The position numbers and the translations under genes are program-made. A DNA stretch of 64,000 nt from Candidatus Zhuqueibacterota bacterium (lineage in GTDB: Bacteria; Zhuqueibacterota; Zhuqueibacteria; Thermofontimicrobiales; Thermofontimicrobiaceae), in NCBI GenBank assembly GCA_049322915.1, contig JBMOPW010000035.1:160001-224000 (forward strand), given 5' to 3'. The notes below the pieces were generated by a model, which saw only the letters and a list, made by a program, of their open reading frames with translations, was not told where the DNA came from and did not search any database. This document shows, in pieces, positions 1-64,000 of this stretch (the first letter of the stretch is position 1; each line of letters begins with the position of its first letter).

Positions 1-2
1 CC

Positions 3-1655
3 GTCGATGTGATTGAAGCAAACTATTCCTTAAATGCATCAATCCAGGAAACAGATGGTGCGTTGCAACAATTCCAGGAAAATCAAAATCTTCATGGCGG
101 AATTCGCATCGCCAATTCACAAAATAATCATGCCGGCACATTGGGAGGATTTGTCAGGGATCGCTACTCTGGTACTAATATGATTCTCAGCACCTGGCAT
201 GTGCTTGCCGGCTCATGGAATACGCAACAGGGAATCCCTGTTTGCCTACCGGCAGATTCAACAGAAAGACGCAATCAGCCTGAGTTTGTTGCTGAATATA
301 CGAGAAGTGCGATCGCACATCACTTTGACGCCGCAGTGGCATGCTTGAAAAATCAATATAACTGTCATAACAACCAGTCAGGAATCGGGCCTGTGAACGG
401 GGTGACCGCGCCCCGACTGGGGATGAAAGTAATGAAATCCGGCGCCGGCACAAACGTGACGTCAGGTATCATCACAGGAATATCAGGCTGCCTGGTTCAG
501 AATTATTATGGGCGCCAGTACTCTATTCGTTCGGTAATTCATATTTTGCCCTTGCAACGAAATACTGAAATGTGCGCTTCCGGTGATTCCGGCGCCTGGT
601 GGTTGGAACAGTCAACTTCGTACGCTGTGGGCTTGCATATTGCCGGAAATTCAGATGCATCTTCTTCGCTCGCAGTGAATATGCAGGATGTCTTAGATGT
701 GTTGGAAGTTGATGTCATCACTGAACGCAGCGGGCCTTCATGGCTGCCAAAAGCTACAACTCTTTCAGATAAATCTAAAACTGAAAATAACTATCAATCC
801 ATTCGTTCTACGCCAGAAGAAAATGAGGCATCGCCAATGAGTCCCGCGATTATAAAATATCAACATCCCGGACAGTTTGTCCCTGTTAATTTTCAATCAA
901 TTCCTGAGCATACTGCAAAAAGAAACTATCGAAAAATTGTTTTCACAAAGATCGTATTATTATTACACCAAAATATCAGGAGTATAGTCAGGAGTTTTAT
1001 CTATCTATTTTTCTTGTTGATGAGCTACTTCACCGTTTCAAATTTTAATTCCAACAATGAACCAAAACCAGATCAGCTCCTGAATCAAATAAATCATTTG
1101 CATGAGGTGGCACAACAGATTTCAGCCATCCGGCAAATCGATGCACTGCGCGACAGAAGGATCAAAAAGATAGTTTCCATTATTGATAAATACAATGAAC
1201 GAATGGCGCCTGAACTGAAAGTCAGCATCGCCAGTGAGATTTTTGAGATGACCATCAGGTACGAGAATCTCGATATTGAATTGATCTGCGCGACAATTAC
1301 GCATGAAAGCGCCCTGACATGGAATCCTGAAATCGTTTCGCCGGTCGGGGCAATGGGATTGATGCAGATTTTACCCACGACCGGCAGTTACCTGGCTCGC
1401 CAGGAGGGAATTTTAGATTATCAGGCAAAAGAAATACTTTTCAATCCAAATTATAATATTCGTCTCGGCTGCCGCTATTTATCCAATTTAATTGAAGTTT
1501 ACAGCATCGATGGCGGTTTGGCCGCTTATAACGGAGGAATGAAACGAGCTGAAAAATGGGTGCGAAGCGGGCGTGCTGATGGTATTTTGCACGAAGAAAC
1601 GGCGCTCTATGTCCCGTCAATTTTAAAATTTTATGAAATGTTTAAATGTATGTGA
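3..1655 (+). CDS. Fusion protein, 5'-truncated: Nal1-like/trypsin-like serine protease + low-complexity linker + TM helix + SLT lytic transglycosylase
   Basis: Frame is open to the window edge (GTC GAT GTG). Protease triad motifs GTLG..ILSTWHVLA, DAAVA, GDSGAWW, VGLHIAG; hydrophobic stretch SFIYLFFLLMSYFTV; SLT motifs HESA, GAMGLMQILP, AAYNGG, ETALYV. Confidence 0.8.
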   Translation, partial: VDVIEANYSLNASIQETDGALQQFQENQNLHGGIRIANSQNNHAGTLGGFVRDRYSGTNMILSTWHVLAGSWNTQQGIPVCLPADSTERRNQPEFVAEYTRSAIAHHFDAAVACLKNQYNCHNNQSGIGPVNGVTAPRLGMKVMKSGAGTNVTSGIITGISGCLVQNYYGRQYSIRSVIHILPLQRNTEMCASGDSGAWWLEQSTSYAVGLHIAGNSDASSSLAVNMQDVLDVLEVDVITERSGPSWLPKATTLSDKSKTENNYQSIRSTPEENEASPMSPAIIKYQHPGQFVPVNFQSIPEHTAKRNYRKIVFTKIVLLLHQNIRSIVRSFIYLFFLLMSYFTVSNFNSNNEPKPDQLLNQINHLHEVAQQISAIRQIDALRDRRIKKIVSIIDKYNERMAPELKVSIASEIFEMTIRYENLDIELICATITHESALTWNPEIVSPVGAMGLMQILPTTGSYLARQEGILDYQAKEILFNPNYNIRLGCRYLSNLIEVYSIDGGLAAYNGGMKRAEKWVRSGRADGILHEETALYVPSILKFYEMFKCM

Positions 1656-1822
1656 AAAAGCGTCTGATCACGGCAGCACATCGATCGCAAAAACTAATTC
1701 AACTCCCATCGCAGCGGTGGTGGTTTCAGCCGATTGATCGAATCCTAAAAATTTAGGCACAGCAGTTTAATGAAAATACCCCGCTAATCAAACATTCAAT
1801 AAAGTTTTCAGGTATATTCTTC

Positions 1823-1891
1823 ACCGCAATGAGCGCAAAGTAAAAGCAAGGCGCGCAAGGAAAAACTTTGCGCTCGTTGCGCCCTTGCGGT
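1823..1891. repeat. REP-like imperfect inverted repeat made of GCGCAAAG-type units
   Basis: GCAATGAGCGCAAAGT (1826-1841) pairs with ACTTTGCGCTCGTTGC (1865-1880); alternative pairing ACCGCAA/TTGCGGT. Confidence 0.6.
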
Positions 1892-1933
1892 TAATCTTTT
1901 TTTCATAAACCTGTCATTCGCATTAACTCCAAC

Positions 1934-1962
1934 TTGACTTTTCTGGAATATTTACATATATT
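1934..1962 (+). promoter_or_regulatory. sigma70-type promoter for alpha-2-macroglobulin
   Basis: TTGACT-N17-TATATT; the same architecture recurs upstream of several genes in the window. Confidence 0.7.
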
Positions 1963-2101
1963 TCATTCAGCCAGGAAATTTAAAAAAACCTGCTCGGAAA
2001 TCAAACATATAATTTGGCTTTTCTATTTTTCCTGTTTTTCCGTGTCATTCGTGGGCAAAAAACTAACAACCCAAAACATCCTTAACCGACGAGGCATTCA
2101 C

Positions 2102-5100
2102 ATGAAAAACGAATCCACACCGAAAGCTTCAAAAAACGCCGGCGAAAAATCACCGCGCAAAGGCGGCGCCAATTTAGTACTACTTTACAGCATCATCGGG
2201 ATACTCTCGGTGGTCATCATCGTCGGAATGGTTTTCATCATTCAACAGAATAAACGGGAAACCGTTCGCATCGAGTCGTTTTCGCCGCGGGACGAAGTGC
2301 AGCAGACTACAAACTTCACCATTACTTTTTCGCGACCGATCATTGCGGATTCAGTCGTGAACAATTGGCTGCCTGATGCGCTCATTTCGTTCCAACCGAC
2401 TATCCCCGGCCGATGGCAATGGATCGGCTCGGACAAAATTCGTTTTTACCCGGATGTGATGCTCCTGCCTTCGACGAATTATTCCGCTCAAATTTCTGCC
2501 GGCCTGCTCGTGCAATATGGTTTTATTTTACGGGGAGAAAAAACTTTCACTTTTTTCACGCCGAAATTCAAAGTCAATAGCTCATCCCTGGTTTTCGAAT
2601 TCATTCCGGAGTCGCAGCAGCAGGTGAAACTGCTGGCCTCCGTGGAATTCAACTACCCGGTCGAGCCCACGGATGTCCTGAAAAACGGGATGCTTCGCTA
2701 CAAAGACGGCAGGAACATTTCTTTCTTTGTGAAAACAACTTCAGCCCAAAAGATCATCGAACTGGAATCCGACCCGATAAAAGAAACCGAGGATGAAAAG
2801 GACATCGAGTTCGTCCTGTCCCGGGATTTGCGGCCGATAGGCGCCAACCTGGGTTTGAGTGAGGACTACACAGCGCCGATCATTTTACCGCGCCAGCAGG
2901 ATTTGAAAGTGGAGCATGTGTCGCCAATCCGCGAATCGGCGCAGCAGGGTTCCATCAAAATTCAATTCAACATGCCCGTGAATCCGAAAACTGCCGGTCA
3001 GTTCATCACTGTGGAGCCGCGACTGAGCTATCAACTGACCGCGTCGCATCATTATCTGCACATCAAAGGTCAGTTTGAAATGGACACAGCATACACCGTA
3101 ACGCTGCGACAGGGCTTGCGAGCTGTGGATGGATCGTCCCTGACGCGCGATTTTACCAGTTCGGTCTCGTTTTTGAAAGAAGATATTCCGCCGCAAATCG
3201 ATTTCGTCGGTGATGGGTTCTATCTCACGCGCAGCGGCTTTCTCAATCTGGGCATGGCGACTATCAATATGGACGAAGTGACGGTTGAAATCGATAAAAT
3301 CTATGCCAACAACATCAACTTTTTATTGAATCAAAATGACCTTGCCGAGAACAGCAGCTATTACTGGTACGACATTCACCAGATGGGAACGCGCATCGCA
3401 GAGTACGATGTGCCCATTGAAAAACTGGTGAACGAAGAAGTCGTCACTCCCATCAACATCGAAAAATATATCAGGAATGAGCATCGCGGCATTTTTAACA
3501 TTGCTGCATTTCATAAGGAACAGCGCTGGATCCGCGCGTCGAAATGGGTGATTGCTACGGACATGGGGATGGTGGCCAAAAAAGCCGGCGGCGATTTATG
3601 GGTGTGGGTGAATTCGCTCGTCTCACTTGCGCCAGTCGCCAACGCGGACATCCAGTTGCTCAGCCAGAACAACCAACTGATTGCGACAAAAAAGACGGAC
3701 GTGAATGGGCTTTGTATGTTCGAAGGCGTCCTCGCCGGCAGCGAAGAATTTCCGCCCTATCTGCTCGTCGCGACGAATGGGGACGATCTGTCCTTTCTGG
3801 AATTGACGCGGCGACAGATTGCCACAACCGATTTTGATGTGGACGGCGCGCTTTATTTGCAGCATGGCTTTGAAGCTTTCCTGTACAATGAGCGGGGCGT
3901 GTACCGGCCGGGCGAAACCGCGCGTCTCGCTGCCATGGTTCGCTGCGAAAATGCATCCGTGCCGGTGCCTTTTCCGGTGATCCTCCGCGTGTTGGGCCCG
4001 GATGAGCGCATTCACGAGGAACAGCGCGCCACGTTGAACGAGCAGGGCGCCGCGGAGTTCGCAGTGGCTTTCCCGGAGTACGTGAAGACTGGAAAATACA
4101 CAGCGCTGCTGCTGGTCGGCGAGAGCGATGAAATTGGCCGCACAAGCTTCAACGTGGAAGAATTCATCCCGGACCGGATGAAAGTCAGCCTGGCTACGGA
4201 TCGGGATGAGTATCGCGCCGGCGCGGAAATGACAGTCGATGTGCAGGGCATGACCCTGTTTGGCCCGCCAGCCTCTGGCAGACTGGTTCAGGCCGACATC
4301 GTCATCGAGCCATTCGAGTTTTCACCAGCGAAATGGAAATCCTACACATTTGGCTGCGATGAGGTCATTTTCAACCGGTTCAAACAGGACTTTGGCGAAG
4401 AATTTCTCGATGAAGACGGTACGCTCAGTTACATCTATTCCATTTCCAGTGAATTAAAAGCGCCATCCTCGTTGCGGGGAATTGTCTCGGCGACCGTGCT
4501 GGAACCCGGCGGCCGCGGCGTGAGCGGGTACAAAGGCGTCATCATTCATCCCTACGAAAGCTACGTCGGGCTGAGACAGGCCAAAGAAGGCTATGCCGAG
4601 CCGCATCGTCCGACCGAAATTCAATTTATCGCTGTCGACACGCAGGGCAATCCGGCGCCCGGTCGGGACATTGAAGTGGCCTGTTACCGGGTGTACTGGC
4701 AGTCCATCCTCAAACGCGTTGACCGGCTGGGCACCTACCGCTACGTCTCTGAAAAAGTGGAAGATCTGGTCCAAAAACTGGAAGTGACATCAGCATCGGA
4801 ACCGGGCGTATTCGCCGTGACGCCGGAAGATTACGGCAGCTATCGGGTCGTCGCCACCGATGTCAGGTCCGGCGCGGTCTCATCCATCACATTTTACGCC
4901 AGCGGTTGGGGCTATTCGCCCTGGGCACTGGACAATCCGGATCGCATCGAGTTAGACCTGGATAAAGAGCGCTACATGCCCGGCGAGACTGCCACCGTGC
5001 AGGTGCGCGCGCCATTTGCCGGCAAATTGCTGCTCACAGTGGAGCGTGAAAAAGTGCTATTCAGCCAGGTTCACACAATGACCGAAAACACCGCTGCGAT

Positions 5101-7564
5101 CAAAGTGCCCATCAAGGCCACGTTCAAACCCAACGTATACATTTCCGCGCATCTCATTCGCTCCACGGAATCGCTGGAGCGGGATACGCCGGTCCGGGCC
5201 TTCGGTGCAACACCACTGTTTTTGGACAATAGCGACAACCAGCTTTCGCTGGAATTGAAAGCGCCGGATGAGATGCGTCCGCTGGGGAAGCTAAGCATCG
5301 AACTGAAAGTGAAAAATAAAACGACCAAAACGCCATTCGTTACCATCGCTGCGGTGGACGAGGGCATCTGCCAACTCACGGAATTCGATACGCCGGATCC
5401 CCATGCGTTTTTCTTCAGCAAGAAGCGGCTCTCCGTGGAAACCGTCGATGTGTACGGCGTGGTTCTGCCGGAAATTGAGTCCGGAAAATCCTCGCCGTCA
5501 GGGGATGTGGAAGCGCAGCGAAAGCGAAGCATCACGCCGGTGAGCGTCACGCGCACGCGGCCGGTGGCCTACTGGTCCGGTCTGCTCAAAACAGACCGCA
5601 GCGGTCGCGCCCGCGTCGAATTCGATATTCCGCAGTTCAACGGCACCATCCGGATCATGGCTGCGGCGTGCGCTGACAACAACTTTGGCAATTTCGAAAA
5701 GAAAGTGCTGGTCCGCGAGCCGATTGTGCTCACGCCGACCTTTCCACGATTTGTAGCCAGCCGGGATCAATTCGTCATCCCGGTCAGTATTTTCAACGGG
5801 ACTGGCAGCGCCGGGACATTCGATGCGACCCTGAACGTGAAGGGCCCGGCCAGACTGATTCAATCCGAAGTGCAGCGAGCCACGATCGCTGCCGGCGCGG
5901 AGGGACAGGTTTTCTTCGAAGTTCAGGCCGACGAGAGCATGGGCGCGCTGGAATTCCGATTGAGCGTTCAGGGCAATGGCAAACAGACCAGCATGGCGAC
6001 GGAAATACCGCTCCGGCCGCCGGTGCCGTTCATCACGCTTTCCGGCCAGGGTTCTGTGAAACAGGGCGCACCGGCGTCGTTTCATTTCCCATCCGAATGG
6101 CTGCCCGGCACCACTGATTTTTCCATCTCTGTTTCATCGTTCCCGGCAGTGCAATTTGCCGGCAGCCTGGGGTATCTGCTCCATTATCCCCACGGCTGCG
6201 TCGAGCAGACCACCTCGCAAGTGTTCCCCCTGCTCTATTTCAGCGATCTGGCGCGGGTTGTCGAGCCGGCGCTGTTCAAACAAAATAGCGCTGAATATTT
6301 CATCGAAGAGGGAATTTCCAAACTGGAGACAATGCAGCAGCCGTCCGGCGCGTTCTCGTACTGGCCGGAAGGCGAATACATCAACAACTGGAGTTCCATT
6401 TACGCTGCGCATTTCCTCGTCGAAGCGAGACGCCTGGGCTATGAAATTTCCAACCGGGTGTACAACAAAATGATCGATGCGCTGGAAAATTTCACGCGGG
6501 ATTATCGCAGCGACGACCGCTATGGCTACGAGACCGCGGTGTACGCCTGCTACGTGCTGGCGCTGGCCAATCAACCCAGTAAAAGCACTATGCTCTACGT
6601 GAAGAACTCCAGCCACGACAAGTTGAGCGCCTATTCCCGCTATCAATTAGCCGGCGCATTCGCTCTGTCCGGCGACATGCAAACCGCGCGGGAGTTGCTG
6701 CCCAGAACTGTGGCCATCTTTCAGTCGGACCGCACCCGGGAGACCGGGCAAAATTTCAATTCGCCAATTCGCGCTCAGGCCATCATGCTCGACATCCTGG
6801 CGGAAGTGGACCCGACTCATCCGTCAGTGCCGGCGCTGATCGAAAGCATCTCTGGCGCTGCTTCGGAAAACGGGCGCTGGGGCACAACCCAGGAGAATGC
6901 GTTTGCGTTTTTAGCCTTGGGCAAAATTTTGAAGAAGCAGGAAAAAGGCAATTACACCGGGAATATCACCATCGACGGCCAAACGCTTTCGGCCATCACC
7001 CAGGACAGCCGGAATTTCTCAGCAAAAGACTGGGCCGGCAAAACAGTCCGCATCGACATACAGGGCCAGGGAACGTGTTACTATTCCTGGCGAGCCGATG
7101 GCATTCCATCGACGCTGCGCATCGATGAATACGATCACGATCTGATGGTGCGCCGCGTTTATTTGAACGAACAGGGAATTCCCATCTCCGGCGCCAGCTT
7201 CGAGCAGGGGGACATGGTGATCGCGAAAATCACGGTGAAGGCGCTCACGGAGTCGCTGGAGAATGTCGCCATTGTCGACATGCTGCCAGCAGGACTGGAG
7301 ATCGAAAATCCGAGGCTGCAATCGCGCAAGGGCATTCAGTGGATCGATCAAAATGAGCCGATCCCAACCTACATGGATATTCGCGACGACCGCATGATTA
7401 TGTACGGCAATTTTCCATTGGGTCGCGAAACGACCTTCTACTATGGATTGCGGGCAGTGGCCGAAGGATCGTTCATTCTCCCGCCCATTCGCGCCGAAGC
7501 CATGTACGCGCCCATGAAGGCGTCGGTGGCGTCGAGCGGCAACATTGTCGTTCGAAAACCGTGA
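2102..7564 (+). CDS. Bacterial alpha-2-macroglobulin (YfhM-like), inner-membrane anchored
   Basis: About 1820 aa; thioester motif YPHGCVEQ; ERGVYRPGE, VEEFIPDRMKV, IAAVDEGI, WGTTQENAFA, DMLPAGLEIEN, DIRDDR; N-terminal TM anchor; ATG 2102 follows GAGG; pbpC downstream. Confidence 0.95.
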   Translation: MKNESTPKASKNAGEKSPRKGGANLVLLYSIIGILSVVIIVGMVFIIQQNKRETVRIESFSPRDEVQQTTNFTITFSRPIIADSVVNNWLPDALISFQPTIPGRWQWIGSDKIRFYPDVMLLPSTNYSAQISAGLLVQYGFILRGEKTFTFFTPKFKVNSSSLVFEFIPESQQQVKLLASVEFNYPVEPTDVLKNGMLRYKDGRNISFFVKTTSAQKIIELESDPIKETEDEKDIEFVLSRDLRPIGANLGLSEDYTAPIILPRQQDLKVEHVSPIRESAQQGSIKIQFNMPVNPKTAGQFITVEPRLSYQLTASHHYLHIKGQFEMDTAYTVTLRQGLRAVDGSSLTRDFTSSVSFLKEDIPPQIDFVGDGFYLTRSGFLNLGMATINMDEVTVEIDKIYANNINFLLNQNDLAENSSYYWYDIHQMGTRIAEYDVPIEKLVNEEVVTPINIEKYIRNEHRGIFNIAAFHKEQRWIRASKWVIATDMGMVAKKAGGDLWVWVNSLVSLAPVANADIQLLSQNNQLIATKKTDVNGLCMFEGVLAGSEEFPPYLLVATNGDDLSFLELTRRQIATTDFDVDGALYLQHGFEAFLYNERGVYRPGETARLAAMVRCENASVPVPFPVILRVLGPDERIHEEQRATLNEQGAAEFAVAFPEYVKTGKYTALLLVGESDEIGRTSFNVEEFIPDRMKVSLATDRDEYRAGAEMTVDVQGMTLFGPPASGRLVQADIVIEPFEFSPAKWKSYTFGCDEVIFNRFKQDFGEEFLDEDGTLSYIYSISSELKAPSSLRGIVSATVLEPGGRGVSGYKGVIIHPYESYVGLRQAKEGYAEPHRPTEIQFIAVDTQGNPAPGRDIEVACYRVYWQSILKRVDRLGTYRYVSEKVEDLVQKLEVTSASEPGVFAVTPEDYGSYRVVATDVRSGAVSSITFYASGWGYSPWALDNPDRIELDLDKERYMPGETATVQVRAPFAGKLLLTVEREKVLFSQVHTMTENTAAIKVPIKATFKPNVYISAHLIRSTESLERDTPVRAFGATPLFLDNSDNQLSLELKAPDEMRPLGKLSIELKVKNKTTKTPFVTIAAVDEGICQLTEFDTPDPHAFFFSKKRLSVETVDVYGVVLPEIESGKSSPSGDVEAQRKRSITPVSVTRTRPVAYWSGLLKTDRSGRARVEFDIPQFNGTIRIMAAACADNNFGNFEKKVLVREPIVLTPTFPRFVASRDQFVIPVSIFNGTGSAGTFDATLNVKGPARLIQSEVQRATIAAGAEGQVFFEVQADESMGALEFRLSVQGNGKQTSMATEIPLRPPVPFITLSGQGSVKQGAPASFHFPSEWLPGTTDFSISVSSFPAVQFAGSLGYLLHYPHGCVEQTTSQVFPLLYFSDLARVVEPALFKQNSAEYFIEEGISKLETMQQPSGAFSYWPEGEYINNWSSIYAAHFLVEARRLGYEISNRVYNKMIDALENFTRDYRSDDRYGYETAVYACYVLALANQPSKSTMLYVKNSSHDKLSAYSRYQLAGAFALSGDMQTARELLPRTVAIFQSDRTRETGQNFNSPIRAQAIMLDILAEVDPTHPSVPALIESISGAASENGRWGTTQENAFAFLALGKILKKQEKGNYTGNITIDGQTLSAITQDSRNFSAKDWAGKTVRIDIQGQGTCYYSWRADGIPSTLRIDEYDHDLMVRRVYLNEQGIPISGASFEQGDMVIAKITVKALTESLENVAIVDMLPAGLEIENPRLQSRKGIQWIDQNEPIPTYMDIRDDRMIMYGNFPLGRETTFYYGLRAVAEGSFILPPIRAEAMYAPMKASVASSGNIVVRKP

Positions 7565-7630
7565 TGGTGAAAAGTAAATTGGTGAGTTGTGAGTGGTAAA
7601 ATTGTGATTGGTGAAGGTGAACTGGTGAGC
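7561..7630. repeat. Degenerate ~7-bp tandem array (TGGTGA(A/G)-like) at the A2M / TA-cassette junction
   Basis: gtgatggtgaaaagtaaattggtgagttgtgagtggtaaaattgtgattggtgaaggtgaactggtgag. Confidence 0.65.
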
Positions 7631-7632
7631 GG

Positions 7633-7977
7633 TTAGATGTAGATCAAATTGTTGACCATTTCATCTGCTGTTAACTCATTCAGGATTGATAGAATTCTTG
7701 GAAGAAGTTCGTATACGGGCCGTCTGTTTGCAATGATGATGCCAGAATGGGACCAGTTGTTTTTCAAAAAGTGAGAATGCATTTCTTCAAAATGTTTCCT
7801 ATTATGCGTCAGGATGCAGCGGCCTTGCAAGACAGCGAATGCAAGCTGTTCGGGATCGTCTTTTGCCAACATCTCAGAATCGAGCGCCGTTATCGCGTTG
7901 AACCCTCTTGCCTGGAGAATTTTCACTAACAGTACAGAAACATCTTCGTCCAAATATAACTCGATGAAAAGTTTCAA
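7633..7977 (-). CDS. DUF5615 family PIN-like toxin (VapC45-like)
   Basis: LYLDEDVS, DPEQLAFA, ILTHNRKHF, HSGII motifs; TTG start overlaps the antitoxin stop (TTGA). Confidence 0.88.
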   Translation of the reverse strand: MKLFIELYLDEDVSVLLVKILQARGFNAITALDSEMLAKDDPEQLAFAVLQGRCILTHNRKHFEEMHSHFLKNNWSHSGIIIANRRPVYELLPRILSILNELTADEMVNNLIYI

Positions 7978-8267
7978 GATTGTCCCTTTAGAATCGGATG
8001 TATTTTATCTTCAGGCACATGATTCTCTTCGATGTATGTATTTATTTCATCTTGATTCTCGCTGTAGAAACCCAGCGCATCGAAAATTTGGGCGAGAGAA
8101 ATATGGGGAAGATGCACAGGAATTTCTTCCGGTTGAACGCCGGTTCGCCACAGTTCAACAATAGCGCGCACCGTTGTTTTCGTCCCGGAAATAATCGGTT
8201 CGCCTTTGCATATTTTGGGGTTTCGCGAGATGTATGGATGGATGATTTTTTTGGCGGCTTGTTCCAT
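7974..8267 (-). CDS. DUF433 family antitoxin (VapB45-like)
   Basis: HPYISRNPKICKGEPIISGTKTTVRAIVE...PEEI...QIFDALGFY, typical DUF433. Confidence 0.9.
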   Translation of the reverse strand: MEQAAKKIIHPYISRNPKICKGEPIISGTKTTVRAIVELWRTGVQPEEIPVHLPHISLAQIFDALGFYSENQDEINTYIEENHVPEDKIHPILKGQS

Positions 8268-8297
8268 TTTTCATTTTTCATTTGGATTAATTTTCAC

Positions 8298-8336
8298 TTT
8301 GAAAATAAATTTATTATTTTAATTTTCAAAATGCAA
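8298..8336 (-). promoter_or_regulatory. Promoter of the TA operon overlapped by an inverted repeat (candidate autoregulatory operator)
   Basis: Minus strand TTGCAT-N17-TAAATT (8336-8308); TTTGAAAAT (8298-8306) / ATTTTCAAA (8322-8330) inverted repeat. Confidence 0.55.
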
Positions 8337-8349
8337 GTTTAAATTTGAA

Positions 8350-10683
8350 ATGACTCAAATTTCACTCAAATTTTTTTTCAGGAATCCATTCGGATTTTTG
8401 ATCGGCGCCATATCGGCTATTATTCTATTTCTTGTTTTAATGTCGTTTTTGATCACATTCCCGTCCGAAAAACTCGCGCCGCCACCATCGACAATCATTC
8501 GAGACCGCGATGGGGCGATACTGCGCGTGTTTCTTTCGGACAATGACATGTGGTGCCTGCCGATCGCCTCGGCGGATATTTCACCGGCGTTGAAAAAAGC
8601 GGTATTGACTTACGAGGATCGATATTTCTACTGGCATTTTGGAGTTAACCCGGTCTCCATCCTACGCGCGGCGTTGGTGGACATACGGGCGGGACAGATC
8701 GTGCAGGGCGCTTCGACCCTTTCCATGCAGGTGGCGCGGATGATGGAGCCGAAGGAGCGGACATTCCCCAACAAACTCATCGAAATTTTCCGCGCGCTGC
8801 AATTGGAGCTTCGCTTCAGCAAAAAAGAAATTCTAACGTGCTATTTCAATCTGGCGCCATACGGCGGAAACATTGTCGGCATCGGCGCGGCCTGCCAACT
8901 GTATTTCAACAAAAGCCCGGAAAAAATCAGCCTCGGCGAAGCGGCGCTGTTGGCAGCAATTCCCAATTCTCCCAATCTGCTTCGGCCGGATTTCAATGCG
9001 GAAGCCGCGGCAAATGCCCGGAACAAGGTGCTGAATCTGCTTTTTGACCGGGGCAAAATTTCAAGCAGCGAATTGGACGAGGCGCTGTCCGAGCCGATTC
9101 CGAATCAGCGATTCGACATGCCATTTAAAATTCCCCATCTTGCGACAAAACTGGTTGAGCTTCATCCGGGGATGAAAAATTTCACCACGACCATCGACGC
9201 CGCCATTCAACTGTTAGCCGAGAATACGCTCTCCACCTTTCTGACGCCGTGGCGCAGTCGCGACATCAGCAATGGCGCCATTGTGATCATCGAAAATAGA
9301 AGCCGCGACGTGCTGGCGTTGGTCGGTTCGTACGATTTCTGGGACGCCGCCAACAGCGGCCAGGTCAACGGCGCCATGTCGCCCCGCTCGCCGGGATCGG
9401 CGCTCAAGCCGTTCGTCTATGCCCTGGGAATGGATGTGGGACTCATCACCCCGAAAAGCCTGCTGTACGATGTGCCGGTGGAGTACCGAAATTATCGCCC
9501 GGTCAATTACGACGAGACCTTCAATGGCGTTGTGTCGGTCGAAGAGGCGCTGATCCGTTCGCTCAATGTCCCGGCGGTAAATCTCTCGGCGCAGTTGGGT
9601 GAGAATGGGATCCACGCATTCCTGAACGAGGCCGGCGTCACCACGCTGCCCCGGCCCAACGACTACTACGGCCTCTCCCTCATTCTGGGCGGCTGCGAAG
9701 TGACACTATTGGAATTGACCAATCTGTACTCCGGTCTGGCCAATGGCGGCGCATTTGCCCCCTGTCGTTTGCTGAAAAGCGATGCGCCATCCACGAGCAA
9801 ATCGCTGCTGAGCGAGGGCGCCTGTTTCATCCTCTCGGAGATGCTCAGCCAGGTGCGTCGGCCGGACCTGCCCGCGTCCTGGGAATTTTCTGTGGATCTG
9901 CCGAAAATCGCCTGGAAGACCGGCACATCGTACGGTCACCGCGATGCATGGAGTATCGGCTATACGCCGGCGTTCACCGTCGGCGTCTGGGTCGGGAATT
10001 TTGATGGCACGGGCGCGCCGGAGCTCGTCGGAGCGGAAGTTGCCGCGCCCATTCTGTTTTCGCTATTCTCGGCGCTGGAAAAAACATCGCGGGGGAACTG
10101 GTTCATTCAGCCGGCCTCGGTTCAAAAACGACAGGTGTGCACCGTGAGCGGCATGCTGCTTTCGGAAAACTGCGCATCTTCCCGCGACGAATATTATCTG
10201 CCCGGCATCTCACCGATTCAACAATGCACCATTCATCAGGTGATTCTGGTCGATACAAAGACCGGTACACGATTGTGCTCCCACTGCCGGATTGGGCGGA
10301 GCTACGCGGAAAAGATTGTGGAGCAATGGCCGGCCGAGATCGCCACATGGCTGGAGCGAAGCGGCTATCCCATGACGAAGATACCGGAGCATTATCCGAA
10401 ATGCTCCCAACTACTTTCAGGACAGAAGCCCGTCATCCGCTCGCCGCTGCCTGATACGGAATACAAAATCCGGCCGGCGGTCGCCCTGAAATACCAGAAA
10501 ATCCTGCTGGATGCGTCCGTGTCCAATCGCACGCGGAAAATATTCTGGTTTGTTGACGGGAAAATGGTGTTCGCCGGCGATCCGTCGGAACGGGTATTCA
10601 TCCTGCCGGAGCGCGGTTCCCATCAGGTGATGTGCCTTGACGATGAAGGCCGCAGCACCGAGATGCAGTTCGTTGTGAAATAG
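8350..10683 (+). CDS. pbpC: Penicillin-binding protein 1C
   Basis: Transglycosylase EDRYFYWHFGVN, GASTLSMQ; transpeptidase SALK, SLN, KTGT; C-terminal BiPBP_C-like domain; classic A2M partner. Confidence 0.95.
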   Translation: MTQISLKFFFRNPFGFLIGAISAIILFLVLMSFLITFPSEKLAPPPSTIIRDRDGAILRVFLSDNDMWCLPIASADISPALKKAVLTYEDRYFYWHFGVNPVSILRAALVDIRAGQIVQGASTLSMQVARMMEPKERTFPNKLIEIFRALQLELRFSKKEILTCYFNLAPYGGNIVGIGAACQLYFNKSPEKISLGEAALLAAIPNSPNLLRPDFNAEAAANARNKVLNLLFDRGKISSSELDEALSEPIPNQRFDMPFKIPHLATKLVELHPGMKNFTTTIDAAIQLLAENTLSTFLTPWRSRDISNGAIVIIENRSRDVLALVGSYDFWDAANSGQVNGAMSPRSPGSALKPFVYALGMDVGLITPKSLLYDVPVEYRNYRPVNYDETFNGVVSVEEALIRSLNVPAVNLSAQLGENGIHAFLNEAGVTTLPRPNDYYGLSLILGGCEVTLLELTNLYSGLANGGAFAPCRLLKSDAPSTSKSLLSEGACFILSEMLSQVRRPDLPASWEFSVDLPKIAWKTGTSYGHRDAWSIGYTPAFTVGVWVGNFDGTGAPELVGAEVAAPILFSLFSALEKTSRGNWFIQPASVQKRQVCTVSGMLLSENCASSRDEYYLPGISPIQQCTIHQVILVDTKTGTRLCSHCRIGRSYAEKIVEQWPAEIATWLERSGYPMTKIPEHYPKCSQLLSGQKPVIRSPLPDTEYKIRPAVALKYQKILLDASVSNRTRKIFWFVDGKMVFAGDPSERVFILPERGSHQVMCLDDEGRSTEMQFVVK

Positions 10684-10878
10684 CTGACCGCCGTATTGCT
10701 GCAAATGGTTCAATTCCCTCATTTTTTACAACACTCATTTTCTTCCTGCCTGAGACAAACGCATTTTTACCCATTGGATTCGCGCTAAAAAAAACTGCAA
10801 AACCTGGCAACTTTTTTCCGGTTCAAAATGTCTTTATAGTAGAATTCCATGTAGCAACGAATCGACGAGGAAATTACG

Positions 10879-11229
10879 ATGAACTTTGAAAGAACAATCC
10901 AGGGCAACGTTGTTTTGCTTCCGCTGGAAGGAAAACTGATGGGGGGGACAGAGACAAAGAGCCTTTCAGACGAGCTGCAGCAGCTCGTGGCCACAGGGTA
11001 TACACGAATTGTGCTGGACTTTGAGAATGTAAAATGGATCAACAGTCCCGGCATCGGCGCGCTGATCAAATGGCTCTGCATTCTGCGCGAACACGGCGGC
11101 GATCTCCGCATCACCCACGCGGAAGGGAAAGTCAAAGACTACCTCAAAATCACCAAGCTCATGGACGTGATCAAAATTTTCGACAGCCCCCAGGATGCTG
11201 TGAACAGCTACTCGATATTTGCCTCCTGA
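10879..11229 (+). CDS. STAS-domain anti-sigma factor antagonist
   Basis: IVLDFENVKWINSPGIGAL, GGDLRI, LKITKL; GAGGA RBS. Confidence 0.9.
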   Translation: MNFERTIQGNVVLLPLEGKLMGGTETKSLSDELQQLVATGYTRIVLDFENVKWINSPGIGALIKWLCILREHGGDLRITHAEGKVKDYLKITKLMDVIKIFDSPQDAVNSYSIFAS

Positions 11230-11328
11230 TGTCGAGAATGGCTTACCGGTTACCCCTCCCACTGCGCTTTTCACGGATAATACGCCTCGTACAAACACGC
11301 TCCTATAATACAGCCAGACACTCCCGGC

Positions 11329-11357
11329 TTGACTTTGTCAATTTGTTTACGTATATT
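11329..11357 (+). promoter_or_regulatory. sigma70-type promoter
   Basis: TTGACT-N17-TATATT. Confidence 0.7.
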
Positions 11358-11467
11358 TACTTCCTTTAAAAAATCAAATATCACACGTGCATCGAAATCA
11401 TGGGTATTGGGAGTCGGGCAAGACCATTGCCCTTCCCTATTTCACATTCAAAATCACGAGGTTATTC

Positions 11468-12484
11468 ATGAAACAGGTAGCTATCACAAAAGTTGGCGGC
11501 CCTGACGTTCTGAAAATTCGGGAGTTGCCGAATCCGGTTCCGCAGAGCAACGAAGTTCTCATTCGCGTCAAAGCCGCCGGCGTTAATTTTGCCGATATTT
11601 TAGCCAGAAAGGGAGTCTACCCGGATGCTCCCAAATTGCCCTGCGTCGTTGGGTACGAAGTGTCCGGCATAGTAGAAAACGTCGGAGAGAGCGCGGACAA
11701 ACGGCTGATTGGCAAGCCGGTGCTGGCCTTGACCCGCTTCAACGGCTACTCCGACGTGGTCACCGCCCCGGAAATTCAGGTGGTCGTCAAACCGAATTCG
11801 CTTTCGTTCGAACAGGCTGCGGCCATTCCGGTAAATTATCTCACGGCCTGGCAGTTGCTCGTCGCTATGGGCGGATTGAAGAAAGGTGAATCCATTCTCA
11901 TTCACAATGCCGGCGGCGGCGTTGGCCTGGCTGCGCTGGATATCGCCCGAAAAATTGGCGCCACTACCTTCGGCACTGCCAGTTCTCAAAAACACGACTT
12001 TCTGAAAAGTCGCGGACTGGATCATGCCATCGATTATCGGTCACAGGACTGGACCGAGGAACTCAAACGGCTCACGGACAGAAAAGGCGTCGAACTGATT
12101 ATCGATCCCATCGGCGGTTCTCATTGGAAAAAAAGCTACAAAGCGTTGCGGCATACCGGACGATTGGGGATATTCGGAATCTCGACGGTCTCCACCTCCT
12201 CGCGAAACGGCAAATTGCAGCTACTGAAAATTGTGTTTCAGACATCCAAATTCCATCCGTTCCATTTTATGAACGCCAATCGCGGCGTGTTTGGCGTCAA
12301 CATCGGTCATCTGTGGCACGAAGGTCCCAAAGTGCGCGGCTGGCTCGATGAGATCATGGCCGGAGTGGATCAGAGCTGGATTCGTCCCCATGTCGATAAA
12401 ACATTCCCACTGGAACAGGCCGGCGATGCGCATATCTACATCGAGGAGCGCCGCAACATCGGAAAAGTAATTCTTGTGCCTTAA
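11468..12484 (+). CDS. MDR-family zinc-independent oxidoreductase (VAT-1/quinone oxidoreductase-like)
   Basis: GVNFADILARKGVYP, GYEVSG, PVNYLTAW, HNAGGGVGLA, NIGKVIL; ATG 11468 preceded by GAGG. Confidence 0.9.
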   Translation: MKQVAITKVGGPDVLKIRELPNPVPQSNEVLIRVKAAGVNFADILARKGVYPDAPKLPCVVGYEVSGIVENVGESADKRLIGKPVLALTRFNGYSDVVTAPEIQVVVKPNSLSFEQAAAIPVNYLTAWQLLVAMGGLKKGESILIHNAGGGVGLAALDIARKIGATTFGTASSQKHDFLKSRGLDHAIDYRSQDWTEELKRLTDRKGVELIIDPIGGSHWKKSYKALRHTGRLGIFGISTVSTSSRNGKLQLLKIVFQTSKFHPFHFMNANRGVFGVNIGHLWHEGPKVRGWLDEIMAGVDQSWIRPHVDKTFPLEQAGDAHIYIEERRNIGKVILVP

Positions 12485-12749
12485 GCGACGACTAACTGAA
12501 ATCTATCCATTACAATTTCTTTCAACAGAAAACCAGACACGCTCGCGCCGTGATCTGGTCTTTTATATTTCCTCAGAAACCCATCGGAATCGCCGGGTTG
12601 CTTTGTGAAATCCGGCAACGGATAACGCATTGCCCGACTGACCGCACAGCGCCGACCTTCCATTTCATCGACCTTTCCTGGTTGGCCGCCATTTTCAGAT
12701 TTGGCAATCCGGCACCTTCTGCTGATTCCGTGCGCGGCAATAACTCATC

Positions 12750-12778
12750 TTGACTTTTCCGATTAAAATGTGTAAGTT
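12750..12778 (+). promoter_or_regulatory. sigma70-type promoter
   Basis: TTGACT-N17-TAAGTT. Confidence 0.55.
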
Positions 12779-12852
12779 ACAGCGACATCCGGTTTGGGCA
12801 GCATCTCTGTTTTCCTGAATTCATGAATAAAATATTTCCACGGAGTTCACTC

Positions 12853-15105
12853 ATGTCTAAACTCCTCCCTATCCTGGCATGGTACATTCTTTTATCGTTC
12901 GCCGCAGCTTCCGCCCGGACGACCCAATCGAAAATTGACAGCCTTCACTCCGCAGCGGATTCTTTGATGCAGAAAGGGGATTTGGTTCAGGCCAGACATA
13001 TTTTTGAATCCATCCTGAAACTCGACGATAATGGGCTATCGGCTCGGGCCGCGCTGGGAAAAATTGCCTATCGCCTGGAAGAATGGGGAGAGGTCAAAGA
13101 TCGCTTCGGTGAAATTCTCGACCGCGATCCTCAAAATACCGAAGCGATGTACTATCGGGCGATCTCGTACCGCGAGAGCGGGAAGTTCAAAGTGCTGCTT
13201 CAACGCAAGCTGGATTGGGATAAATCCGATCGTCTGTTCGCACTCGTCATTGAAAGGGACTCCCTGTATCACGATGTATTTCTTCAATACGCCCTGCTGC
13301 AACGATACCGCGAGCGTTATGAACAGGCGATTCTGCTCTGTCACAAACAGATGAAACTGACGCCGGCGCTCATTGAACCGCACGTGGAAATCTTTCGATT
13401 TTACCGCTACCTCATTCTGCATCGAAATGGGAAGGAATCGCTCGCGTGGCTGGAATCGCAACAGCGCGACGAAGCTGCCTACGCCATCGGTGAGAAGTTG
13501 AGACGGGACGGAAAATTGGACCAGGCCGGGCAGCAACTCCTGTCACTGCTGAACCAGCCGCTGGTCATGCCGCGACAGCCCATTTACCTGGCATTGGCGC
13601 GGATTCATTACGAAAAGAAAGCAGCGAGCGAGGCTGAAAAATATTTCCGGACTGCCGTGGACGAAATCCGCGACAAGGTCGACGCCGCACTGGTTTTCGA
13701 AGATATCAAGTATATTTTGAAGGATGAAGAGCTGTCGGAGTATAAGTCGCTCACCACTCCGAATCACTACAGAGATTTCATCCGCAAGCTTTGGGTGAGC
13801 CGCGATCCCACGCCGGCGATGCCCACTAACAATCGATTGGCGGAGCACTATCGCCGATTGCTCTATGCTGAAAAGTATTACACCTATGATGGGTTCCGAA
13901 CCTGGTTCAATAATCCGGATAAACTGAGCTATCTCGCGTTCAATGCAGTTTATAAATTGAATGAGGAATACAACGACAAGGGCTTTATTTACATCCGGCA
14001 TGGCACGCGCGACGATTGGGCAGCGACCCTCGGCGAGGACATCGCGCAGAACGAATCCTGGCTCTACTACCAGACGGAGACCACGCCGCGAATGACCTTT
14101 CACTTTTTCCTCGAAAACACGACGCAATTCTGGCGTCTCGGCCCGGTCATCATCGATCCGATGATGCTGGAAGATCGTTTCACCTGGGGCAGCATCTATT
14201 CCCGCATGGCGCGCGCAGATCCGCTGGAACGATTGGCGCTGGAAAATGAAATGGCCGAACAGAGCAAGCAGTCTGTCGCATCGGCGTTGGCCAGCGACAG
14301 GCATACATGGGAAGTGAAAATCGAGCCGCTAACCATCCCCTATTCCGGCGCTACGTTTCGGGGCGAGGATGGCAACACCTTGCTGGAGATTTACTACGGC
14401 GTTCCGCTCAACAAGTTGAATTTCAAAAACCAGACGGATGACAATCAGATCAAACTGGAAACAGGTTTTTCGCTCCACGATGGCGACTGGAACGAAGTCA
14501 GCAAACGCGAGGATGCGCTCTTTGTGCCCGCCACAAAAACGATGACATTCATTGATGTTCAGCAGATTTCGGTGACGCCGGATTCCTATGCCGTCGCGTT
14601 CCATGTCCGGCAGCCGGAAACGAATATCCTGGGCGGGTGGAAATTTAAAATCCACGCCGACGACTACGCCACAGCCGGGCTGGCCATGAGCGAAATTGAA
14701 CTCGCGCTGAATATTACGCCGGCCACGGTACCGACAAAGTTCTCGAAGCACGGGTTGAACGTCACGCCCAATCCTGCCAGTCGGTTTCCGACGGAGAAGC
14801 CGATGAATCTCTATTTTGAAATTTACGGATTGACGGTGGTTGACCAGCGCAGCGAATTTTCCATTGAATACACGCTCACGCTGTTCAAAAACACCACGCG
14901 GAAATTTTTGGGGTTATTCGGTAGAGGCGGCAAATCGTTCATCACCACAAAAATGGATCGCGAAGGGAGCGGCGAAATGTCGGTCGAATACCTGGCTATC
15001 GATACTAACCTCATGGCGGCCGGTGAGTATGAGTTGCAGGTGAAGGCGATCGATAAACGCACCGGAGAGTCAGTCGTTCGGTCAAAAAAAGTGACGCTGT
15101 TTTAA
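12853..15105 (+). CDS. Exported TPR protein with GWxTD-like domain and C-terminal beta-sandwich region
   Basis: Signal peptide; TPR-like helices; FIRKLWVSRDPTP...NNRLAEHYRRLLYA...DKGFIYIRHG...ESWLY; C-terminal SEIELA...PNP...LYFEIY. Confidence 0.7.
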   Translation: MSKLLPILAWYILLSFAAASARTTQSKIDSLHSAADSLMQKGDLVQARHIFESILKLDDNGLSARAALGKIAYRLEEWGEVKDRFGEILDRDPQNTEAMYYRAISYRESGKFKVLLQRKLDWDKSDRLFALVIERDSLYHDVFLQYALLQRYRERYEQAILLCHKQMKLTPALIEPHVEIFRFYRYLILHRNGKESLAWLESQQRDEAAYAIGEKLRRDGKLDQAGQQLLSLLNQPLVMPRQPIYLALARIHYEKKAASEAEKYFRTAVDEIRDKVDAALVFEDIKYILKDEELSEYKSLTTPNHYRDFIRKLWVSRDPTPAMPTNNRLAEHYRRLLYAEKYYTYDGFRTWFNNPDKLSYLAFNAVYKLNEEYNDKGFIYIRHGTRDDWAATLGEDIAQNESWLYYQTETTPRMTFHFFLENTTQFWRLGPVIIDPMMLEDRFTWGSIYSRMARADPLERLALENEMAEQSKQSVASALASDRHTWEVKIEPLTIPYSGATFRGEDGNTLLEIYYGVPLNKLNFKNQTDDNQIKLETGFSLHDGDWNEVSKREDALFVPATKTMTFIDVQQISVTPDSYAVAFHVRQPETNILGGWKFKIHADDYATAGLAMSEIELALNITPATVPTKFSKHGLNVTPNPASRFPTEKPMNLYFEIYGLTVVDQRSEFSIEYTLTLFKNTTRKFLGLFGRGGKSFITTKMDREGSGEMSVEYLAIDTNLMAAGEYELQVKAIDKRTGESVVRSKKVTLF

Positions 15106-15115
15106 ATCGAGAAAA

Positions 15116-15147
15116 GCCTCCCGATGACAACTGAGCCATCGGGAGGC
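15116..15147. terminator. Hairpin between convergent genes (probably bidirectional terminator)
   Basis: GCCTCCCGATG / CATCGGGAGGC 11-bp stem, with an A-run on the left side. Confidence 0.7.
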
Positions 15148-15163
15148 CTAATTTCTTCAATGA

Positions 15164-16648
15164 CTACTTCCCCAACTCCGCCTTCAGCTTGTCTGCCGTG
15201 GCCCGCGACTTCTGCGCCCAGTCATGGGAGAATTCCGTGAGTATTTTCGCGACCTCTTCCGGATGGTATGTGTAAACTTTCCGCGCTTTGATGTCACATT
15301 TGCTCTGCTCTTTGAATCCATTCTTTTCGAATTCATTCCATTTCTTCTGAACAGCCCGAATCGCCTGGCTATAGTTATCATCCACCATGTCTGTCAACGT
15401 CACGAACGACCAAAATGCATGCAGCTGTGTTTTGTCATGGATATTCGCCGGCGGATTGAAATGCTGGTCCAGCGCAGAACGATAGTCGCCAAAGGCATAT
15501 CCTTCAGGCGTCTCGCTCATGCCAAGATACCACGGCACGAAGGCCTGCGTGTCCGGGCGATGCTGCGCCAGCCAGATCACCGCACCGACCTGCACCGGCA
15601 TCCAACTGCGAAGCTGTGCCACGAAACCGTACTGGGTGAAGCTCGCGCATATCGTCGACGGATTCAAATCGTACGGAGAGCCCAGTGTGTAGCCATTGGT
15701 TTTGTCAAGTTCAGTGCCCACGCAATGATCCCGCAGGACGCGCATTAAATCCTGAACTGTCAGCTTTTCCTTAGGCGCCAGTGAAAACGGAAACTCTGCA
15801 TCAACCGGATAATCTGTCCCTGCTGCCAGATTCACACCGCGCCACATCCGGTAGACATTGCCGGGATTGATCAAATTCTCGGGACTGGAGTATGCGCGCG
15901 CAAAGTGGAAAGCGCCGTCAGTCTCCGGCCGATACCATTGCTGCGCGATGGCATAGTCGATGAGATCCGCAGCGCCCAGATAATTCATGGTGTCCGACAA
16001 ATCCACGTGGCCGATGGTGTAATAATTGGGAAGCACGGCGACATGGTCGTCCGGCACGCGCCGGGCTACCCAGTGCGTCCCGTTCACCGCCGAAAGCATC
16101 CAGCCTTCGTTGGCATCGGCGATGACATACGTCCGACCGGACGATGCATAGCCATACCTTTTGATGAGCGCGCCTCCGATTTTCACCCCTTCCCGGGCCG
16201 TCCGCGCGCGCTCAGCGATTAACCTCCGCAGCCAGTACGCGATGCCGCCATCCTTCAGCATCGCATTCTTCTCCCGGGACGCGCAGGCATCCGATGCGAT
16301 CACCACGCCCCACTCGTTGGCATAACTATCGGAAAACTCCATGCCCGGCATTTCAAACCAGAGGTAGCTGTAGGTCACTTTCACCTGAGGGATGGCTGCC
16401 CCGGCGCCCAGGTTCACCACTTCGCCATCGGCATGTTCGAGCCGCGGCACTCTATAATAATTGACCAATTGCACACCGCCATCATCTTCGTTATGGGCAA
16501 AAAGCACGCTTCCATCGGCAGAGGCCTTCTTGCCAACCAGGATCGAAAAACAGTTAAACTCATTTTCTCCCGTCGATTGGGCCCATGCCATTCCCGCGCT
16601 GATGAGATAAAAAACAAGTGCGATACGCGCCAGTCGATTCGATTTCAT
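15164..16648 (-). CDS. Peptidase C69 family dipeptidase (Ntn-hydrolase), exported
   Basis: Signal peptide then CFSILVGKKASADGSVLFAHNED (N-terminal Cys nucleophile), ANEWGVVI, RARTAREGV, IADANEGW, WVARRVPDD. Confidence 0.9.
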   Translation of the reverse strand: MKSNRLARIALVFYLISAGMAWAQSTGENEFNCFSILVGKKASADGSVLFAHNEDDGGVQLVNYYRVPRLEHADGEVVNLGAGAAIPQVKVTYSYLWFEMPGMEFSDSYANEWGVVIASDACASREKNAMLKDGGIAYWLRRLIAERARTAREGVKIGGALIKRYGYASSGRTYVIADANEGWMLSAVNGTHWVARRVPDDHVAVLPNYYTIGHVDLSDTMNYLGAADLIDYAIAQQWYRPETDGAFHFARAYSSPENLINPGNVYRMWRGVNLAAGTDYPVDAEFPFSLAPKEKLTVQDLMRVLRDHCVGTELDKTNGYTLGSPYDLNPSTICASFTQYGFVAQLRSWMPVQVGAVIWLAQHRPDTQAFVPWYLGMSETPEGYAFGDYRSALDQHFNPPANIHDKTQLHAFWSFVTLTDMVDDNYSQAIRAVQKKWNEFEKNGFKEQSKCDIKARKVYTYHPEEVAKILTEFSHDWAQKSRATADKLKAELGK

Positions 16649-16700
16649 TCGGTTTTCCTTTCAATTTGTTTTTGAACGGACTCGCTGCTACGATGTGCTT

Positions 16701-16729
16701 ACTTTACTAAAATTAAATGAAAAGGTCAA
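16701..16729 (-). promoter_or_regulatory. sigma70-type promoter for the C69 peptidase
   Basis: Minus strand TTGACC-N17-TAAAGT. Confidence 0.55.
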
Positions 16730-16832
16730 TTGATTTTTTCATTTTGCAGCCTTCCCCCGGGTTTCCACGGCACATCGCCCGCTTTGCCCCATCGACTTGC
16801 CCGCGATGGAACCAACAAATATGCCCAGACTA

Positions 16833-16866
16833 AAAATCCCGAACCAGCCGCCTGATTCGGGATTTT
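16833..16866 (-). terminator. Rho-independent terminator downstream of pfk
   Basis: AAAATCCCGAA / TTCGGGATTTT stem, T-tract on the minus strand. Confidence 0.75.
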
Positions 16867-16893
16867 GAAATTCAACTCGATGTGAAACGCGGA

Positions 16894-18096
16894 TTAATCG
16901 CTGGCCATGATGAACAAGGGCTTGGATTCAAAGCTCTTGTAATATGGGCGCAGCCGATCGGTGCTGTAGTATTTCTCCACGTCCACGACTTTTTTATAGC
17001 TGGTCACCACTTCGATGGGCGCGTTATCATAACGACCATTGTTCAAAATGGTGAGTCGGCCGGAGACACCTTCCATAATTAAATCCAGCGCCAAATTGCC
17101 ATAGGCCATGGGGACGATGGAATCAATCGCGTCCGGATCGCCGCAGCGGACCAGATAGCCCAACCGCTGGTTGATCACGTTGATGCGCGTGCCTTTGTTG
17201 AATTTAGCAGTCAGATCTTTCAATTGGTCCGAAATCAAGTCGCCGATGCCGCCCAATTTTTTGTGCCCATACGCGTCAGTTTCCTGACCCTGAAATACCA
17301 TGTCGCCGCCTTCGAACATGGCGCCTTCGGATACCAGCACCACAGAATAATGGCTGGGATTGGTGAAGCGGTCTTCGACCAGCAACTCTGTCAATCGTTC
17401 CATGCTGAATTTGAATTCCGGGATGACGCAACGATTCGCCGCGCCGGCCATCGTCGGCAGCAAAGCTGTGAACCCGGCGTAACGGCCAAAGACTTCAATG
17501 ACCAGAATTCGCTCGTGAGAACCAGCCGAAGTTCTGAGACTGTGGGTCATCTCGATTGTCCGCGTCACGCACGTGCTGAAGCCGATGCAGTAATCGGTGC
17601 CGGCTACGTCATTGTCCATCGTCTTGGGAATGGCGATCACTTTCACGCCTTCCTTATGGAGCCTCGCGCCGTAGCTCAACGTATCGTCGCCGCCAATGGG
17701 AATGAGATAATCAATGCCCAGGAAGCCCAGATTTTTCAACACTTCCGGGGTTAAATCATTGGTATCATTGTTGTATTTGCTGCGCAGGAATTCCGGGACC
17801 CGCGATTTGGGCACCGCGCTCGGCCGCGTTCTGGATGTGTGCAAAAAAGTCCCGCCGGTTCGGCCAACTTTGTTGACGATTTCCTCGGTCAGGTGAATGA
17901 AATTCTCTTTATTATCAGCGTCTTTTTCAGGGACGATTTCAACCATGCCTGCCCAACCACGACGGATACCAATGACCTCATACCCTTCGCGAATGGCGCG
18001 AATGGTGACAGCACGGATGGCTGGGTTCAACCCGGGAACATCACCACCGCCGGTTAATATGGCAATTCTTCCTTTTTTCACATTGATGTTAGCCAT
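16894..18096 (-). CDS. pfkA: 6-phosphofructokinase (PfkA family), probably PPi-dependent
   Basis: TGGGDVPGLN, GGTFLHTSR, IGGDDTL, PKTMDND, EVFGRYAG, SEGA, LGYLVRCG. Confidence 0.92.
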   Translation of the reverse strand: MANINVKKGRIAILTGGGDVPGLNPAIRAVTIRAIREGYEVIGIRRGWAGMVEIVPEKDADNKENFIHLTEEIVNKVGRTGGTFLHTSRTRPSAVPKSRVPEFLRSKYNNDTNDLTPEVLKNLGFLGIDYLIPIGGDDTLSYGARLHKEGVKVIAIPKTMDNDVAGTDYCIGFSTCVTRTIEMTHSLRTSAGSHERILVIEVFGRYAGFTALLPTMAGAANRCVIPEFKFSMERLTELLVEDRFTNPSHYSVVLVSEGAMFEGGDMVFQGQETDAYGHKKLGGIGDLISDQLKDLTAKFNKGTRINVINQRLGYLVRCGDPDAIDSIVPMAYGNLALDLIMEGVSGRLTILNNGRYDNAPIEVVTSYKKVVDVEKYYSTDRLRPYYKSFESKPLFIMASD

Positions 18097-18227
18097 GTTG
18101 ATTACTCCATTTAAATGATTCGTTGTTTATTTCGGTATCGAAAACGGTTAAATTTCCCTTCCTGGTTCGCACAGCCTCTGGGCTGTCTTTCACGCCCGGG
18201 GGTATGAGAATAATTTTTTAAAGCGCA

Positions 18228-18256
18228 AATATAACTTATTTAAAAGATATAGTCAA
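18228..18256 (-). promoter_or_regulatory. sigma70-type promoter for pfk
   Basis: Minus strand TTGACT-N17-TATATT. Confidence 0.7.
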
Positions 18257-18461
18257 TATTTTTTTCCACTTTCCCATCCTAAATTCTAAATGTTACTTAA
18301 AATTATCATTCACTCGACACGCCTGCATTTCATCCCAATTATTGCTGCGCGTTAAAACGGAAGCGCGGTCACACAGCAGGATATTCGGCCATTCATACTA
18401 TGTCCGGCAACAATCGGCCCCCGGCTCCCCAGATTTTTTTAAATTACAAAAATGAATACTC

Positions 18462-18490
18462 TTGATTTTTCAGGGTTATATATGTATATT
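18462..18490 (+). promoter_or_regulatory. sigma70-type promoter for the tricorn-like protease
   Basis: TTGATT-N17-TATATT. Confidence 0.65.
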
Positions 18491-18551
18491 GTCCATCAGT
18501 TGACGGATGTAATCGCCTGTACTAAAACCGACTTTCAGAAAGGAGCTTCGC

Positions 18552-21500
18552 ATGAGGCGTGGTTTGTTGATTCTGTTCATTATTGTTTCTACTCTCTCCT
18601 GTTTCTCCCTGCTTTTTGCCAATGAAAAACTGATCGGCGCCCGATTTCCGGCAATCTCCCCGGAGGGCGACGTCATCGCCTTTTCCTACATGGGCGATTT
18701 ATGGACGGTCCCGGTCACCGGCGGCAAAGCCACCCAAATCACCAACCATTCAGCCTACGAACGGGAACCCATCTGGTCCCCGGATGGAAAATGGATCGCG
18801 TTCACCTCGGATCGAATGGGGAATAATGATGTTTATCTGATGAGCGCGGCTGGCGGCACAGCCAGGCAACTGACATTTCACAGCGGGAACGATGTGGCCA
18901 CGGACTTCTCCCCGGACGGGAAATGGGTCATTTTCTCCTCGGATCGCACCTCGATGATCAGCATTTTCAAAATAAGCCTTGCCGGCGGGAATGCCCTCCC
19001 CATGCTGGACACCTATTGGAGCTGGCCCCACAAGGCGAAAATGCATCCGAATGGAAAGACAATTCTTTTCTCACTGGGCATGGAAAATGGTTCCTGGTGG
19101 CGACGCGGATATCGCGGCAGCAACAGCGCCAAAATCTGGAAGTTCATCCCGGGCACTCGTGACGCGCAATTGGTTGTGTCCGAAAAAAGTAATTGCTTCT
19201 GGCCAAATTGGGGGCCGGACGGCAAGACCATCTATTTCGTCACTGATAAAAATCATAACACTAAAAATATCTGGACTGCTTCCGAGGCCGGCGCCGGGAT
19301 GAAACCGGTGACTGAATTCAAGGGCAACGATGTGAAATGGCTATCCGTGGCCAAAAAAGCCCCGGTCGCGGTCTATGAGCGGGACTTCAGCATCTGGCAC
19401 ACTGACCTGGTCACGGGCAAATCCCGCGTCATTCCCATAGACGCTCCGGCAGAGACCAAAGACAATGCCAGCTTCTTCGCTGAAAATGATGCGGTATCCG
19501 AATTCCAGCTTTCACCGGACGGGAAAAAAATTGCGGCCGTGGTTCGCGGCGATATTTTCGTGCTCGGCCATGAAGGCGGCTATGCCCGCAACGTGACCGA
19601 ATCGCCCTGGCGGGAAAAAGATGTCATCTGGGACAAGGACAGCAAAAACCTCATTTATGTCTGCGATGCGAATGCCAATCCGGACTTGTACTCTATCTCC
19701 GCGCTGGGCGGGCGCAAGCCAACTCAGTTGACCCACAGCGACCTGGATGAACTCGCACCCAAACTTTCACCAGATGGCAATTGGATTGCCTATTATTGCG
19801 GCAAACGCCAAATTCGCCTCATTCAGCCGGATGGGAAAAAAGATCAACTGGTCCTCGAAGGTGATTTCGGCGGTCGCTTTGCTTCGGATTTCTCATGGTC
19901 GCCGGACAGCCGCTTTCTGGCCATCGTTGACCAGAGCCAGGCCAATGACGATATTCTGGCTGTCAATATCGAGACCAAAGAAAAACATCCGCTCACGAAT
20001 ACCGCTTACGACGAATCGTCTCCGGCCTGGTCGCCGAATGGCAAATTTCTGTTATTCACTTCCAATCGCTACGGCCACAGTTTTCCGGAATTCACCGGCA
20101 AATCGGACGTGTACCAGGTTTATTTCGAGCCGCAAAAACCGGAATTCGATGAAGACACGTTCGAGAAGCTCTTCGTGAAGAAAGCGGAAGAGAAAAAGGA
20201 TGAAGCCGATAAAAAAGATGCAAAGAAGCCGGATGAAAAGAAGGAAGCGCTGAAGATCGTTTTCAAACTGGAAGACCTGGACATTCAGACAGAGAATGTC
20301 ACGAACACGCTGGGCAACGATCACACCTTCATCCTTTCGCCCAAGGATACCAGCACTGTCTACTTCGTCTCCAATATCGACGGCAAAAACCATCTCTGGC
20401 AGACCAGTTTGAAGAAGAAGGAACGCGGAAAATTCGAACCGTTCATGGCCGGTGTGACCAATCCCGGTAATTTGCAATTCGACAAAAAAGGCGCACGGCT
20501 CTACTACCAAAGTCAGGGAAAAATCGGCTACATTGAGGGGACCCAAAATTCCAGCGTCTCGTTCACGACCAAAATCAAAGTCGACAAAACCGCGGACTAC
20601 GAGCAAATGCTGGCCGAGTTGTATTACACCCTGCAACATTATTATTACGATACCAATCACCACAACGTGAACTGGACGGAATTGTACGAACAGTTCCGGC
20701 CTGTGCTGCAACAGGTTCGCGAGGATGCAGATTTTTATGACTACGCCAATGAGATGATCGGATTTTTGAATTCCTCTCACACCGGCATCCGCGGGCCGGG
20801 TCGGGGCAAAATCGAGGAACCCAGCGCGCACATCGGTGCGGATTGGGATTTCGCTGAGGACAAAATCACTTTTCAACGCATTCTGAAAAACGGCCCGATC
20901 TACAGCCATCGGGATAGCGTGGCAGTCGGCGACGAACTGACTGCCATCAATGGCGAGCCCGTCTCGCCCGATAAAAATATCTGGCAGCGCTTGAACGGAA
21001 ACAACGGCAAGCGCGTCAGGCTCACAGTGAATAGCCGGAAATTAGACAAAGCCATCGAGATTGCCATTGAACCGATTTCTGCCTGGGAAGAGCGGGACCT
21101 TCGCCAGGAGGAGTGGGTGAAAAGCCGGCAGGCGATTGTCAAACAGAAGACCAGCGATGAAGTCGCCTACATCCACATGAGCGCCATGGGCTACGGCGAT
21201 CTAGAGCGGTTTTTGATGGAGTTGGAGCGAGATGCGGTTCCGCGAAAAGGCCTCATTTTGGATCTGCGCTACAATTTTGGCGGCAATGTCCACGACCGCG
21301 TCTTGCAGGCGCTCACCAAACCGGTGTACGCCAAATGGCGGATTCGCGGTCTGTCGGAAACGCCCCAATCCACGTTTGGATTCGAACATCGGCCGGCCGT
21401 GCTACTCACCAATGAAGTGACGTTGAGCGATGGCGAAATGACCGCCAACGGTTTCAAAACATTGCAGCGAGGCCCCATCGTTGGCAACACAACATACGGC

Positions 21501-21713
21501 TGGTTGATTTTCACGACCAGCGCGGGATTGATGAATGGCGGTTATTTCCGATTGCCCTTCTGGGGATGCTACACCCTGGATGGCGTTGATCTGGAGACTG
21601 GCGGCGGCGTCACGCCGGATATTCTGGTCATCAACGATCTGAAGGATGATCTCAACGACCGGGACCCGCAATTGGACCGGGCCATCGGGAAAATGATGGA
21701 ACTGGTGAAATAG
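18552..21713 (+). CDS. Tricorn-like S41 protease (PD40 beta-propellers, PDZ, S41 catalytic domain), exported
   Basis: Repeated WSPDGK/FSPDG units; NSSHTG; LILDLRYNFGG; TLSDGE; GVTPDI. Confidence 0.92.
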   Translation: MRRGLLILFIIVSTLSCFSLLFANEKLIGARFPAISPEGDVIAFSYMGDLWTVPVTGGKATQITNHSAYEREPIWSPDGKWIAFTSDRMGNNDVYLMSAAGGTARQLTFHSGNDVATDFSPDGKWVIFSSDRTSMISIFKISLAGGNALPMLDTYWSWPHKAKMHPNGKTILFSLGMENGSWWRRGYRGSNSAKIWKFIPGTRDAQLVVSEKSNCFWPNWGPDGKTIYFVTDKNHNTKNIWTASEAGAGMKPVTEFKGNDVKWLSVAKKAPVAVYERDFSIWHTDLVTGKSRVIPIDAPAETKDNASFFAENDAVSEFQLSPDGKKIAAVVRGDIFVLGHEGGYARNVTESPWREKDVIWDKDSKNLIYVCDANANPDLYSISALGGRKPTQLTHSDLDELAPKLSPDGNWIAYYCGKRQIRLIQPDGKKDQLVLEGDFGGRFASDFSWSPDSRFLAIVDQSQANDDILAVNIETKEKHPLTNTAYDESSPAWSPNGKFLLFTSNRYGHSFPEFTGKSDVYQVYFEPQKPEFDEDTFEKLFVKKAEEKKDEADKKDAKKPDEKKEALKIVFKLEDLDIQTENVTNTLGNDHTFILSPKDTSTVYFVSNIDGKNHLWQTSLKKKERGKFEPFMAGVTNPGNLQFDKKGARLYYQSQGKIGYIEGTQNSSVSFTTKIKVDKTADYEQMLAELYYTLQHYYYDTNHHNVNWTELYEQFRPVLQQVREDADFYDYANEMIGFLNSSHTGIRGPGRGKIEEPSAHIGADWDFAEDKITFQRILKNGPIYSHRDSVAVGDELTAINGEPVSPDKNIWQRLNGNNGKRVRLTVNSRKLDKAIEIAIEPISAWEERDLRQEEWVKSRQAIVKQKTSDEVAYIHMSAMGYGDLERFLMELERDAVPRKGLILDLRYNFGGNVHDRVLQALTKPVYAKWRIRGLSETPQSTFGFEHRPAVLLTNEVTLSDGEMTANGFKTLQRGPIVGNTTYGWLIFTTSAGLMNGGYFRLPFWGCYTLDGVDLETGGGVTPDILVINDLKDDLNDRDPQLDRAIGKMMELVK

Positions 21714-21815
21714 CTGATATTCGCTTCGATTGCCGGCGCGGACAGTCCGGTTGACCGTCGCGCCTGTTCTCTTTTTCATGCCGAAGCGACCACATTTCGA
21801 ACTGAGGAGGGAAAT

Positions 21816-22703
21816 TTGTCCGTAGAAAAACAGCCCATATCACCTGAGCTGGTCAATCAATTGATCATCTATCAAAAGGCAGAAATTACAGCGCATCATA
21901 TTTACGCCAGGCTCGCTAACCGAACCCGGGACACTCAGAATCGCAAGCTGCTGAAATCCATTGCCAGCGATGAGTTGAAACATTACCGCATTCTGAAAAA
22001 TCACACAGGGAAAGACGTCGGGCCGGACCGGGCGAAAATCTTCCTGTTCGTCTGGCTCTCGCGTTTGCTTGGACTTACCTTTGGGCTGAAGCTGCTGGAA
22101 AAAGCCGAGGAGCAGGATCAGATGAATTACCTGGGAGTCGAGCACCTGTTCCATGAAATGAAGCAGGTGCTCTTGGACGAGGAATCCCACGAACTGGAAT
22201 TGCTCAATCTGATCAACGAGGAAAGCCTGTCCTATGTCGGGTCCATCGTGCTGGGCCTCAACGACGCGCTGGTGGAACTGACCGGCACCCTGGCCGGACT
22301 GACCTTTGCCTTTCAAAACACCCGGCTCATCGCGCTTTCGGGCCTCATCACCGGCATTGCCGCCTCGCTATCCATGGCTGTTTCCGATTATCTCTCCAAG
22401 CGGGCCGAGGGCGGCGAGAAGAACGCGCTGAAGTCAGCCATCTACACCGGAATCGCCTACATCATCACCGTGGCGCTGCTGATTTCGCCGTACCTGTTCA
22501 CTCAGAATTATTTTATCTGCCTGATCATTGTGCTGAGTATCGCCGTGCTCATCATCCTGGCGTTCAACTTTTATCTCTCTGTGGCAAAAGACTATCCCTT
22601 CGCCAGACGCTTCTGGGAGATGGTCGCACTGAGTCTGGGCGTTGCTGCGATTTCGTTCGGGATTGGCTACCTGCTGCGCGTCACCGTGGGAATTGATATC
22701 TGA
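21816..22703 (+). CDS. Ferritin-like (erythrin) domain fused to VIT1/CCC1 iron/manganese transporter domain
   Basis: ExxH motifs (DELKH, DEESHE); GSIVLGLNDALVELTG, SLSMAVSDYLS; five TM segments; TTG start after GAGGAGG. Confidence 0.88.
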   Translation: MSVEKQPISPELVNQLIIYQKAEITAHHIYARLANRTRDTQNRKLLKSIASDELKHYRILKNHTGKDVGPDRAKIFLFVWLSRLLGLTFGLKLLEKAEEQDQMNYLGVEHLFHEMKQVLLDEESHELELLNLINEESLSYVGSIVLGLNDALVELTGTLAGLTFAFQNTRLIALSGLITGIAASLSMAVSDYLSKRAEGGEKNALKSAIYTGIAYIITVALLISPYLFTQNYFICLIIVLSIAVLIILAFNFYLSVAKDYPFARRFWEMVALSLGVAAISFGIGYLLRVTVGIDI

Positions 22704-22727
22704 GACGCGTGCGCGTAGCTGTGCAAT

Positions 22728-23034
22728 GGTTCCGGGTTCAGCGTTCCCGGTTGGGGTTTTGGATCTGGTTGCGCGAAACATTTTTTATACTCAAATAGTC
22801 CATCATCAACTGTACGTTATCGTTAACCTTGAACCCTGAACGATGAACCTGTGAACGGTTGCGTGTACGCCGACCTTTCCAATTTAGTAACAATTGAAAA
22901 ATGAAGTGAGTATTCAGCCACAAAGCTTTAACTGCTCAGGTTCTGGGTTTAAAGGTTCCTGGTTCAGGGTTAAAAAGAATATTCAAAATATAAATAACGA
23001 GAGGATTCTAACCTTGAACTTGGAACTCTGAACC
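22728..23034. repeat. Two inverted pairs of degenerate 7-bp tandem arrays (GGTTCnn ... nnGAACC)
   Basis: GGTTCCG-GGTTCAG-CGTTCCC (22728-48) vs TTGAACC-CTGAACG-ATGAACC (22829-49); GGTTCTG..GGTTCCT-GGTTCAG (22939-67) vs TTGAACT-TGGAACT-CTGAACC (23014-34). Confidence 0.75.
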
Positions 23035-23190
23035 AGCTAACCGGAGTCGTTACACATTGGTTGAAAAAAATTTATTGAATATCGCATTATAAGATTGAGT
23101 GAGAACATGGACGTCTTCAGTAACTTCGTAACCTGGTACCCTTGCGGCAATAATACATACCTCAACAGTAAAAAGTAAGTGAGGAGTCGA

Positions 23191-24174
23191 ATGAAACCTG
23201 TCAAACTGGGAATCATTGGCTGCGGCATTGCGGCCAGGGAGTTGCATTGGCCGGCGCTGCAAAAGCTGAAGGACACGTTTGAAATCACCGCAGTCTGTAA
23301 TCACACCGAGGCCAAGGCGAAAAGCTTTTCCGAACTGGTTGGCGGAGCGCCTTACGTACTGGATTATCGCGCCATGCTGCAAAACCCCGACGTGGAAGCC
23401 GTCGATATCATCCTGCCCATTCATCTGAATTTTGAGGTGACGCGCGCAGCGCTGGACGCCGGCAAACATGTGCTCGTTGAGAAACCACTGGCCGCGCAAC
23501 TGGCTCAGGCTAAAAAAATGGTCGCCGATGAAAAAAATTACCCTCAGGTTAAAATGGTGGCGGAGAATTTCCGCTATCGATCCACATTCTTCAGGGTGAA
23601 AGAAATGCTGGCCAGCGGCGCCATTGGCAACCCATATTTCGTCTTCTGGAATGTCTGCTTCAAAGTCGACGAGCGGAACAAATACACCCACACTGCCTGG
23701 CGCATTCACCATCAGTATCCCGGCGGCTTTCTCACCGACGGCGGCGTGCACAACATCGCAGCCCTGCGATTCTGGTTCGGCGACATTATCTCCGGCCACG
23801 CCGTGACCAGAAGCGTCAACCGCGCCATCGGCGAGTTGGACACGATGAGCCTGCAATTCCGAACCCAATCGAATATGACCGGCGTGCTCAACCTTTTCTT
23901 CAGCGCGAACGGGCATTTTGAAAATCGGATCATCATTCTGGGCGCTTCCGGCAGCCTCATCATTGAGTCCAATACAATCAGGCTCAAACGCACCGGCGCC
24001 AACGATCTGGTTGAGACCATCGCCGATGACGGAGGCTACATGGCCGAATTCGAGGATTTCTATGCAGCCATCAGGACCGGCCGCCTGCCGCTCAGCACAT
24101 TTTCCGAAGCGTATCGCGATCTGGAAATTATATTGACAGCGCTGGAATCATCGGCGCAGGACAGGAAATTTTAA
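23191..24174 (+). CDS. Gfo/Idh/MocA family oxidoreductase
   Basis: GIIGCGIAA, AGKHVLVEKP, GGFLTDGGVH; GAGGAG RBS. Confidence 0.92.
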   Translation: MKPVKLGIIGCGIAARELHWPALQKLKDTFEITAVCNHTEAKAKSFSELVGGAPYVLDYRAMLQNPDVEAVDIILPIHLNFEVTRAALDAGKHVLVEKPLAAQLAQAKKMVADEKNYPQVKMVAENFRYRSTFFRVKEMLASGAIGNPYFVFWNVCFKVDERNKYTHTAWRIHHQYPGGFLTDGGVHNIAALRFWFGDIISGHAVTRSVNRAIGELDTMSLQFRTQSNMTGVLNLFFSANGHFENRIIILGASGSLIIESNTIRLKRTGANDLVETIADDGGYMAEFEDFYAAIRTGRLPLSTFSEAYRDLEIILTALESSAQDRKF

Positions 24175-24231
24175 TTCTAACGAATGTGCCCCGCCGGGCT
24201 CGGGACCCTCACTTTTCAGGAAAGGACAATT

Positions 24232-24507
24232 ATGGAAAAAATAAAAATCGAACATCATCCTGATGCAAAACAACTTGAAGAAATGGGAGTGTTTCAATGG
24301 CCGATCTGGGAGAAAGAAGCGTCGGAATTTCCCTGGTTTTATGACGAACCGGAAGTGTGCTATTTTTTAGACGGGGATGTCACGGTGACGCCGGTCGACG
24401 GCGCACCGGTAACATTTGGAAAAGGCGATCTTGTCAGATTCCCGCGGGGACTTTCCTGCACCTGGAAAATCAGGAAAGACGTGAGGAAGCATTATCAATT
24501 TGGTTAG
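24232..24507 (+). CDS. Cupin_3 (DUF861) domain protein
   Basis: WPIWEKEASEFPWFY..EVCYFLDGDV...GKGDLVRFPRGLSCTW..VRKHY. Confidence 0.88.
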   Translation: MEKIKIEHHPDAKQLEEMGVFQWPIWEKEASEFPWFYDEPEVCYFLDGDVTVTPVDGAPVTFGKGDLVRFPRGLSCTWKIRKDVRKHYQFG

Positions 24508-24678
24508 CAGCGCTTGTTCAAAACGCGCTGCTGATTCGTCGCGCTTTTCAAGCAGCGTTGCGAGCCAAACCGACTTTGGAGCAACGACACATCGCCATTG
24601 TTCCTTGAACGCGGACTCTCTTCGAAAACACACATACATCCGCTCCGATCATGCTATTTCATCGCGAAAGGAAATTTC

Positions 24679-25311
24679 ATGTCTCAGAAACTCTGCCCCA
24701 AAATTATCATTGAAGGCACCCGACTCACATTCAAAACAGAGATAGCGTTTGCCCTGAACGAGCATCCCCGAATCGTCGGGCCGCGCAAATATCGCTACCA
24801 CTCCCCCCTTGTTTCGGCGGAGTGGTGCGCATTCACCAATTTTCCCTGGGGCCGCGGACTCATTAACTTTGAACCGCACGAAGAAGCGAAGGCCATGGAA
24901 ACCTATGCCACCTGGATTCGCCTGTTCGAACTGCTGAAATACTACTCGTGGATCGTGGATCGCTTCCATATTTCCACGCGTATGTACCAACTGCAGGCCC
25001 ACGGTAAAAACTATGACTTCACCTGGCTGGAGCAGCGACTCCACGCTCTGGGCTTTGTCCTCATCTTTTGCACCCGCACCCCGGAATCATTTCATCAGGC
25101 CCGCGCCGAACGACTCAAAGTCTCTGGCAAGCCGTCCCAATACGACGATCTGAACATCTTCATCGAAGAGCAGAAATTACTGCGCCAGTTGGTGAGCCAG
25201 ACCATCCTGCCGTGCTTCGAACTGGATATTTCGGACAATAGCGTGCCCGACGCCGTTGACCGCATTGCCGAATGGATGGAACAAACCGGCGCTCTTTACG
25301 CGCGGGACTGA
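24679..25311 (+). CDS. Hypothetical protein with nucleoside/nucleotide-monophosphate-kinase-like features and a degenerate P-loop
   Basis: IIIEGTRLTFKT (Walker-A position), WIVDRFHIS (dTMP-kinase-like DR motif), R-rich lid ARAERL; AAGGA RBS before ATG 24679. Confidence 0.6.
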   Translation: MSQKLCPKIIIEGTRLTFKTEIAFALNEHPRIVGPRKYRYHSPLVSAEWCAFTNFPWGRGLINFEPHEEAKAMETYATWIRLFELLKYYSWIVDRFHISTRMYQLQAHGKNYDFTWLEQRLHALGFVLIFCTRTPESFHQARAERLKVSGKPSQYDDLNIFIEEQKLLRQLVSQTILPCFELDISDNSVPDAVDRIAEWMEQTGALYARD

Positions 25312-25337
25312 AATGTCAGGGTTTGTTAAATTTATCC

Positions 25338-25366
25338 TTGCATAAACCAGTTTTTTTTCCGATATT
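25338..25366 (+). promoter_or_regulatory. Possible sigma70-type promoter upstream of the structured region/GH3
   Basis: TTGCAT-N17-GATATT. Confidence 0.45.
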
Positions 25367-25411
25367 AAGCCTCAAATCTCAGTCCGCTCGTTTGAAAAGA
25401 GAACAGTTGAA

Positions 25412-25645
25412 TAGCCATGGATTCCGAACTCGGGACGAACTGGCTACACGCTGGCCAACATAATGCTCAGTCCAAAAGCGCTAGCCGGCACTGGTATTCA
25501 TTCGATTCGCGCAACAGAGAGCATTCGCGGTCTGTGCCTGCCCTGCCATTTTTCAGTAACATCGTGCATCTGTTGAAATGAAATGCCGGGACAGCGCCAA
25601 ATTTGGCGTGAGCACGTCAGACAGAAACGCCACGGATTGGTCAGC
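25412..25645. ncRNA. Candidate structured RNA (rod of six nested helices plus 5' hairpin); family unassigned, 6S-like geometry possible
   Basis: Nested pairs: GCTGGCCAA/TTGGTCAGC, TGCTCA/TGAGCA, GCGCT/AGCGC, CCGGCA/TGCCGG, TTCATT/AATGAA, CAACAGA/TCTGTTG; separate TAGCCA/TGGCTA stem; lies in a ~450-bp intergenic gap. Confidence 0.5.
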
Positions 25646-25757
25646 CCGACTGGCTCACGGATCCGACTTTCCAAAAGCGTTGCTGAACGGTTCCCAGACC
25701 AGTCACAAAATCAATACCCTTTGTTGATAGTGACATTCACAAAACAAGGAGGGAGCG

Positions 25758-28385
25758 ATGGTAAAAATTTTAAAACTGTTTCTGATAATTTTTTTATTAG
25801 GGAGGGTGAACTGCATGAATCAAGGCCCGGATTATAAAAACACCTCGTTATCGCTGGAGAGGCGCGTCGATGATCTCATCAGCCGGATGACATTGGAAGA
25901 AAAAGTATCGCAAATGAAATACAACGCGCCGGCCATCGACAGGCTGGAAATTCCAGAGTACAACTGGTGGAGCGAATGTCTGCATGGCGTGGCTCGCGCC
26001 GGTATTGCCACTGTTTTTCCCCAGTCCATCGGGTTGGCAGCGACGTGGAATACCGATCTGATGCTGCAGGTAGCGACTGTCACTTCCACGGAGGCGCGCG
26101 CCAAATACCACGAATTCGTCCGTAACAATGAACGCGGCATTTACCAGGGACTCACGTTCTGGTCGCCCAACGTCAACATTTTTCGCGATCCCCGCTGGGG
26201 TCGTGGACAGGAGACGTACGGCGAGGATCCCTTCCTCACAGCGCGGATGGGAGTCGCGTTCGTAAAAGGCTTGCAGGGCGATGATCCCAGATACCTCAAA
26301 TTGGTGGCGACTCCGAAGCATTACGCCGTGCACAGCGGGCCGGAGCCGGATCGCCATACCTTCAATGCCGTCACCAGCGAGCAGGATCTGCACGAAACCT
26401 ATCTGCCGGCCTTCAAAGCCACTGTCGTTGAAGCGAAGGCGTTCTCCGTGATGGGTGCCTACAACCGCTACATGGGCGAATCCTGCTGCGCCAGCGATAA
26501 ATTGCTCCAGAAAATTTTGCGGGATGAATGGGGATTCGATGGCTACGTTGTTTCGGACTGCGGCGCTATTTATGATATTTACGCCCGTCACAACATCGTG
26601 AAAACTCCGCAGGAGGCGGTTGCGCTGGCAGTGAAACGCGGCTGCGAACTCAATTGCGGGAACGAATACCCCCATCTGGTTGAAGCAGTGCAACAAGGCT
26701 TGATCAGTGAGAAAGACATCGACGTGGCTGTGAAGCGGTTATTCACTGCCCGCTTCCGTCTGGGCATGTTCGACCCGGACGACATGGTGCCCTATGCCCG
26801 CATTCCCTACGAAAAAAATGACTGCCCGGAGCACAGCCAGTTGGCGCTCAAAGCAGCGCAGGAATCCATTGTTCTGTTGAAGAACGATGACAATATTCTG
26901 CCGTTGAGAAAGGACATCAAATCCATTGCGGTCATTGGGCCCAACGCCAAAGAGGTGGAGGTGATGTCAGGCAATTATAATGGCACACCATCGCACCCGG
27001 TCACCGCGCTGGACGGCATCAAAGCGAAAGTATCGTCGGCGACAAAGGTCGGCTTTGCAAAGGGATGCGAACTGGTCTATCCGGCGACTGTGCCTTTGCG
27101 CACCATCCCGGCATCGGCGTTGAAACCACCAAAAGGATATGAATCGCAGAAAGGGTTGCGCGGCGAATATTTCAATAACAGGAATCTCGAGGGTCAACCG
27201 GATACAATTAAATACGATCAGGCACTCGACTATGTCTGGCGCGAAGATCCGCCAGCGCCAGGGATTAACAAAGACAATTATTCTGTCCGCTGGACAGGCG
27301 TTCTGATTCCGCCCGTTTCCGGGGAGTACACCATCGGCGTTACCGGCGATGATGGCATCCGGCTTTACATCGACGAGACGCTTCTGTTTGAAGACTGGAC
27401 AGATCACGCCCCGACCACCATCAAGAAAGACATCACGTTGAAAAAAGGTCAACGGTACTCGATAAAAATTGAATATTATGAAAATGCCGGCGGCGCCACC
27501 ATCAAGCTGGGCTGGATTAAGCCCAATGATTTGAAAGACTACTACAAAGCGCTTGACGACGATTTCCAGGCAGCAGTGAAATTAGCGGCACAATCGGACG
27601 TCGTGGTCTTTGTAGGCGGAATTTCCCCGCGGCTTGAAGGCGAAGAAATGAACGTGGATGCCAAAGGCTTCTCCGGCGGCGATCGAACCGATATCAACTT
27701 GCCCGACTTTCAGGAGCGACTATTGCAAGCGCTGCACCAGACCGGCCAACCGGTGGTTCTGGTTTTGATGAACGGCAGTGCGCTGGCAGTGAACTGGGCA
27801 GATAAAAATATTCCGGCCATCGTCGAAGCGTGGTATCCGGGACAGGCTGGTGGAACAGCCATCGCGGATGTGCTCTTTGGCGACTACAACCCGGCCGGCA
27901 GGCTGCCGGTGACCTTTTACAAATCCGTGGACCAGCTCCCGCCTTTCGATGATTATAACATGGCCAATCGAACTTATCGCTATTTCACCGGCTCGCCGCT
28001 GTATTCGTTCGGATTTGGCCTGAGTTACACGACATTCCACTACAGCGAATTGAAACTCTCGGCCGAAACAATCGAGCGCGATGAACAATTCACCATCTCT
28101 GTCGACGTGGAAAATAGCGGTGAAATCGCTGGCGATGAAGTCGTGCAGCTTTACGTGACCGATAAAGAATGCAGCATGCCCACGCCACTCAAATCGCTGA
28201 AGGGATTCCAGCGGTTGTATCTGAAGCCCGGCGAGAAGAAGAAAGTGACGTTCACACTTGACGCAGAACAGCTCGCCTGCTACGATGAGCGTCAGGGCTG
28301 GATGGTGGAACCGGGCGAATTCGAGATCATGGTGGGCGGCAATTCCAATACTGGCAAAAAAGCGATAATCACCATTGTCAAATAA
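25758..28385 (+). CDS. GH3 beta-xylosidase/beta-glucosidase with PA14 insertion and Fn3-like domain
   Basis: WWSECLHGVA, WSPNVNIFRDPRWGRGQETYGEDP, KHYA, VSDCGA, PA14 (YSVRWTG..GDDGIRL), LEGEE, WYPGQAGG, PAGRLPVTFY. Confidence 0.93.
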   Translation: MVKILKLFLIIFLLGRVNCMNQGPDYKNTSLSLERRVDDLISRMTLEEKVSQMKYNAPAIDRLEIPEYNWWSECLHGVARAGIATVFPQSIGLAATWNTDLMLQVATVTSTEARAKYHEFVRNNERGIYQGLTFWSPNVNIFRDPRWGRGQETYGEDPFLTARMGVAFVKGLQGDDPRYLKLVATPKHYAVHSGPEPDRHTFNAVTSEQDLHETYLPAFKATVVEAKAFSVMGAYNRYMGESCCASDKLLQKILRDEWGFDGYVVSDCGAIYDIYARHNIVKTPQEAVALAVKRGCELNCGNEYPHLVEAVQQGLISEKDIDVAVKRLFTARFRLGMFDPDDMVPYARIPYEKNDCPEHSQLALKAAQESIVLLKNDDNILPLRKDIKSIAVIGPNAKEVEVMSGNYNGTPSHPVTALDGIKAKVSSATKVGFAKGCELVYPATVPLRTIPASALKPPKGYESQKGLRGEYFNNRNLEGQPDTIKYDQALDYVWREDPPAPGINKDNYSVRWTGVLIPPVSGEYTIGVTGDDGIRLYIDETLLFEDWTDHAPTTIKKDITLKKGQRYSIKIEYYENAGGATIKLGWIKPNDLKDYYKALDDDFQAAVKLAAQSDVVVFVGGISPRLEGEEMNVDAKGFSGGDRTDINLPDFQERLLQALHQTGQPVVLVLMNGSALAVNWADKNIPAIVEAWYPGQAGGTAIADVLFGDYNPAGRLPVTFYKSVDQLPPFDDYNMANRTYRYFTGSPLYSFGFGLSYTTFHYSELKLSAETIERDEQFTISVDVENSGEIAGDEVVQLYVTDKECSMPTPLKSLKGFQRLYLKPGEKKKVTFTLDAEQLACYDERQGWMVEPGEFEIMVGGNSNTGKKAIITIVK

Positions 28386-28505
28386 TTGATGATTCGCACC
28401 TGGTGTGCGAACAAACTTACTGCGGTTCCATGGCTGGAATCGGTTCATCCCTTTTCAGCCGTGGACACGCGGTTGTCCGGCATTTGTCTCAGAAAAGGAC
28501 TTGAA

Positions 28506-31019
28506 ATGAAACGACTCTGTTCGTTATTGGCAATTCACCTGTTCATTTTTTCACTTTCTCAAATCGTGTCATTCGCCCAGGAAAACGTGGTGACCCTGGC
28601 CACCTGTTCGATCACCCAAACCGCTCCGACTTACAGCCAGCCACTGTTCAGCGTTGATGCGATTGAAGAAATGCTCGTCACCGGCCAATGGGTTGCGCCG
28701 ACGGAAGAAATGAATCATGGCGTTGATACAGATTCATCCCTGCACTGGATTCCGAAATCAATCGATGAACGCGGCTGGTTCAACGACGATGCCTTGCACG
28801 GCGGGTACGCCTTTTTTTCTGTGGACATGGATACGGATCAAATCGTTCTGCTGGAAGGAATGGGGCACGATATGGTTTACATCAACGGTGTGCCTCACGG
28901 CGGGAATCGTTACCAGAACAAAGAACAGTTCGAACTGTGGGAGCCCAATTTCAATTTTTCACTCATTCCCGTGCATCTGAACCAGGGCAAAAATGAACTT
29001 GTCTTCCAGTGCTCGCGCGGACGGCTGAAAGTGAAATTACACCACATCGGGGAAAGCATTCTTTTCAACAGTAAAGACAGGACATTGCCCGACCTCATGG
29101 CTGGCGAATCGATTGACACGTGGGGTGCGATTGTTGTGGTCAATGCCACCCACCATCCGCTGAAAAATTATCTCCTCGCCTGCTCATTAGAAAATGGCCT
29201 TTTCGGAGAGACGCCTGTGCCAATCATTCAGCCCATGAGCACTCGCAAGATCGGTTTCCGAATTCAGGGAAAGGCGTCGGCCGAACCCGGCGAAGAAAAA
29301 GTCGAACTGAAACTATTCAATCCCAACAATTCAGACAAAACCACATCGGCGCGCTGCACCCTTTCGTTGAATCGGGTATCGCCCTTGCAAACGCACAAAC
29401 GCACCTTCATCAGCAGCATCGACGGCAGTGTTCAGTATTTTGCAGTGAATCCGGCCCGGGCTGCCGGGAGTGAACCGGCCGCGCTGTTCCTTTCAGCGCA
29501 TGGCGCGTCCGTGGAAGCCATTAACCAGGCGAATGCGTACGAAGGAAAATCGTGGGGACATATTGTTGCACCGACGAATCGCCGTCCATTTGGGTTCAAC
29601 TGGGAAGACTGGGGTCGCCTGGACGCTATGGAAGTGCTGGGCATCGCCGCGGAGACGCTGCAAATTGATCCGGCGCGGATCTATTTAACCGGTCATTCCA
29701 TGGGCGGACACGGCGCATGGCATCTGGGCGTGACTTTCCCGGATCAATTCGCCGCCATCGGCCCCAGCGCCGGATGGATCAGCTTCTGGTCCTATCGCAT
29801 TCGCGAAAGTCTGACGCCAATTTCTCCCATGACCAAAATGCTCAATCGCGCCACGTCGCCCAGCAATACCTTTGCTTTGGCGGAAAATTTAAAACCCATT
29901 GGCGTGTACATCCTTCACGGCGCCGTGGACGACAATGTTCCGGCAGACCAGGCCCGGCAGATGAGCGACAGCCTGAGCACATTTCACAAGGATTTCATTT
30001 ATCACGAGGAGCCTGGCGTCAGCCACTGGTGGGACAACTCCGACGAGCCCGGCACAGATTGCGTGGATTGGGCACCGATGTTTGACTTTTTTGCCCATCA
30101 TGCGCGGCCGCAAAATGACATGGTTCGAGAGATTGAATTTATAACCGCCAATCCCGGCATTTCAGCCAAAAATTACTGGCTGACAATCGAAGCCCAACAG
30201 AGGCAGTTGGAATTCAGTTCCGCCCGAATTCAGCTCTACCCGGGCAAACGGCAATTCATCGGCACGACTTCGAACATCGCCCGAATGACGCTGGATGTGT
30301 CATTCCTCGAACCGAATCGATCAGTCGCCGTGAATCTGGACGGACAGGACATCGCGACGATCGCGTGGCCGGCGCAATCGAAAAAAATTGTGCTGGTGAA
30401 CCGGGCGAATGCCTGGAGCGTCAGCGCCGAATCGAGCCGTTCCGAAAAAGGACCGCATCGCTATGGCACATTCAAGGATGCGTTCAAAAATCGCTTCGTT
30501 TTTGTCTACTCCACCCAGGGCGCAGAAGCGGAGAATCAGTGGGCATTCAACAAAGCCCGATTTGACGCGGAACAGTTCTGGTATCAGGGCAATGGCTCCG
30601 TGGATATTTTATCTGATATGGAATTCGATCCGGCTCAGGACACAGATCGGAATGTCATTCTCTACGGCAACGCAACGACCAATGCAGCCTGGAACAAGGT
30701 GCTGGACAAATCAGAGGTCGAGATGAGCGCCGGCCGCATGAAACTCGGCGACCATGTTTTCAAAGGGGATGACGTGGCCTGTCTGATGATTCGTCCCCGA
30801 AAAGGGAGCGACATCGCCAGCGTGGGAATCGTCGGCGGCACAGGGATCAAAGGGATGAAGCTCACCAATGCGCGACGGTATTTGTTCCCGGGATATGCCT
30901 TCCCGGACTGCGTCATTTTTTCAACCGATATTTTCGAAAAGAGAATCGATGGCGTGCTGGCCGCCGGATTTTTTGGCCTGGACTGGAGCGTGAAGAATGG
31001 AGATTTTGTAGCCCGTTAG
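28506..31019 (+). CDS. Exported multidomain alpha/beta-hydrolase (S9/esterase-like)
   Basis: Signal peptide; GHSMGG nucleophile elbow, HGAVDDNVP, SHWW; AAGGA RBS before ATG 28506. Confidence 0.8.
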   Translation: MKRLCSLLAIHLFIFSLSQIVSFAQENVVTLATCSITQTAPTYSQPLFSVDAIEEMLVTGQWVAPTEEMNHGVDTDSSLHWIPKSIDERGWFNDDALHGGYAFFSVDMDTDQIVLLEGMGHDMVYINGVPHGGNRYQNKEQFELWEPNFNFSLIPVHLNQGKNELVFQCSRGRLKVKLHHIGESILFNSKDRTLPDLMAGESIDTWGAIVVVNATHHPLKNYLLACSLENGLFGETPVPIIQPMSTRKIGFRIQGKASAEPGEEKVELKLFNPNNSDKTTSARCTLSLNRVSPLQTHKRTFISSIDGSVQYFAVNPARAAGSEPAALFLSAHGASVEAINQANAYEGKSWGHIVAPTNRRPFGFNWEDWGRLDAMEVLGIAAETLQIDPARIYLTGHSMGGHGAWHLGVTFPDQFAAIGPSAGWISFWSYRIRESLTPISPMTKMLNRATSPSNTFALAENLKPIGVYILHGAVDDNVPADQARQMSDSLSTFHKDFIYHEEPGVSHWWDNSDEPGTDCVDWAPMFDFFAHHARPQNDMVREIEFITANPGISAKNYWLTIEAQQRQLEFSSARIQLYPGKRQFIGTTSNIARMTLDVSFLEPNRSVAVNLDGQDIATIAWPAQSKKIVLVNRANAWSVSAESSRSEKGPHRYGTFKDAFKNRFVFVYSTQGAEAENQWAFNKARFDAEQFWYQGNGSVDILSDMEFDPAQDTDRNVILYGNATTNAAWNKVLDKSEVEMSAGRMKLGDHVFKGDDVACLMIRPRKGSDIASVGIVGGTGIKGMKLTNARRYLFPGYAFPDCVIFSTDIFEKRIDGVLAAGFFGLDWSVKNGDFVAR

Positions 31020-31121
31020 CGAATCGGTCCGGCGTGCGCCCACTATCGGAGATAGAAGATGTGCAAATCAAGGTGAGCGACGCTGACAAGGCGTAGAACA
31101 TAAGATTTTCGGAGAATTCCA

Positions 31122-31532
31122 ATGAACGCAGAAGATACTCGATGGATACAGCGATACAAGCATTTTGAAAAGGCATTGAGCCAATTAAAGAAATTCATCG
31201 AGAAAGGCGAGTTGAATGACCTCGAAAAACAGGGATTAATCCAGGCGTTTGAATATACTTATGAATTAGCCTGGAATACGATGAAAGATTATTTCGAAGA
31301 TCAGGGTGAGACCGGCATTTACGGCAGTCGTGATGCCTTTCGCCTGGCATTCAGACGAGGGTTGATTGGAGATGGGAAAACATGGATGAATATGATTCAG
31401 AGCAGAACTCTAACGACCCATACGTACAACGAAGATATTGCCGAAGAAGTATGCGCCGATATTGTAAAGAAATATTACCCCGAATTCGTTGCGATCAGAG
31501 ACAAATTGTATAAAATTATAGACAAGGACTAA
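31122..31532 (+). CDS. HEPN-type nucleotidyltransferase substrate-binding protein (HI0074/HepT-like toxin)
   Basis: RWIQRY, GLIQAFEYTYELAWNTMKDY, RDAFRLAF, RTLTTHTY (Rx4HxY). Confidence 0.9.
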   Translation: MNAEDTRWIQRYKHFEKALSQLKKFIEKGELNDLEKQGLIQAFEYTYELAWNTMKDYFEDQGETGIYGSRDAFRLAFRRGLIGDGKTWMNMIQSRTLTTHTYNEDIAEEVCADIVKKYYPEFVAIRDKLYKIIDKD

Positions 31533-31534
31533 GC

Positions 31535-31864
31535 ATGTCCCGTTTTGGGCTTGAGGAAAGCGATATCCGGGCCATCTGTGGCGTGTTAGCCAACTACCCG
31601 CAGGTAGAACAAGCCGTGCTCTATGGCTCACGTGCCAAAGGTAACTATAAAAATGGCTCTGATATTGATTTGACACTGCGCGGTGGGGCTGACCTAACGC
31701 TGACCGTGCTGTACCAGATCATGAACGAAATAGACGATCTGCTCCTGCCGTACATGATCGATCTGTCACTCTTCAGCCAGCTCCACGATTCAGATGTGCT
31801 TGACCACATTCAGCGCGCAGGAGTGGCGTTTTATGAAAAAGCAGCCATGAAAAATCATGTCTGA
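31535..31864 (+). CDS. Minimal nucleotidyltransferase (HI0073/MntA-like antitoxin)
   Basis: LYGSRAKGNYKNGSDIDL (GSx10DxD), LLLPYMIDL. Confidence 0.9.
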   Translation: MSRFGLEESDIRAICGVLANYPQVEQAVLYGSRAKGNYKNGSDIDLTLRGGADLTLTVLYQIMNEIDDLLLPYMIDLSLFSQLHDSDVLDHIQRAGVAFYEKAAMKNHV

Positions 31865-32101
31865 CCAATTTCTGCATCAATGACTCGACGGCGCGACCGG
31901 CAAGGGTTTAGTGGGGCATAATCATCGTCTGATATTGAAACGAAAATCAATGCAGTGTTGCACGAGTTCTCTTGCATGTTATGGACAATGTAATCATACG
32001 CTTGAAATACATTCATTTTCTGAAACACAATTTTTACTGCGGAGTCCCTCATGTTCGAATTTCAGCCTTTCATTCAAAGTCATTCTGAGGAGTCTTGGTA
32101 T

Positions 32102-34069
32102 ATGCTCAAATTCGTTTCCCTTCTATCCGTTTTCTGCGCGTTCCTCGTGCTCACAATCACGACCGAGGGAACGGCCAGAAGTTTCGATGTGTTTTCTCCT
32201 GATAAAAAAATACAGCTCCGAATTCAGGTGGGCGATATCATTACCTATTCGCTGTTTCACGCCAACGAGGAATTGATCCGCAACTCCCCCATTTCCATGA
32301 CAATCGGCCAGGGCAACGTGTTGGGCTTACAGCCGCGTGTGGAGGATGTTCAACGGCGCACTTTGAATGAGACGCTCAAGCCGGTCGTCCCGGTGAAGAG
32401 CAAATCCATCGTGAATCATTACAATGAATTGGTGATTCATTTCCAGGGTGGCTTCGCGCTCCACTTCAGGGCTTACAACGATGGCGTAGCCTATCGCTTT
32501 CAGACCGACTTCGACCATGAGATTCAGGTGATGGCCGAGCAGGTTGTCTTCAACTTCAATGCGGACCATTCTCTGTACTTTCCGGAGGAGGAAAGCTTCT
32601 TTTCGCATTCGGAACGGCTGTACATTTACCAGCCCATCAGTCAGGTCACGCCCCAAAAAATGTCCTGCCTGCCGGCGCTGGTGGATTTGAGCTCCGGCCG
32701 AAAAATGGCGATCACCGAATCCGACCTCTACGATTATCCAGGCATGTACCTCACCGGCATGGAGAATTCCCCCACCTCGCTCTGCGGCAAATTTCCCTAT
32801 TTTCCGGTCGAGGTGGACCAGAAAAACGACCGCGATCTCCCGGTCACCAAGCGCGCCGACTACCTTGCGCGCACAGCCGGCGCACGCCTGTTTCCGTGGC
32901 GCGTCCTTATCCTGGCTGAAAAAGATGGCGACCTGCTGACCAATCAGACTGTCTACACATTGGCGCGGCCCCTTCAGTTGGATGACACGTCCTGGATTAA
33001 ACCGGGCAAAGTTGCCTGGGATTGGTGGAACTGGACGAATCTGTACGGCGTCGACTTCGAAGCTGGCATCAACACCGAGACCTACAAGTACTACATCGAT
33101 TTTGCCTCGCGCTACAGCATTGAATACATTATCCTGGATGAAGGATGGTATCAATTGGGAAATCTCCTGGCCGTTGTCCCGGAAGTCAATATCGAAGAAA
33201 TTGTCAGGCACGGCAACGAAAAGAATGTCGGCGTGATTCTCTGGGTGATCTGGAAGACATTGGACGACCAACTCACCGAAGCGCTGGATCAATTCCAGGC
33301 GTGGGGAATTAAAGGCATCAAAGTCGATTTCATGCAGCGCGACGACCAGTGGATGGTCAATTATTACGAGCGGATCGCTCGCGAGGCTGCAAAGCGGCAT
33401 TTGCTGGTTGATTTTCACGGGAGTTACAAGCCAACCGGGCTGGATCGCGCCTATCCCAACGTGGTCACGCGCGAGGGCGTCAAGGGTCTGGAGAATTACA
33501 AATGGAGCGACCAGCCTTCCCTGGATCACAATGTCACGCTGCCGTTCATTCGCATGCTGGCCGGGCCCATGGATTATACGCCGGGCGCCATGCTGAACGC
33601 GACCCGGGATCATTTCAAGCCAGTGTTCCAGCGGCCCATGAGTCTGGGCACGCGCTGCCATCAACTGGCCATGTACGTTGTGTTCGAAAGTCCGCTGCAA
33701 ATGCTGGCGGACAGTCCGTCCAACTATCTCCGCGAGACGGAATGCATGGAATTCCTTTCGCGCGTTCCCACAACCTGGGATAAAACGCTGGCGCTGGAGA
33801 CCAGCGTGGGCCAGTTTATCCTGCTGGCGCGACAGCACGGAGAAGACTGGTATATCGGCGCCATGACCAATTGGACGCCGCGGGATTTAACTGTGAATCT
33901 CTCGTTTCTGGGCGATGGAGATTTCACTGCGGAAATGTATCAGGACGGCGTCAATGCGGTACGCGCGCCAATCGATTATAAACGGATGACAAAACAGGTG
34001 AGCGCGAAAGATCAACTCACTATTCATCTTGCGCCCGGCGGAGGCTGGGTTGCCCGGCTTCACCGCTGA
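32102..34069 (+). CDS. GH97 glycoside hydrolase (retaining-type signature)
   Basis: RAYNDGVAYRF, SWIKPGKVAWDWW, LDEGWY, GIKVDFM, DFHG, REGVKGLE, LPFIRMLAGPMDYTPG; GAGGAG RBS. Confidence 0.93.
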   Translation: MLKFVSLLSVFCAFLVLTITTEGTARSFDVFSPDKKIQLRIQVGDIITYSLFHANEELIRNSPISMTIGQGNVLGLQPRVEDVQRRTLNETLKPVVPVKSKSIVNHYNELVIHFQGGFALHFRAYNDGVAYRFQTDFDHEIQVMAEQVVFNFNADHSLYFPEEESFFSHSERLYIYQPISQVTPQKMSCLPALVDLSSGRKMAITESDLYDYPGMYLTGMENSPTSLCGKFPYFPVEVDQKNDRDLPVTKRADYLARTAGARLFPWRVLILAEKDGDLLTNQTVYTLARPLQLDDTSWIKPGKVAWDWWNWTNLYGVDFEAGINTETYKYYIDFASRYSIEYIILDEGWYQLGNLLAVVPEVNIEEIVRHGNEKNVGVILWVIWKTLDDQLTEALDQFQAWGIKGIKVDFMQRDDQWMVNYYERIAREAAKRHLLVDFHGSYKPTGLDRAYPNVVTREGVKGLENYKWSDQPSLDHNVTLPFIRMLAGPMDYTPGAMLNATRDHFKPVFQRPMSLGTRCHQLAMYVVFESPLQMLADSPSNYLRETECMEFLSRVPTTWDKTLALETSVGQFILLARQHGEDWYIGAMTNWTPRDLTVNLSFLGDGDFTAEMYQDGVNAVRAPIDYKRMTKQVSAKDQLTIHLAPGGGWVARLHR

Positions 34070-34218
34070 GCATGGCCAACCCTGCTTCAGCATTGAACAG
34101 GATTCGAAAAAAGCGCAGTGATTTTGTTTTTGAAAATGACAATTTCTGGTTGCCGGTCTTCAAGTTACCAGTGCTTGAAAATGCACGGCACATTCATCTT
34201 TGACAGGAAAGGGAAACG

Positions 34219-36627
34219 ATGGAAAAGGTATTGTTCATTTTAGCAATTGCAATTTTTGTGCTGACCTGCACTTCCAGTCACGATAAATTTTTGCAGATAA
34301 AGCAGGTGCCTTTCACGGATGTGAAATTTGAGGATACGTTCTGGAAACCGCGGCTGGAAACCAATCGCACAGTCACCGTTCCTTATGATTTTAAAAAGTG
34401 CGAGGAGACCGGGCGAATCGATAATTTTGCCAAAGCCGGCGGGTTGATGGAGGGGAAATTCGAAGGTATCCGCTACAACGACTCCGACGTCTTTAAAGTC
34501 GTTGAGGGCGCTTCCTACTCGCTGCTGCTGCATCCGGATACTGAACTGGAAAAATATCTGGATGACCTCATCTTCAAAATTGCAGCCGCCCAGGAAGATG
34601 ATGGCTATTTGTATACCAACCGCACGATTGATCCCAAAAATCCGGCGCGCGCAGCCGGTGAAACGCGATGGTCGTATCTCAACCACAGTCATGAACTTTA
34701 TAATGTGGGACACATGTACGAAGCTGCTGTGGCCCATTTCCAGGCTACCAGCAAACGCACGCTGCTGGATGTTGCCATTAAAAATGCGGATCTCATCGAC
34801 AGCGTGTTCGGCCCGGGCAAACGCCACGATCCGCCGGGCCATCAGGAAATTGAAATCGGCCTAGTGAAACTGTACAAAGTGACAGGGGAAAAAAGGTATC
34901 TCAATCTCGCCAAGTTTTTCCTCGACCAGCGCGGCCGCTACATCAATCGAGAGCCGTACACTTCCGGCGCAGGCGCGGAATACACGCAGGATCACACGCC
35001 GGTGGTTGAACAGGACGAGGCGGTGGGACACGCGGTGCGGGCAGGCTACATGTATTCGGGCATGGCCGATGTTGCCGCGCTGACAGGCGACACCAACTAC
35101 ATCGCTGCCATCGATAAAATTTGGGCGAATGTCGTTTCGAAAAAGCTGTACATCACCGGGGGCATCGGCGCCAGACATGATGGCGAAGCGTTCGGCGATA
35201 ATTATGAACTGCCCAATCGCACGGCTTACAACGAAACATGCGCGGCCATCGCCAACATAATGTGGAACCTTCGGCTATTTCTGCTCCACGGGGATGCGAA
35301 ATATATTGACGTCATGGAACGCACGCTCTACAACGGATTTTTGTCCGGCGTGGGCATGAGCGGTAACGAGTTTTTCTATCCCAATCCACTCGAATCGATT
35401 GGGAATCACAAACGCAGCCCCTGGTTCGACTGCGCCTGCTGCCCGGTCAATGTCGTTCGCTTTCTGCCATCGCTGCCGGGGTATGTTTACGGCCAGATGG
35501 ATGATATCATTTACATCAACCTGTACATACCCGGCCAGGCGTCGATCCAGTTGCTGGGTAATTCGATTCAACTGAAGCAGGAATCCAATTATCCGTGGGA
35601 CGGGAATATCAAAATCACTGTGGAGCCGGCGACTGCGGCGGATTTTTCGCTTTACGTGCGCATCCCCGGCTGGGCGCTGAGTCGGCCGGTGCCGAGTGAT
35701 TTGTATCGTTATGCGGACAATGCGAACGGGGAGATCGCGTTGAGCGTCAATGGCGCGCCAGTGAAACTGGCTATTCACAAAGGCTACGCCCGAATTCACC
35801 GGACGTGGAACAAGAACGATCGGGTCGAGCTGACTCTGGCCATGCCCATCCGCAAAGTCCTCAGCCATACCGCTGTCAAGGATGATAGTGGCAAGCTCTC
35901 GCTCGAACGCGGCCCCATCGTCTTCTGCGCCGAGTGGCCGGATAATGGCGGTCACGCACTCAATTTGCTCATGCCGGAAAATACCGAATTGCGCGCCGAG
36001 CACAAACCGGATCTGCTCAACGGCGTCACTGTGCTCACCGGACAGGTATTCGGTTTGTACGGCGAAAAGGACAACGTGCAGAAAAAGCAGCAGGAATTCC
36101 TGGCCATTCCCTATTATGCCTGGGCGCACCGCGGACAGGGCGAAATGGCGGTTTGGTTGCCGTACCTGGAATCCGTTGCAAAGCCGCTGATTCCCCAGAC
36201 GCCAGGCGTCAAAGCCAAGGCAAGCACGTCGCACACGTGGATGACAGACAGCGAAAAAGCGCTGAATGACGGAATCGACCCGGAGCGCTCCAACGACGTC
36301 TCCATCCCGCGATTCACGTGGTGGGATCATAAAGGAACACTGGAATGGGTGCAGTACGATTTCGAAAAAGTTGAAAAAATTTCCGAGACCGCTGTCTATT
36401 GGTTCGACGATAGCGGCTCCGGCGGTTGCCGCACGCCCCAATCCTGGCGGCTGCTCTTCCAATCTGGCCGGGAATGGAAAGAAGTGACCAATGCCAGCGG
36501 TTTCGGCGTGGCGAAAGACCGGTACAATCGGGCGACATTTGACCCCATCGAGACAAAGGCCGTGCGACTCGAAGTCAGGCTTCAACCGGAGTTCTCCGCC
36601 GGCGTTCTGGAATGGCGCGTGAAATGA
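34219..36627 (+). CDS. GH127 beta-L-arabinofuranosidase-like protein with C-terminal galactose-binding-like domain
   Basis: DSDVFKVVEG, HELYNVGH, GHQEIE, GHAVRA, YNETCAAI, CACCPVN, RGPIVFC, IPYYAWAHRG. Confidence 0.93.
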   Translation: MEKVLFILAIAIFVLTCTSSHDKFLQIKQVPFTDVKFEDTFWKPRLETNRTVTVPYDFKKCEETGRIDNFAKAGGLMEGKFEGIRYNDSDVFKVVEGASYSLLLHPDTELEKYLDDLIFKIAAAQEDDGYLYTNRTIDPKNPARAAGETRWSYLNHSHELYNVGHMYEAAVAHFQATSKRTLLDVAIKNADLIDSVFGPGKRHDPPGHQEIEIGLVKLYKVTGEKRYLNLAKFFLDQRGRYINREPYTSGAGAEYTQDHTPVVEQDEAVGHAVRAGYMYSGMADVAALTGDTNYIAAIDKIWANVVSKKLYITGGIGARHDGEAFGDNYELPNRTAYNETCAAIANIMWNLRLFLLHGDAKYIDVMERTLYNGFLSGVGMSGNEFFYPNPLESIGNHKRSPWFDCACCPVNVVRFLPSLPGYVYGQMDDIIYINLYIPGQASIQLLGNSIQLKQESNYPWDGNIKITVEPATAADFSLYVRIPGWALSRPVPSDLYRYADNANGEIALSVNGAPVKLAIHKGYARIHRTWNKNDRVELTLAMPIRKVLSHTAVKDDSGKLSLERGPIVFCAEWPDNGGHALNLLMPENTELRAEHKPDLLNGVTVLTGQVFGLYGEKDNVQKKQQEFLAIPYYAWAHRGQGEMAVWLPYLESVAKPLIPQTPGVKAKASTSHTWMTDSEKALNDGIDPERSNDVSIPRFTWWDHKGTLEWVQYDFEKVEKISETAVYWFDDSGSGGCRTPQSWRLLFQSGREWKEVTNASGFGVAKDRYNRATFDPIETKAVRLEVRLQPEFSAGVLEWRVK

Positions 36628-36681
36628 TGCTCGCGTTTCTTTCAAAAAAAATCGTAACTACTCAGCTATGCTTGCTTTAAA

Positions 36682-36780
36682 AGCCGCTGAAGCGGTTGTT
36701 GCTGATTCGTTCGTGTTAGAGACACCACAATAAATTGCGGTGCTGGAACAATTGAGTCATCACCATGCTTCAGCATGGTG
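36682..36780. repeat. Cluster of three short REP-like palindromes
   Basis: AGCCGCTGAAGCGGTT (36682-97), CACCACAATAAATTGCGGTG (36723-42), CACCATGCTTCAGCATGGTG (36761-80). Confidence 0.65.
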
Positions 36781-36819
36781 TACGTTTTCCGATGTAAGGC
36801 AATGCATTTAAGGGCCGGT

Positions 36820-39123
36820 ATGAAAACTCAATTTGGCGTCATTCTCATTTTCTCATTCATGATCAATCCATCATGGGCAGGTGAACACATGAATTCACAT
36901 TCGAGCACTGGATATAATGTCATTCCCAAACCGGCTGAGCTAAAGCCGGGAGAGGGCGTCTTCAGACTCGATCCGAAGACGCGGATCATTGTGAATAGCA
37001 GCAGCGAGCCGATTACAGCCATCGCCTCGTTTCTCAAAGATAAAATCAAAGCTGGTGCCGGATTCGACCCGAATCTGGAAATAGCAGCAGTTACGCCACA
37101 AGATGACAATTTCATCTACATGACACTCGAAAAGAAATCCACCTTTGGCCAGGAGGGGTACGAACTGAATGTCACGCCGCGTTCTGTCATCCTCACTGCC
37201 GGCGATCCGGCCGGCATATTTTCCGGCGTGCAAACGCTTCGGCAACTGCTGCCGCCGGAAATCGAGCGAGCGGACAGCGTCGCTTCGACCATCGACTGGA
37301 TCATCCCGTGCGTTCATATTTCGGATGCGCCTCGTTTCACCTGGCGCGGCATGTTGCTGGATTGCGGCCGGCATTTTATGACCAAAGATTTTGTCAAGCG
37401 CACCATTGATTTGTTGGCCTATTACAAGATGAACCGCTTCCATTGGCATTTGACCGAAGATCAGGGTTGGCGCATTGAAATTAAAAAATATCCCAGGCTC
37501 ACTGAAATCGGCGCCTGGCGCGATGGTGAGGATGGAACTCGCTACGGCGGTTTCTATACGCAGGACGAGATTCGCGACGTTGTGGAATATGCCCGCAGCC
37601 GTTTTGTGACAGTCATCCCGGAAATTGAAATGCCGGGACATTCTGTGGCGGCTCTGGCTTCCTACCCGGAATTGTCCTGCACCGGCGGCCCGTTCGAGGT
37701 GGAAACCCAGTGGGGCGTGCACAAGGATGTCTATTGCGCCGGCAACGAAGCGGTGTTCGCCTTTTTAGAGGATGTCCTCTCCGAAGTGGTGGAGCTGTTC
37801 CCGGCGTCGTATATCCATATCGGCGGGGACGAGTGCCCGAAGGATCGCTGGGAGAATTGCCCCAAATGCCAGGCTCGCATCAAAACGGAGGGGCTGAAGG
37901 ATGAGCACGAATTGCAGAGCTATTTCATCCAACGCATCGAGAAATTTTTGCTGACCAAAGAGCGGCGCATCATCGGTTGGGATGAAATTCTGGAAGGCGG
38001 ACTTGCCCCGGGAGCGACAGTGCAATCGTGGCGAGGTGTGGAAGGCGCCATTGCCGCTGCCAAATCAGGCCACGACGCCATCGTTTCTCCGACGAGCCAT
38101 GCTTATTTCGATTATCCAATCACCACCACCGACCTGCGCCGCGTCTATTCCTTCGAGCCGATCCCGCCCGAATTGACGGAGGAGAAAAGTCGCCGCCATA
38201 TCCTGGGTGGTGAGTGCAATGTCTGGACAGAGCGCGCTCCACAGCCGCTGGTGGATCAGAAAGTGTTTCCGCGATTGCTGGCCATGTCTGAGACGCTCTG
38301 GTCGCCAGCAGGAGGAAAGGAATTTCGGGAATTTCATGGCCGCGTTCGTCGCCATTACAACCAACTAAATTTCATGGGCGTCGATTACGGCGCGGAATCT
38401 CACCCCATCACCGTCATTCCCACGCTGGACCGGGCAGCGCGCCAGTTCACGGTTGCGTTCGAGCCCGGTGAACAGCAACTCATCATCCACTACTCCACCG
38501 ATGGGAGCGTCCCGACCCTTTCCTCGCCGCAGTACACAGCGCCGCTGAAACTGAACGCGACCTGTCTTCTGAAGGCTGCCGCGTTCCGGGATGGCGCGCC
38601 CTACGGCGAAGCCGTTGAAAAAGCGCTCCTTTTTCATGGGGCGCTCGGCAGGACAGTCGTTCTCACCAGTCCCTACAGCTACAAATACACCGCCGGCGGC
38701 GCGCATGCGCTGACAGACGGCGTCACTGGCTCTGTGGATTTCCGCGACGGATTCTGGCAGGGATTCGAGCAGGACGACTTCGAGGCTGTTGTCGATTTGG
38801 GCAAGGTGAGCACTGTGACGGACATAAAAACCAGATTCCTGCAAAACTCAGGCTCATGGATTTTTCTTCCGACATCGGTTGAATTTTCCATCTCATCGGA
38901 CGGGAATCATTTCCATCCTGTGAAGACGTTCGCGCATTCCATTTCACAGAAAAAGCAGGATGGGCTCATTCAGGACTTTGAAATTGCAGGCATGAACCTG
39001 ACAGGTCGCTACGTGAAAATCTACGCCAGGAACGTTGGCGCGTGCCCGGCCTGGCATCCCGGCGCTGACGGCAAAGCCTGGATTTTCGTCGATGAAATTA
39101 TCATCAATCAGGAACAATCGTGA
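36820..39123 (+). CDS. GH20 beta-N-acetylhexosaminidase with Fn3-associated and F5/8-like domains
   Basis: DAPRFTWRG, HWHLTEDQGWR, PEIEMPGH, HIGGDEC, WDEIL, YFDY, WTE, YSTDGSVP. Confidence 0.93.
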   Translation: MKTQFGVILIFSFMINPSWAGEHMNSHSSTGYNVIPKPAELKPGEGVFRLDPKTRIIVNSSSEPITAIASFLKDKIKAGAGFDPNLEIAAVTPQDDNFIYMTLEKKSTFGQEGYELNVTPRSVILTAGDPAGIFSGVQTLRQLLPPEIERADSVASTIDWIIPCVHISDAPRFTWRGMLLDCGRHFMTKDFVKRTIDLLAYYKMNRFHWHLTEDQGWRIEIKKYPRLTEIGAWRDGEDGTRYGGFYTQDEIRDVVEYARSRFVTVIPEIEMPGHSVAALASYPELSCTGGPFEVETQWGVHKDVYCAGNEAVFAFLEDVLSEVVELFPASYIHIGGDECPKDRWENCPKCQARIKTEGLKDEHELQSYFIQRIEKFLLTKERRIIGWDEILEGGLAPGATVQSWRGVEGAIAAAKSGHDAIVSPTSHAYFDYPITTTDLRRVYSFEPIPPELTEEKSRRHILGGECNVWTERAPQPLVDQKVFPRLLAMSETLWSPAGGKEFREFHGRVRRHYNQLNFMGVDYGAESHPITVIPTLDRAARQFTVAFEPGEQQLIIHYSTDGSVPTLSSPQYTAPLKLNATCLLKAAAFRDGAPYGEAVEKALLFHGALGRTVVLTSPYSYKYTAGGAHALTDGVTGSVDFRDGFWQGFEQDDFEAVVDLGKVSTVTDIKTRFLQNSGSWIFLPTSVEFSISSDGNHFHPVKTFAHSISQKKQDGLIQDFEIAGMNLTGRYVKIYARNVGACPAWHPGADGKAWIFVDEIIINQEQS

Positions 39124-39194
39124 CGCCAGGACTGGCATAAATAGCCGCTGTTGCTGGCTGGGGAAATGAATGAACTTTGCGCATTGGAGGAGCA

Positions 39195-39937
39195 TTGGCC
39201 GAGTCGAATCACGAACCGCAGATGAGCCTGTCCCTGAAGAAACCGATTCTGATTTTAAAGACAGGCCGCACCTTTCCCGAAATTCAATCGGTTCGAGGGG
39301 ATTTTGAAGAATGGATTATGCGCGGCGCAGGACTCGGCCCCGAACATTTTGTCATCGTTGACGTCTCTGCCGGCGAGCCGCTGCCGACGCACTTCGAATT
39401 TTCAGGAATCATCATACCCGGTTCCCACGCGATGGTCACAGACAAACTGGACTGGAGCGAGCGTTCCGCCCAATGGATTCCACAGGCGGTCGCGCGCAAA
39501 ATCCCCACGCGTTGGGCGGCAAAGTTGATTACAATCCCAAAGGAATCGAATTCGGCACGGCGCTGATCCATTTAACCCGACAGGCGCACAGCGACCCGCT
39601 ATTTTCAGAGCTGCCGGTTGAAGTCTCATTTCAGGTTTCCCATTCGCAGTCTGCGCTGGAATTGCCGCCGGGCGCTGAACTGCTTGCTTTTAATGAGGTG
39701 GAACCGCACCATGGATTTCGCTACGGCGATCGCGTGTGGGGCGTCCAGTTTCATCCGGAGTTTGACGCAGATCTCATGCGCCGCCATTTGATCGCGGTGG
39801 CGGATCGACTCAGAGCGGCGGGCAAAAACGTGGAGGCGCTGATCAGGGATTGCACAGAGTCGCCCCATGGCTCGGCTTTGCTCAGGCAATTCATTTCGAT
39901 TGTCCGGAAATGTCAGGACGATGCAGCGGCATCCTGA
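39195..39937 (+). pseudogene. Class I glutamine amidotransferase-like gene, frameshifted and missing the catalytic-Cys segment
   Basis: 5' frame ILKTG..GDFEEWI..PGSHAMVTD..KIPT joins another frame HALGGKV..SHSQ..GVQFHPEF; expected LGICxGxQ is absent at the junction near 39504-39510. Confidence 0.85.
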
Positions 39938-40097
39938 ACCGCGACGCGCGATTGAACGCCGAATGCACCAGGGGCAAAAAAATCCACTCGCGGCGACATG
40001 CGCAGCCATTTCATTTCTGATGTGAGATGTCTTTATTCTTTTTAATTTTTTGCAAATAACTCGTACCGTTCCATCCCACTACAACCAGGAGTTCTAT

Positions 40098-41888
40098 ATG
40101 CAATTGTATCCCATTGACTGGGCTATTGTCATTTCCTACTTCGTTTTTTCTCTCGTCATTGGACTCGCTGTCGCGCGAAAAGCCGGTTCCAGCTCAGCGG
40201 AATTCTTTCTCTCAGGGCGTAACATGCCCTGGTGGCTATTAGGAATTTCCATGGTCGCCACGACCTTTTCCACGGACACGCCCAATCTTGTCACCGACAT
40301 GGTGCGGCAAAATGGCGTGGCCGGCAACTGGGCCTGGTGGGCGTTCCTTTTGACGGGCATGCTCACCGTCTTCGTGTACGCTAAATTGTGGCGTCGATCC
40401 GGGGTGCTCACTGATCTCGAATTTTACGAGTTGCGCTACAGCGGAAAAGCGGCCGCTTTTCTCCGGGGATTTCGTGCGCTTTATCTGGGGGTATTTTTCA
40501 ACATCCTCATCATGGCTTCGGTCTCGCTGGCCATGATAAAAATCGGCGGCGTGCTACTGGATCTAAGCCCGGTCAAAACCCTGCTCATCGCCCTGTTCAT
40601 CACCATGATTTACAGCGCCATCGGCGGATTGAGCGGTGTGCTGTATACGGATTTCTTCCAATTCATCATCGCGATGATCGGTTCCATCGGCGCTGCAATG
40701 ATCGTTCTGAAGCTGCCGGCGATCAATGGACTGGAAAACCTCCTGTCGAACCCGGCAGTTGTGCCTAAATTGAATCTTTTGCCGGACTTCACAAATACCG
40801 ACGCGCTCATCACCCTGCTCGTCATCCCTCTGGCCGTGCAATGGTGGAGCGTCTGGTATCCGGGGTCCGAGCCTGGCGGCGGCGGATATATCGCCCAACG
40901 CATGCTGTCTGCCAGGGACGAAAAACACGCAATCGGCGCCACCCTCCTGTTCAATGCGGCGCATTACGCATTGCGCCCCTGGCCCTGGATCATTGTGGCG
41001 TTGAGTTCGATGATTATATTCCCGGACCTGGAATCGCTCAGGACGGCCTTCCCTAAAGTCGATCCCGGCGTGATCAGACATGATTTGGCCTATCCGGCCA
41101 TGCTGACTTTCATGCCGCGCGGGTTTCTGGGATTGATCGTGGCTTCGCTCATCGCTGCGTTCATGTCCACGATTTCAACCCATCTGAATTGGGGCTCTTC
41201 CTATATAGTCAATGATTTTTATAAGCGCTTCATCAATCCGACTGCGCAAGAAAAAACGCTGGTATTCATCGGCCGTATTTCAACGGTCGTGCTGGTGATC
41301 TTCACAGGATTTTTAGCCCTGCTGCTCAGCAATGCCTTGCAGGCGTTTCAAATTTTGTTGCAAATCGGCGCAGGCACCGGCCTGCTATTCATCCTCCGAT
41401 GGTTCTGGTGGCGGATCAATCCGTACAGCGAATTGACAGCAATGATCGTTTCATTTGTCATCGCCATTTACTTTCAAATCATCCACCCGCACACCGGACT
41501 GCCTGCCACCTCAGCGCACATCCAGTTGGTGATCGGAGTCGCCGTCACGACTATCGCCTGGATTACAGCGACGCTGCTCACGCCGCCATCGGATGCAAAA
41601 ACACTGCGCTCATTTTACCGACTGGTGCTACCGGGAGGCCCTGGCTGGAAACGTATCGTCGCACAGGCCGTGCAGGATAACGATCCCATTGCGCCAGGTA
41701 AAAAGGGCTGGGATGTTCCTATGGGCATGTTGGCAATGGTGTTCGCTTGCTTTGCAGTCTACAGCGCGCTGTTTGCAACTGGCTACTGGATTTACGACCA
41801 ACCCGGGCCAGCAGCTATTTTGACCGCTATAGGAATTATAGCAATTATTATTTTGATAATACTTTGGCGAAAAATGCAGACAGAATAG
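40098..41888 (+). CDS. Sodium:solute symporter (SSS) family transporter
   Basis: EFFLSGRNMPWWLLGISMVATTFSTDTP, YIAQRMLSA, AAFMSTISTHLNWGSS; many TM helices; AGGAG RBS. Confidence 0.92.
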   Translation: MQLYPIDWAIVISYFVFSLVIGLAVARKAGSSSAEFFLSGRNMPWWLLGISMVATTFSTDTPNLVTDMVRQNGVAGNWAWWAFLLTGMLTVFVYAKLWRRSGVLTDLEFYELRYSGKAAAFLRGFRALYLGVFFNILIMASVSLAMIKIGGVLLDLSPVKTLLIALFITMIYSAIGGLSGVLYTDFFQFIIAMIGSIGAAMIVLKLPAINGLENLLSNPAVVPKLNLLPDFTNTDALITLLVIPLAVQWWSVWYPGSEPGGGGYIAQRMLSARDEKHAIGATLLFNAAHYALRPWPWIIVALSSMIIFPDLESLRTAFPKVDPGVIRHDLAYPAMLTFMPRGFLGLIVASLIAAFMSTISTHLNWGSSYIVNDFYKRFINPTAQEKTLVFIGRISTVVLVIFTGFLALLLSNALQAFQILLQIGAGTGLLFILRWFWWRINPYSELTAMIVSFVIAIYFQIIHPHTGLPATSAHIQLVIGVAVTTIAWITATLLTPPSDAKTLRSFYRLVLPGGPGWKRIVAQAVQDNDPIAPGKKGWDVPMGMLAMVFACFAVYSALFATGYWIYDQPGPAAILTAIGIIAIIILIILWRKMQTE

Positions 41889-41953
41889 TGGCATCCACCA
41901 ATTACGGCAAGAAATAGTCTCTCAATTAATGAACCTAAAAGAAGCGACTCACT

Positions 41954-42086
41954 GTTAGCTTTCAGCGTTCAGCGACATGAAAAACAGCATGTTCAGATGG
42001 AATCACCCCATCATCGAAATAGTGAAACCTTGCAAATGTTACTATTTATAGTTTTTGAAAAAGCTGAATGCTGTTCGCTGATCGCT
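41954..42086. repeat. Inverted pair of degenerate 7-bp arrays (TCAGCnn ... GCTGAnn)
   Basis: TTAGCTT-TCAGCGT-TCAGCGA vs GCTGAAT-GCTGTTC-GCTGATC. Confidence 0.6.
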
Positions 42087-42110
42087 CCATTCAGGATGAA
42101 ATAAAAAATC

Positions 42111-42842
42111 ATGGCAAAGAAAAACTACTACGTTGTCTTTATTGGACGGAGCCCTGGCATTTATAAAGAATGGTTCGGCGAAAAGGGCGCTGAGGCGCAA
42201 ATCACCGGATTTTCCGGCGCGCGATACAAGGGCTTTGCGACCTTAGGCGAAGCCAAACAGGCGCTGAATCAATTCAAGAAGACGAATGTAATGACGCCTG
42301 CAAAAAAGCCACCGGTGCAATACGAACCGCTTATTCCGCAGCCCGAGCCGGGGCGGCGTCACATTTTAATGTATACTGATGGCGGGTGTATCGGCAATCC
42401 CGGGCCAGGCGGGTACGGCGTGGTCATTATGAACGGCGAAAAGAAACGAGAAATCTCCGGCGGCTTTCGGCACACGACAAACAACCGCATGGAATTATCA
42501 GCGTGTATTCTTGGCTTGCAGGCGTTGAAAACCGCTTCGAACGTCATGCTGCACAGCGACTCGAGATACGTGGTTTACGGAATGACCAAAGGCTGGGCGC
42601 AACGCTGGCGGAGCCGAAATTGGATGCGCACGAAAATCGAGCCGGCCGAGAATGCCGATCTCTGGGCTCAACTGCTCCAATTGTGCGAGAGACATCGCGT
42701 CCAATTTGTCTGGGTGAAAGGACATGCCGGGCATCCGGAAAACGAACGATGCGATGAACTGGCGACCAGGGCGGCTCGTCAGCCTGACCTGCCGGCAGAT
42801 GTCGCCTTTGAATCCGGCCAGACCATCCTTAACAACTGCTAG
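42111..42842 (+). CDS. rnhA: Ribonuclease HI with N-terminal hybrid-binding (viroplasmin-like) domain
   Basis: YYVVFIGRSPGIYKEW...GARYKGF; YTDGGCIGNPGPGGYG, TTNNRMEL, SDSRY, NADLW, WVKGHAGHPENERCDELA. Confidence 0.95.
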   Translation: MAKKNYYVVFIGRSPGIYKEWFGEKGAEAQITGFSGARYKGFATLGEAKQALNQFKKTNVMTPAKKPPVQYEPLIPQPEPGRRHILMYTDGGCIGNPGPGGYGVVIMNGEKKREISGGFRHTTNNRMELSACILGLQALKTASNVMLHSDSRYVVYGMTKGWAQRWRSRNWMRTKIEPAENADLWAQLLQLCERHRVQFVWVKGHAGHPENERCDELATRAARQPDLPADVAFESGQTILNNC

Positions 42843-43338
42843 CTCTCCCGGCCTTTTCACATTTTGAACTTAACTGCAAATACTTCATCTTCCGACAAAT
42901 GGCCCGGTTGAGTCAGATCGGGCCTGTCCGAATCCTCCGCCATTCAGCAGCGTCAGCCGTCCGGGCAATCGAGTAACCAGGCTGAATGAATCCGAGCATG
43001 GTTCGCTTGTTGAGAGACGCACCAAATATTTTTCCAGCCGGGAAAAAGTGACTTCTTCAGCGCCTGGCGCCCACTTTGAATTGAGAAAAAATTTCTCTGT
43101 AAAGGCGAATGTTGCCTGAATTGTTGTAAGCCAAAAAACGCGACCCGGCATCCTCAATTTTTACCTATTTAATAATCCGCTAATTTTCAAAAGATTAAAC
43201 CATTCCATTTTTATAACAGGCAATCGTGGATTCTGGTATAAGAATTGCGCTGGATAAAATCATGGCATAGTCTGCGATGCGATGTACGTGATAAATCGAG
43301 ATGAGAGAGAAAAAGAAAAACATGTAGGGAGAGTTGAA

Positions 43339-43869
43339 ATGGAGTATATAGTATTTCGAATTTTGAGGCTGATGGACCGGGAAATTTCCGTTTATCAGAA
43401 ACTATTTTCATGTGCAGACACACAAAACAAACTTATTTTGGATGATGATCTTGTCGATCTGATGGTCATTATGGTCAAGCAGAAAGAATTGATCGATCAG
43501 GTGACCCTGATTGAGAACGAAATCACGGAGGAAGTGAACGAACTTGGCCGGACGCTATCCGACTCAGGCTCTGCCCAGACCAGCTTTGCCATGAGCGATA
43601 TATTTGGTCTGCTGCAAAAAAAGCATAGCAAGCTCACTGAATTGCTGAAAGACAAATGCAATATTTTGAACCTGCTCATCGATCGCATCAATTTTTTAAA
43701 TTCGCAGAACATCGAATCCCTTCAGCAATGCCAGAATACCTCGCACAGCGATTCGTGGAAAGGCTTGCAATTCAGCAACGGACAGGAGTTCTCGGAGGAG
43801 CTCATCAATTTTGATATGGACTTCATCAATACCAACGAAACCGTACTGGAGAAACTGCGTCCGCAATAA
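43339..43869 (+). CDS. Helical coiled-coil protein, FlgN-like
   Basis: L..E...Y.KL....KQ..L...D...L......KQKELI..V..IE pattern and N..N..L near the C-terminus; GGGAG RBS. Confidence 0.55.
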   Translation: MEYIVFRILRLMDREISVYQKLFSCADTQNKLILDDDLVDLMVIMVKQKELIDQVTLIENEITEEVNELGRTLSDSGSAQTSFAMSDIFGLLQKKHSKLTELLKDKCNILNLLIDRINFLNSQNIESLQQCQNTSHSDSWKGLQFSNGQEFSEELINFDMDFINTNETVLEKLRPQ

Positions 43870-43893
43870 TAATCCCGATATTCTTAGTGCTAC

Positions 43894-43932
43894 AAAAAAG
43901 GCGAGAATTGCATTTGCGTTCTCGCCTTTTTT
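43894..43932. terminator. Bidirectional rho-independent terminator
   Basis: AAAAAAGGCGAGAA / TTCTCGCCTTTTTT between convergent genes. Confidence 0.85.
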
Positions 43933-43954
43933 TTACTTCATCAATTTGAAAAAA

Positions 43955-46270
43955 CTACTTCAGGAGAAGCATTTTCATTGTCTTCGAATAATCGCCAGCT
44001 TCGATTCGGTAGAAGTAAATACCACCGGATACATTGCGACCGGTGTAGTCTTTGGCATCCCAGGAAACGGAGTAATTGCCAGCGACTTTGTATCCATTCA
44101 CCAGGGTGGCAACTTCCTGTCCCAGCATGTTATAAACTCTCACCGTAACCATCGAGAATTTCGGGATCGAATAGGTGATCATCGTGGTCGGGTTGAACGG
44201 GTTGGGATAGTTCTGACCCAGCGAATAGTTTTCCGGCCGAACCGTGCCGGTAATTAAATCATCAACCGCCAATTTAATCGGGGGTTCTTCCACATCGAGC
44301 GGTGGGTCTTCCGTGAATGTATCTGTCGGGAATACCCATGCATTTGGGAATGTACCATCCACGTTGGGTTCGATATAGCGAGTGCGATACCGGCCGAAAT
44401 CAAATCCGCCGCCTTCGACGATATCACCATACTTAAACGCATATTCCATACCGTAAATCGTTGGGCCGTGAATCTGGAACGAACCAGTGTAAATGAGGTC
44501 GCCATCCGGATCGGTGAATTCAGCAAGCGTATCGGCGTAAGGGACATATCCCTGGCCGACTGCCCAATGGGGATCTTGCGGCTGAATTTTCACTGTATCT
44601 GTGGCAGGATTGAACGGTACGGCAAGAGTCAATGCCGGATTCATGTCGACATTGAATGTCAGGGTGATAACCTGTCCTAAAGGAATCACACCGCCATGAG
44701 GAATATCGTTCATGTATGAAATCGGAGCTTCCTGATTGGGAGTGCCCGCAAATTTCAGGAATCGGTTACCACCGCCCTGGGTGTAAGGCACTTCATAACC
44801 CCAGTCAGCTTCCTTCCATTTTGATGTATCGGCGTAATTGATGTAGTATTTGTAATACACATTGTCACCAACAATTCCTTTGTTGGTCATGATGCGTTCG
44901 TACATCATTGTGCCGGGGAATCGTTCCAGGTAATCGCCAGAAGCCCAGCCATTAAAGCCGCCGCGGATCATCAAGGAATCCAGGTTACGATCGAAGAATC
45001 CAGCGTTTTCCCAGACTTCCATATCGACGGTGAACAGGATGGCGCCTTCTTTGGTCACGCCACTGAATTCATCATCGCGATCGAAATAAACCGGGTCCAG
45101 TGTTGTATTAACACCAGGATTGGCCAATTCGCGGTTGGGATCGCCTTCCCACATGTCTGTGCCATCGGCTTTGTGAATCACGTACTTGTAGTAGAGAGTC
45201 GGTTCTGTACCAACGTTAGCAGCGACAGAATAGATGCTATCTGCATCAGCATCGAGTAATTCATCGGCATTGCCAGCCCAGCCGTTGAAATTGCCGCGAA
45301 TAACGATGATATCCGAACCGGGGACGAATACTTCTTCGCGCATTTTAATGCTCATGTCGCACTGGAACGTGACAAACACATCGCCGGGAGGAGTATACTG
45401 ATCGTCGCGATCAAAGAAAACCACGGGCAGTGTCTGGGTTCCGCTATTGGCGAATTCGCGATTGGGATCGCTTTCCCACACATCGCTGCCATCGGCTTTG
45501 TGAATCACATGTTTATAGTAAATCGTCGCTTCCATTGTGCCGACATTGAAGGTGCCGGTGTAAATGGTGTCAGCATTGGCATCAGTCAACTGCTCATTGT
45601 TGCCGCCCCAGCCGTTGAAATTACCGCGAACAACCACGATATCTCCAGCCGGATCGAATGACGCTTCGCGCTGTTTGATGCTCATGTCGCACTGGAACGT
45701 TACCATATTGCCGACGCCAACCACATTGATCGGATTCGCCAGATTGACGGCGTAATACGTTGGGTCTGTGAAATCCAGAGCCGCATTGGTGACAAAGTAA
45801 CCAATGTTGTAATCGCCGGATGTATTGCCGACGGTAAAATCAACGTAAAGATCAGCATAGCCTGTATCCAGAGCCGCGGCAAACGGTTGAGAGGACTGGT
45901 AGACAACCCAGTTCATTCCGGCCGGCGCCGGATAGCGTACGTTCAACGAGTCGGTCCAGTAATCGACCTGGCCGCCCGGATCGTTATCCGCGCTATCCGG
46001 ATGCAGGAATGTGCAAAAATCCGGACCGTAATCGCCTGAGAAAAATACTGAATCTACAACCCAGCCGGTGGGAATTAACAATCCGACGATGCCGTAGTGC
46101 GCATTCGCGTCTATACCCTCTGTACGAACTTCGAGGTAGGTCTGAATCTTGTCGCCACCATTGGCAGTCGTTGCCTGATCGATGCTTAAGATCGTAAAGC
46201 AACCGCTAATCAACGGGAGCAGCATTACGAGACTCAGCAAACCCAGTAATTTAGTAGTGTTGAGCTTCAT
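43955..46270 (-). CDS. Secreted protein with tandem CBM20/CBM48-like (putative starch-binding) modules and C-terminal T9SS-A/FlgD-Ig-type sorting domain
   Basis: Signal ending ISGC; repeated VTFQCDMS..RGNFNGW..YYK(H/Y)VI..WE; C-terminus QNYPNPFNPTTMITYSIP..VYNMLGQEV..WDAKD..SGGIYFYRI..KMLLLK; GGAGG RBS. Confidence 0.8.
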   Translation of the reverse strand: MKLNTTKLLGLLSLVMLLPLISGCFTILSIDQATTANGGDKIQTYLEVRTEGIDANAHYGIVGLLIPTGWVVDSVFFSGDYGPDFCTFLHPDSADNDPGGQVDYWTDSLNVRYPAPAGMNWVVYQSSQPFAAALDTGYADLYVDFTVGNTSGDYNIGYFVTNAALDFTDPTYYAVNLANPINVVGVGNMVTFQCDMSIKQREASFDPAGDIVVVRGNFNGWGGNNEQLTDANADTIYTGTFNVGTMEATIYYKHVIHKADGSDVWESDPNREFANSGTQTLPVVFFDRDDQYTPPGDVFVTFQCDMSIKMREEVFVPGSDIIVIRGNFNGWAGNADELLDADADSIYSVAANVGTEPTLYYKYVIHKADGTDMWEGDPNRELANPGVNTTLDPVYFDRDDEFSGVTKEGAILFTVDMEVWENAGFFDRNLDSLMIRGGFNGWASGDYLERFPGTMMYERIMTNKGIVGDNVYYKYYINYADTSKWKEADWGYEVPYTQGGGNRFLKFAGTPNQEAPISYMNDIPHGGVIPLGQVITLTFNVDMNPALTLAVPFNPATDTVKIQPQDPHWAVGQGYVPYADTLAEFTDPDGDLIYTGSFQIHGPTIYGMEYAFKYGDIVEGGGFDFGRYRTRYIEPNVDGTFPNAWVFPTDTFTEDPPLDVEEPPIKLAVDDLITGTVRPENYSLGQNYPNPFNPTTMITYSIPKFSMVTVRVYNMLGQEVATLVNGYKVAGNYSVSWDAKDYTGRNVSGGIYFYRIEAGDYSKTMKMLLLK

Positions 46271-46354
46271 CAATTTCCTCCAGATTTAGTTAATTGTGTA
46301 ACGGTTATTGGCAATAAACTTTGTTACAGCAACACTCCAGTTTTTAGAAATGAA

Positions 46355-46425
46355 ATCACCTCCTTTGAACAACCTGAATTGCGTCAAAGTTTCATGTATT
46401 CGTTGTTTTGAGCACCACCTCCTTT
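46355..46425 (-). promoter_or_regulatory. Two tandem full-length Shine-Dalgarno sequences in the leader, not coupled to the gene start
   Basis: Minus strand AAAGGAGGTG (46425-46416) and AAAGGAGGTGAT (46366-46355); the gene has its own GGAGG next to the ATG. Confidence 0.6.
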
Positions 46426-46768
46426 GGAGCATTAAATTCATATTTCTGAAATAAACGATCTCTGCCGCTTCCGAGTCTGTTCGAACAAGGATACCTGGTA
46501 CAGAATGATTGATCTTTCAACAACGGCCGTGGTCGCGCCTAATCGCCTGTGCCCATCACTTTCTTCCATGAACGCGATGTCAGATTTCAGTATCTTTCCG
46601 GCACAGCTCGCGATTAGCGCTGTCAGCGATGCTGCATTCAGCGCTAACAGTGTTCGATGCGCTTCGAGAAAATCGACAGGGCAAGCGACAATTCATCATG
46701 GTGACCCGGTTGGTCAGCCGTCACTGATTGAAAAGCGGTTAACGGCCGACCGATATTCTCAAACCAGG

Positions 46769-47800
46769 CTAAAACTTCACTGCCACAGTGAATTGGTGGA
46801 TATCATTCAAATGAACAAATTGCTCATAAGCGTAATCAATTTTCAAACGCCTTCCGCCATCCATAAAATAATTAAAACCAATGCCAACTCCATACTTTTC
46901 TTCGCGGTCTTTCATTCCCAGCGATTTAATGCCTCCGCGAAACGACACAATGTTCCGAAGCGTCGAATATTCGCCGCCGACATTGATCGACTCGGTATTA
47001 TCATTGGGATGCAGGCCATCCACAGCCAGGACCAGCCGATTGAAATCCGTATCGATGATATCTTTGGAAACGCCGATGCGCATGGTCAGCGGCAGATCGA
47101 ATTTATCGGTGGCAAGATAGGCATTGACGCTTTCATTATTGCCGGCCTGGCCGCCGGCAATGTCTTTCTGCACCAATAAATCATCTCCCAAAATTTGCAT
47201 CTTTTGGCCAAAATTGGAAATGCTCGCGCCGAGTTTCAATCCCTGGAAAGGCGTCACGAACAGCGTGCCAATATCCAGAGCGATACCACTGGCATTGGTA
47301 TTCCAGATATTCTCGGTGATGTATTTTGCTGTTGCGCCAATGGAAAAATTATCCGTCAGGTTGCGGGCGAACGTCAAGCCGGCGACAAAGCTCGCGGCGG
47401 AGAACGTTTCCCCGGTGCCCTCCGGATCGTATTCTGTGGTGATATCCATTTCATCCATGGTCATGGCGGTGAAACTCAAGCCAACGGTTCCGGCATTGCC
47501 CATGGAAATGGCCAGTCCGACGAAATCGAATCGGATATCTGCCAACCAGTTGGAATGCATGAACACAAATTCGTTTCGGTCCAATCGCGCAATGCCGGAC
47601 GGGTTCCAGTAAAGCGCTGTGGCATCATCGGCGACCGAAACAAATGCGCCGCCCATACCGAGCGCACGGGATCCGACCGGGATGCTGAGCACCTTTGCCG
47701 CCGTTGTCCCAATTTTCGTGACTTCCTGACTTTGAGCCGAAATCGATACAAGGAAAAGTACCAGCAGGCTCACAGCAACGCTTAATGTATATTTTCTCAC
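46769..47800 (-). CDS. PorV/PorQ-like (UPF0164) outer-membrane beta-barrel, copy 2
   Basis: KIGTTAAKVLSIPVGSRALGMGGAFV..DDATALYWNPSG, HSNWLAD, SNFG, terminal F; GTG start after AGGAG. Confidence 0.88.
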   Translation of the reverse strand: MRKYTLSVAVSLLVLFLVSISAQSQEVTKIGTTAAKVLSIPVGSRALGMGGAFVSVADDATALYWNPSGIARLDRNEFVFMHSNWLADIRFDFVGLAISMGNAGTVGLSFTAMTMDEMDITTEYDPEGTGETFSAASFVAGLTFARNLTDNFSIGATAKYITENIWNTNASGIALDIGTLFVTPFQGLKLGASISNFGQKMQILGDDLLVQKDIAGGQAGNNESVNAYLATDKFDLPLTMRIGVSKDIIDTDFNRLVLAVDGLHPNDNTESINVGGEYSTLRNIVSFRGGIKSLGMKDREEKYGVGIGFNYFMDGGRRLKIDYAYEQFVHLNDIHQFTVAVKF

Positions 47801-47815
47801 AGCGACTCTCCTGTT

Positions 47816-50800
47816 TTATTTGATGATTGCAAATTTCCCGATCTTTTCTCCGATACCCGGGGCGTCCACATGAAAGATGTAAACGCCATAGGCCAATGTC
47901 AGATTATCCCGCGTCAGGACATCCCATTCTGCGGATCCATTATCCATGAGACTGTGGTGGTCGATGGTATCCACCAACTCGCCATTCACCGTGAAAATGC
48001 GGATGGTACAATCTTTGGGCAGATGATTGAAATGAATGGAGCGCGGCCCGCGACCGGTCGTGAAAAAATTGCGAGGTTCCCAGATCGCGGCTGCCACATA
48101 GGGATTGGGCACGACTTTGATTCGGTCCAGATCATTCGCTGCTTGCTTGACATCGATTTTAGCGCTATCGGTTGTGAATTCAAAAATCACATTGGAGAGG
48201 AACGGCTTGGTCACAAACAAGTCGGCAACATCGCCGCTTTGTGGATTTCGATGCAGCGTATCATAAACCACCTTGAAGCGCCAGCTCGGAGCCAGGTCAA
48301 CGACAGCATTCTTTTCCATGAAAACGATCACGTCCGTTTCCAGATACGACGCCGAAAACACGCCGTCATTGCCATCCGTTTCCCAGAATGCGAAAGCCAC
48401 ATTTGCCGAATCGGTCGTGTTGTACACTGTAAAATTCACTGGCCGCGGCTGCAGTTCAACCCCACGTCGAATGTATAAATACACCGAGGTGTCCATGCCA
48501 ACGTCGCCGAAGGTGATCCGATAGTCGGCCGGGTTGGGGAAACCAATCCAGAAACCGGCCTGAAATGGGATCAGTGAGAGCGGGAAAACGTCATCATCGT
48601 TCCATTTGGAGAGCGACTGGTTGATCGCAATTTCGTCCTCGTTCTCCAGAATCAGTCTGAAACCATCGGTCATTGGGACTTCGTCGCTGCTCTTGAGTTT
48701 TTTGCATTGCCAGATGAGCGTATCCACCCCGCCCTGGCCTTCGTACGTCACATCGAACAGTGAAAAGTCCAGCGTCGTCAGCGTGTCGGTGTCGGTCAAT
48801 TCTTTTCCTTCGATGAGCGTATCCCGGAACGTGATGCGGTAGGTATGATTATCAGGAATTATTCGAGCGTCCACAATATCATAAGTGATAATGCCGGTCG
48901 TATTGCCAATGATCGGCTTTTCCAGATTCATCAATTGCGGAGCAACGTACCCGGCGGATACCGCATTGGGCACCACGCGCGCGACATTGCTTCCCATTTT
49001 CACCTCGCCGGTCGTTTCCACCGTAATGGGAATCGGCGTTTCGCTCGGCGGTATTTCAGCCCAAGCTGCTTCGCGGTCATAGGCGGTGACAGCGTAATAA
49101 TACGCCTGGCCATTGATCACATCGGTATCCACCCAGGAATGACGCAGGCCGGTATCATCGCCCATGTCAAAATGGGCGCCGTTGATGCTCAGCGAATCCA
49201 GCCCTTTGATGCCATTGGCCAGGTCAAATTGCGCCACTGGCCGATAGTAGGTATAATTGCCGTCCGCATCGGTGATGGAGTAGGCATCTTCAAACGCCGG
49301 GTCTGTGGCTTTGTAAATGCGGTACCCCTCGAAGTCGTAGCCTTCAGCGCCAATGTCCGACATGAATTTATCAAACGAGAGTTCAGATTTGCTATCCCAG
49401 TACAGGGTCACTTTGTTGTTCCCGGGTATTGCCGTCAGCGTCGGGATGAGCGGCGCCGTGGCAAAGGTATAGTCGAGATCGTATGTCTTCTGGGACATAT
49501 TTCTATTTCGCATGGCGTCGTCACTGTCCTGGCCCAAATTGACCGCCATGGACACACGCTCGCGCTGGCCTGCTTTCAGCGGAAAAAAGCCAGACGAGAC
49601 GAACAGGTCAAACTCGCCGGTGTAATCGACGGTGGGATCCCAGAATTTTCCCGGCGTCATCCATCGGCGCCAGGTATTATCATCCTGTTCCGTGTGAAAA
49701 TCGCCTGCCGGCTGATACTGCACATTGGTCACGCCCAGTTGATCCGATTCAGACACGTCGGTTTTATCGATGTTCGGTTCCCCGGGCAAATCAGTGCCGG
49801 CCCCGCTGGTCGGTGCGCCATCGCTCTGCCCTTTGTCCACGGTCAGGATATCGCCATCCAGGCCCACATCATCATTGAATAAATCCCAGTCGCCGTCATC
49901 GTCGATAAAGTTTTCCCGGGATTCATCGATCATTTCATCAATTCCTTCATCAATGAACTCGTCGACTGCATTGTTGCCGTCGTTGTCTTTGCCATCGGCG
50001 TAGCGTTTCCCCAAATCCTCGGCGCCGACATTGTACAGCGTAATTCCATTGCCAGCCGTATAACGCCCGCCACTGCCAGCCGCCGCGTCAATCATTGCCT
50101 GGGTGATCACCGGACTATTCGCTTCCCCATTGCCATTATTATCGATCCAGTCGCGATAGCCACTGCCCACATCGGAATTATCTTCATCGTACAAGCCGTT
50201 TGAATTATCATCTTTCCCATTGTCGACAGTTTCGCCGGCGATCATCTCGGAAGTGATCGTCGGACTGTCACTCTCCCCGTCGCCATCATTATCGATATGA
50301 TCACGATACCCAACTCCCACCTGCGCGCCAAACGCGATGTGCGTTTGGTTTTCGTCGATCAATCCATTTTGATTGTCATCTATCTGATTCGTCGCATCTT
50401 CGTCGAAAATCATTGTCTCGGTGACTATGGGGCTATTTTCCTCGCCATCACCATCGTTGTCAATGCCGTCGATGGCGTTGCCCGGCGTCTCCAGGAAGGA
50501 TGTGGCAGCAACGCCCACCGGGTCGTCTCCGAAGGCGGTATTGCCCTGATTCGGCGGAGAATCGGTGCACCAGGCTACATCGTTGAGCAAATCGAAATCC
50601 GAATGATCATCCATATTGTCGCCATCACCGCCGACAAGGTCGAATACGAACAACGTCACCGCTGCTTTATCCAGGTCTTTGGTCCCATCGTTTTTAATAT
50701 CGTAAAGGACAAAAACCACATCGTTCACCAGAATTTGAGACCACTGGAGCACACGTACATCCACCAACAGACCCAGACCGCGGCGGGTCAAATCCGTTGT

Positions 50801-51385
50801 ATCCGGATAATACTCATACCGGTCATACGTGTCATCGGATATTTTATAATAGAGCTCGTAGTCCGCCTTGAACTGGTTCTTTCCGAAATAACCGTTCCAC
50901 GAACCAGTCCAACCCGGATCCTCTTCATCGCCCATTTTATCGGGCCAGGTATCGGGCCAGGTTTTACGATCTTCGCCGGAAGCGGCCAGCGTTGTCAGAG
51001 CGATGTCATCGGAATTGGGATTGCAATACTCTTTGATCGGTTCCATTTGCCACGACTCGCCGGTATTGCTGCTCCGCGAATGGACAGCGGTGATGGGACG
51101 AATGGTGCCGTTTTCCAGCATCACCTCCGCGCCAATCATCAATCCGGTCTGAGCCAGATAGTGCTTGCCTGTATTTTTTGGCCATTCATAGGGAATGCCA
51201 TCGCCGGGCTTGGTTCTGCCGGTCGTGCCGTTGTTCCAGATGGTCGTTCGGACAAGATTCCCGGCGATATCGGTCGTCCTTCGGTAACTGGAACTGCCGC
51301 GTTCATCGCTTGGCACATGCTGGGCAAAGACGGGCAAAGTCCAGATGAGAAAAAACATCACGAGAAAAATGCGCTTTACAGCCAT
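47816..51385 (-). CDS. Giant exported hypothetical protein (1189 aa) with acidic Dx(D/N)xDG-type repeats, Fn3-like region and variant C-terminal sorting domain, copy 2
   Basis: Signal peptide; EWPKNTG, GSWNGYFGK, RRGLGL, FLETPG, DGIDNDGDG repeats, DFEGYRIY, YYYAVTAYD, IKVVPNPY..GKFAIIK. Confidence 0.85.
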   Translation of the reverse strand: MAVKRIFLVMFFLIWTLPVFAQHVPSDERGSSSYRRTTDIAGNLVRTTIWNNGTTGRTKPGDGIPYEWPKNTGKHYLAQTGLMIGAEVMLENGTIRPITAVHSRSSNTGESWQMEPIKEYCNPNSDDIALTTLAASGEDRKTWPDTWPDKMGDEEDPGWTGSWNGYFGKNQFKADYELYYKISDDTYDRYEYYPDTTDLTRRGLGLLVDVRVLQWSQILVNDVVFVLYDIKNDGTKDLDKAAVTLFVFDLVGGDGDNMDDHSDFDLLNDVAWCTDSPPNQGNTAFGDDPVGVAATSFLETPGNAIDGIDNDGDGEENSPIVTETMIFDEDATNQIDDNQNGLIDENQTHIAFGAQVGVGYRDHIDNDGDGESDSPTITSEMIAGETVDNGKDDNSNGLYDEDNSDVGSGYRDWIDNNGNGEANSPVITQAMIDAAAGSGGRYTAGNGITLYNVGAEDLGKRYADGKDNDGNNAVDEFIDEGIDEMIDESRENFIDDDGDWDLFNDDVGLDGDILTVDKGQSDGAPTSGAGTDLPGEPNIDKTDVSESDQLGVTNVQYQPAGDFHTEQDDNTWRRWMTPGKFWDPTVDYTGEFDLFVSSGFFPLKAGQRERVSMAVNLGQDSDDAMRNRNMSQKTYDLDYTFATAPLIPTLTAIPGNNKVTLYWDSKSELSFDKFMSDIGAEGYDFEGYRIYKATDPAFEDAYSITDADGNYTYYRPVAQFDLANGIKGLDSLSINGAHFDMGDDTGLRHSWVDTDVINGQAYYYAVTAYDREAAWAEIPPSETPIPITVETTGEVKMGSNVARVVPNAVSAGYVAPQLMNLEKPIIGNTTGIITYDIVDARIIPDNHTYRITFRDTLIEGKELTDTDTLTTLDFSLFDVTYEGQGGVDTLIWQCKKLKSSDEVPMTDGFRLILENEDEIAINQSLSKWNDDDVFPLSLIPFQAGFWIGFPNPADYRITFGDVGMDTSVYLYIRRGVELQPRPVNFTVYNTTDSANVAFAFWETDGNDGVFSASYLETDVIVFMEKNAVVDLAPSWRFKVVYDTLHRNPQSGDVADLFVTKPFLSNVIFEFTTDSAKIDVKQAANDLDRIKVVPNPYVAAAIWEPRNFFTTGRGPRSIHFNHLPKDCTIRIFTVNGELVDTIDHHSLMDNGSAEWDVLTRDNLTLAYGVYIFHVDAPGIGEKIGKFAIIK

Positions 51386-51409
51386 ATCGTTTCTCCTGTT
51401 AATTCCAGA

Positions 51410-54172
51410 TTATAAATTTGACAAATCAATTTCCAGCCCGATCTGAATCTCGCGCGGCGCAGAATAGAAATGCGGGTACACCAGGTATTCGTCGACGGTA
51501 TTGACGCGAATGCCCTCAGTCTCAACCACATTGGCAGCTTCCAGCGTGTTGTTCGCGCGGCCGGTATCGCCGAAAACGTTGATCTCATTTTTTCTATCCA
51601 ACAAATTGAAAATATTGGCAAATAAAATCGCCTTTACATTCCTGAATCTGATGCTTTTATGGAATTTCAAATCAAAGGTCATGGTGACCGGCTTTCGCCG
51701 ACTATTCGCTTGCAAACCGGTCGATAAATTCTGTCCCTGCCGGGAAGCAACGCTGATGGAAGGCGAATACGGGAACGCCGAGCCGTACCGGCCAAGCAGA
51801 CTGAATCCACCCCACGGTGCAGCAAAGGAGAACGCGCCGTTGAGGGTATGCGTCTGATCCCAATCCAGAGGGATGATCATTTTTGTCGGTTCAGCCTGGG
51901 ATTGCAGAGCGTAAAACTCTTCGTTGGGGTCGGAGTTGCTGCCTTCGGCAACCTGGTAGGTATAGTCGACATTCATCGAGAAATCATTCACCGGGCGCAT
52001 GTCAAAGGCAAGAGTCACGCCACGGACATTGGCGTAATCTTTATTGATATAATTCGAATAAGCCACGCCTGGGATGTATGTCTCAATGGCAACGCTGGTC
52101 GTCACCCAGTTGCGCACATCGCGATAGAACCCGGTCAGATCGATGGCTATCTGATCGCTGATCTGCTGCTGCAAGCCAATTTCGTACATGACTGTCTTTT
52201 GGGGCTTCAGATCCGCATTGCCAAAAGGTCCCTGGATACCAGTCGAGGACGACACTTTGTAGCCGGGGTTGGCGTACAGGTAGAGGAAATTCGGGATTTG
52301 TAAAAAATGGCCGTACGAGAAATGAATCGTGCCGCGATCGGTGATAGGATAGGCAATGCCGAATCGCGGGCTCACCTGATATTTGGGCTCCACATCGCGG
52401 TACCAGTAACTAAGCCGGTCGTCGAAAGTCGTCAAATTGCCCGGCAGGTCCAGCAGAGAATCCGGCAGCGCAGGATTGTGGTAAATATTCTCAGGCTTGA
52501 AAGGATTGTAAATATTGGGGTCTGACGGATCGTTCAGCACCTTGCCGTTGGCGTTGAAATAGTCGAACCGCATGCCGATATTGACGATCATGCTCTTGTA
52601 CTCGATTTTATCCTGAAAGTAAAGCGACAGTTCGACCGGCCGTCGCGTGTACATATTGTGATTCGGCGTATTGATGTCCAGAATGTCCGGCTCAAACGGT
52701 GTAATTTCCCGGCCCGATGCGTCTCGCTTGGCCACCAGTGTGTAATCATCCAGGAACAATTCGTGAAGGCGCCCTTCCAGACCGGCTTTCACCTGATGCA
52801 ACTGATTTAACTGCACGGTATAATCCAGCTTACCGACCCAGGTGTTCGTGTTCCGTTTGAAATGATGCAGATTGGTGCCCTGATCCAGGAAAGCGTACGC
52901 CGGGACGATCATCGAATCCGGATGGACATAACGCGTATCCGTCGAGTTTTCGTAGAGATATTCATTGAACCGCTTATAATAATTGGACACGTTCACCGTG
53001 TAGAACGACCGCTCGCTGAGGGCGTGGGTGAAGAGAAGCGAAAGATTGTAACCATCTTCAAATTTTTCCACGTCGCCGGTGGGATTCCACTTGAAACCAT
53101 GATTATAGTCTCTGTAATTCATCTGGCTGCCCAGCGCGCCAATGCTGAGTTTCATCGTCGGGGTGAGCTTCGCCGTCAATTTGGCCTGAGCCGAAAGCTT
53201 TTGATCGAAATCCATGGCCACTGGTTCAAAATCACCGGCAGAGCCGTCCGGCAAAAATCTATTTTGGCCGTACAGCCAGCCGTCACTGAAATTATACCGC
53301 GTGGTCGCGAAGAAATTGATATTCTTTGCAAAGGGCAGAGGGCCGTCCATGCTGGCTTGCGCATTATAATTCGCAAATGGATTGACATCATCGATATTAT
53401 AGAAAATATCGTTATTGCCACTCACGAAGTCACCGCTATAGCCGGAGAGATTCAGATGATAATTGCTGCCGCCCTCTTTGGTCACAATATTGACGATGCC
53501 GGACATGGCCTGGCCGTATTCGGCGTTGAACGTCCCGCTGATGACCTGCAATTCCTGCACTGATTCGTTCTCCACCTGCACCGAAATCGATCCGTCGTAG
53601 ACGTCGGTGACTGAAATACCATCCACCCAGTAGGCCACCTCAGAAGAGCGACCGCCGCGAATGTGAATGCCGCCGTCGCGATCCACGGTGACGCCGGATT
53701 GCAGCGCCAACACTTCGGAGACTTCCTGGACCGGGAGATTTTCGATCTGCTCCGCATCCACGTGCGCTTCGGCGGATGTGAGGTCTTTGGTCACCATGGG
53801 CCGTTCAGCAATCACAACCACTTCTTTGCCCAGTTCCAGCACCTCCGTGGAAAGCTGAAAATCCAACGTCGTTGTCAGATCGATGGACACTTTCACATTG
53901 GTCAATGTCGATTTCTCGTAGCCTATCATCGAAGCAGTCACTGTGTATTTTCCCGGGGGGATATTCAGGATCACATAGTATCCGTTCATATCCGCGGCAG
54001 CGCCCATTGTTGTCCCTTCGATCAGGATATTCACGCCGGGAAGCAATTCGCCGCTCTGCGCATCCCGGACAATCCCGGAGATTTTGCCGGTGGTCCCGGC
54101 AAAACCGGGCTGGCTCACCAGCACGATGAAAACGAGCAATAACAGAGTTACTCCTGAACTATGCATTCTCAT
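51410..54172 (-). CDS. TonB-dependent receptor with N-terminal carboxypeptidase-regulatory-like domain, copy 2
   Basis: AGTTGKISG..LPGVNILIEGT..PPGKY; plug HIRGGRSSEVAYWVDG, SGTFNAEYGQAMSGIVNIVTK; barrel QDKIEY, SPRFGIAYPI, PREIQIG. Confidence 0.92.
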   Translation of the reverse strand: MRMHSSGVTLLLLVFIVLVSQPGFAGTTGKISGIVRDAQSGELLPGVNILIEGTTMGAAADMNGYYVILNIPPGKYTVTASMIGYEKSTLTNVKVSIDLTTTLDFQLSTEVLELGKEVVVIAERPMVTKDLTSAEAHVDAEQIENLPVQEVSEVLALQSGVTVDRDGGIHIRGGRSSEVAYWVDGISVTDVYDGSISVQVENESVQELQVISGTFNAEYGQAMSGIVNIVTKEGGSNYHLNLSGYSGDFVSGNNDIFYNIDDVNPFANYNAQASMDGPLPFAKNINFFATTRYNFSDGWLYGQNRFLPDGSAGDFEPVAMDFDQKLSAQAKLTAKLTPTMKLSIGALGSQMNYRDYNHGFKWNPTGDVEKFEDGYNLSLLFTHALSERSFYTVNVSNYYKRFNEYLYENSTDTRYVHPDSMIVPAYAFLDQGTNLHHFKRNTNTWVGKLDYTVQLNQLHQVKAGLEGRLHELFLDDYTLVAKRDASGREITPFEPDILDINTPNHNMYTRRPVELSLYFQDKIEYKSMIVNIGMRFDYFNANGKVLNDPSDPNIYNPFKPENIYHNPALPDSLLDLPGNLTTFDDRLSYWYRDVEPKYQVSPRFGIAYPITDRGTIHFSYGHFLQIPNFLYLYANPGYKVSSSTGIQGPFGNADLKPQKTVMYEIGLQQQISDQIAIDLTGFYRDVRNWVTTSVAIETYIPGVAYSNYINKDYANVRGVTLAFDMRPVNDFSMNVDYTYQVAEGSNSDPNEEFYALQSQAEPTKMIIPLDWDQTHTLNGAFSFAAPWGGFSLLGRYGSAFPYSPSISVASRQGQNLSTGLQANSRRKPVTMTFDLKFHKSIRFRNVKAILFANIFNLLDRKNEINVFGDTGRANNTLEAANVVETEGIRVNTVDEYLVYPHFYSAPREIQIGLEIDLSNL

Positions 54173-54190
54173 GAATTGCTACCTCCTGTT

Positions 54191-55936
54191 TTATTGAAAA
54201 ACATGCCATCGTAATTTTTCGTTTTGTATTTCAATATTCGCTTCCTGTCGCATGGTTTGAATGGTATTGTGCAATCGAATTTTACGCCATTTCCAGAGAA
54301 TTTCATTTTCAATCTGGTGACGCGCCTCTTCGAAAGTCTTTGGCCGTTGACCCTCTACGGCGATCAATTGAATGAACGAGTAATTGCCGAGAATTTTCAG
54401 CGGCCCGATAATTTGCCCCGGTTGCATGGAAAAAATTGTATCGGCCAATGCCCCGTACCGGGTTCGAGGCGCCATGCCTAATTCACCGCCGCTTTCTCGC
54501 GCCCATTCCCGGATGGAATATTTTTTGGCCAAATCTGAAAACCGCTCTCCGTTTGCCAAACGAGTTGAAAGGTCTTTTGCCGATTCTTCATCTGCAACTA
54601 AAATTTCCCTGACATTGGCTGATGCCTGAAATGAATAATCGCCTGGATTTTTGTCGTACACTTCCCTGGCAGCGACTTCCGTCACCGTTGCTGTATCGGA
54701 AAACATTTTCACCATCTGGCCGACGATATACCCGTCGATGGCGTGATCAATTTCGGCTTGCGTCTCTTTGTCCTTCGCCCATTGGCTTTGCTGTGCCTGG
54801 TGAAGCAGTTCTTCCCGAACTACGAGACCGGTAATAAATTTTTTCAAATCATCAGCGGTTCGAATTCTGCGCTGCTGCCGCTGGCTGGTGTATTTCGCCT
54901 TTTCTAAAAACTGCGCAACCGTCCAAAATCCGTTTTGGGAGGTCATCAGCGTCTCATCCATAATCTCGCCCATCAAATCCGGCGCGAACACATTCCCGAT
55001 GTCAGCTTGTAACGAATCAGGGGCCGATCCTTCCAAACGTGCAGCCATGAATTGCAGGATTTTTTCATTGAATTTCAAATCCAAATCACGGGATATTTTG
55101 CTGCCAAATTCCTGGGCCGCGGTTATTGCCTTTTCGCGCTTTAGAATTTTGGTGATGGCCGGTTTCGCATCGAGAAATTCCTGCTCGCTCACGAACGGCT
55201 TGAAAAACCGATCCTCCACGTTGATGATGCTGTAGCCATATTTGGTTTTGACCGGTCGAGAAATTTCGCCAACCTTAAGCGCAAAGGCCGCCTGCTCGAA
55301 AGCCGGCTCCATTTCATCCTTGCCGACATAGCCTAAATAGCCGCCAGTGGCCGCCAACGTCGAATCCTGAAATGTCAGCCGGGCCAGTTCCTCGAACCGG
55401 GCGCCATTTTGAAGCTGCCGGTACAACTCGTTGGCCTCCTCCTCTGTTGCGGCGTACAAATGCCGCGCGCTCACCTTCTGTGTGTAGTAGCGGAAGCCGC
55501 GCCGCAGTTCATTCTCCGCGACCGAGACTGTGTCGTAAAACGCTTTCCTGCGGAATGTATTCAGGTAAAATTGATTTCGAATGCTCTCTGCTTTTTGTTT
55601 AAAAAGCGACGAATCGTCCAATCCGCTGTCATAAAAATTTTGAATAAGCAGCCGCTCGCCGATCATCTGATCGAGGAGATTTTCGCGCGTCTGCAAATTA
55701 TCCTTGATGCCGGTCATTCGCGTAAAATATTCCAGCCGTTCAGCGAATTCGCTCACGCGGATAAATTCGTCATTGACCCGTGCGAAATATTCCTCATTGG
55801 AATTTTTGCCGCATTGGATCAGAGATAATAAAAGTAAAACCAAGACAGACCAGCGATTGAAAAATCGGTACAATTCTTTGGTCCCTGATATCAGTGTTGA
55901 TAAAGAAAATAAAACTACTCCCCGAAACAGTCTCAT
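54191..55936 (-). CDS. SurA/PrsA-like peptidyl-prolyl isomerase with two parvulin domains, probable lipoprotein
   Basis: SARHLY..FEELAR..GGYLG..FEQAAFALKVGEISRPVKTKYGYSII; second VREILV..FSDLAKKYS..GGELG; LIQC motif; ATG overlaps the GH13 stop (ATGA). The start could be further downstream. Confidence 0.85.
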   Translation of the reverse strand: MRLFRGVVLFSLSTLISGTKELYRFFNRWSVLVLLLLSLIQCGKNSNEEYFARVNDEFIRVSEFAERLEYFTRMTGIKDNLQTRENLLDQMIGERLLIQNFYDSGLDDSSLFKQKAESIRNQFYLNTFRRKAFYDTVSVAENELRRGFRYYTQKVSARHLYAATEEEANELYRQLQNGARFEELARLTFQDSTLAATGGYLGYVGKDEMEPAFEQAAFALKVGEISRPVKTKYGYSIINVEDRFFKPFVSEQEFLDAKPAITKILKREKAITAAQEFGSKISRDLDLKFNEKILQFMAARLEGSAPDSLQADIGNVFAPDLMGEIMDETLMTSQNGFWTVAQFLEKAKYTSQRQQRRIRTADDLKKFITGLVVREELLHQAQQSQWAKDKETQAEIDHAIDGYIVGQMVKMFSDTATVTEVAAREVYDKNPGDYSFQASANVREILVADEESAKDLSTRLANGERFSDLAKKYSIREWARESGGELGMAPRTRYGALADTIFSMQPGQIIGPLKILGNYSFIQLIAVEGQRPKTFEEARHQIENEILWKWRKIRLHNTIQTMRQEANIEIQNEKLRWHVFQ

Positions 55937-57804
55937 CGCAACCTCAAATTCAGGCAAGCCAATTTCGTCTCCAGACCGGGGATTAAAATAAGCCCGGCTT
56001 TGCAGTCGACCTTCAATTCAATTTTGCCATCGATGACCAGAAAACGGTCCCCGCTCAGCAAGTCCATCCATTGTTTCCCGGCCGCATCCAATTGCAGCGG
56101 CTGAATTCGCTCGGAGCTATTCACCACCACAATGACTTTCTGCTCATCATAATTTCGTTCGAACGCATACATCGATTTTTCATCATCAACCACGAGGGAC
56201 TGAAAATCACCCAGCATCAGCGCCGGGTGCTCTTTTCGAATGCGGATCAACTCTTTATAATAATGAAAAAGATCGGGATTGAATTCATTTTTATCCCTCG
56301 GACGAACCGCGCCAAACGGATGGCTGACTTCATCGTCGTATTTCATATCAGCCCAGAGCATGGGCTTTCGCTCGTCCGGGTCGCTGGCGCCCCACATGCC
56401 GGCTTCATCGCCGTAATAAATCATGGGCGCGCCCGCGTACGTCATTTGGAACAGCGCGATGAGCTTCTGGATTTTTATCTCATCGGCCCGCGGCTTGCGA
56501 ACGTTGTAATTTTCGTTGGCGTTCAGCGTATTTTTGTGCCCGTAAATCCGGTCCGGATTTACAATCATGGAAGGCAGCCGGTCCGTATCGTGACTGTCCA
56601 TCAAATTCTGCAACACATAGTTGGCTTCGAACGGGTAATCGGTTCTGACCCGGGCCAGTTCCTGATCGAATTGTGTGACCGATATTCGATTTTCCTGATC
56701 AATGAAAAATTTGGTGACCGCCGCGGCAAAACGATAATTCATCACCGCGTCGAACATATCGCCCTGGAGCCAGTCCGCGGCGTTGAACATTTTTTCCGGC
56801 CATTTCTCCCACCAGACTTCGCCGGTCAAATAGGCCTCCGGATTGATTGAGCGAACCAGCTTGCGGAATTTCACCCAGGACGCGCGGGTCACTTTTTCGG
56901 CCACATCCAGGCGCCAGCCATCGATGCCATCCGAAGGATCGCCGTCGCCGTTGGGGTCCATCCATCGTTTAATCGAAGCTTCCATGTACGCCCACGGCTC
57001 TGCTGCAAAGCCATCGCTTCCTTCGCGAATCTCCGGCATGCCTTTCACACCGGCCCAGCATTCGTAATCGAATTCATCATCTTCAGTGTCAGGGTTGTCC
57101 CAGGACTTCACAGCGAACCATTCCCTGAATCTGGATTTCTGTTGATTCATCTTCAGATCAGCGAAAGCGAAAAAGTTGACGCCAACATGGTTGAACACAC
57201 CATCGATGATCACGCGGATATTTCGTTCGTGACACTGTTTGATCAATTCAAGGAAAAGCTTGTCGGCGGCAGTCCACTGCCAGGTCGAAGGATCGGCGGG
57301 ATTTTCGTTTTCGAAGAGAATTTTATCGCCGGCAGGATCCGGGCCAAAATTATCTTCGATGTGGTGATAAAATGTGCCATCGTACTTGTGAAGCGATGGC
57401 GACTCAAACAGCGGGTTGAAATAGATGGCGTTGATCCCCAATTCGTGCAGGTAATCGAGCTTGTCGATCACGCCCTGCAAATCGCCGCCACATCGCCGGC
57501 GCTGGGCGTGATAGTAGAATCCTTTATCATCCTGCTCCCACGGTTGAAGCTGATACCAGTCCGCAGTCCAGGGTGAAGTCTGAATTTCGCGCATGTCGCC
57601 GAACGGCCAGGATCCGATGATATCCTCCAGTCCGGGATCATTGGCCGGGTCGCCATTGCGGAACCGTTCCGGAAAAATCTGATACCACACGGCCTTTTTG
57701 GCCCACTCCGGCGCCTGGTAATTGATCCGGGTTTCCTGGCGACAGTTCAGGCAGAGCAGTCCTGCCATGAGCAGAATAATGAATTGGATTTTCCATCTAT
57801 TCAT
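55933..57804 (-). CDS. GH13 neopullulanase/cyclomaltodextrinase-like alpha-amylase, exported (possible lipoprotein)
   Basis: VWYQIFPERFRNGD, GGDLQGVIDKLDYL, SLHKYD, IDGVFNH, DGWRLDVA, GEVW, DSHDTDR, YYGDEAGM. Confidence 0.93.
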   Translation of the reverse strand: MNRWKIQFIILLMAGLLCLNCRQETRINYQAPEWAKKAVWYQIFPERFRNGDPANDPGLEDIIGSWPFGDMREIQTSPWTADWYQLQPWEQDDKGFYYHAQRRRCGGDLQGVIDKLDYLHELGINAIYFNPLFESPSLHKYDGTFYHHIEDNFGPDPAGDKILFENENPADPSTWQWTAADKLFLELIKQCHERNIRVIIDGVFNHVGVNFFAFADLKMNQQKSRFREWFAVKSWDNPDTEDDEFDYECWAGVKGMPEIREGSDGFAAEPWAYMEASIKRWMDPNGDGDPSDGIDGWRLDVAEKVTRASWVKFRKLVRSINPEAYLTGEVWWEKWPEKMFNAADWLQGDMFDAVMNYRFAAAVTKFFIDQENRISVTQFDQELARVRTDYPFEANYVLQNLMDSHDTDRLPSMIVNPDRIYGHKNTLNANENYNVRKPRADEIKIQKLIALFQMTYAGAPMIYYGDEAGMWGASDPDERKPMLWADMKYDDEVSHPFGAVRPRDKNEFNPDLFHYYKELIRIRKEHPALMLGDFQSLVVDDEKSMYAFERNYDEQKVIVVVNSSERIQPLQLDAAGKQWMDLLSGDRFLVIDGKIELKVDCKAGLILIPGLETKLACLNLRLR

Positions 57805-57916
57805 AGCTGAATCCTTCACCCTGTATTCGCGGTAAATTTTCTTTCAAATAGTTGGCTTGGTAACATTGCGCACTGCCCAAAGCGACCACCCTTGTTTTGC
57901 CACTGCTTCCGTCCGA

Positions 57917-58936
57917 TTAAAATTCCAGCGCAACGGTGAATTGCTGAATTTCGCTCAGCACGCCAAAGTCCTGGTACGCGTAATTCAATTTGATCCGGAG
58001 CCCGCTGATGAGCGAATAGTAAAATCCGGCGCCCATGGCGATCCCTTCCTCAGAATCTTCGGCGAATAGCGTCTTGTAGCCTGCGCTCAAAGAGAACATA
58101 TTCCTGAACAGATACATGCCGCCCAGGTTGATGAATTCGACATCGTCATTGGGATGGAGCGCGTCCACAGCGATGATCAAATTGCTGTCGCCCATGCCTT
58201 TGAGCACATCCATGGACATGCCAACACGGAAGAGCAATGGTAAATCGTACGCTTCCGTCTTCAGTTCGGCATTGATATTCTCATTGTTGCCGGCAATGAT
58301 GGGATTGGTATCCACCTGCAGAATCAGGTCGCGACCGCTCATCCGCATTTTCGTGCCAAAATTGGAAATGTTCATTCCAATCCTGAGTCCATTGAACTGC
58401 GTGATGAACTGGGTTCCCACATCAAAGGCAAGGCCGGAAGCGGATGAATTGTAAATGAATTCATGGATGTATTTCACATTGCCGCCGATATTGAATCGAT
58501 CGGTCAAACGCCGGGCATAGGTTAAATTGAACGCATACGCTCCGGCGGAAAATAACTCGCCGTTACCATCAGGATACTCCACGGTAGTGCGTTCCATATC
58601 ATCCATCGTGAGGAACGTTGCGCCGGCACCGATGGTTCCGAAAGAAAGCGGCACCACAATTCCAGCGAAATTGAAACTCATATCGGCAATCCAGCGATTG
58701 TGCGTGAACACAGCCTCGTTGTTATCCACATTGGCAATGCCAGAAGGATTCCAATACATGGCGGTCGCATCGTCCGCCGAAGAGACGTAGGCGCTGCCCA
58801 TGCCAATCGCCCGTGCGCCGACATCGATATTGAGAAAACCAGCCGCGGTCGTGCCGACTTTAGTCACCTGGCTGAATCCCTGAACAGGTATTCCGAAAAT
58901 CAATATCATTAAAGCCAGAAAAAATATCTTCTTCAT
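57917..58936 (-). CDS. PorV/PorQ-like (UPF0164) outer-membrane beta-barrel, copy 1
   Basis: KVGTTAAGFLNIDVGARAIGMGSAY..DDATAMYWNPSG, HNRWIAD, SNFG, terminal F; clear paralog of 46769-47800. Confidence 0.88.
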   Translation of the reverse strand: MKKIFFLALMILIFGIPVQGFSQVTKVGTTAAGFLNIDVGARAIGMGSAYVSSADDATAMYWNPSGIANVDNNEAVFTHNRWIADMSFNFAGIVVPLSFGTIGAGATFLTMDDMERTTVEYPDGNGELFSAGAYAFNLTYARRLTDRFNIGGNVKYIHEFIYNSSASGLAFDVGTQFITQFNGLRIGMNISNFGTKMRMSGRDLILQVDTNPIIAGNNENINAELKTEAYDLPLLFRVGMSMDVLKGMGDSNLIIAVDALHPNDDVEFINLGGMYLFRNMFSLSAGYKTLFAEDSEEGIAMGAGFYYSLISGLRIKLNYAYQDFGVLSEIQQFTVALEF

Positions 58937-58956
58937 TGCTCAGCTCCTGTTATGCG

Positions 58957-61900
58957 TTATTTAATAACACCGAATTTTCCAATTTTTTGACCGTGTTTTC
59001 CAGCGTCCACATGGTAGACATAAACGCCATAGGCGATATCCAACTCATCTTTTGTGAGCATGTCCCAGATTTCCGTGCCGTTCCAGATATTCATATGGTC
59101 GCCGGAGGTGATGGAATTGTGTTCAATGACGTCCACCAATTGCCCGCGGACATTGAAAATCTTTATCGTGCACTGTGGCGGCAGATGGATGAAATGCAAA
59201 TGCCTGGGGCCGTGACCGCTGGAATAAGGATTGAGCGGTTCCCAACTGTTGGTTACAATGTAAGGATTGGGCACAACTTTGATATCCTCCATTTGCGCAG
59301 CAACCAGATTGTCATCAATGGATTCTTTAAGCGATGTAAATTCCAGCACCATCGAAGATAGAAACGGTTTTTTGAGAATGATAGTCGCTGTATCGCCGGC
59401 GGCCGGAGCGTTCAACCGTTCATCGAAAACAGTCTTGAATTCCCAGGTGACAATCAGCGAATCGTTCTCATTTTTCTCCATGAGGATGATTAAATCCTGG
59501 TTGTTGTAATCAGATGAAAAAACGCCGTCATTCCCGTGCGTTTCCCAGAAAGCAAAGTCGATGTATTTTTCGCTGGAGAGATTGTAGATTTTAAAGTTGA
59601 CCGGCTTCGGCTGCAGTTGGACGGTTCTCACTTTGAGATAGGTCGAAGTGTCCGTCCCGACTTCATCGAAAATGACCCTGTAATCCGACGGAAGCATGGT
59701 TCCGGTGATGAATCCGTATTTGAACACTTTGAAGCCGATTGTGAACAGGCTGTCCCGGCTCCATGAGCTTTTCGTCCGATCGATTTCGATGAACCTGGCG
59801 TTGTTCACAAAAAGCTGAAATCCGTCGATGATGGGCTGCTCGTCGTAAATGCTCAGCCTGCGGCTGCGATCGATCAACGTATCGATTTGTCCTTCCTCTT
59901 CCATCGTCACGTCTGCCAGCGTCCAGCATTTCGTGGACAGCGTATCGCCTTCGGCAAGGCTGCCCACCTTGATGCTGTCTTCGAAGGTGACTCGGTAGCG
60001 GTGGTTCTCTTTTATCTGCGCCGGATCAATGATGTGGTATGTAAATTCGCCGGAGGGTTTCAATTGGCTCACCGCACTAATCGTATCCAGATCAGCCGCA
60101 ACAAAGCCAGCCGCCGGAGCCTCTGGCCGAACGATCTGCACGTTGCGGCTTCTGTCGATACCGCCTGAGGCGTCCACTGAAATTTGAATGCCGCATTCGG
60201 TCGGCGGGATTTGCTTGTCCGGCTTGGGATCGCCGTGATCGTACGCTGTGAGCGCGTAATAATAGGTGTAGCCATTTTTCACATTGGTATCAACGAAGCT
60301 GTGTTTCAAGCCGGTGTTCGAGCCCAGATAAAATTGAACTCCCTTCACCGGCACCACCTGATAATCTGTAGTTGAGTTATCCACGTTTGTATGCGTATAA
60401 ATGAAGCCATCGTATTCATTGTTCAAATCGTACTGGACGATGGGTTCCATGAACGTCTCGGAACCGAAGGCATCGGTGATTTCCACCATGTCCCGGAATT
60501 GCGTGTCCGTGGAGCGATAGAGCCGGTAGCCTTCGAAATCATAGCCGGTGATCGGATCAAACGATTCTTCAGCCAGATCATCCCAGTACAAAGTCACTCT
60601 ATTATTTCCCGGAACCGCCACCAGCGTTGGTGTGTACGGCGCCTGAGCGAAATTGTAGTTTTCATTATAGGCCTTGGAGACCCATTCCTTGTTGCGATAG
60701 AGGTCGCTATTAGCATCGTAGCGGGGGCCATCGCCGAAGATCATGGCGATGGAGAATCGCTCCGTCTGCCCCACTTTCATCGGGAAATAGCCGGAGCCAA
60801 ATTGGAAATCGGCGTCGGCATTTTCGATGGAGGCGTTGAGGTAGCCCGGCTTCATGTAGCGCCATATCTTGACATCATCGTGCAGCGGAACAGCGTCGAA
60901 CGGTTTGAAGAAATAGAAGCTGGTCAAACCGATCATGTCGGTTTCATCAATATCGGTCTTGTCCACCCGTGGTTCCCCGGGCAGATTGGTGCCAGCGCCG
61001 GATGTGGGCATTCCATCGCCCTCTCCTGTATCGCCTGTGCCGGCTTTACCATCCAGCCCAACGTCATCGGCGAGAATATCCCAGTCGTTGTCGTTATCGA
61101 TCTCATCATCGCGACGTTCGTCGATCAAAGGATTGCCCATACCGCCGCCGGCAATATAGTCCTTGTAAGGCAAATCGACGTACAGGTAAACGTGCGTCGT
61201 ATCAGGGGCAGTACCGATGGTGGCGCCGTTGCTTTCATCGATAATCCCGTTCAAATTGTTGTCGATATTATCGTGAGCAATCTCACGCACTGTCTGTCCC
61301 GGATTCACTGTCACAACTTTGCCGTTGTACGTATAGGTCACGCCCTGTTCCGGCATAGTGGTGACCGTTCGTTCGTAGCTGTCGTAATCAATTAAAACGA
61401 CCTGGTCGCCCACGCTGATGATTTTCGCATCGAACATATCTTCAGAAATTGTGGGACCGCCGAAAGCGCCTCCATCCCCGTCATTATCGATACCGTCATA
61501 GGGATTTCCCGGGCTTTCCAGAAATGCGTAGCCGAGAACACCCACCGGGCCCCATCCGCCCTGTCCGATAGCAGGCTCAAAGTCCCATGTGAACGCCAGA
61601 TCCTCAACCAGGTCGTAATCAGCGCAATCATCATTAAAATCCCCCTGGTTGGTTCTGGTATTGCCCATCATATTTCCGATCATCATGCCGAACACCATTT
61701 TATCGTAATTCGTGGTGCCGATATTGGTGATATCGTAGAGCCAGAACAGCGCATCTTCCACCAGTGCATTGGACCACTGGAACCCGCGCACCGTGGCTCT
61801 CAGGCCCAGGCCGCGGCGCAGCGTATCTGTGCTGTCCGGGTAGAATGGGTATTCCGCGTCCTGATAATCGTCCATCACGTAATAGCTCTCCTGATCGGCA

Positions 61901-62457
61901 TTAAATACATCCTTGCCAAAATAGCCATTCCAGGCGCCTGGCCAACCGGGATCGACCATGTCCTCCAATTTGTCCGGCCATGAAGCGGGCCAGGTCATGC
62001 GGTATTTCGTGCTGGCGTTGAGGTCGGTCATGGCGACATCCTCGCTATCCGGATTGGCATAACCGGGCAGAGGCATCCAGGTGTACCATTCGCCATTGGG
62101 GCCAATTTCACCGCGGCGCGCGGAACCACTGCCTTTTTGCGGGCCGTCCGGCGTAATCACAATGGGCAGGCCCTTGACGCCGATGGAATCGATGAATGTC
62201 CCCACGATGGTACAGGCGTCGCCGACGTAAATATGGCCGGTATTCTTCGGCCATTCTCCACCAAAGTCATTGGGGCTGTCTTCTTTTCTTCCAAAAAAGC
62301 CGGTGTTGTAAAACGTGGTCTTAATCTGGTTGCCGGAATGCAGTCCGCTGCGCACCTCCCGTACATCGCCATGCGTTGTAATCTGTCCCAGGGCGAACTC
62401 GAGGACGAACAAAGTGCAATATATAGTCGTCAATGTAATTGTTGACAATTTTCTCAT
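58957..62457 (-). CDS. Giant exported hypothetical protein (1166 aa), paralog of 47816-51385, copy 1
   Basis: Shared blocks EWPKNTG, DPGWPGAWNGYFGK, RRGLGL, FLESPG, DGIDNDGDG, PGEP.(I/V)DKTD, DFEGYR, YYYALTAYD, IKVVPNPY..GKFGVIK. Confidence 0.85.
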   Translation of the reverse strand: MRKLSTITLTTIYCTLFVLEFALGQITTHGDVREVRSGLHSGNQIKTTFYNTGFFGRKEDSPNDFGGEWPKNTGHIYVGDACTIVGTFIDSIGVKGLPIVITPDGPQKGSGSARRGEIGPNGEWYTWMPLPGYANPDSEDVAMTDLNASTKYRMTWPASWPDKLEDMVDPGWPGAWNGYFGKDVFNADQESYYVMDDYQDAEYPFYPDSTDTLRRGLGLRATVRGFQWSNALVEDALFWLYDITNIGTTNYDKMVFGMMIGNMMGNTRTNQGDFNDDCADYDLVEDLAFTWDFEPAIGQGGWGPVGVLGYAFLESPGNPYDGIDNDGDGGAFGGPTISEDMFDAKIISVGDQVVLIDYDSYERTVTTMPEQGVTYTYNGKVVTVNPGQTVREIAHDNIDNNLNGIIDESNGATIGTAPDTTHVYLYVDLPYKDYIAGGGMGNPLIDERRDDEIDNDNDWDILADDVGLDGKAGTGDTGEGDGMPTSGAGTNLPGEPRVDKTDIDETDMIGLTSFYFFKPFDAVPLHDDVKIWRYMKPGYLNASIENADADFQFGSGYFPMKVGQTERFSIAMIFGDGPRYDANSDLYRNKEWVSKAYNENYNFAQAPYTPTLVAVPGNNRVTLYWDDLAEESFDPITGYDFEGYRLYRSTDTQFRDMVEITDAFGSETFMEPIVQYDLNNEYDGFIYTHTNVDNSTTDYQVVPVKGVQFYLGSNTGLKHSFVDTNVKNGYTYYYALTAYDHGDPKPDKQIPPTECGIQISVDASGGIDRSRNVQIVRPEAPAAGFVAADLDTISAVSQLKPSGEFTYHIIDPAQIKENHRYRVTFEDSIKVGSLAEGDTLSTKCWTLADVTMEEEGQIDTLIDRSRRLSIYDEQPIIDGFQLFVNNARFIEIDRTKSSWSRDSLFTIGFKVFKYGFITGTMLPSDYRVIFDEVGTDTSTYLKVRTVQLQPKPVNFKIYNLSSEKYIDFAFWETHGNDGVFSSDYNNQDLIILMEKNENDSLIVTWEFKTVFDERLNAPAAGDTATIILKKPFLSSMVLEFTSLKESIDDNLVAAQMEDIKVVPNPYIVTNSWEPLNPYSSGHGPRHLHFIHLPPQCTIKIFNVRGQLVDVIEHNSITSGDHMNIWNGTEIWDMLTKDELDIAYGVYVYHVDAGKHGQKIGKFGVIK

Positions 62458-62511
62458 ACTTCTTCCTCAAATTTATTGATTCCAATTTCGGTTGACAATT
62501 GATCGTTACGG

Positions 62512-63999
62512 TTAGAAATTCACTGCGACGCCGAACTGAATCTGTCTCGGCTCGGTATACCATTCCGGGTGAGAGAAGTATTCTTCCAGCGTCCCCACTC
62601 GATTGGGATCCTCAAAAATGCCGACTGAATCCAGTGTGTATTCCGGCGATCCGGTATCGGTGTACACCCATGTCGCATTGCGCATATCGAATAAATTGTA
62701 GACATTGGCGAACACGGAAAAATTCAATCCTGAAATTTTCAGATTATAATTCACATACATATCGAATGAATACTGGTCCGGCAGGCGATCGCTGTTCTCG
62801 CGCAGTTCGTTGTAAGTCCCGCCGCCGGTGACGGTTCCTTTGGGGAATCGGGGCGTGTAGGGCAAACCGCTCCAATAACGTCCCAGGAAGGAAACGCGCC
62901 AGCCAGCCGTGCCAATGCTCACGGTGCCGTTCAAGGTGTGGCGACGATCCCAGCTCAGCGGAATGAGCTGTCGCCGCGGTTCCTGTTTTCCCTGTTCTGC
63001 ATTGTACGCATCAGTGGGATTGGAGTAGCTGCCTTCGGTGATCATGAAGGAATAATCCACCGAGGCTGAAAAATAATTGGAGTAGCGCTTGTTCAACGCC
63101 AGTGTGAATCCGCGCACATTGGAATAATCTTTATTTTCGAATTTCGAATATTTGACAGTGCCATAGGTTGAAATCAGCGGACTCGTTCCAACCCAGTCGC
63201 GGACGTCGCGGTAGAACATGGTGATGTCAATACCGACGTTCTCGGTCACCTGCTGCTGCAAGCCAATTTCGTACATCACCGTTTTCTGAGGTTTCAAATC
63301 CGAATTGCCAATCACGCTGGCGCCCTCAGCCTCGGTCACTTTGAAATCCGGGCTTGAGTACAGAAAATCGAACAGCGGTATCTGGAAAAAGTGACCATAG
63401 GAAAAATGAATCACACCGCGCTCGGTGATGGGATAGGCGATGCCCAGCCGCGGGCTGAATTTGGATTTTGCCGAAGCGTCTTTATACCAGAAACTGCGAC
63501 GTTCTTCCAGAGGAATGATATTCGACGGATTATCGAGCTGGTCTTCGGGCAAATCCGGATTCACATAATAATGCTCTTCAAGAAGCGGAACATAGACATT
63601 GGGATCCATCGGATCGGCAAGCACCTGGCCGTCCGGGTCGAAATAATCGAAGCGCAGGCCGATGTTCACGATCATATCTTTCAATTCAATTTTATCCTGC
63701 ACGTAAGCGGCAATTTCAACCGGCTTGTGATTGTAGAGATTGTGATAAGGCGTAGTAATCGATGGAACATAGGGTTCGAACGGGATGATCTCCGTATTGC
63801 CTTCCCGTTTCGGTTGAATATTGTACCATTCCAGATTCAAATCGTGCTGGCGGAACTCCACGCCGGTTTTTATCTGATGTTCCCGATTCACCTGACTCAC
63901 CAGATCGAATTTGCCAATCAGATACGACGTGCTTCTGAAAAAATGATCCATCTTTGTACCGGCGTGATTGAAGCTGTACGACACCGGGTTGCGCAACGA
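62512..63999 (-). CDS. TonB-dependent receptor, C-terminal barrel part (5'-truncated by window), copy 1
   Basis: Frame open to the window edge; QDKIEL, SPRLGIAYPITERGVIHFSYGHFFQ, DLKPQKTVMYEIGLQQQ (identical block in the other copy), PRQIQFGVAVNF. Confidence 0.9.
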   Translation of the reverse strand, partial: SLRNPVSYSFNHAGTKMDHFFRSTSYLIGKFDLVSQVNREHQIKTGVEFRQHDLNLEWYNIQPKREGNTEIIPFEPYVPSITTPYHNLYNHKPVEIAAYVQDKIELKDMIVNIGLRFDYFDPDGQVLADPMDPNVYVPLLEEHYYVNPDLPEDQLDNPSNIIPLEERRSFWYKDASAKSKFSPRLGIAYPITERGVIHFSYGHFFQIPLFDFLYSSPDFKVTEAEGASVIGNSDLKPQKTVMYEIGLQQQVTENVGIDITMFYRDVRDWVGTSPLISTYGTVKYSKFENKDYSNVRGFTLALNKRYSNYFSASVDYSFMITEGSYSNPTDAYNAEQGKQEPRRQLIPLSWDRRHTLNGTVSIGTAGWRVSFLGRYWSGLPYTPRFPKGTVTGGGTYNELRENSDRLPDQYSFDMYVNYNLKISGLNFSVFANVYNLFDMRNATWVYTDTGSPEYTLDSVGIFEDPNRVGTLEEYFSHPEWYTEPRQIQFGVAVNF

Positions 64000-64000
64000 A

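Follow-up and report, generated by a model that had tools for sequence, protein, structure and literature searches.

Several described systems resemble parts of the locus analysed here. Proteobacterial TonB-dependent glycan importers function without a lid (PMC13543919). In Bacteroides, non-SusD lipoproteins encoded beside TonB transporters have been proposed as caps, and for BtuG on BtuB this has been shown (Price, Deutschbauer and Arkin, bioRxiv 10.1101/2023.03.17.533168). PorZ and PorU of the T9SS (type IX secretion system) retain their C-terminal domains (CTDs), and the PorQ barrel anchors PorZ via its uncleaved CTD (PMC10947112). BamG, a FadL-like barrel, grips a surface protein with its loops, and true transporters also exist in the FadL family (PMC12578637). 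The 2013 genome paper on Melioribacter roseus named an operon SusC/SusD/SusE (Mros0761-0759), by analogy (PMC3534657).

We analysed a stretch of 64 000 nucleotides (the window) in which the first-pass annotation had described a co-oriented run, TBDR1 > giant1 > PorV1 > GH13 > PPIase > TBDR2 > giant2 > PorV2 > CBM protein, where TBDR is a TonB-dependent receptor. ORF calls and domain searches located all nine minus-strand genes as described (Table 1). The triad is duplicated in the same order, with paralogue identities of 47% (TBDRs), 40% (giants, full length) and 51% (barrels). Gaps inside the triads, given as 15-55 bp, measured 54 and 20 bp in triad 1 and 24 and 15 bp in triad 2. PorV1 and GH13 are 97 bp apart, GH13 overlaps PPIase by 25 bp if the starts are taken as called, and 18 bp separate PPIase from TBDR2. 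The CBM gene follows PorV2 after 495 non-coding bp and has its own GGAGG and ATG; it may therefore be transcribed separately. Its product also bears an N-terminal lipobox (LISGC).

Table 1. Features of the triad locus. Positions are those of the window, or residues (aa) of giant1.
Feature	Position	Strand	Evidence
TBDR1, 957-aa receptor with its C-terminal 495 aa in the window; gene cut by window end	62512->64000	-	PF00593, 1.7e-30
Giant1, 1166 aa, SPI-type signal peptide	58957-62457	-	0 Pfam/NCBIfam matches; AF2 model
Giant1, galactose-mutarotase-like supersandwich	about 30-600 aa		fold match
Giant1, DNDGDG-repeat insert within supersandwich	about 321-500 aa		sequence
Giant1, FN3 domain	about 603-782 aa		fold match
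Giant1, beta domains without clear match	about 787-1043 aa		
Giant1, PorZ-like CTD	1049-1166 aa		fold match
Barrel1 (PorV1), 339 aa, PorV/PorQ-family (FadL-like) outer-membrane barrel, terminal F	57917-58936	-	NF033709, 188 bits (cut-off 90)
GH13 alpha-glucan hydrolase, neopullulanase/cyclomaltodextrinase/maltodextrin glucosidase type, N-terminal signal sequence	55933-57819	-	PF00128, 2.1e-49
SurA/PrsA-like PPIase, two parvulin domains, signal sequence	54191-55957	-	PF00639, PF13616 (about 1e-31); SurA_N_2
TBDR2, 920 aa, carboxypeptidase-regulatory-like N-terminus, plug, 22-strand-type barrel	51410-54172	-	PF13715, PF07715, PF00593
Giant2, 1189 aa, giant1 paralogue, SPI signal peptide ending ...VFAQ	47816-51385	-	40% identity, full length
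Barrel2 (PorV2), 343 aa, PorV/PorQ-family barrel	46769-47800	-	NF033709, 196 bits
Starch-binding surface protein, DUF4961, CBM20 repeats, canonical type-A T9SS CTD	43955-46270	-	PF16328, PF00686, PF18962, TIGR04183
Intrinsic terminator, GC-rich hairpin with A-run on one side and U-run on the other	about 43894-43932	-	RNA fold

The 106 nt past the CBM stop codon form a GC-rich hairpin of 14 bp and then U6 (MFE -27.3 versus -18.5 for shuffles; z = -2.7), a strong terminator in agreement with the one proposed to end the run, though the site was absent from the listing of a consensus scan (22 sites versus 20.3 expected). As the hairpin has both A-run and U-run flanks, it is probably bidirectional. 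We retrieved the sequence beyond position 64000, where TBDR1 is completed to 957 aa (contig C35:222512-225385). The gene directly upstream of it encodes a LacI regulator and not a SusD-like protein. NCBIfam models for maltodextrin glucosidase and cyclomaltodextrinase match GH13 under their cut-offs. The proposed alpha-glucan specificity fits GH13, CBM20 and LacI, and we conclude that the locus is a LacI-headed starch operon whose other genes include those for GH13, the SurA-like PPIase and the CBM20 protein.

Searches of the whole source genome (96.3% complete) with the SusD families PF07980, PF14322 and PF12771 gave no match, so that the system is SusD-independent, and the SusD Pfam families were likewise without matches in the Melioribacter, Caldithrix and Stahlbacteria genomes (three of five searched). 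Rhodothermales genomes carry both the unit and SusD. The unit, described as a SusCD analogue of a non-Bacteroidota lineage, is not limited to such lineages. A full T9SS is encoded in the source genome: besides more than 50 proteins with a type-A CTD, it has SprA, a true PorV and two PorU. SprA was found in five of five triad genomes.

The source genome contains at least 20 triad units, 17 of them recovered by strict ORF calling, always on one strand in the order TBDR, giant, barrel. The duplication seen in the window is real, but with about 20 members per genome the family is not a product of tandem duplication alone. We surveyed relatives in Ignavibacteriota, Calditrichota/KSB1, Marinimicrobia, Stahlbacteria and Rhodothermales. 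Among the best 80 related loci, which come from several FCB phyla, ORF calling placed a TBDR upstream of the giant in 61 of 65 testable cases, and of 69 loci testable for the barrel, 61 had one downstream. The missing gene was recovered by tblastn at all ten exceptions (order TBDR, barrel, giant in two, L069 and L121), so the triad was complete in every testable locus (65/65 for the TBDR, 69/69 for the barrel). Such recurrence, here and in relatives, goes beyond chance. In the window's phylum, 149 of 151 sampled genomes have the unit. Some giants lie outside triads: on contig C26, four stand in tandem by a single TBDR with no adjoining barrel.

Distances among the three proteins were correlated over 17 units (Mantel r: TBDR-giant 0.79, giant-barrel 0.77, TBDR-barrel 0.87; p = 2e-4 each). 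All 19 triad TBDRs fell into a single clade of 21 (SH-aLRT 98), whose remaining two members also adjoin giants. The 19 triad barrels likewise all belong to a single 21-member group (support 92/75); the genome's true PorV lies outside and adjacent. The three genes are a conserved, co-diversifying unit across phyla. Block duplication can also yield co-diversification, without contact between the proteins.

All giant homologues carry the label "hypothetical", neither window giant belongs to a Pfam family, and giant1 had no match to Pfam or NCBIfam at E<=0.01. Its AF2 model (pLDDT 80.7) had PorZ and PorU as top whole-chain Foldseek matches. For the head, the matches were carbohydrate-binding N-domains of supersandwich type from GH15, GH94 and GH65 (Z 17-19.7 over 240-280 residues). 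Many enzymes, and YidC, also contain this fold as a structural domain without binding function, so that ligand binding by the head is not implied. The tail superimposed on the PorZ CTD over 91 residues (Z 12.1, rmsd 2.0 A, 25% identity), and the C-terminus of giant2 gave a faint NCBIfam match to PorZ (E 0.0074). Neither window giant matched the type-A CTD models PF18962 and TIGR04183 at E<=0.01, and profile matches to the tails of 23 giant paralogues comprised only CHU_C (4/23, best E 0.004) and FlgD_ig (1/23). Since the type-A models miss these tails, it is their type IX CTD fold that points to the export via a CTD proposed in the first-pass annotation. SprB/SprF, which had been cited as precedent, is not the right one: type B CTD proteins partner PorP-like proteins (PMC10947112), and PorZ on PorQ is the closest precedent. 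All 17 giants examined have an SPI signal peptide and no convincing lipobox. Among the 23 paralogues, the FN3 domain (36%) and the CTD (39%) are more conserved than the head (21-23%).

The neighbours of the units vary from locus to locus in a PUL-like manner, both in the source genome and in the cultured Melioribacter sp. OK-6-Me. In the former, units adjoin two GH10 and CBM9; GH16, GH5 and CBM9; LacI, CBM9, GH94 and two PF10091 proteins; AraC and GH38; RpiR and M20/S51 peptidases; or a tricorn/S41 protease. The enzyme sets cover xylan, beta-glucan, GH94/GH144-like, GH38 and peptidase functions. In the retrieved flanks of at least nine of the about 20 units no CAZyme or peptidase was found. 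Strain OK-6-Me has four units: a starch locus (GH31, GH13, PPIase, TBDR, giant, barrel, CBM20/48-CTD protein), one with GH130 and an ABC importer, one with enzymes for pectin (GH43, GH88, GH28, pectate lyase and pectinesterase) and a fourth without an assigned substrate.

We consider it rather probable that the triad is an outer-membrane module for nutrient capture and import that fills the role of SusC/SusD in a SusD-independent manner, the giant being a type-IX-exported, barrel-anchored, non-lipoprotein partner that captures glycans. The giant would cross the inner membrane by Sec with its SPI signal peptide and the outer membrane by the T9SS via its PorZ-like CTD. This domain would stay uncleaved on the extracellular face of the adjacently encoded, private PorV/PorQ-family barrel, which would anchor the giant beside its cognate receptor. 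The variable mutarotase-like head may capture oligo- or polysaccharides and hand them, as a lid or a tethered binding protein, to the TBDR acting as energised channel, while the conserved base of FN3 and CTD would dock to the conserved partners. In the window, the two modules would serve alpha-glucans. The CBM20 surface protein would hold starch, maltooligosaccharides would enter via TBDR1 or TBDR2 and be cut by the signal-peptide-bearing GH13, LacI would control the operon, and the SurA-like PPIase may chaperone large outer-membrane components.

Alternatively, the receptor alone might import, as in the lid-less proteobacterial systems (CUT loci) mentioned above, with giant and barrel forming a SusE/F-like, T9SS-anchored glycan-binding or scaffold accessory that concentrates substrate without capping or gating. 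The size of the giant, about twice that of SusD, its beads-on-a-string beta domains, reminiscent of surface glycan-binding proteins, the further CBM20 surface protein at the same locus and the C26 arrays without one-to-one pairing would all suit such an accessory. SusE/F-like accessories are optional in PULs, however, and SusD is obligatory; the linkage of giants to one dedicated receptor clade was essentially obligatory at the testable loci, and TBDR-giant distances were correlated. We therefore regard an accessory role as unlikely.

We find it very unlikely that the triad is a unit for surface-protein biogenesis or adhesion, with the giant as an adhesin or S-layer-like coat protein, barrel and PPIase serving to export and anchor it, and the TBDR-like protein acting in signalling or export. 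In 25 of the best 80 related loci a PPIase homologue does stand immediately upstream of the TBDR, Ca-binding-type DNDGDG repeats are typical for surface and matrix proteins, about half of the source-genome units lack obvious catabolic neighbours, and GWxTD proteins of unknown role stand beside several units. Many units, however, are flanked by substrate-specific CAZymes, LacI/RpiR/AraC regulators and inner-membrane sugar transporters, plug and barrel of the receptors are normal, and about 20 divergent copies per genome are a better fit to substrate diversification than to a coat protein. It seems scarcely credible that the FadL-like barrel forms a channel of its own that transports a product or a hydrophobic ligand, with the giant's CTD merely gating or plugging it. 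The FadL family includes transporters, and the window barrels match FadL/Toluene_X weakly (E 3.5e-4 and 1.3e-3, under cut-off), but the PorV/PorQ family model matches far more strongly, the barrels group beside the true PorV, and the neighbouring enzymes target hydrophilic glycans and peptides.

Taken together, the gene observations of the first-pass annotation were confirmed and its SusCD-analogue interpretation was supported in part. Like SusC/SusD, the triad combines a TBDR that has a carboxypeptidase-regulatory-like N-terminus with an adjacent, obligatory surface-partner gene, occurs in numerous divergent copies per genome, stands alongside substrate-specific CAZymes, regulators and inner-membrane transporters, and includes a starch locus with GH13 and a starch-binding surface protein. 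Unlike SusD, the giant lacks the TPR fold, is not a lipoprotein, is about twice as long and all-beta, and has a type IX CTD at its end. The obligatory third gene, for the barrel, has no SusCD counterpart, and TBDR2 fails the SusC/RagA model TIGR04056 (71.9 bits, cut-off 368).

With PorZ-PorQ and PorU-PorV the triad shares a secreted protein whose C-terminal beta-sandwich is closest to the PorZ CTD, and a partner barrel that is FadL-like and belongs to the PorV/PorQ family. The CTD of PorZ and PorU is kept as an anchor to the barrel (PMC10947112), and we infer the same for the giant. As a housekeeping component of the secretion machinery, PorZ is present in a single copy, whereas giants occur in about 20 copies. 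PorZ is built of beta-propellers and delivers A-LPS; the giant has a supersandwich head and FN3, is always TonB-receptor-linked and often stands with catabolic genes. Triad barrels fall below the PorQ and PorV equivalog cut-offs; barrel1 is under those for PorQ (82), PorV2 (85) and PorV (62).

The Bacteroides lids likewise are non-SusD partners adjoining a TonB transporter, with conserved proximity as evidence, but they are described as lipoproteins without an extra barrel and for small substrates (bioRxiv 10.1101/2023.03.17.533168). The giant would be barrel-anchored and of T9SS type, at polysaccharide loci of other phyla. In M. roseus, the operon named SusC, SusD and SusE comprises GH31, GH13 and the genes for three outer-membrane proteins, followed by one for a secreted CBM48 protein (PMC3534657), a layout that matches the starch locus of strain OK-6-Me, whereas the Melioribacter genome that we searched, of a different strain, had no SusD-family match. 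The named operon is probably a mislabelled triad, with Mros0760 as the putative giant and Mros0759 as the putative barrel. The triad seems to replace SusC/SusD in bacterial phyla without SusD.

The minus-strand gene run listed in the first-pass annotation was borne out by ORF listing and domain scans, with all nine co-oriented genes present in the order claimed. It contains two triads, each made of a TonB-dependent receptor (TBDR), a giant protein without family assignment and a PorV/PorQ-family barrel (table). The gaps inside the triads, put at 15-55 bp, measured 54 and 20 bp in triad 1 and 24 and 15 bp in triad 2. The CBM20 gene at the end of the run is set off by 495 bp of non-coding DNA and starts with an ATG and a Shine-Dalgarno sequence of its own; the terminator claimed at the run end is a strong hairpin with a U-run 3' of this gene. 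A scan for consensus promoters and terminators gave counts not above those of shuffled sequences and missed this real terminator. The CBM20/DUF4961 protein carries two surface-anchoring signals, a lipobox (LISGC) after the signal peptide and a canonical type-A T9SS (type IX secretion system) C-terminal domain (CTD). The window covers C35:160001-224000 (assembly: 6.25 Mb, 45 contigs, 96.3% complete). Upstream of TBDR1, past the window end, a LacI-family regulator comes first, and beyond it lie a 316-aa family-less protein, another SurA-like PPIase and Mla genes. This second SurA/PrsA-like copy lies upstream of the LacI gene, at 4000-5757 (-) of the fetched locus L009.

Genes of the minus-strand run in the window, surroundings of other triad units, and GWxTD proteins (C, contig of the same genome; L, fetched locus; T, receptor; G, giant; V, barrel)
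Feature	Position	Strand	Details
TBDR1	62512 to window end	-	957 aa in full genome; PF00593 at 1.7e-30 in partial sequence
giant1	58957-62457	-	1166 aa
barrel1, PorV/PorQ family	57917-58936	-	188.3 bits (NF033709)
GH13, signal-peptide-bearing	55933-57819	-	
SurA/PrsA-like PPIase, two parvulin domains	54191-55957	-	between both triads
TBDR2	51410-54172	-	PF07715 at 6.8e-10, PF00593 at 1.2e-24
giant2	47816-51385	-	1189 aa
barrel2, PorV/PorQ family	46769-47800	-	195.7 bits (NF033709)
DUF4961/CBM20 protein, canonical type-A CTD	43955-46270	-	
Triad unit	C34:305k		flanks: CBM9-CTD protein, two GH10, SSF symporter
Triad unit	C40		flanks: SSF, CBM9-CTD, GH16-malectin-CTD, GH5
Triad unit	C14:899k		flanks: LacI, CBM9-CTD, GH94, two PF10091 glucanase-like genes
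Triad unit	C34:640k		flanks: AraC/PocR, B12-binding proteins, GH38, DUF4185
Triad unit	C16:203k		flanks: RpiR, M20 and S51 peptidases, DcuC
Triad unit	C16:129k		flank: tricorn/S41 protease
Triad unit	C12		flanks: RpiR, LTD/BNR CTD protein
Melioribacter sp. OK-6-Me, unit 1			starch: GH31, GH13, PPIase, T, G, V, CBM20/48-CTD protein, GH13
Melioribacter sp. OK-6-Me, unit 2			GH130 and ABC importer
Melioribacter sp. OK-6-Me, unit 3			pectin: GH43, GH88, GH28, pectate lyase, pectinesterase
Melioribacter sp. OK-6-Me, unit 4			GWxTD protein
GWxTD proteins	L032:14511-16010; L037:14818-16245; L033:2127-3038; L131:12106-13500		

Two plus-strand clusters lie elsewhere in the window. The one at 25758-41888, just upstream of the starch run, encodes a GH3-PA14 protein, an S9 peptidase/esterase, GH97, GH127, GH20 and an SSF symporter, and its GH97 could provide alpha-glucosidase activity for starch use. 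At 1934-10683, the gene for a bacterial alpha-2-macroglobulin (1876 aa) precedes one for a PBP1C-type penicillin-binding protein, a known pairing.

The two triads had been read as a tandem duplication. They are true paralogues (47% identity between the receptors, 40% between the full-length giants and 51% between the barrels), but they are not a lone duplication: the unit recurs genome-wide. Using tblastn and phmmer for the search and strict ORF calling for the count, we obtained 17 receptor-giant-barrel units, each on one strand. Tblastn revealed one further unit on contig C7 (151-158 kb); a receptor-barrel pair on C7 has a giant-like gene three genes upstream, and contig ends cut two units (on C29 and at the start of C34). 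On contig C26 (168000-187999, locus L048), positions 2125-16245 of the locus hold four giant-family genes in a row (1000-1044 aa) and then one TBDR, with no adjoining barrel. A Rhodothermales chromosome has a comparable row of four genes, each ~1175 aa (G003:C1:2131504-2141438).

Homologues of the giant are numerous. The C-terminal 607 residues of giant1 matched at least 1089 protein clusters at E<=1e-3, scoring being limited to the 7999 candidates that shared most words. The named homologues are all 'hypothetical protein' and none has a Pfam domain; their sources include KSB1 and Calditrichaeota. We confirmed 573 related loci (one genome per species) and analysed the best 80, chosen as the top giant1 matches and hence biased to starch-type loci. 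By their deposited names, which may be loose for MAGs, the best 80 of 573 belong to Ignavibacteriota, including the cultured Melioribacter sp. OK-6-Me, KSB1, Calditrichota, Neomarinimicrobiota, Stahlbacteria, Kryptonium, Rhodothermales and MAGs labelled Bacteroidota. In the window's phylum, a giant match at E<=1e-10 was found in 149 of the 151 genomes sampled and in 104 of the 105 high-quality ones; the tally takes in the genome studied here and the unpublished G093 and G149, both positive. Match counts from the genome searches in this work are HSPs, not genes.

The neighbourhood survey proposed in the first-pass annotation showed that the adjacency of the three genes is kept across the best 80 of 573 loci. 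ORF calling in this set, with one locus left out where an antisense ORF masked the giant, showed the giant immediately preceded by a TBDR in 61 of the 65 loci with room for one and immediately followed by a barrel in 61 of 69. In the 10 exception loci, tblastn found the missing gene in place every time. The order receptor-barrel-giant was seen only in L069 and L121, from a Neomarinimicrobiota MAG and an Ignavibacteriales MAG, and a PPIase-like gene follows each. Given the genome-wide recurrence and the conserved order in related loci, we reject accidental proximity and a single tandem duplication as explanations of the arrangement. Accessory genes on the same strand in the best 80 of 573 loci encoded a CBM20/CTD-like protein (60/80), GH13 (18/80) and LacI (11/80). 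In 25 of these 80 a PPIase homologue immediately preceded the TBDR, and 36 had one anywhere on the same strand, which suggests that the SurA/PrsA-like PPIase is a periplasmic chaperone dedicated to the unit.

Whether flanking CAZymes vary had also been asked, and Pfam scans of 126 flanking ORFs gave differing enzyme sets between units. About half of the units had no obvious catabolic neighbour in the fetched flanks (three in tandem on C11, and those at C14:542k, C14:1038k, C20, C21, C29 and C7:42k). The C11 units (positions 4055-28581, loci L010/L035) are complete and on one strand, with Fur, FeoAB and an iron-dependent repressor nearby on the opposite strand. GWxTD proteins (PF20094, function unknown) were encoded near or downstream of several CAZyme-less triads, both in this genome and in Melioribacter. 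The triad of L046 (C34:640000-659999) has a short middle gene of 609 aa and two B12-binding-domain proteins alongside; its neighbours form an odd mix of cobalamin and mannoside type.

No SusD was found. Three SusD families (PF07980, PF14322 and PF12771) gave 0 matches across the whole genome, with a positive Bacteroides thetaiotaomicron control. A SusD-like gene serving these receptors might have lain beyond position 64000; the gene upstream of TBDR1 is the LacI regulator, so there is no SusD just upstream. Among five carrier genomes, PF07980 had no match in Melioribacter, Caldithrix or Stahlbacteria, two in the Rhodothermales chromosome and one weak match in a Marinimicrobia genome. TBDR2 has the plug and beta-barrel of a TonB-dependent receptor, and the partial TBDR1 has the barrel domain. 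TBDR2 does not belong to the SusC/RagA subfamily, scoring 71.9 bits with TIGR04056 (cut-off 368.25), with the N-terminal 208 model positions alone aligning. As in a polysaccharide utilisation locus (PUL), the units are co-located with substrate-specific CAZymes, regulators and inner-membrane transporters: the window has GH13, CBM20 and LacI, while elsewhere the units are flanked by GH10, GH16/GH5, GH94, GH38 or peptidases, alongside SSF or ABC transporters and a LacI, RpiR or AraC regulator.

Both window barrels pass the NF033709 family cut-off of 90 bits. They fall below the housekeeping equivalogs NF033710/NF033711, with 62-63 bits for PorV (cut-off 250) and 82-96 for PorQ (cut-off 220). The true PorV of the genome is encoded elsewhere (C44:52873-53883; 258 bits, cut-off 250), and we conclude that the triad barrels are additional PorV/PorQ-family members. 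Further T9SS parts in the genome are one SprA, two PorU and over 50 matches to type-A CTDs. SprA co-occurred with triads in all five other triad genomes searched.

All 17 triad middle genes encode SPI-type signal peptides and none a convincing lipobox, so the giants are not SusD-like lipoproteins. Against Pfam and NCBIfam at E<=0.01, the window giants had no match except a faint PorZ C-terminal one in giant2 (E 0.0074), and neither matched type-A (PF18962/TIGR04183) or type-B CTD models at this threshold. CTD-type models hit few of 23 giant paralogues, CHU_C in four (best E 0.0038) and FlgD_ig in one, and nothing else. An AlphaFold2 model of giant1 from a 45-sequence alignment (mean pLDDT 80.7, pTM 0.72) does predict a C-terminal seven-strand Ig-like beta-sandwich, as in a CTD. 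Its residues 1049-1166 superimpose on the CTD of PorZ, the T9SS protein that sits on the PorQ barrel (5m11_A 684-776; Z 12.1, rmsd 2.0 A over 91 residues, 25% identity), with pLDDT ~90 except in one loop.

Whole-chain Foldseek ranked PorZ and PorU at the top for giant1, the remainder being low-TM matches to FN3 arrays. A fold search independent of Foldseek (48,161 chains) aligned ~240-283 residues of the giant1 head (model span 29-772) to galactose-mutarotase-like supersandwich domains. The matches were a cyclic glucan synthase (8rf9, Z 19.7), GH15 glucoamylase/glucodextranase (Z 18.3-18.6), GH94 and GH65 phosphorylases (Z 14-18.7) and aldose epimerases (Z 12-13). This likeness to the N-domains of GH15, GH94 and GH65 raised a catalytic role for the giant; no (alpha/alpha)6 or TIM domain follows the head in the model, and we therefore treat the giant as presumably non-catalytic. 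Residues 603-782 are modelled as an FN3 domain (Z about 9). The span 787-1043 had no clear fold match, with one FlgL row (Z 8.5) and Foldseek FN3 arrays alone. The middle part folded alone reached pLDDT 91.7. A poorly modelled insert at ~321-500 with DNDGDG-type repeats is present in a subset of paralogues (occupancy 0.24). Mean pairwise identity among the 23 paralogues was highest in the CTD (39%) and FN3 domain (36%) and lowest in the head (21-23%).

Over the 17 strict units, pairwise divergence in each of the three genes was strongly correlated with that in the others, with Mantel r of 0.79 (receptor-giant), 0.77 (giant-barrel) and 0.87 (receptor-barrel; each p = 2e-4, 5000 permutations). 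In a tree of 39 TBDR paralogues (two of 41 hits, shorter than 600 aa, left out), all 19 triad receptors fell into one clade of 21 (SH-aLRT 98). Its remaining two members are the receptor that adjoins the giant array on C26 and a contig-edge receptor on C34 with a giant C-terminus downstream. Likewise, 19 triad barrels formed one group of 21 (support 92/75) among 32 barrels (six of 38 hits, longer than 460 aa, left out), the true PorV lying just outside; the triad label required 2 changes on this tree versus 10.3 with shuffled labels. The suggested co-phylogeny check thus shows the three genes of a unit being duplicated and diverging together; contact between the proteins does not follow from that alone.

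We propose that the non-lipidated giant would be exported by the type IX system and held by its retained PorZ-like CTD on a private barrel beside the cognate receptor, for which its variable supersandwich head would capture substrate. PMC10947112 describes a direct precedent, a type IX protein kept on a FadL-like barrel, and PMC12578637 a BamG barrel of Bacteroidota that grips a surface protein through its loops. The triad is probably a module analogous to SusCD, although we infer how the giant is exported, that it keeps its CTD, that it docks and binds, and that it acts as a lid. The window, with two such modules, a CBM20 surface protein, GH13 and LacI, most likely encodes a starch/maltooligosaccharide system.

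The main rival keeps all of this except the lid: here the giant would bind glycans while tethered at the surface, and its receptor would function without a cap. Lid-less receptors are known in Proteobacteria (PMC13543919); we consider this reading unlikely. The lid reading also has a wider form, which we advance tentatively and with rather less than even confidence. A two-barrel utilisome would be a third outer-membrane capture architecture, after lid-less TBDTs and lipoprotein-lidded SusCD/BtuBG, in which a never-cleaved, type-IX-exported protein hinged on a PorQ-like barrel opens and closes over the TonB transporter. It would be the main glycan/peptide importer of SusD-poor FCB phyla (Calditrichota/KSB1, Ignavibacteriota, Marinimicrobia, WOR-3), and PorZ-PorQ would be one specialised relative in a larger family.

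In open-access papers and preprints, we found no description of the unit besides a gene naming in Melioribacter roseus. That genome paper names Mros0761-0759, between GH13 and a secreted CBM48 protein, 'SusC, SusD and SusE' (PMC3534657). The searched Melioribacter genome, from a different strain, lacks the SusD family and has a receptor-giant-barrel unit at the matching starch position, so these 2013 names were probably given by position. The Caldithrix abyssi genome paper mentions TonB for B12 and thiamine only. A term search of a 2026 review of glycoside transporters gave no mention of Ignavibacteria, Calditrichota, Rhodothermales or type IX secretion. Non-SusD lids exist as a concept for lipoproteins of Bacteroides (10.1101/2023.03.17.533168). 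The known part is a nutrient locus in which a TonB transporter has a surface partner, and the three-part type-IX-linked architecture is the new one.

SusC/SusD is the textbook account of the success of Bacteroidota in polysaccharide competition. Several sister phyla that are plentiful in sediments, hot springs, groundwater and the dark ocean are polymer degraders with little or no SusD. Nearly all sampled genomes of one such phylum have the cassette, with tens of copies each and next to substrate-specific enzymes, which makes it a concrete candidate for the uptake machinery of these phyla. If true, the proposal would link type IX secretion directly with nutrient import, give a function to a large all-hypothetical family without a Pfam model, and make PULs of SusD-poor phyla predictable from a marker pair, like SusC/D in Bacteroidota. 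Cultured hosts such as Melioribacter, with four units near starch, mannan and pectin genes, make the idea directly testable.

Compared with housekeeping PorV and PorQ, the triad barrels lie under the equivalog cut-offs and belong to the same family. Compared with a SusC/SusD PUL, the window locus has a receptor that fails the SusC/RagA model and no SusD-family gene, whereas the context of CAZymes, regulators and transporters seen across the units is alike.
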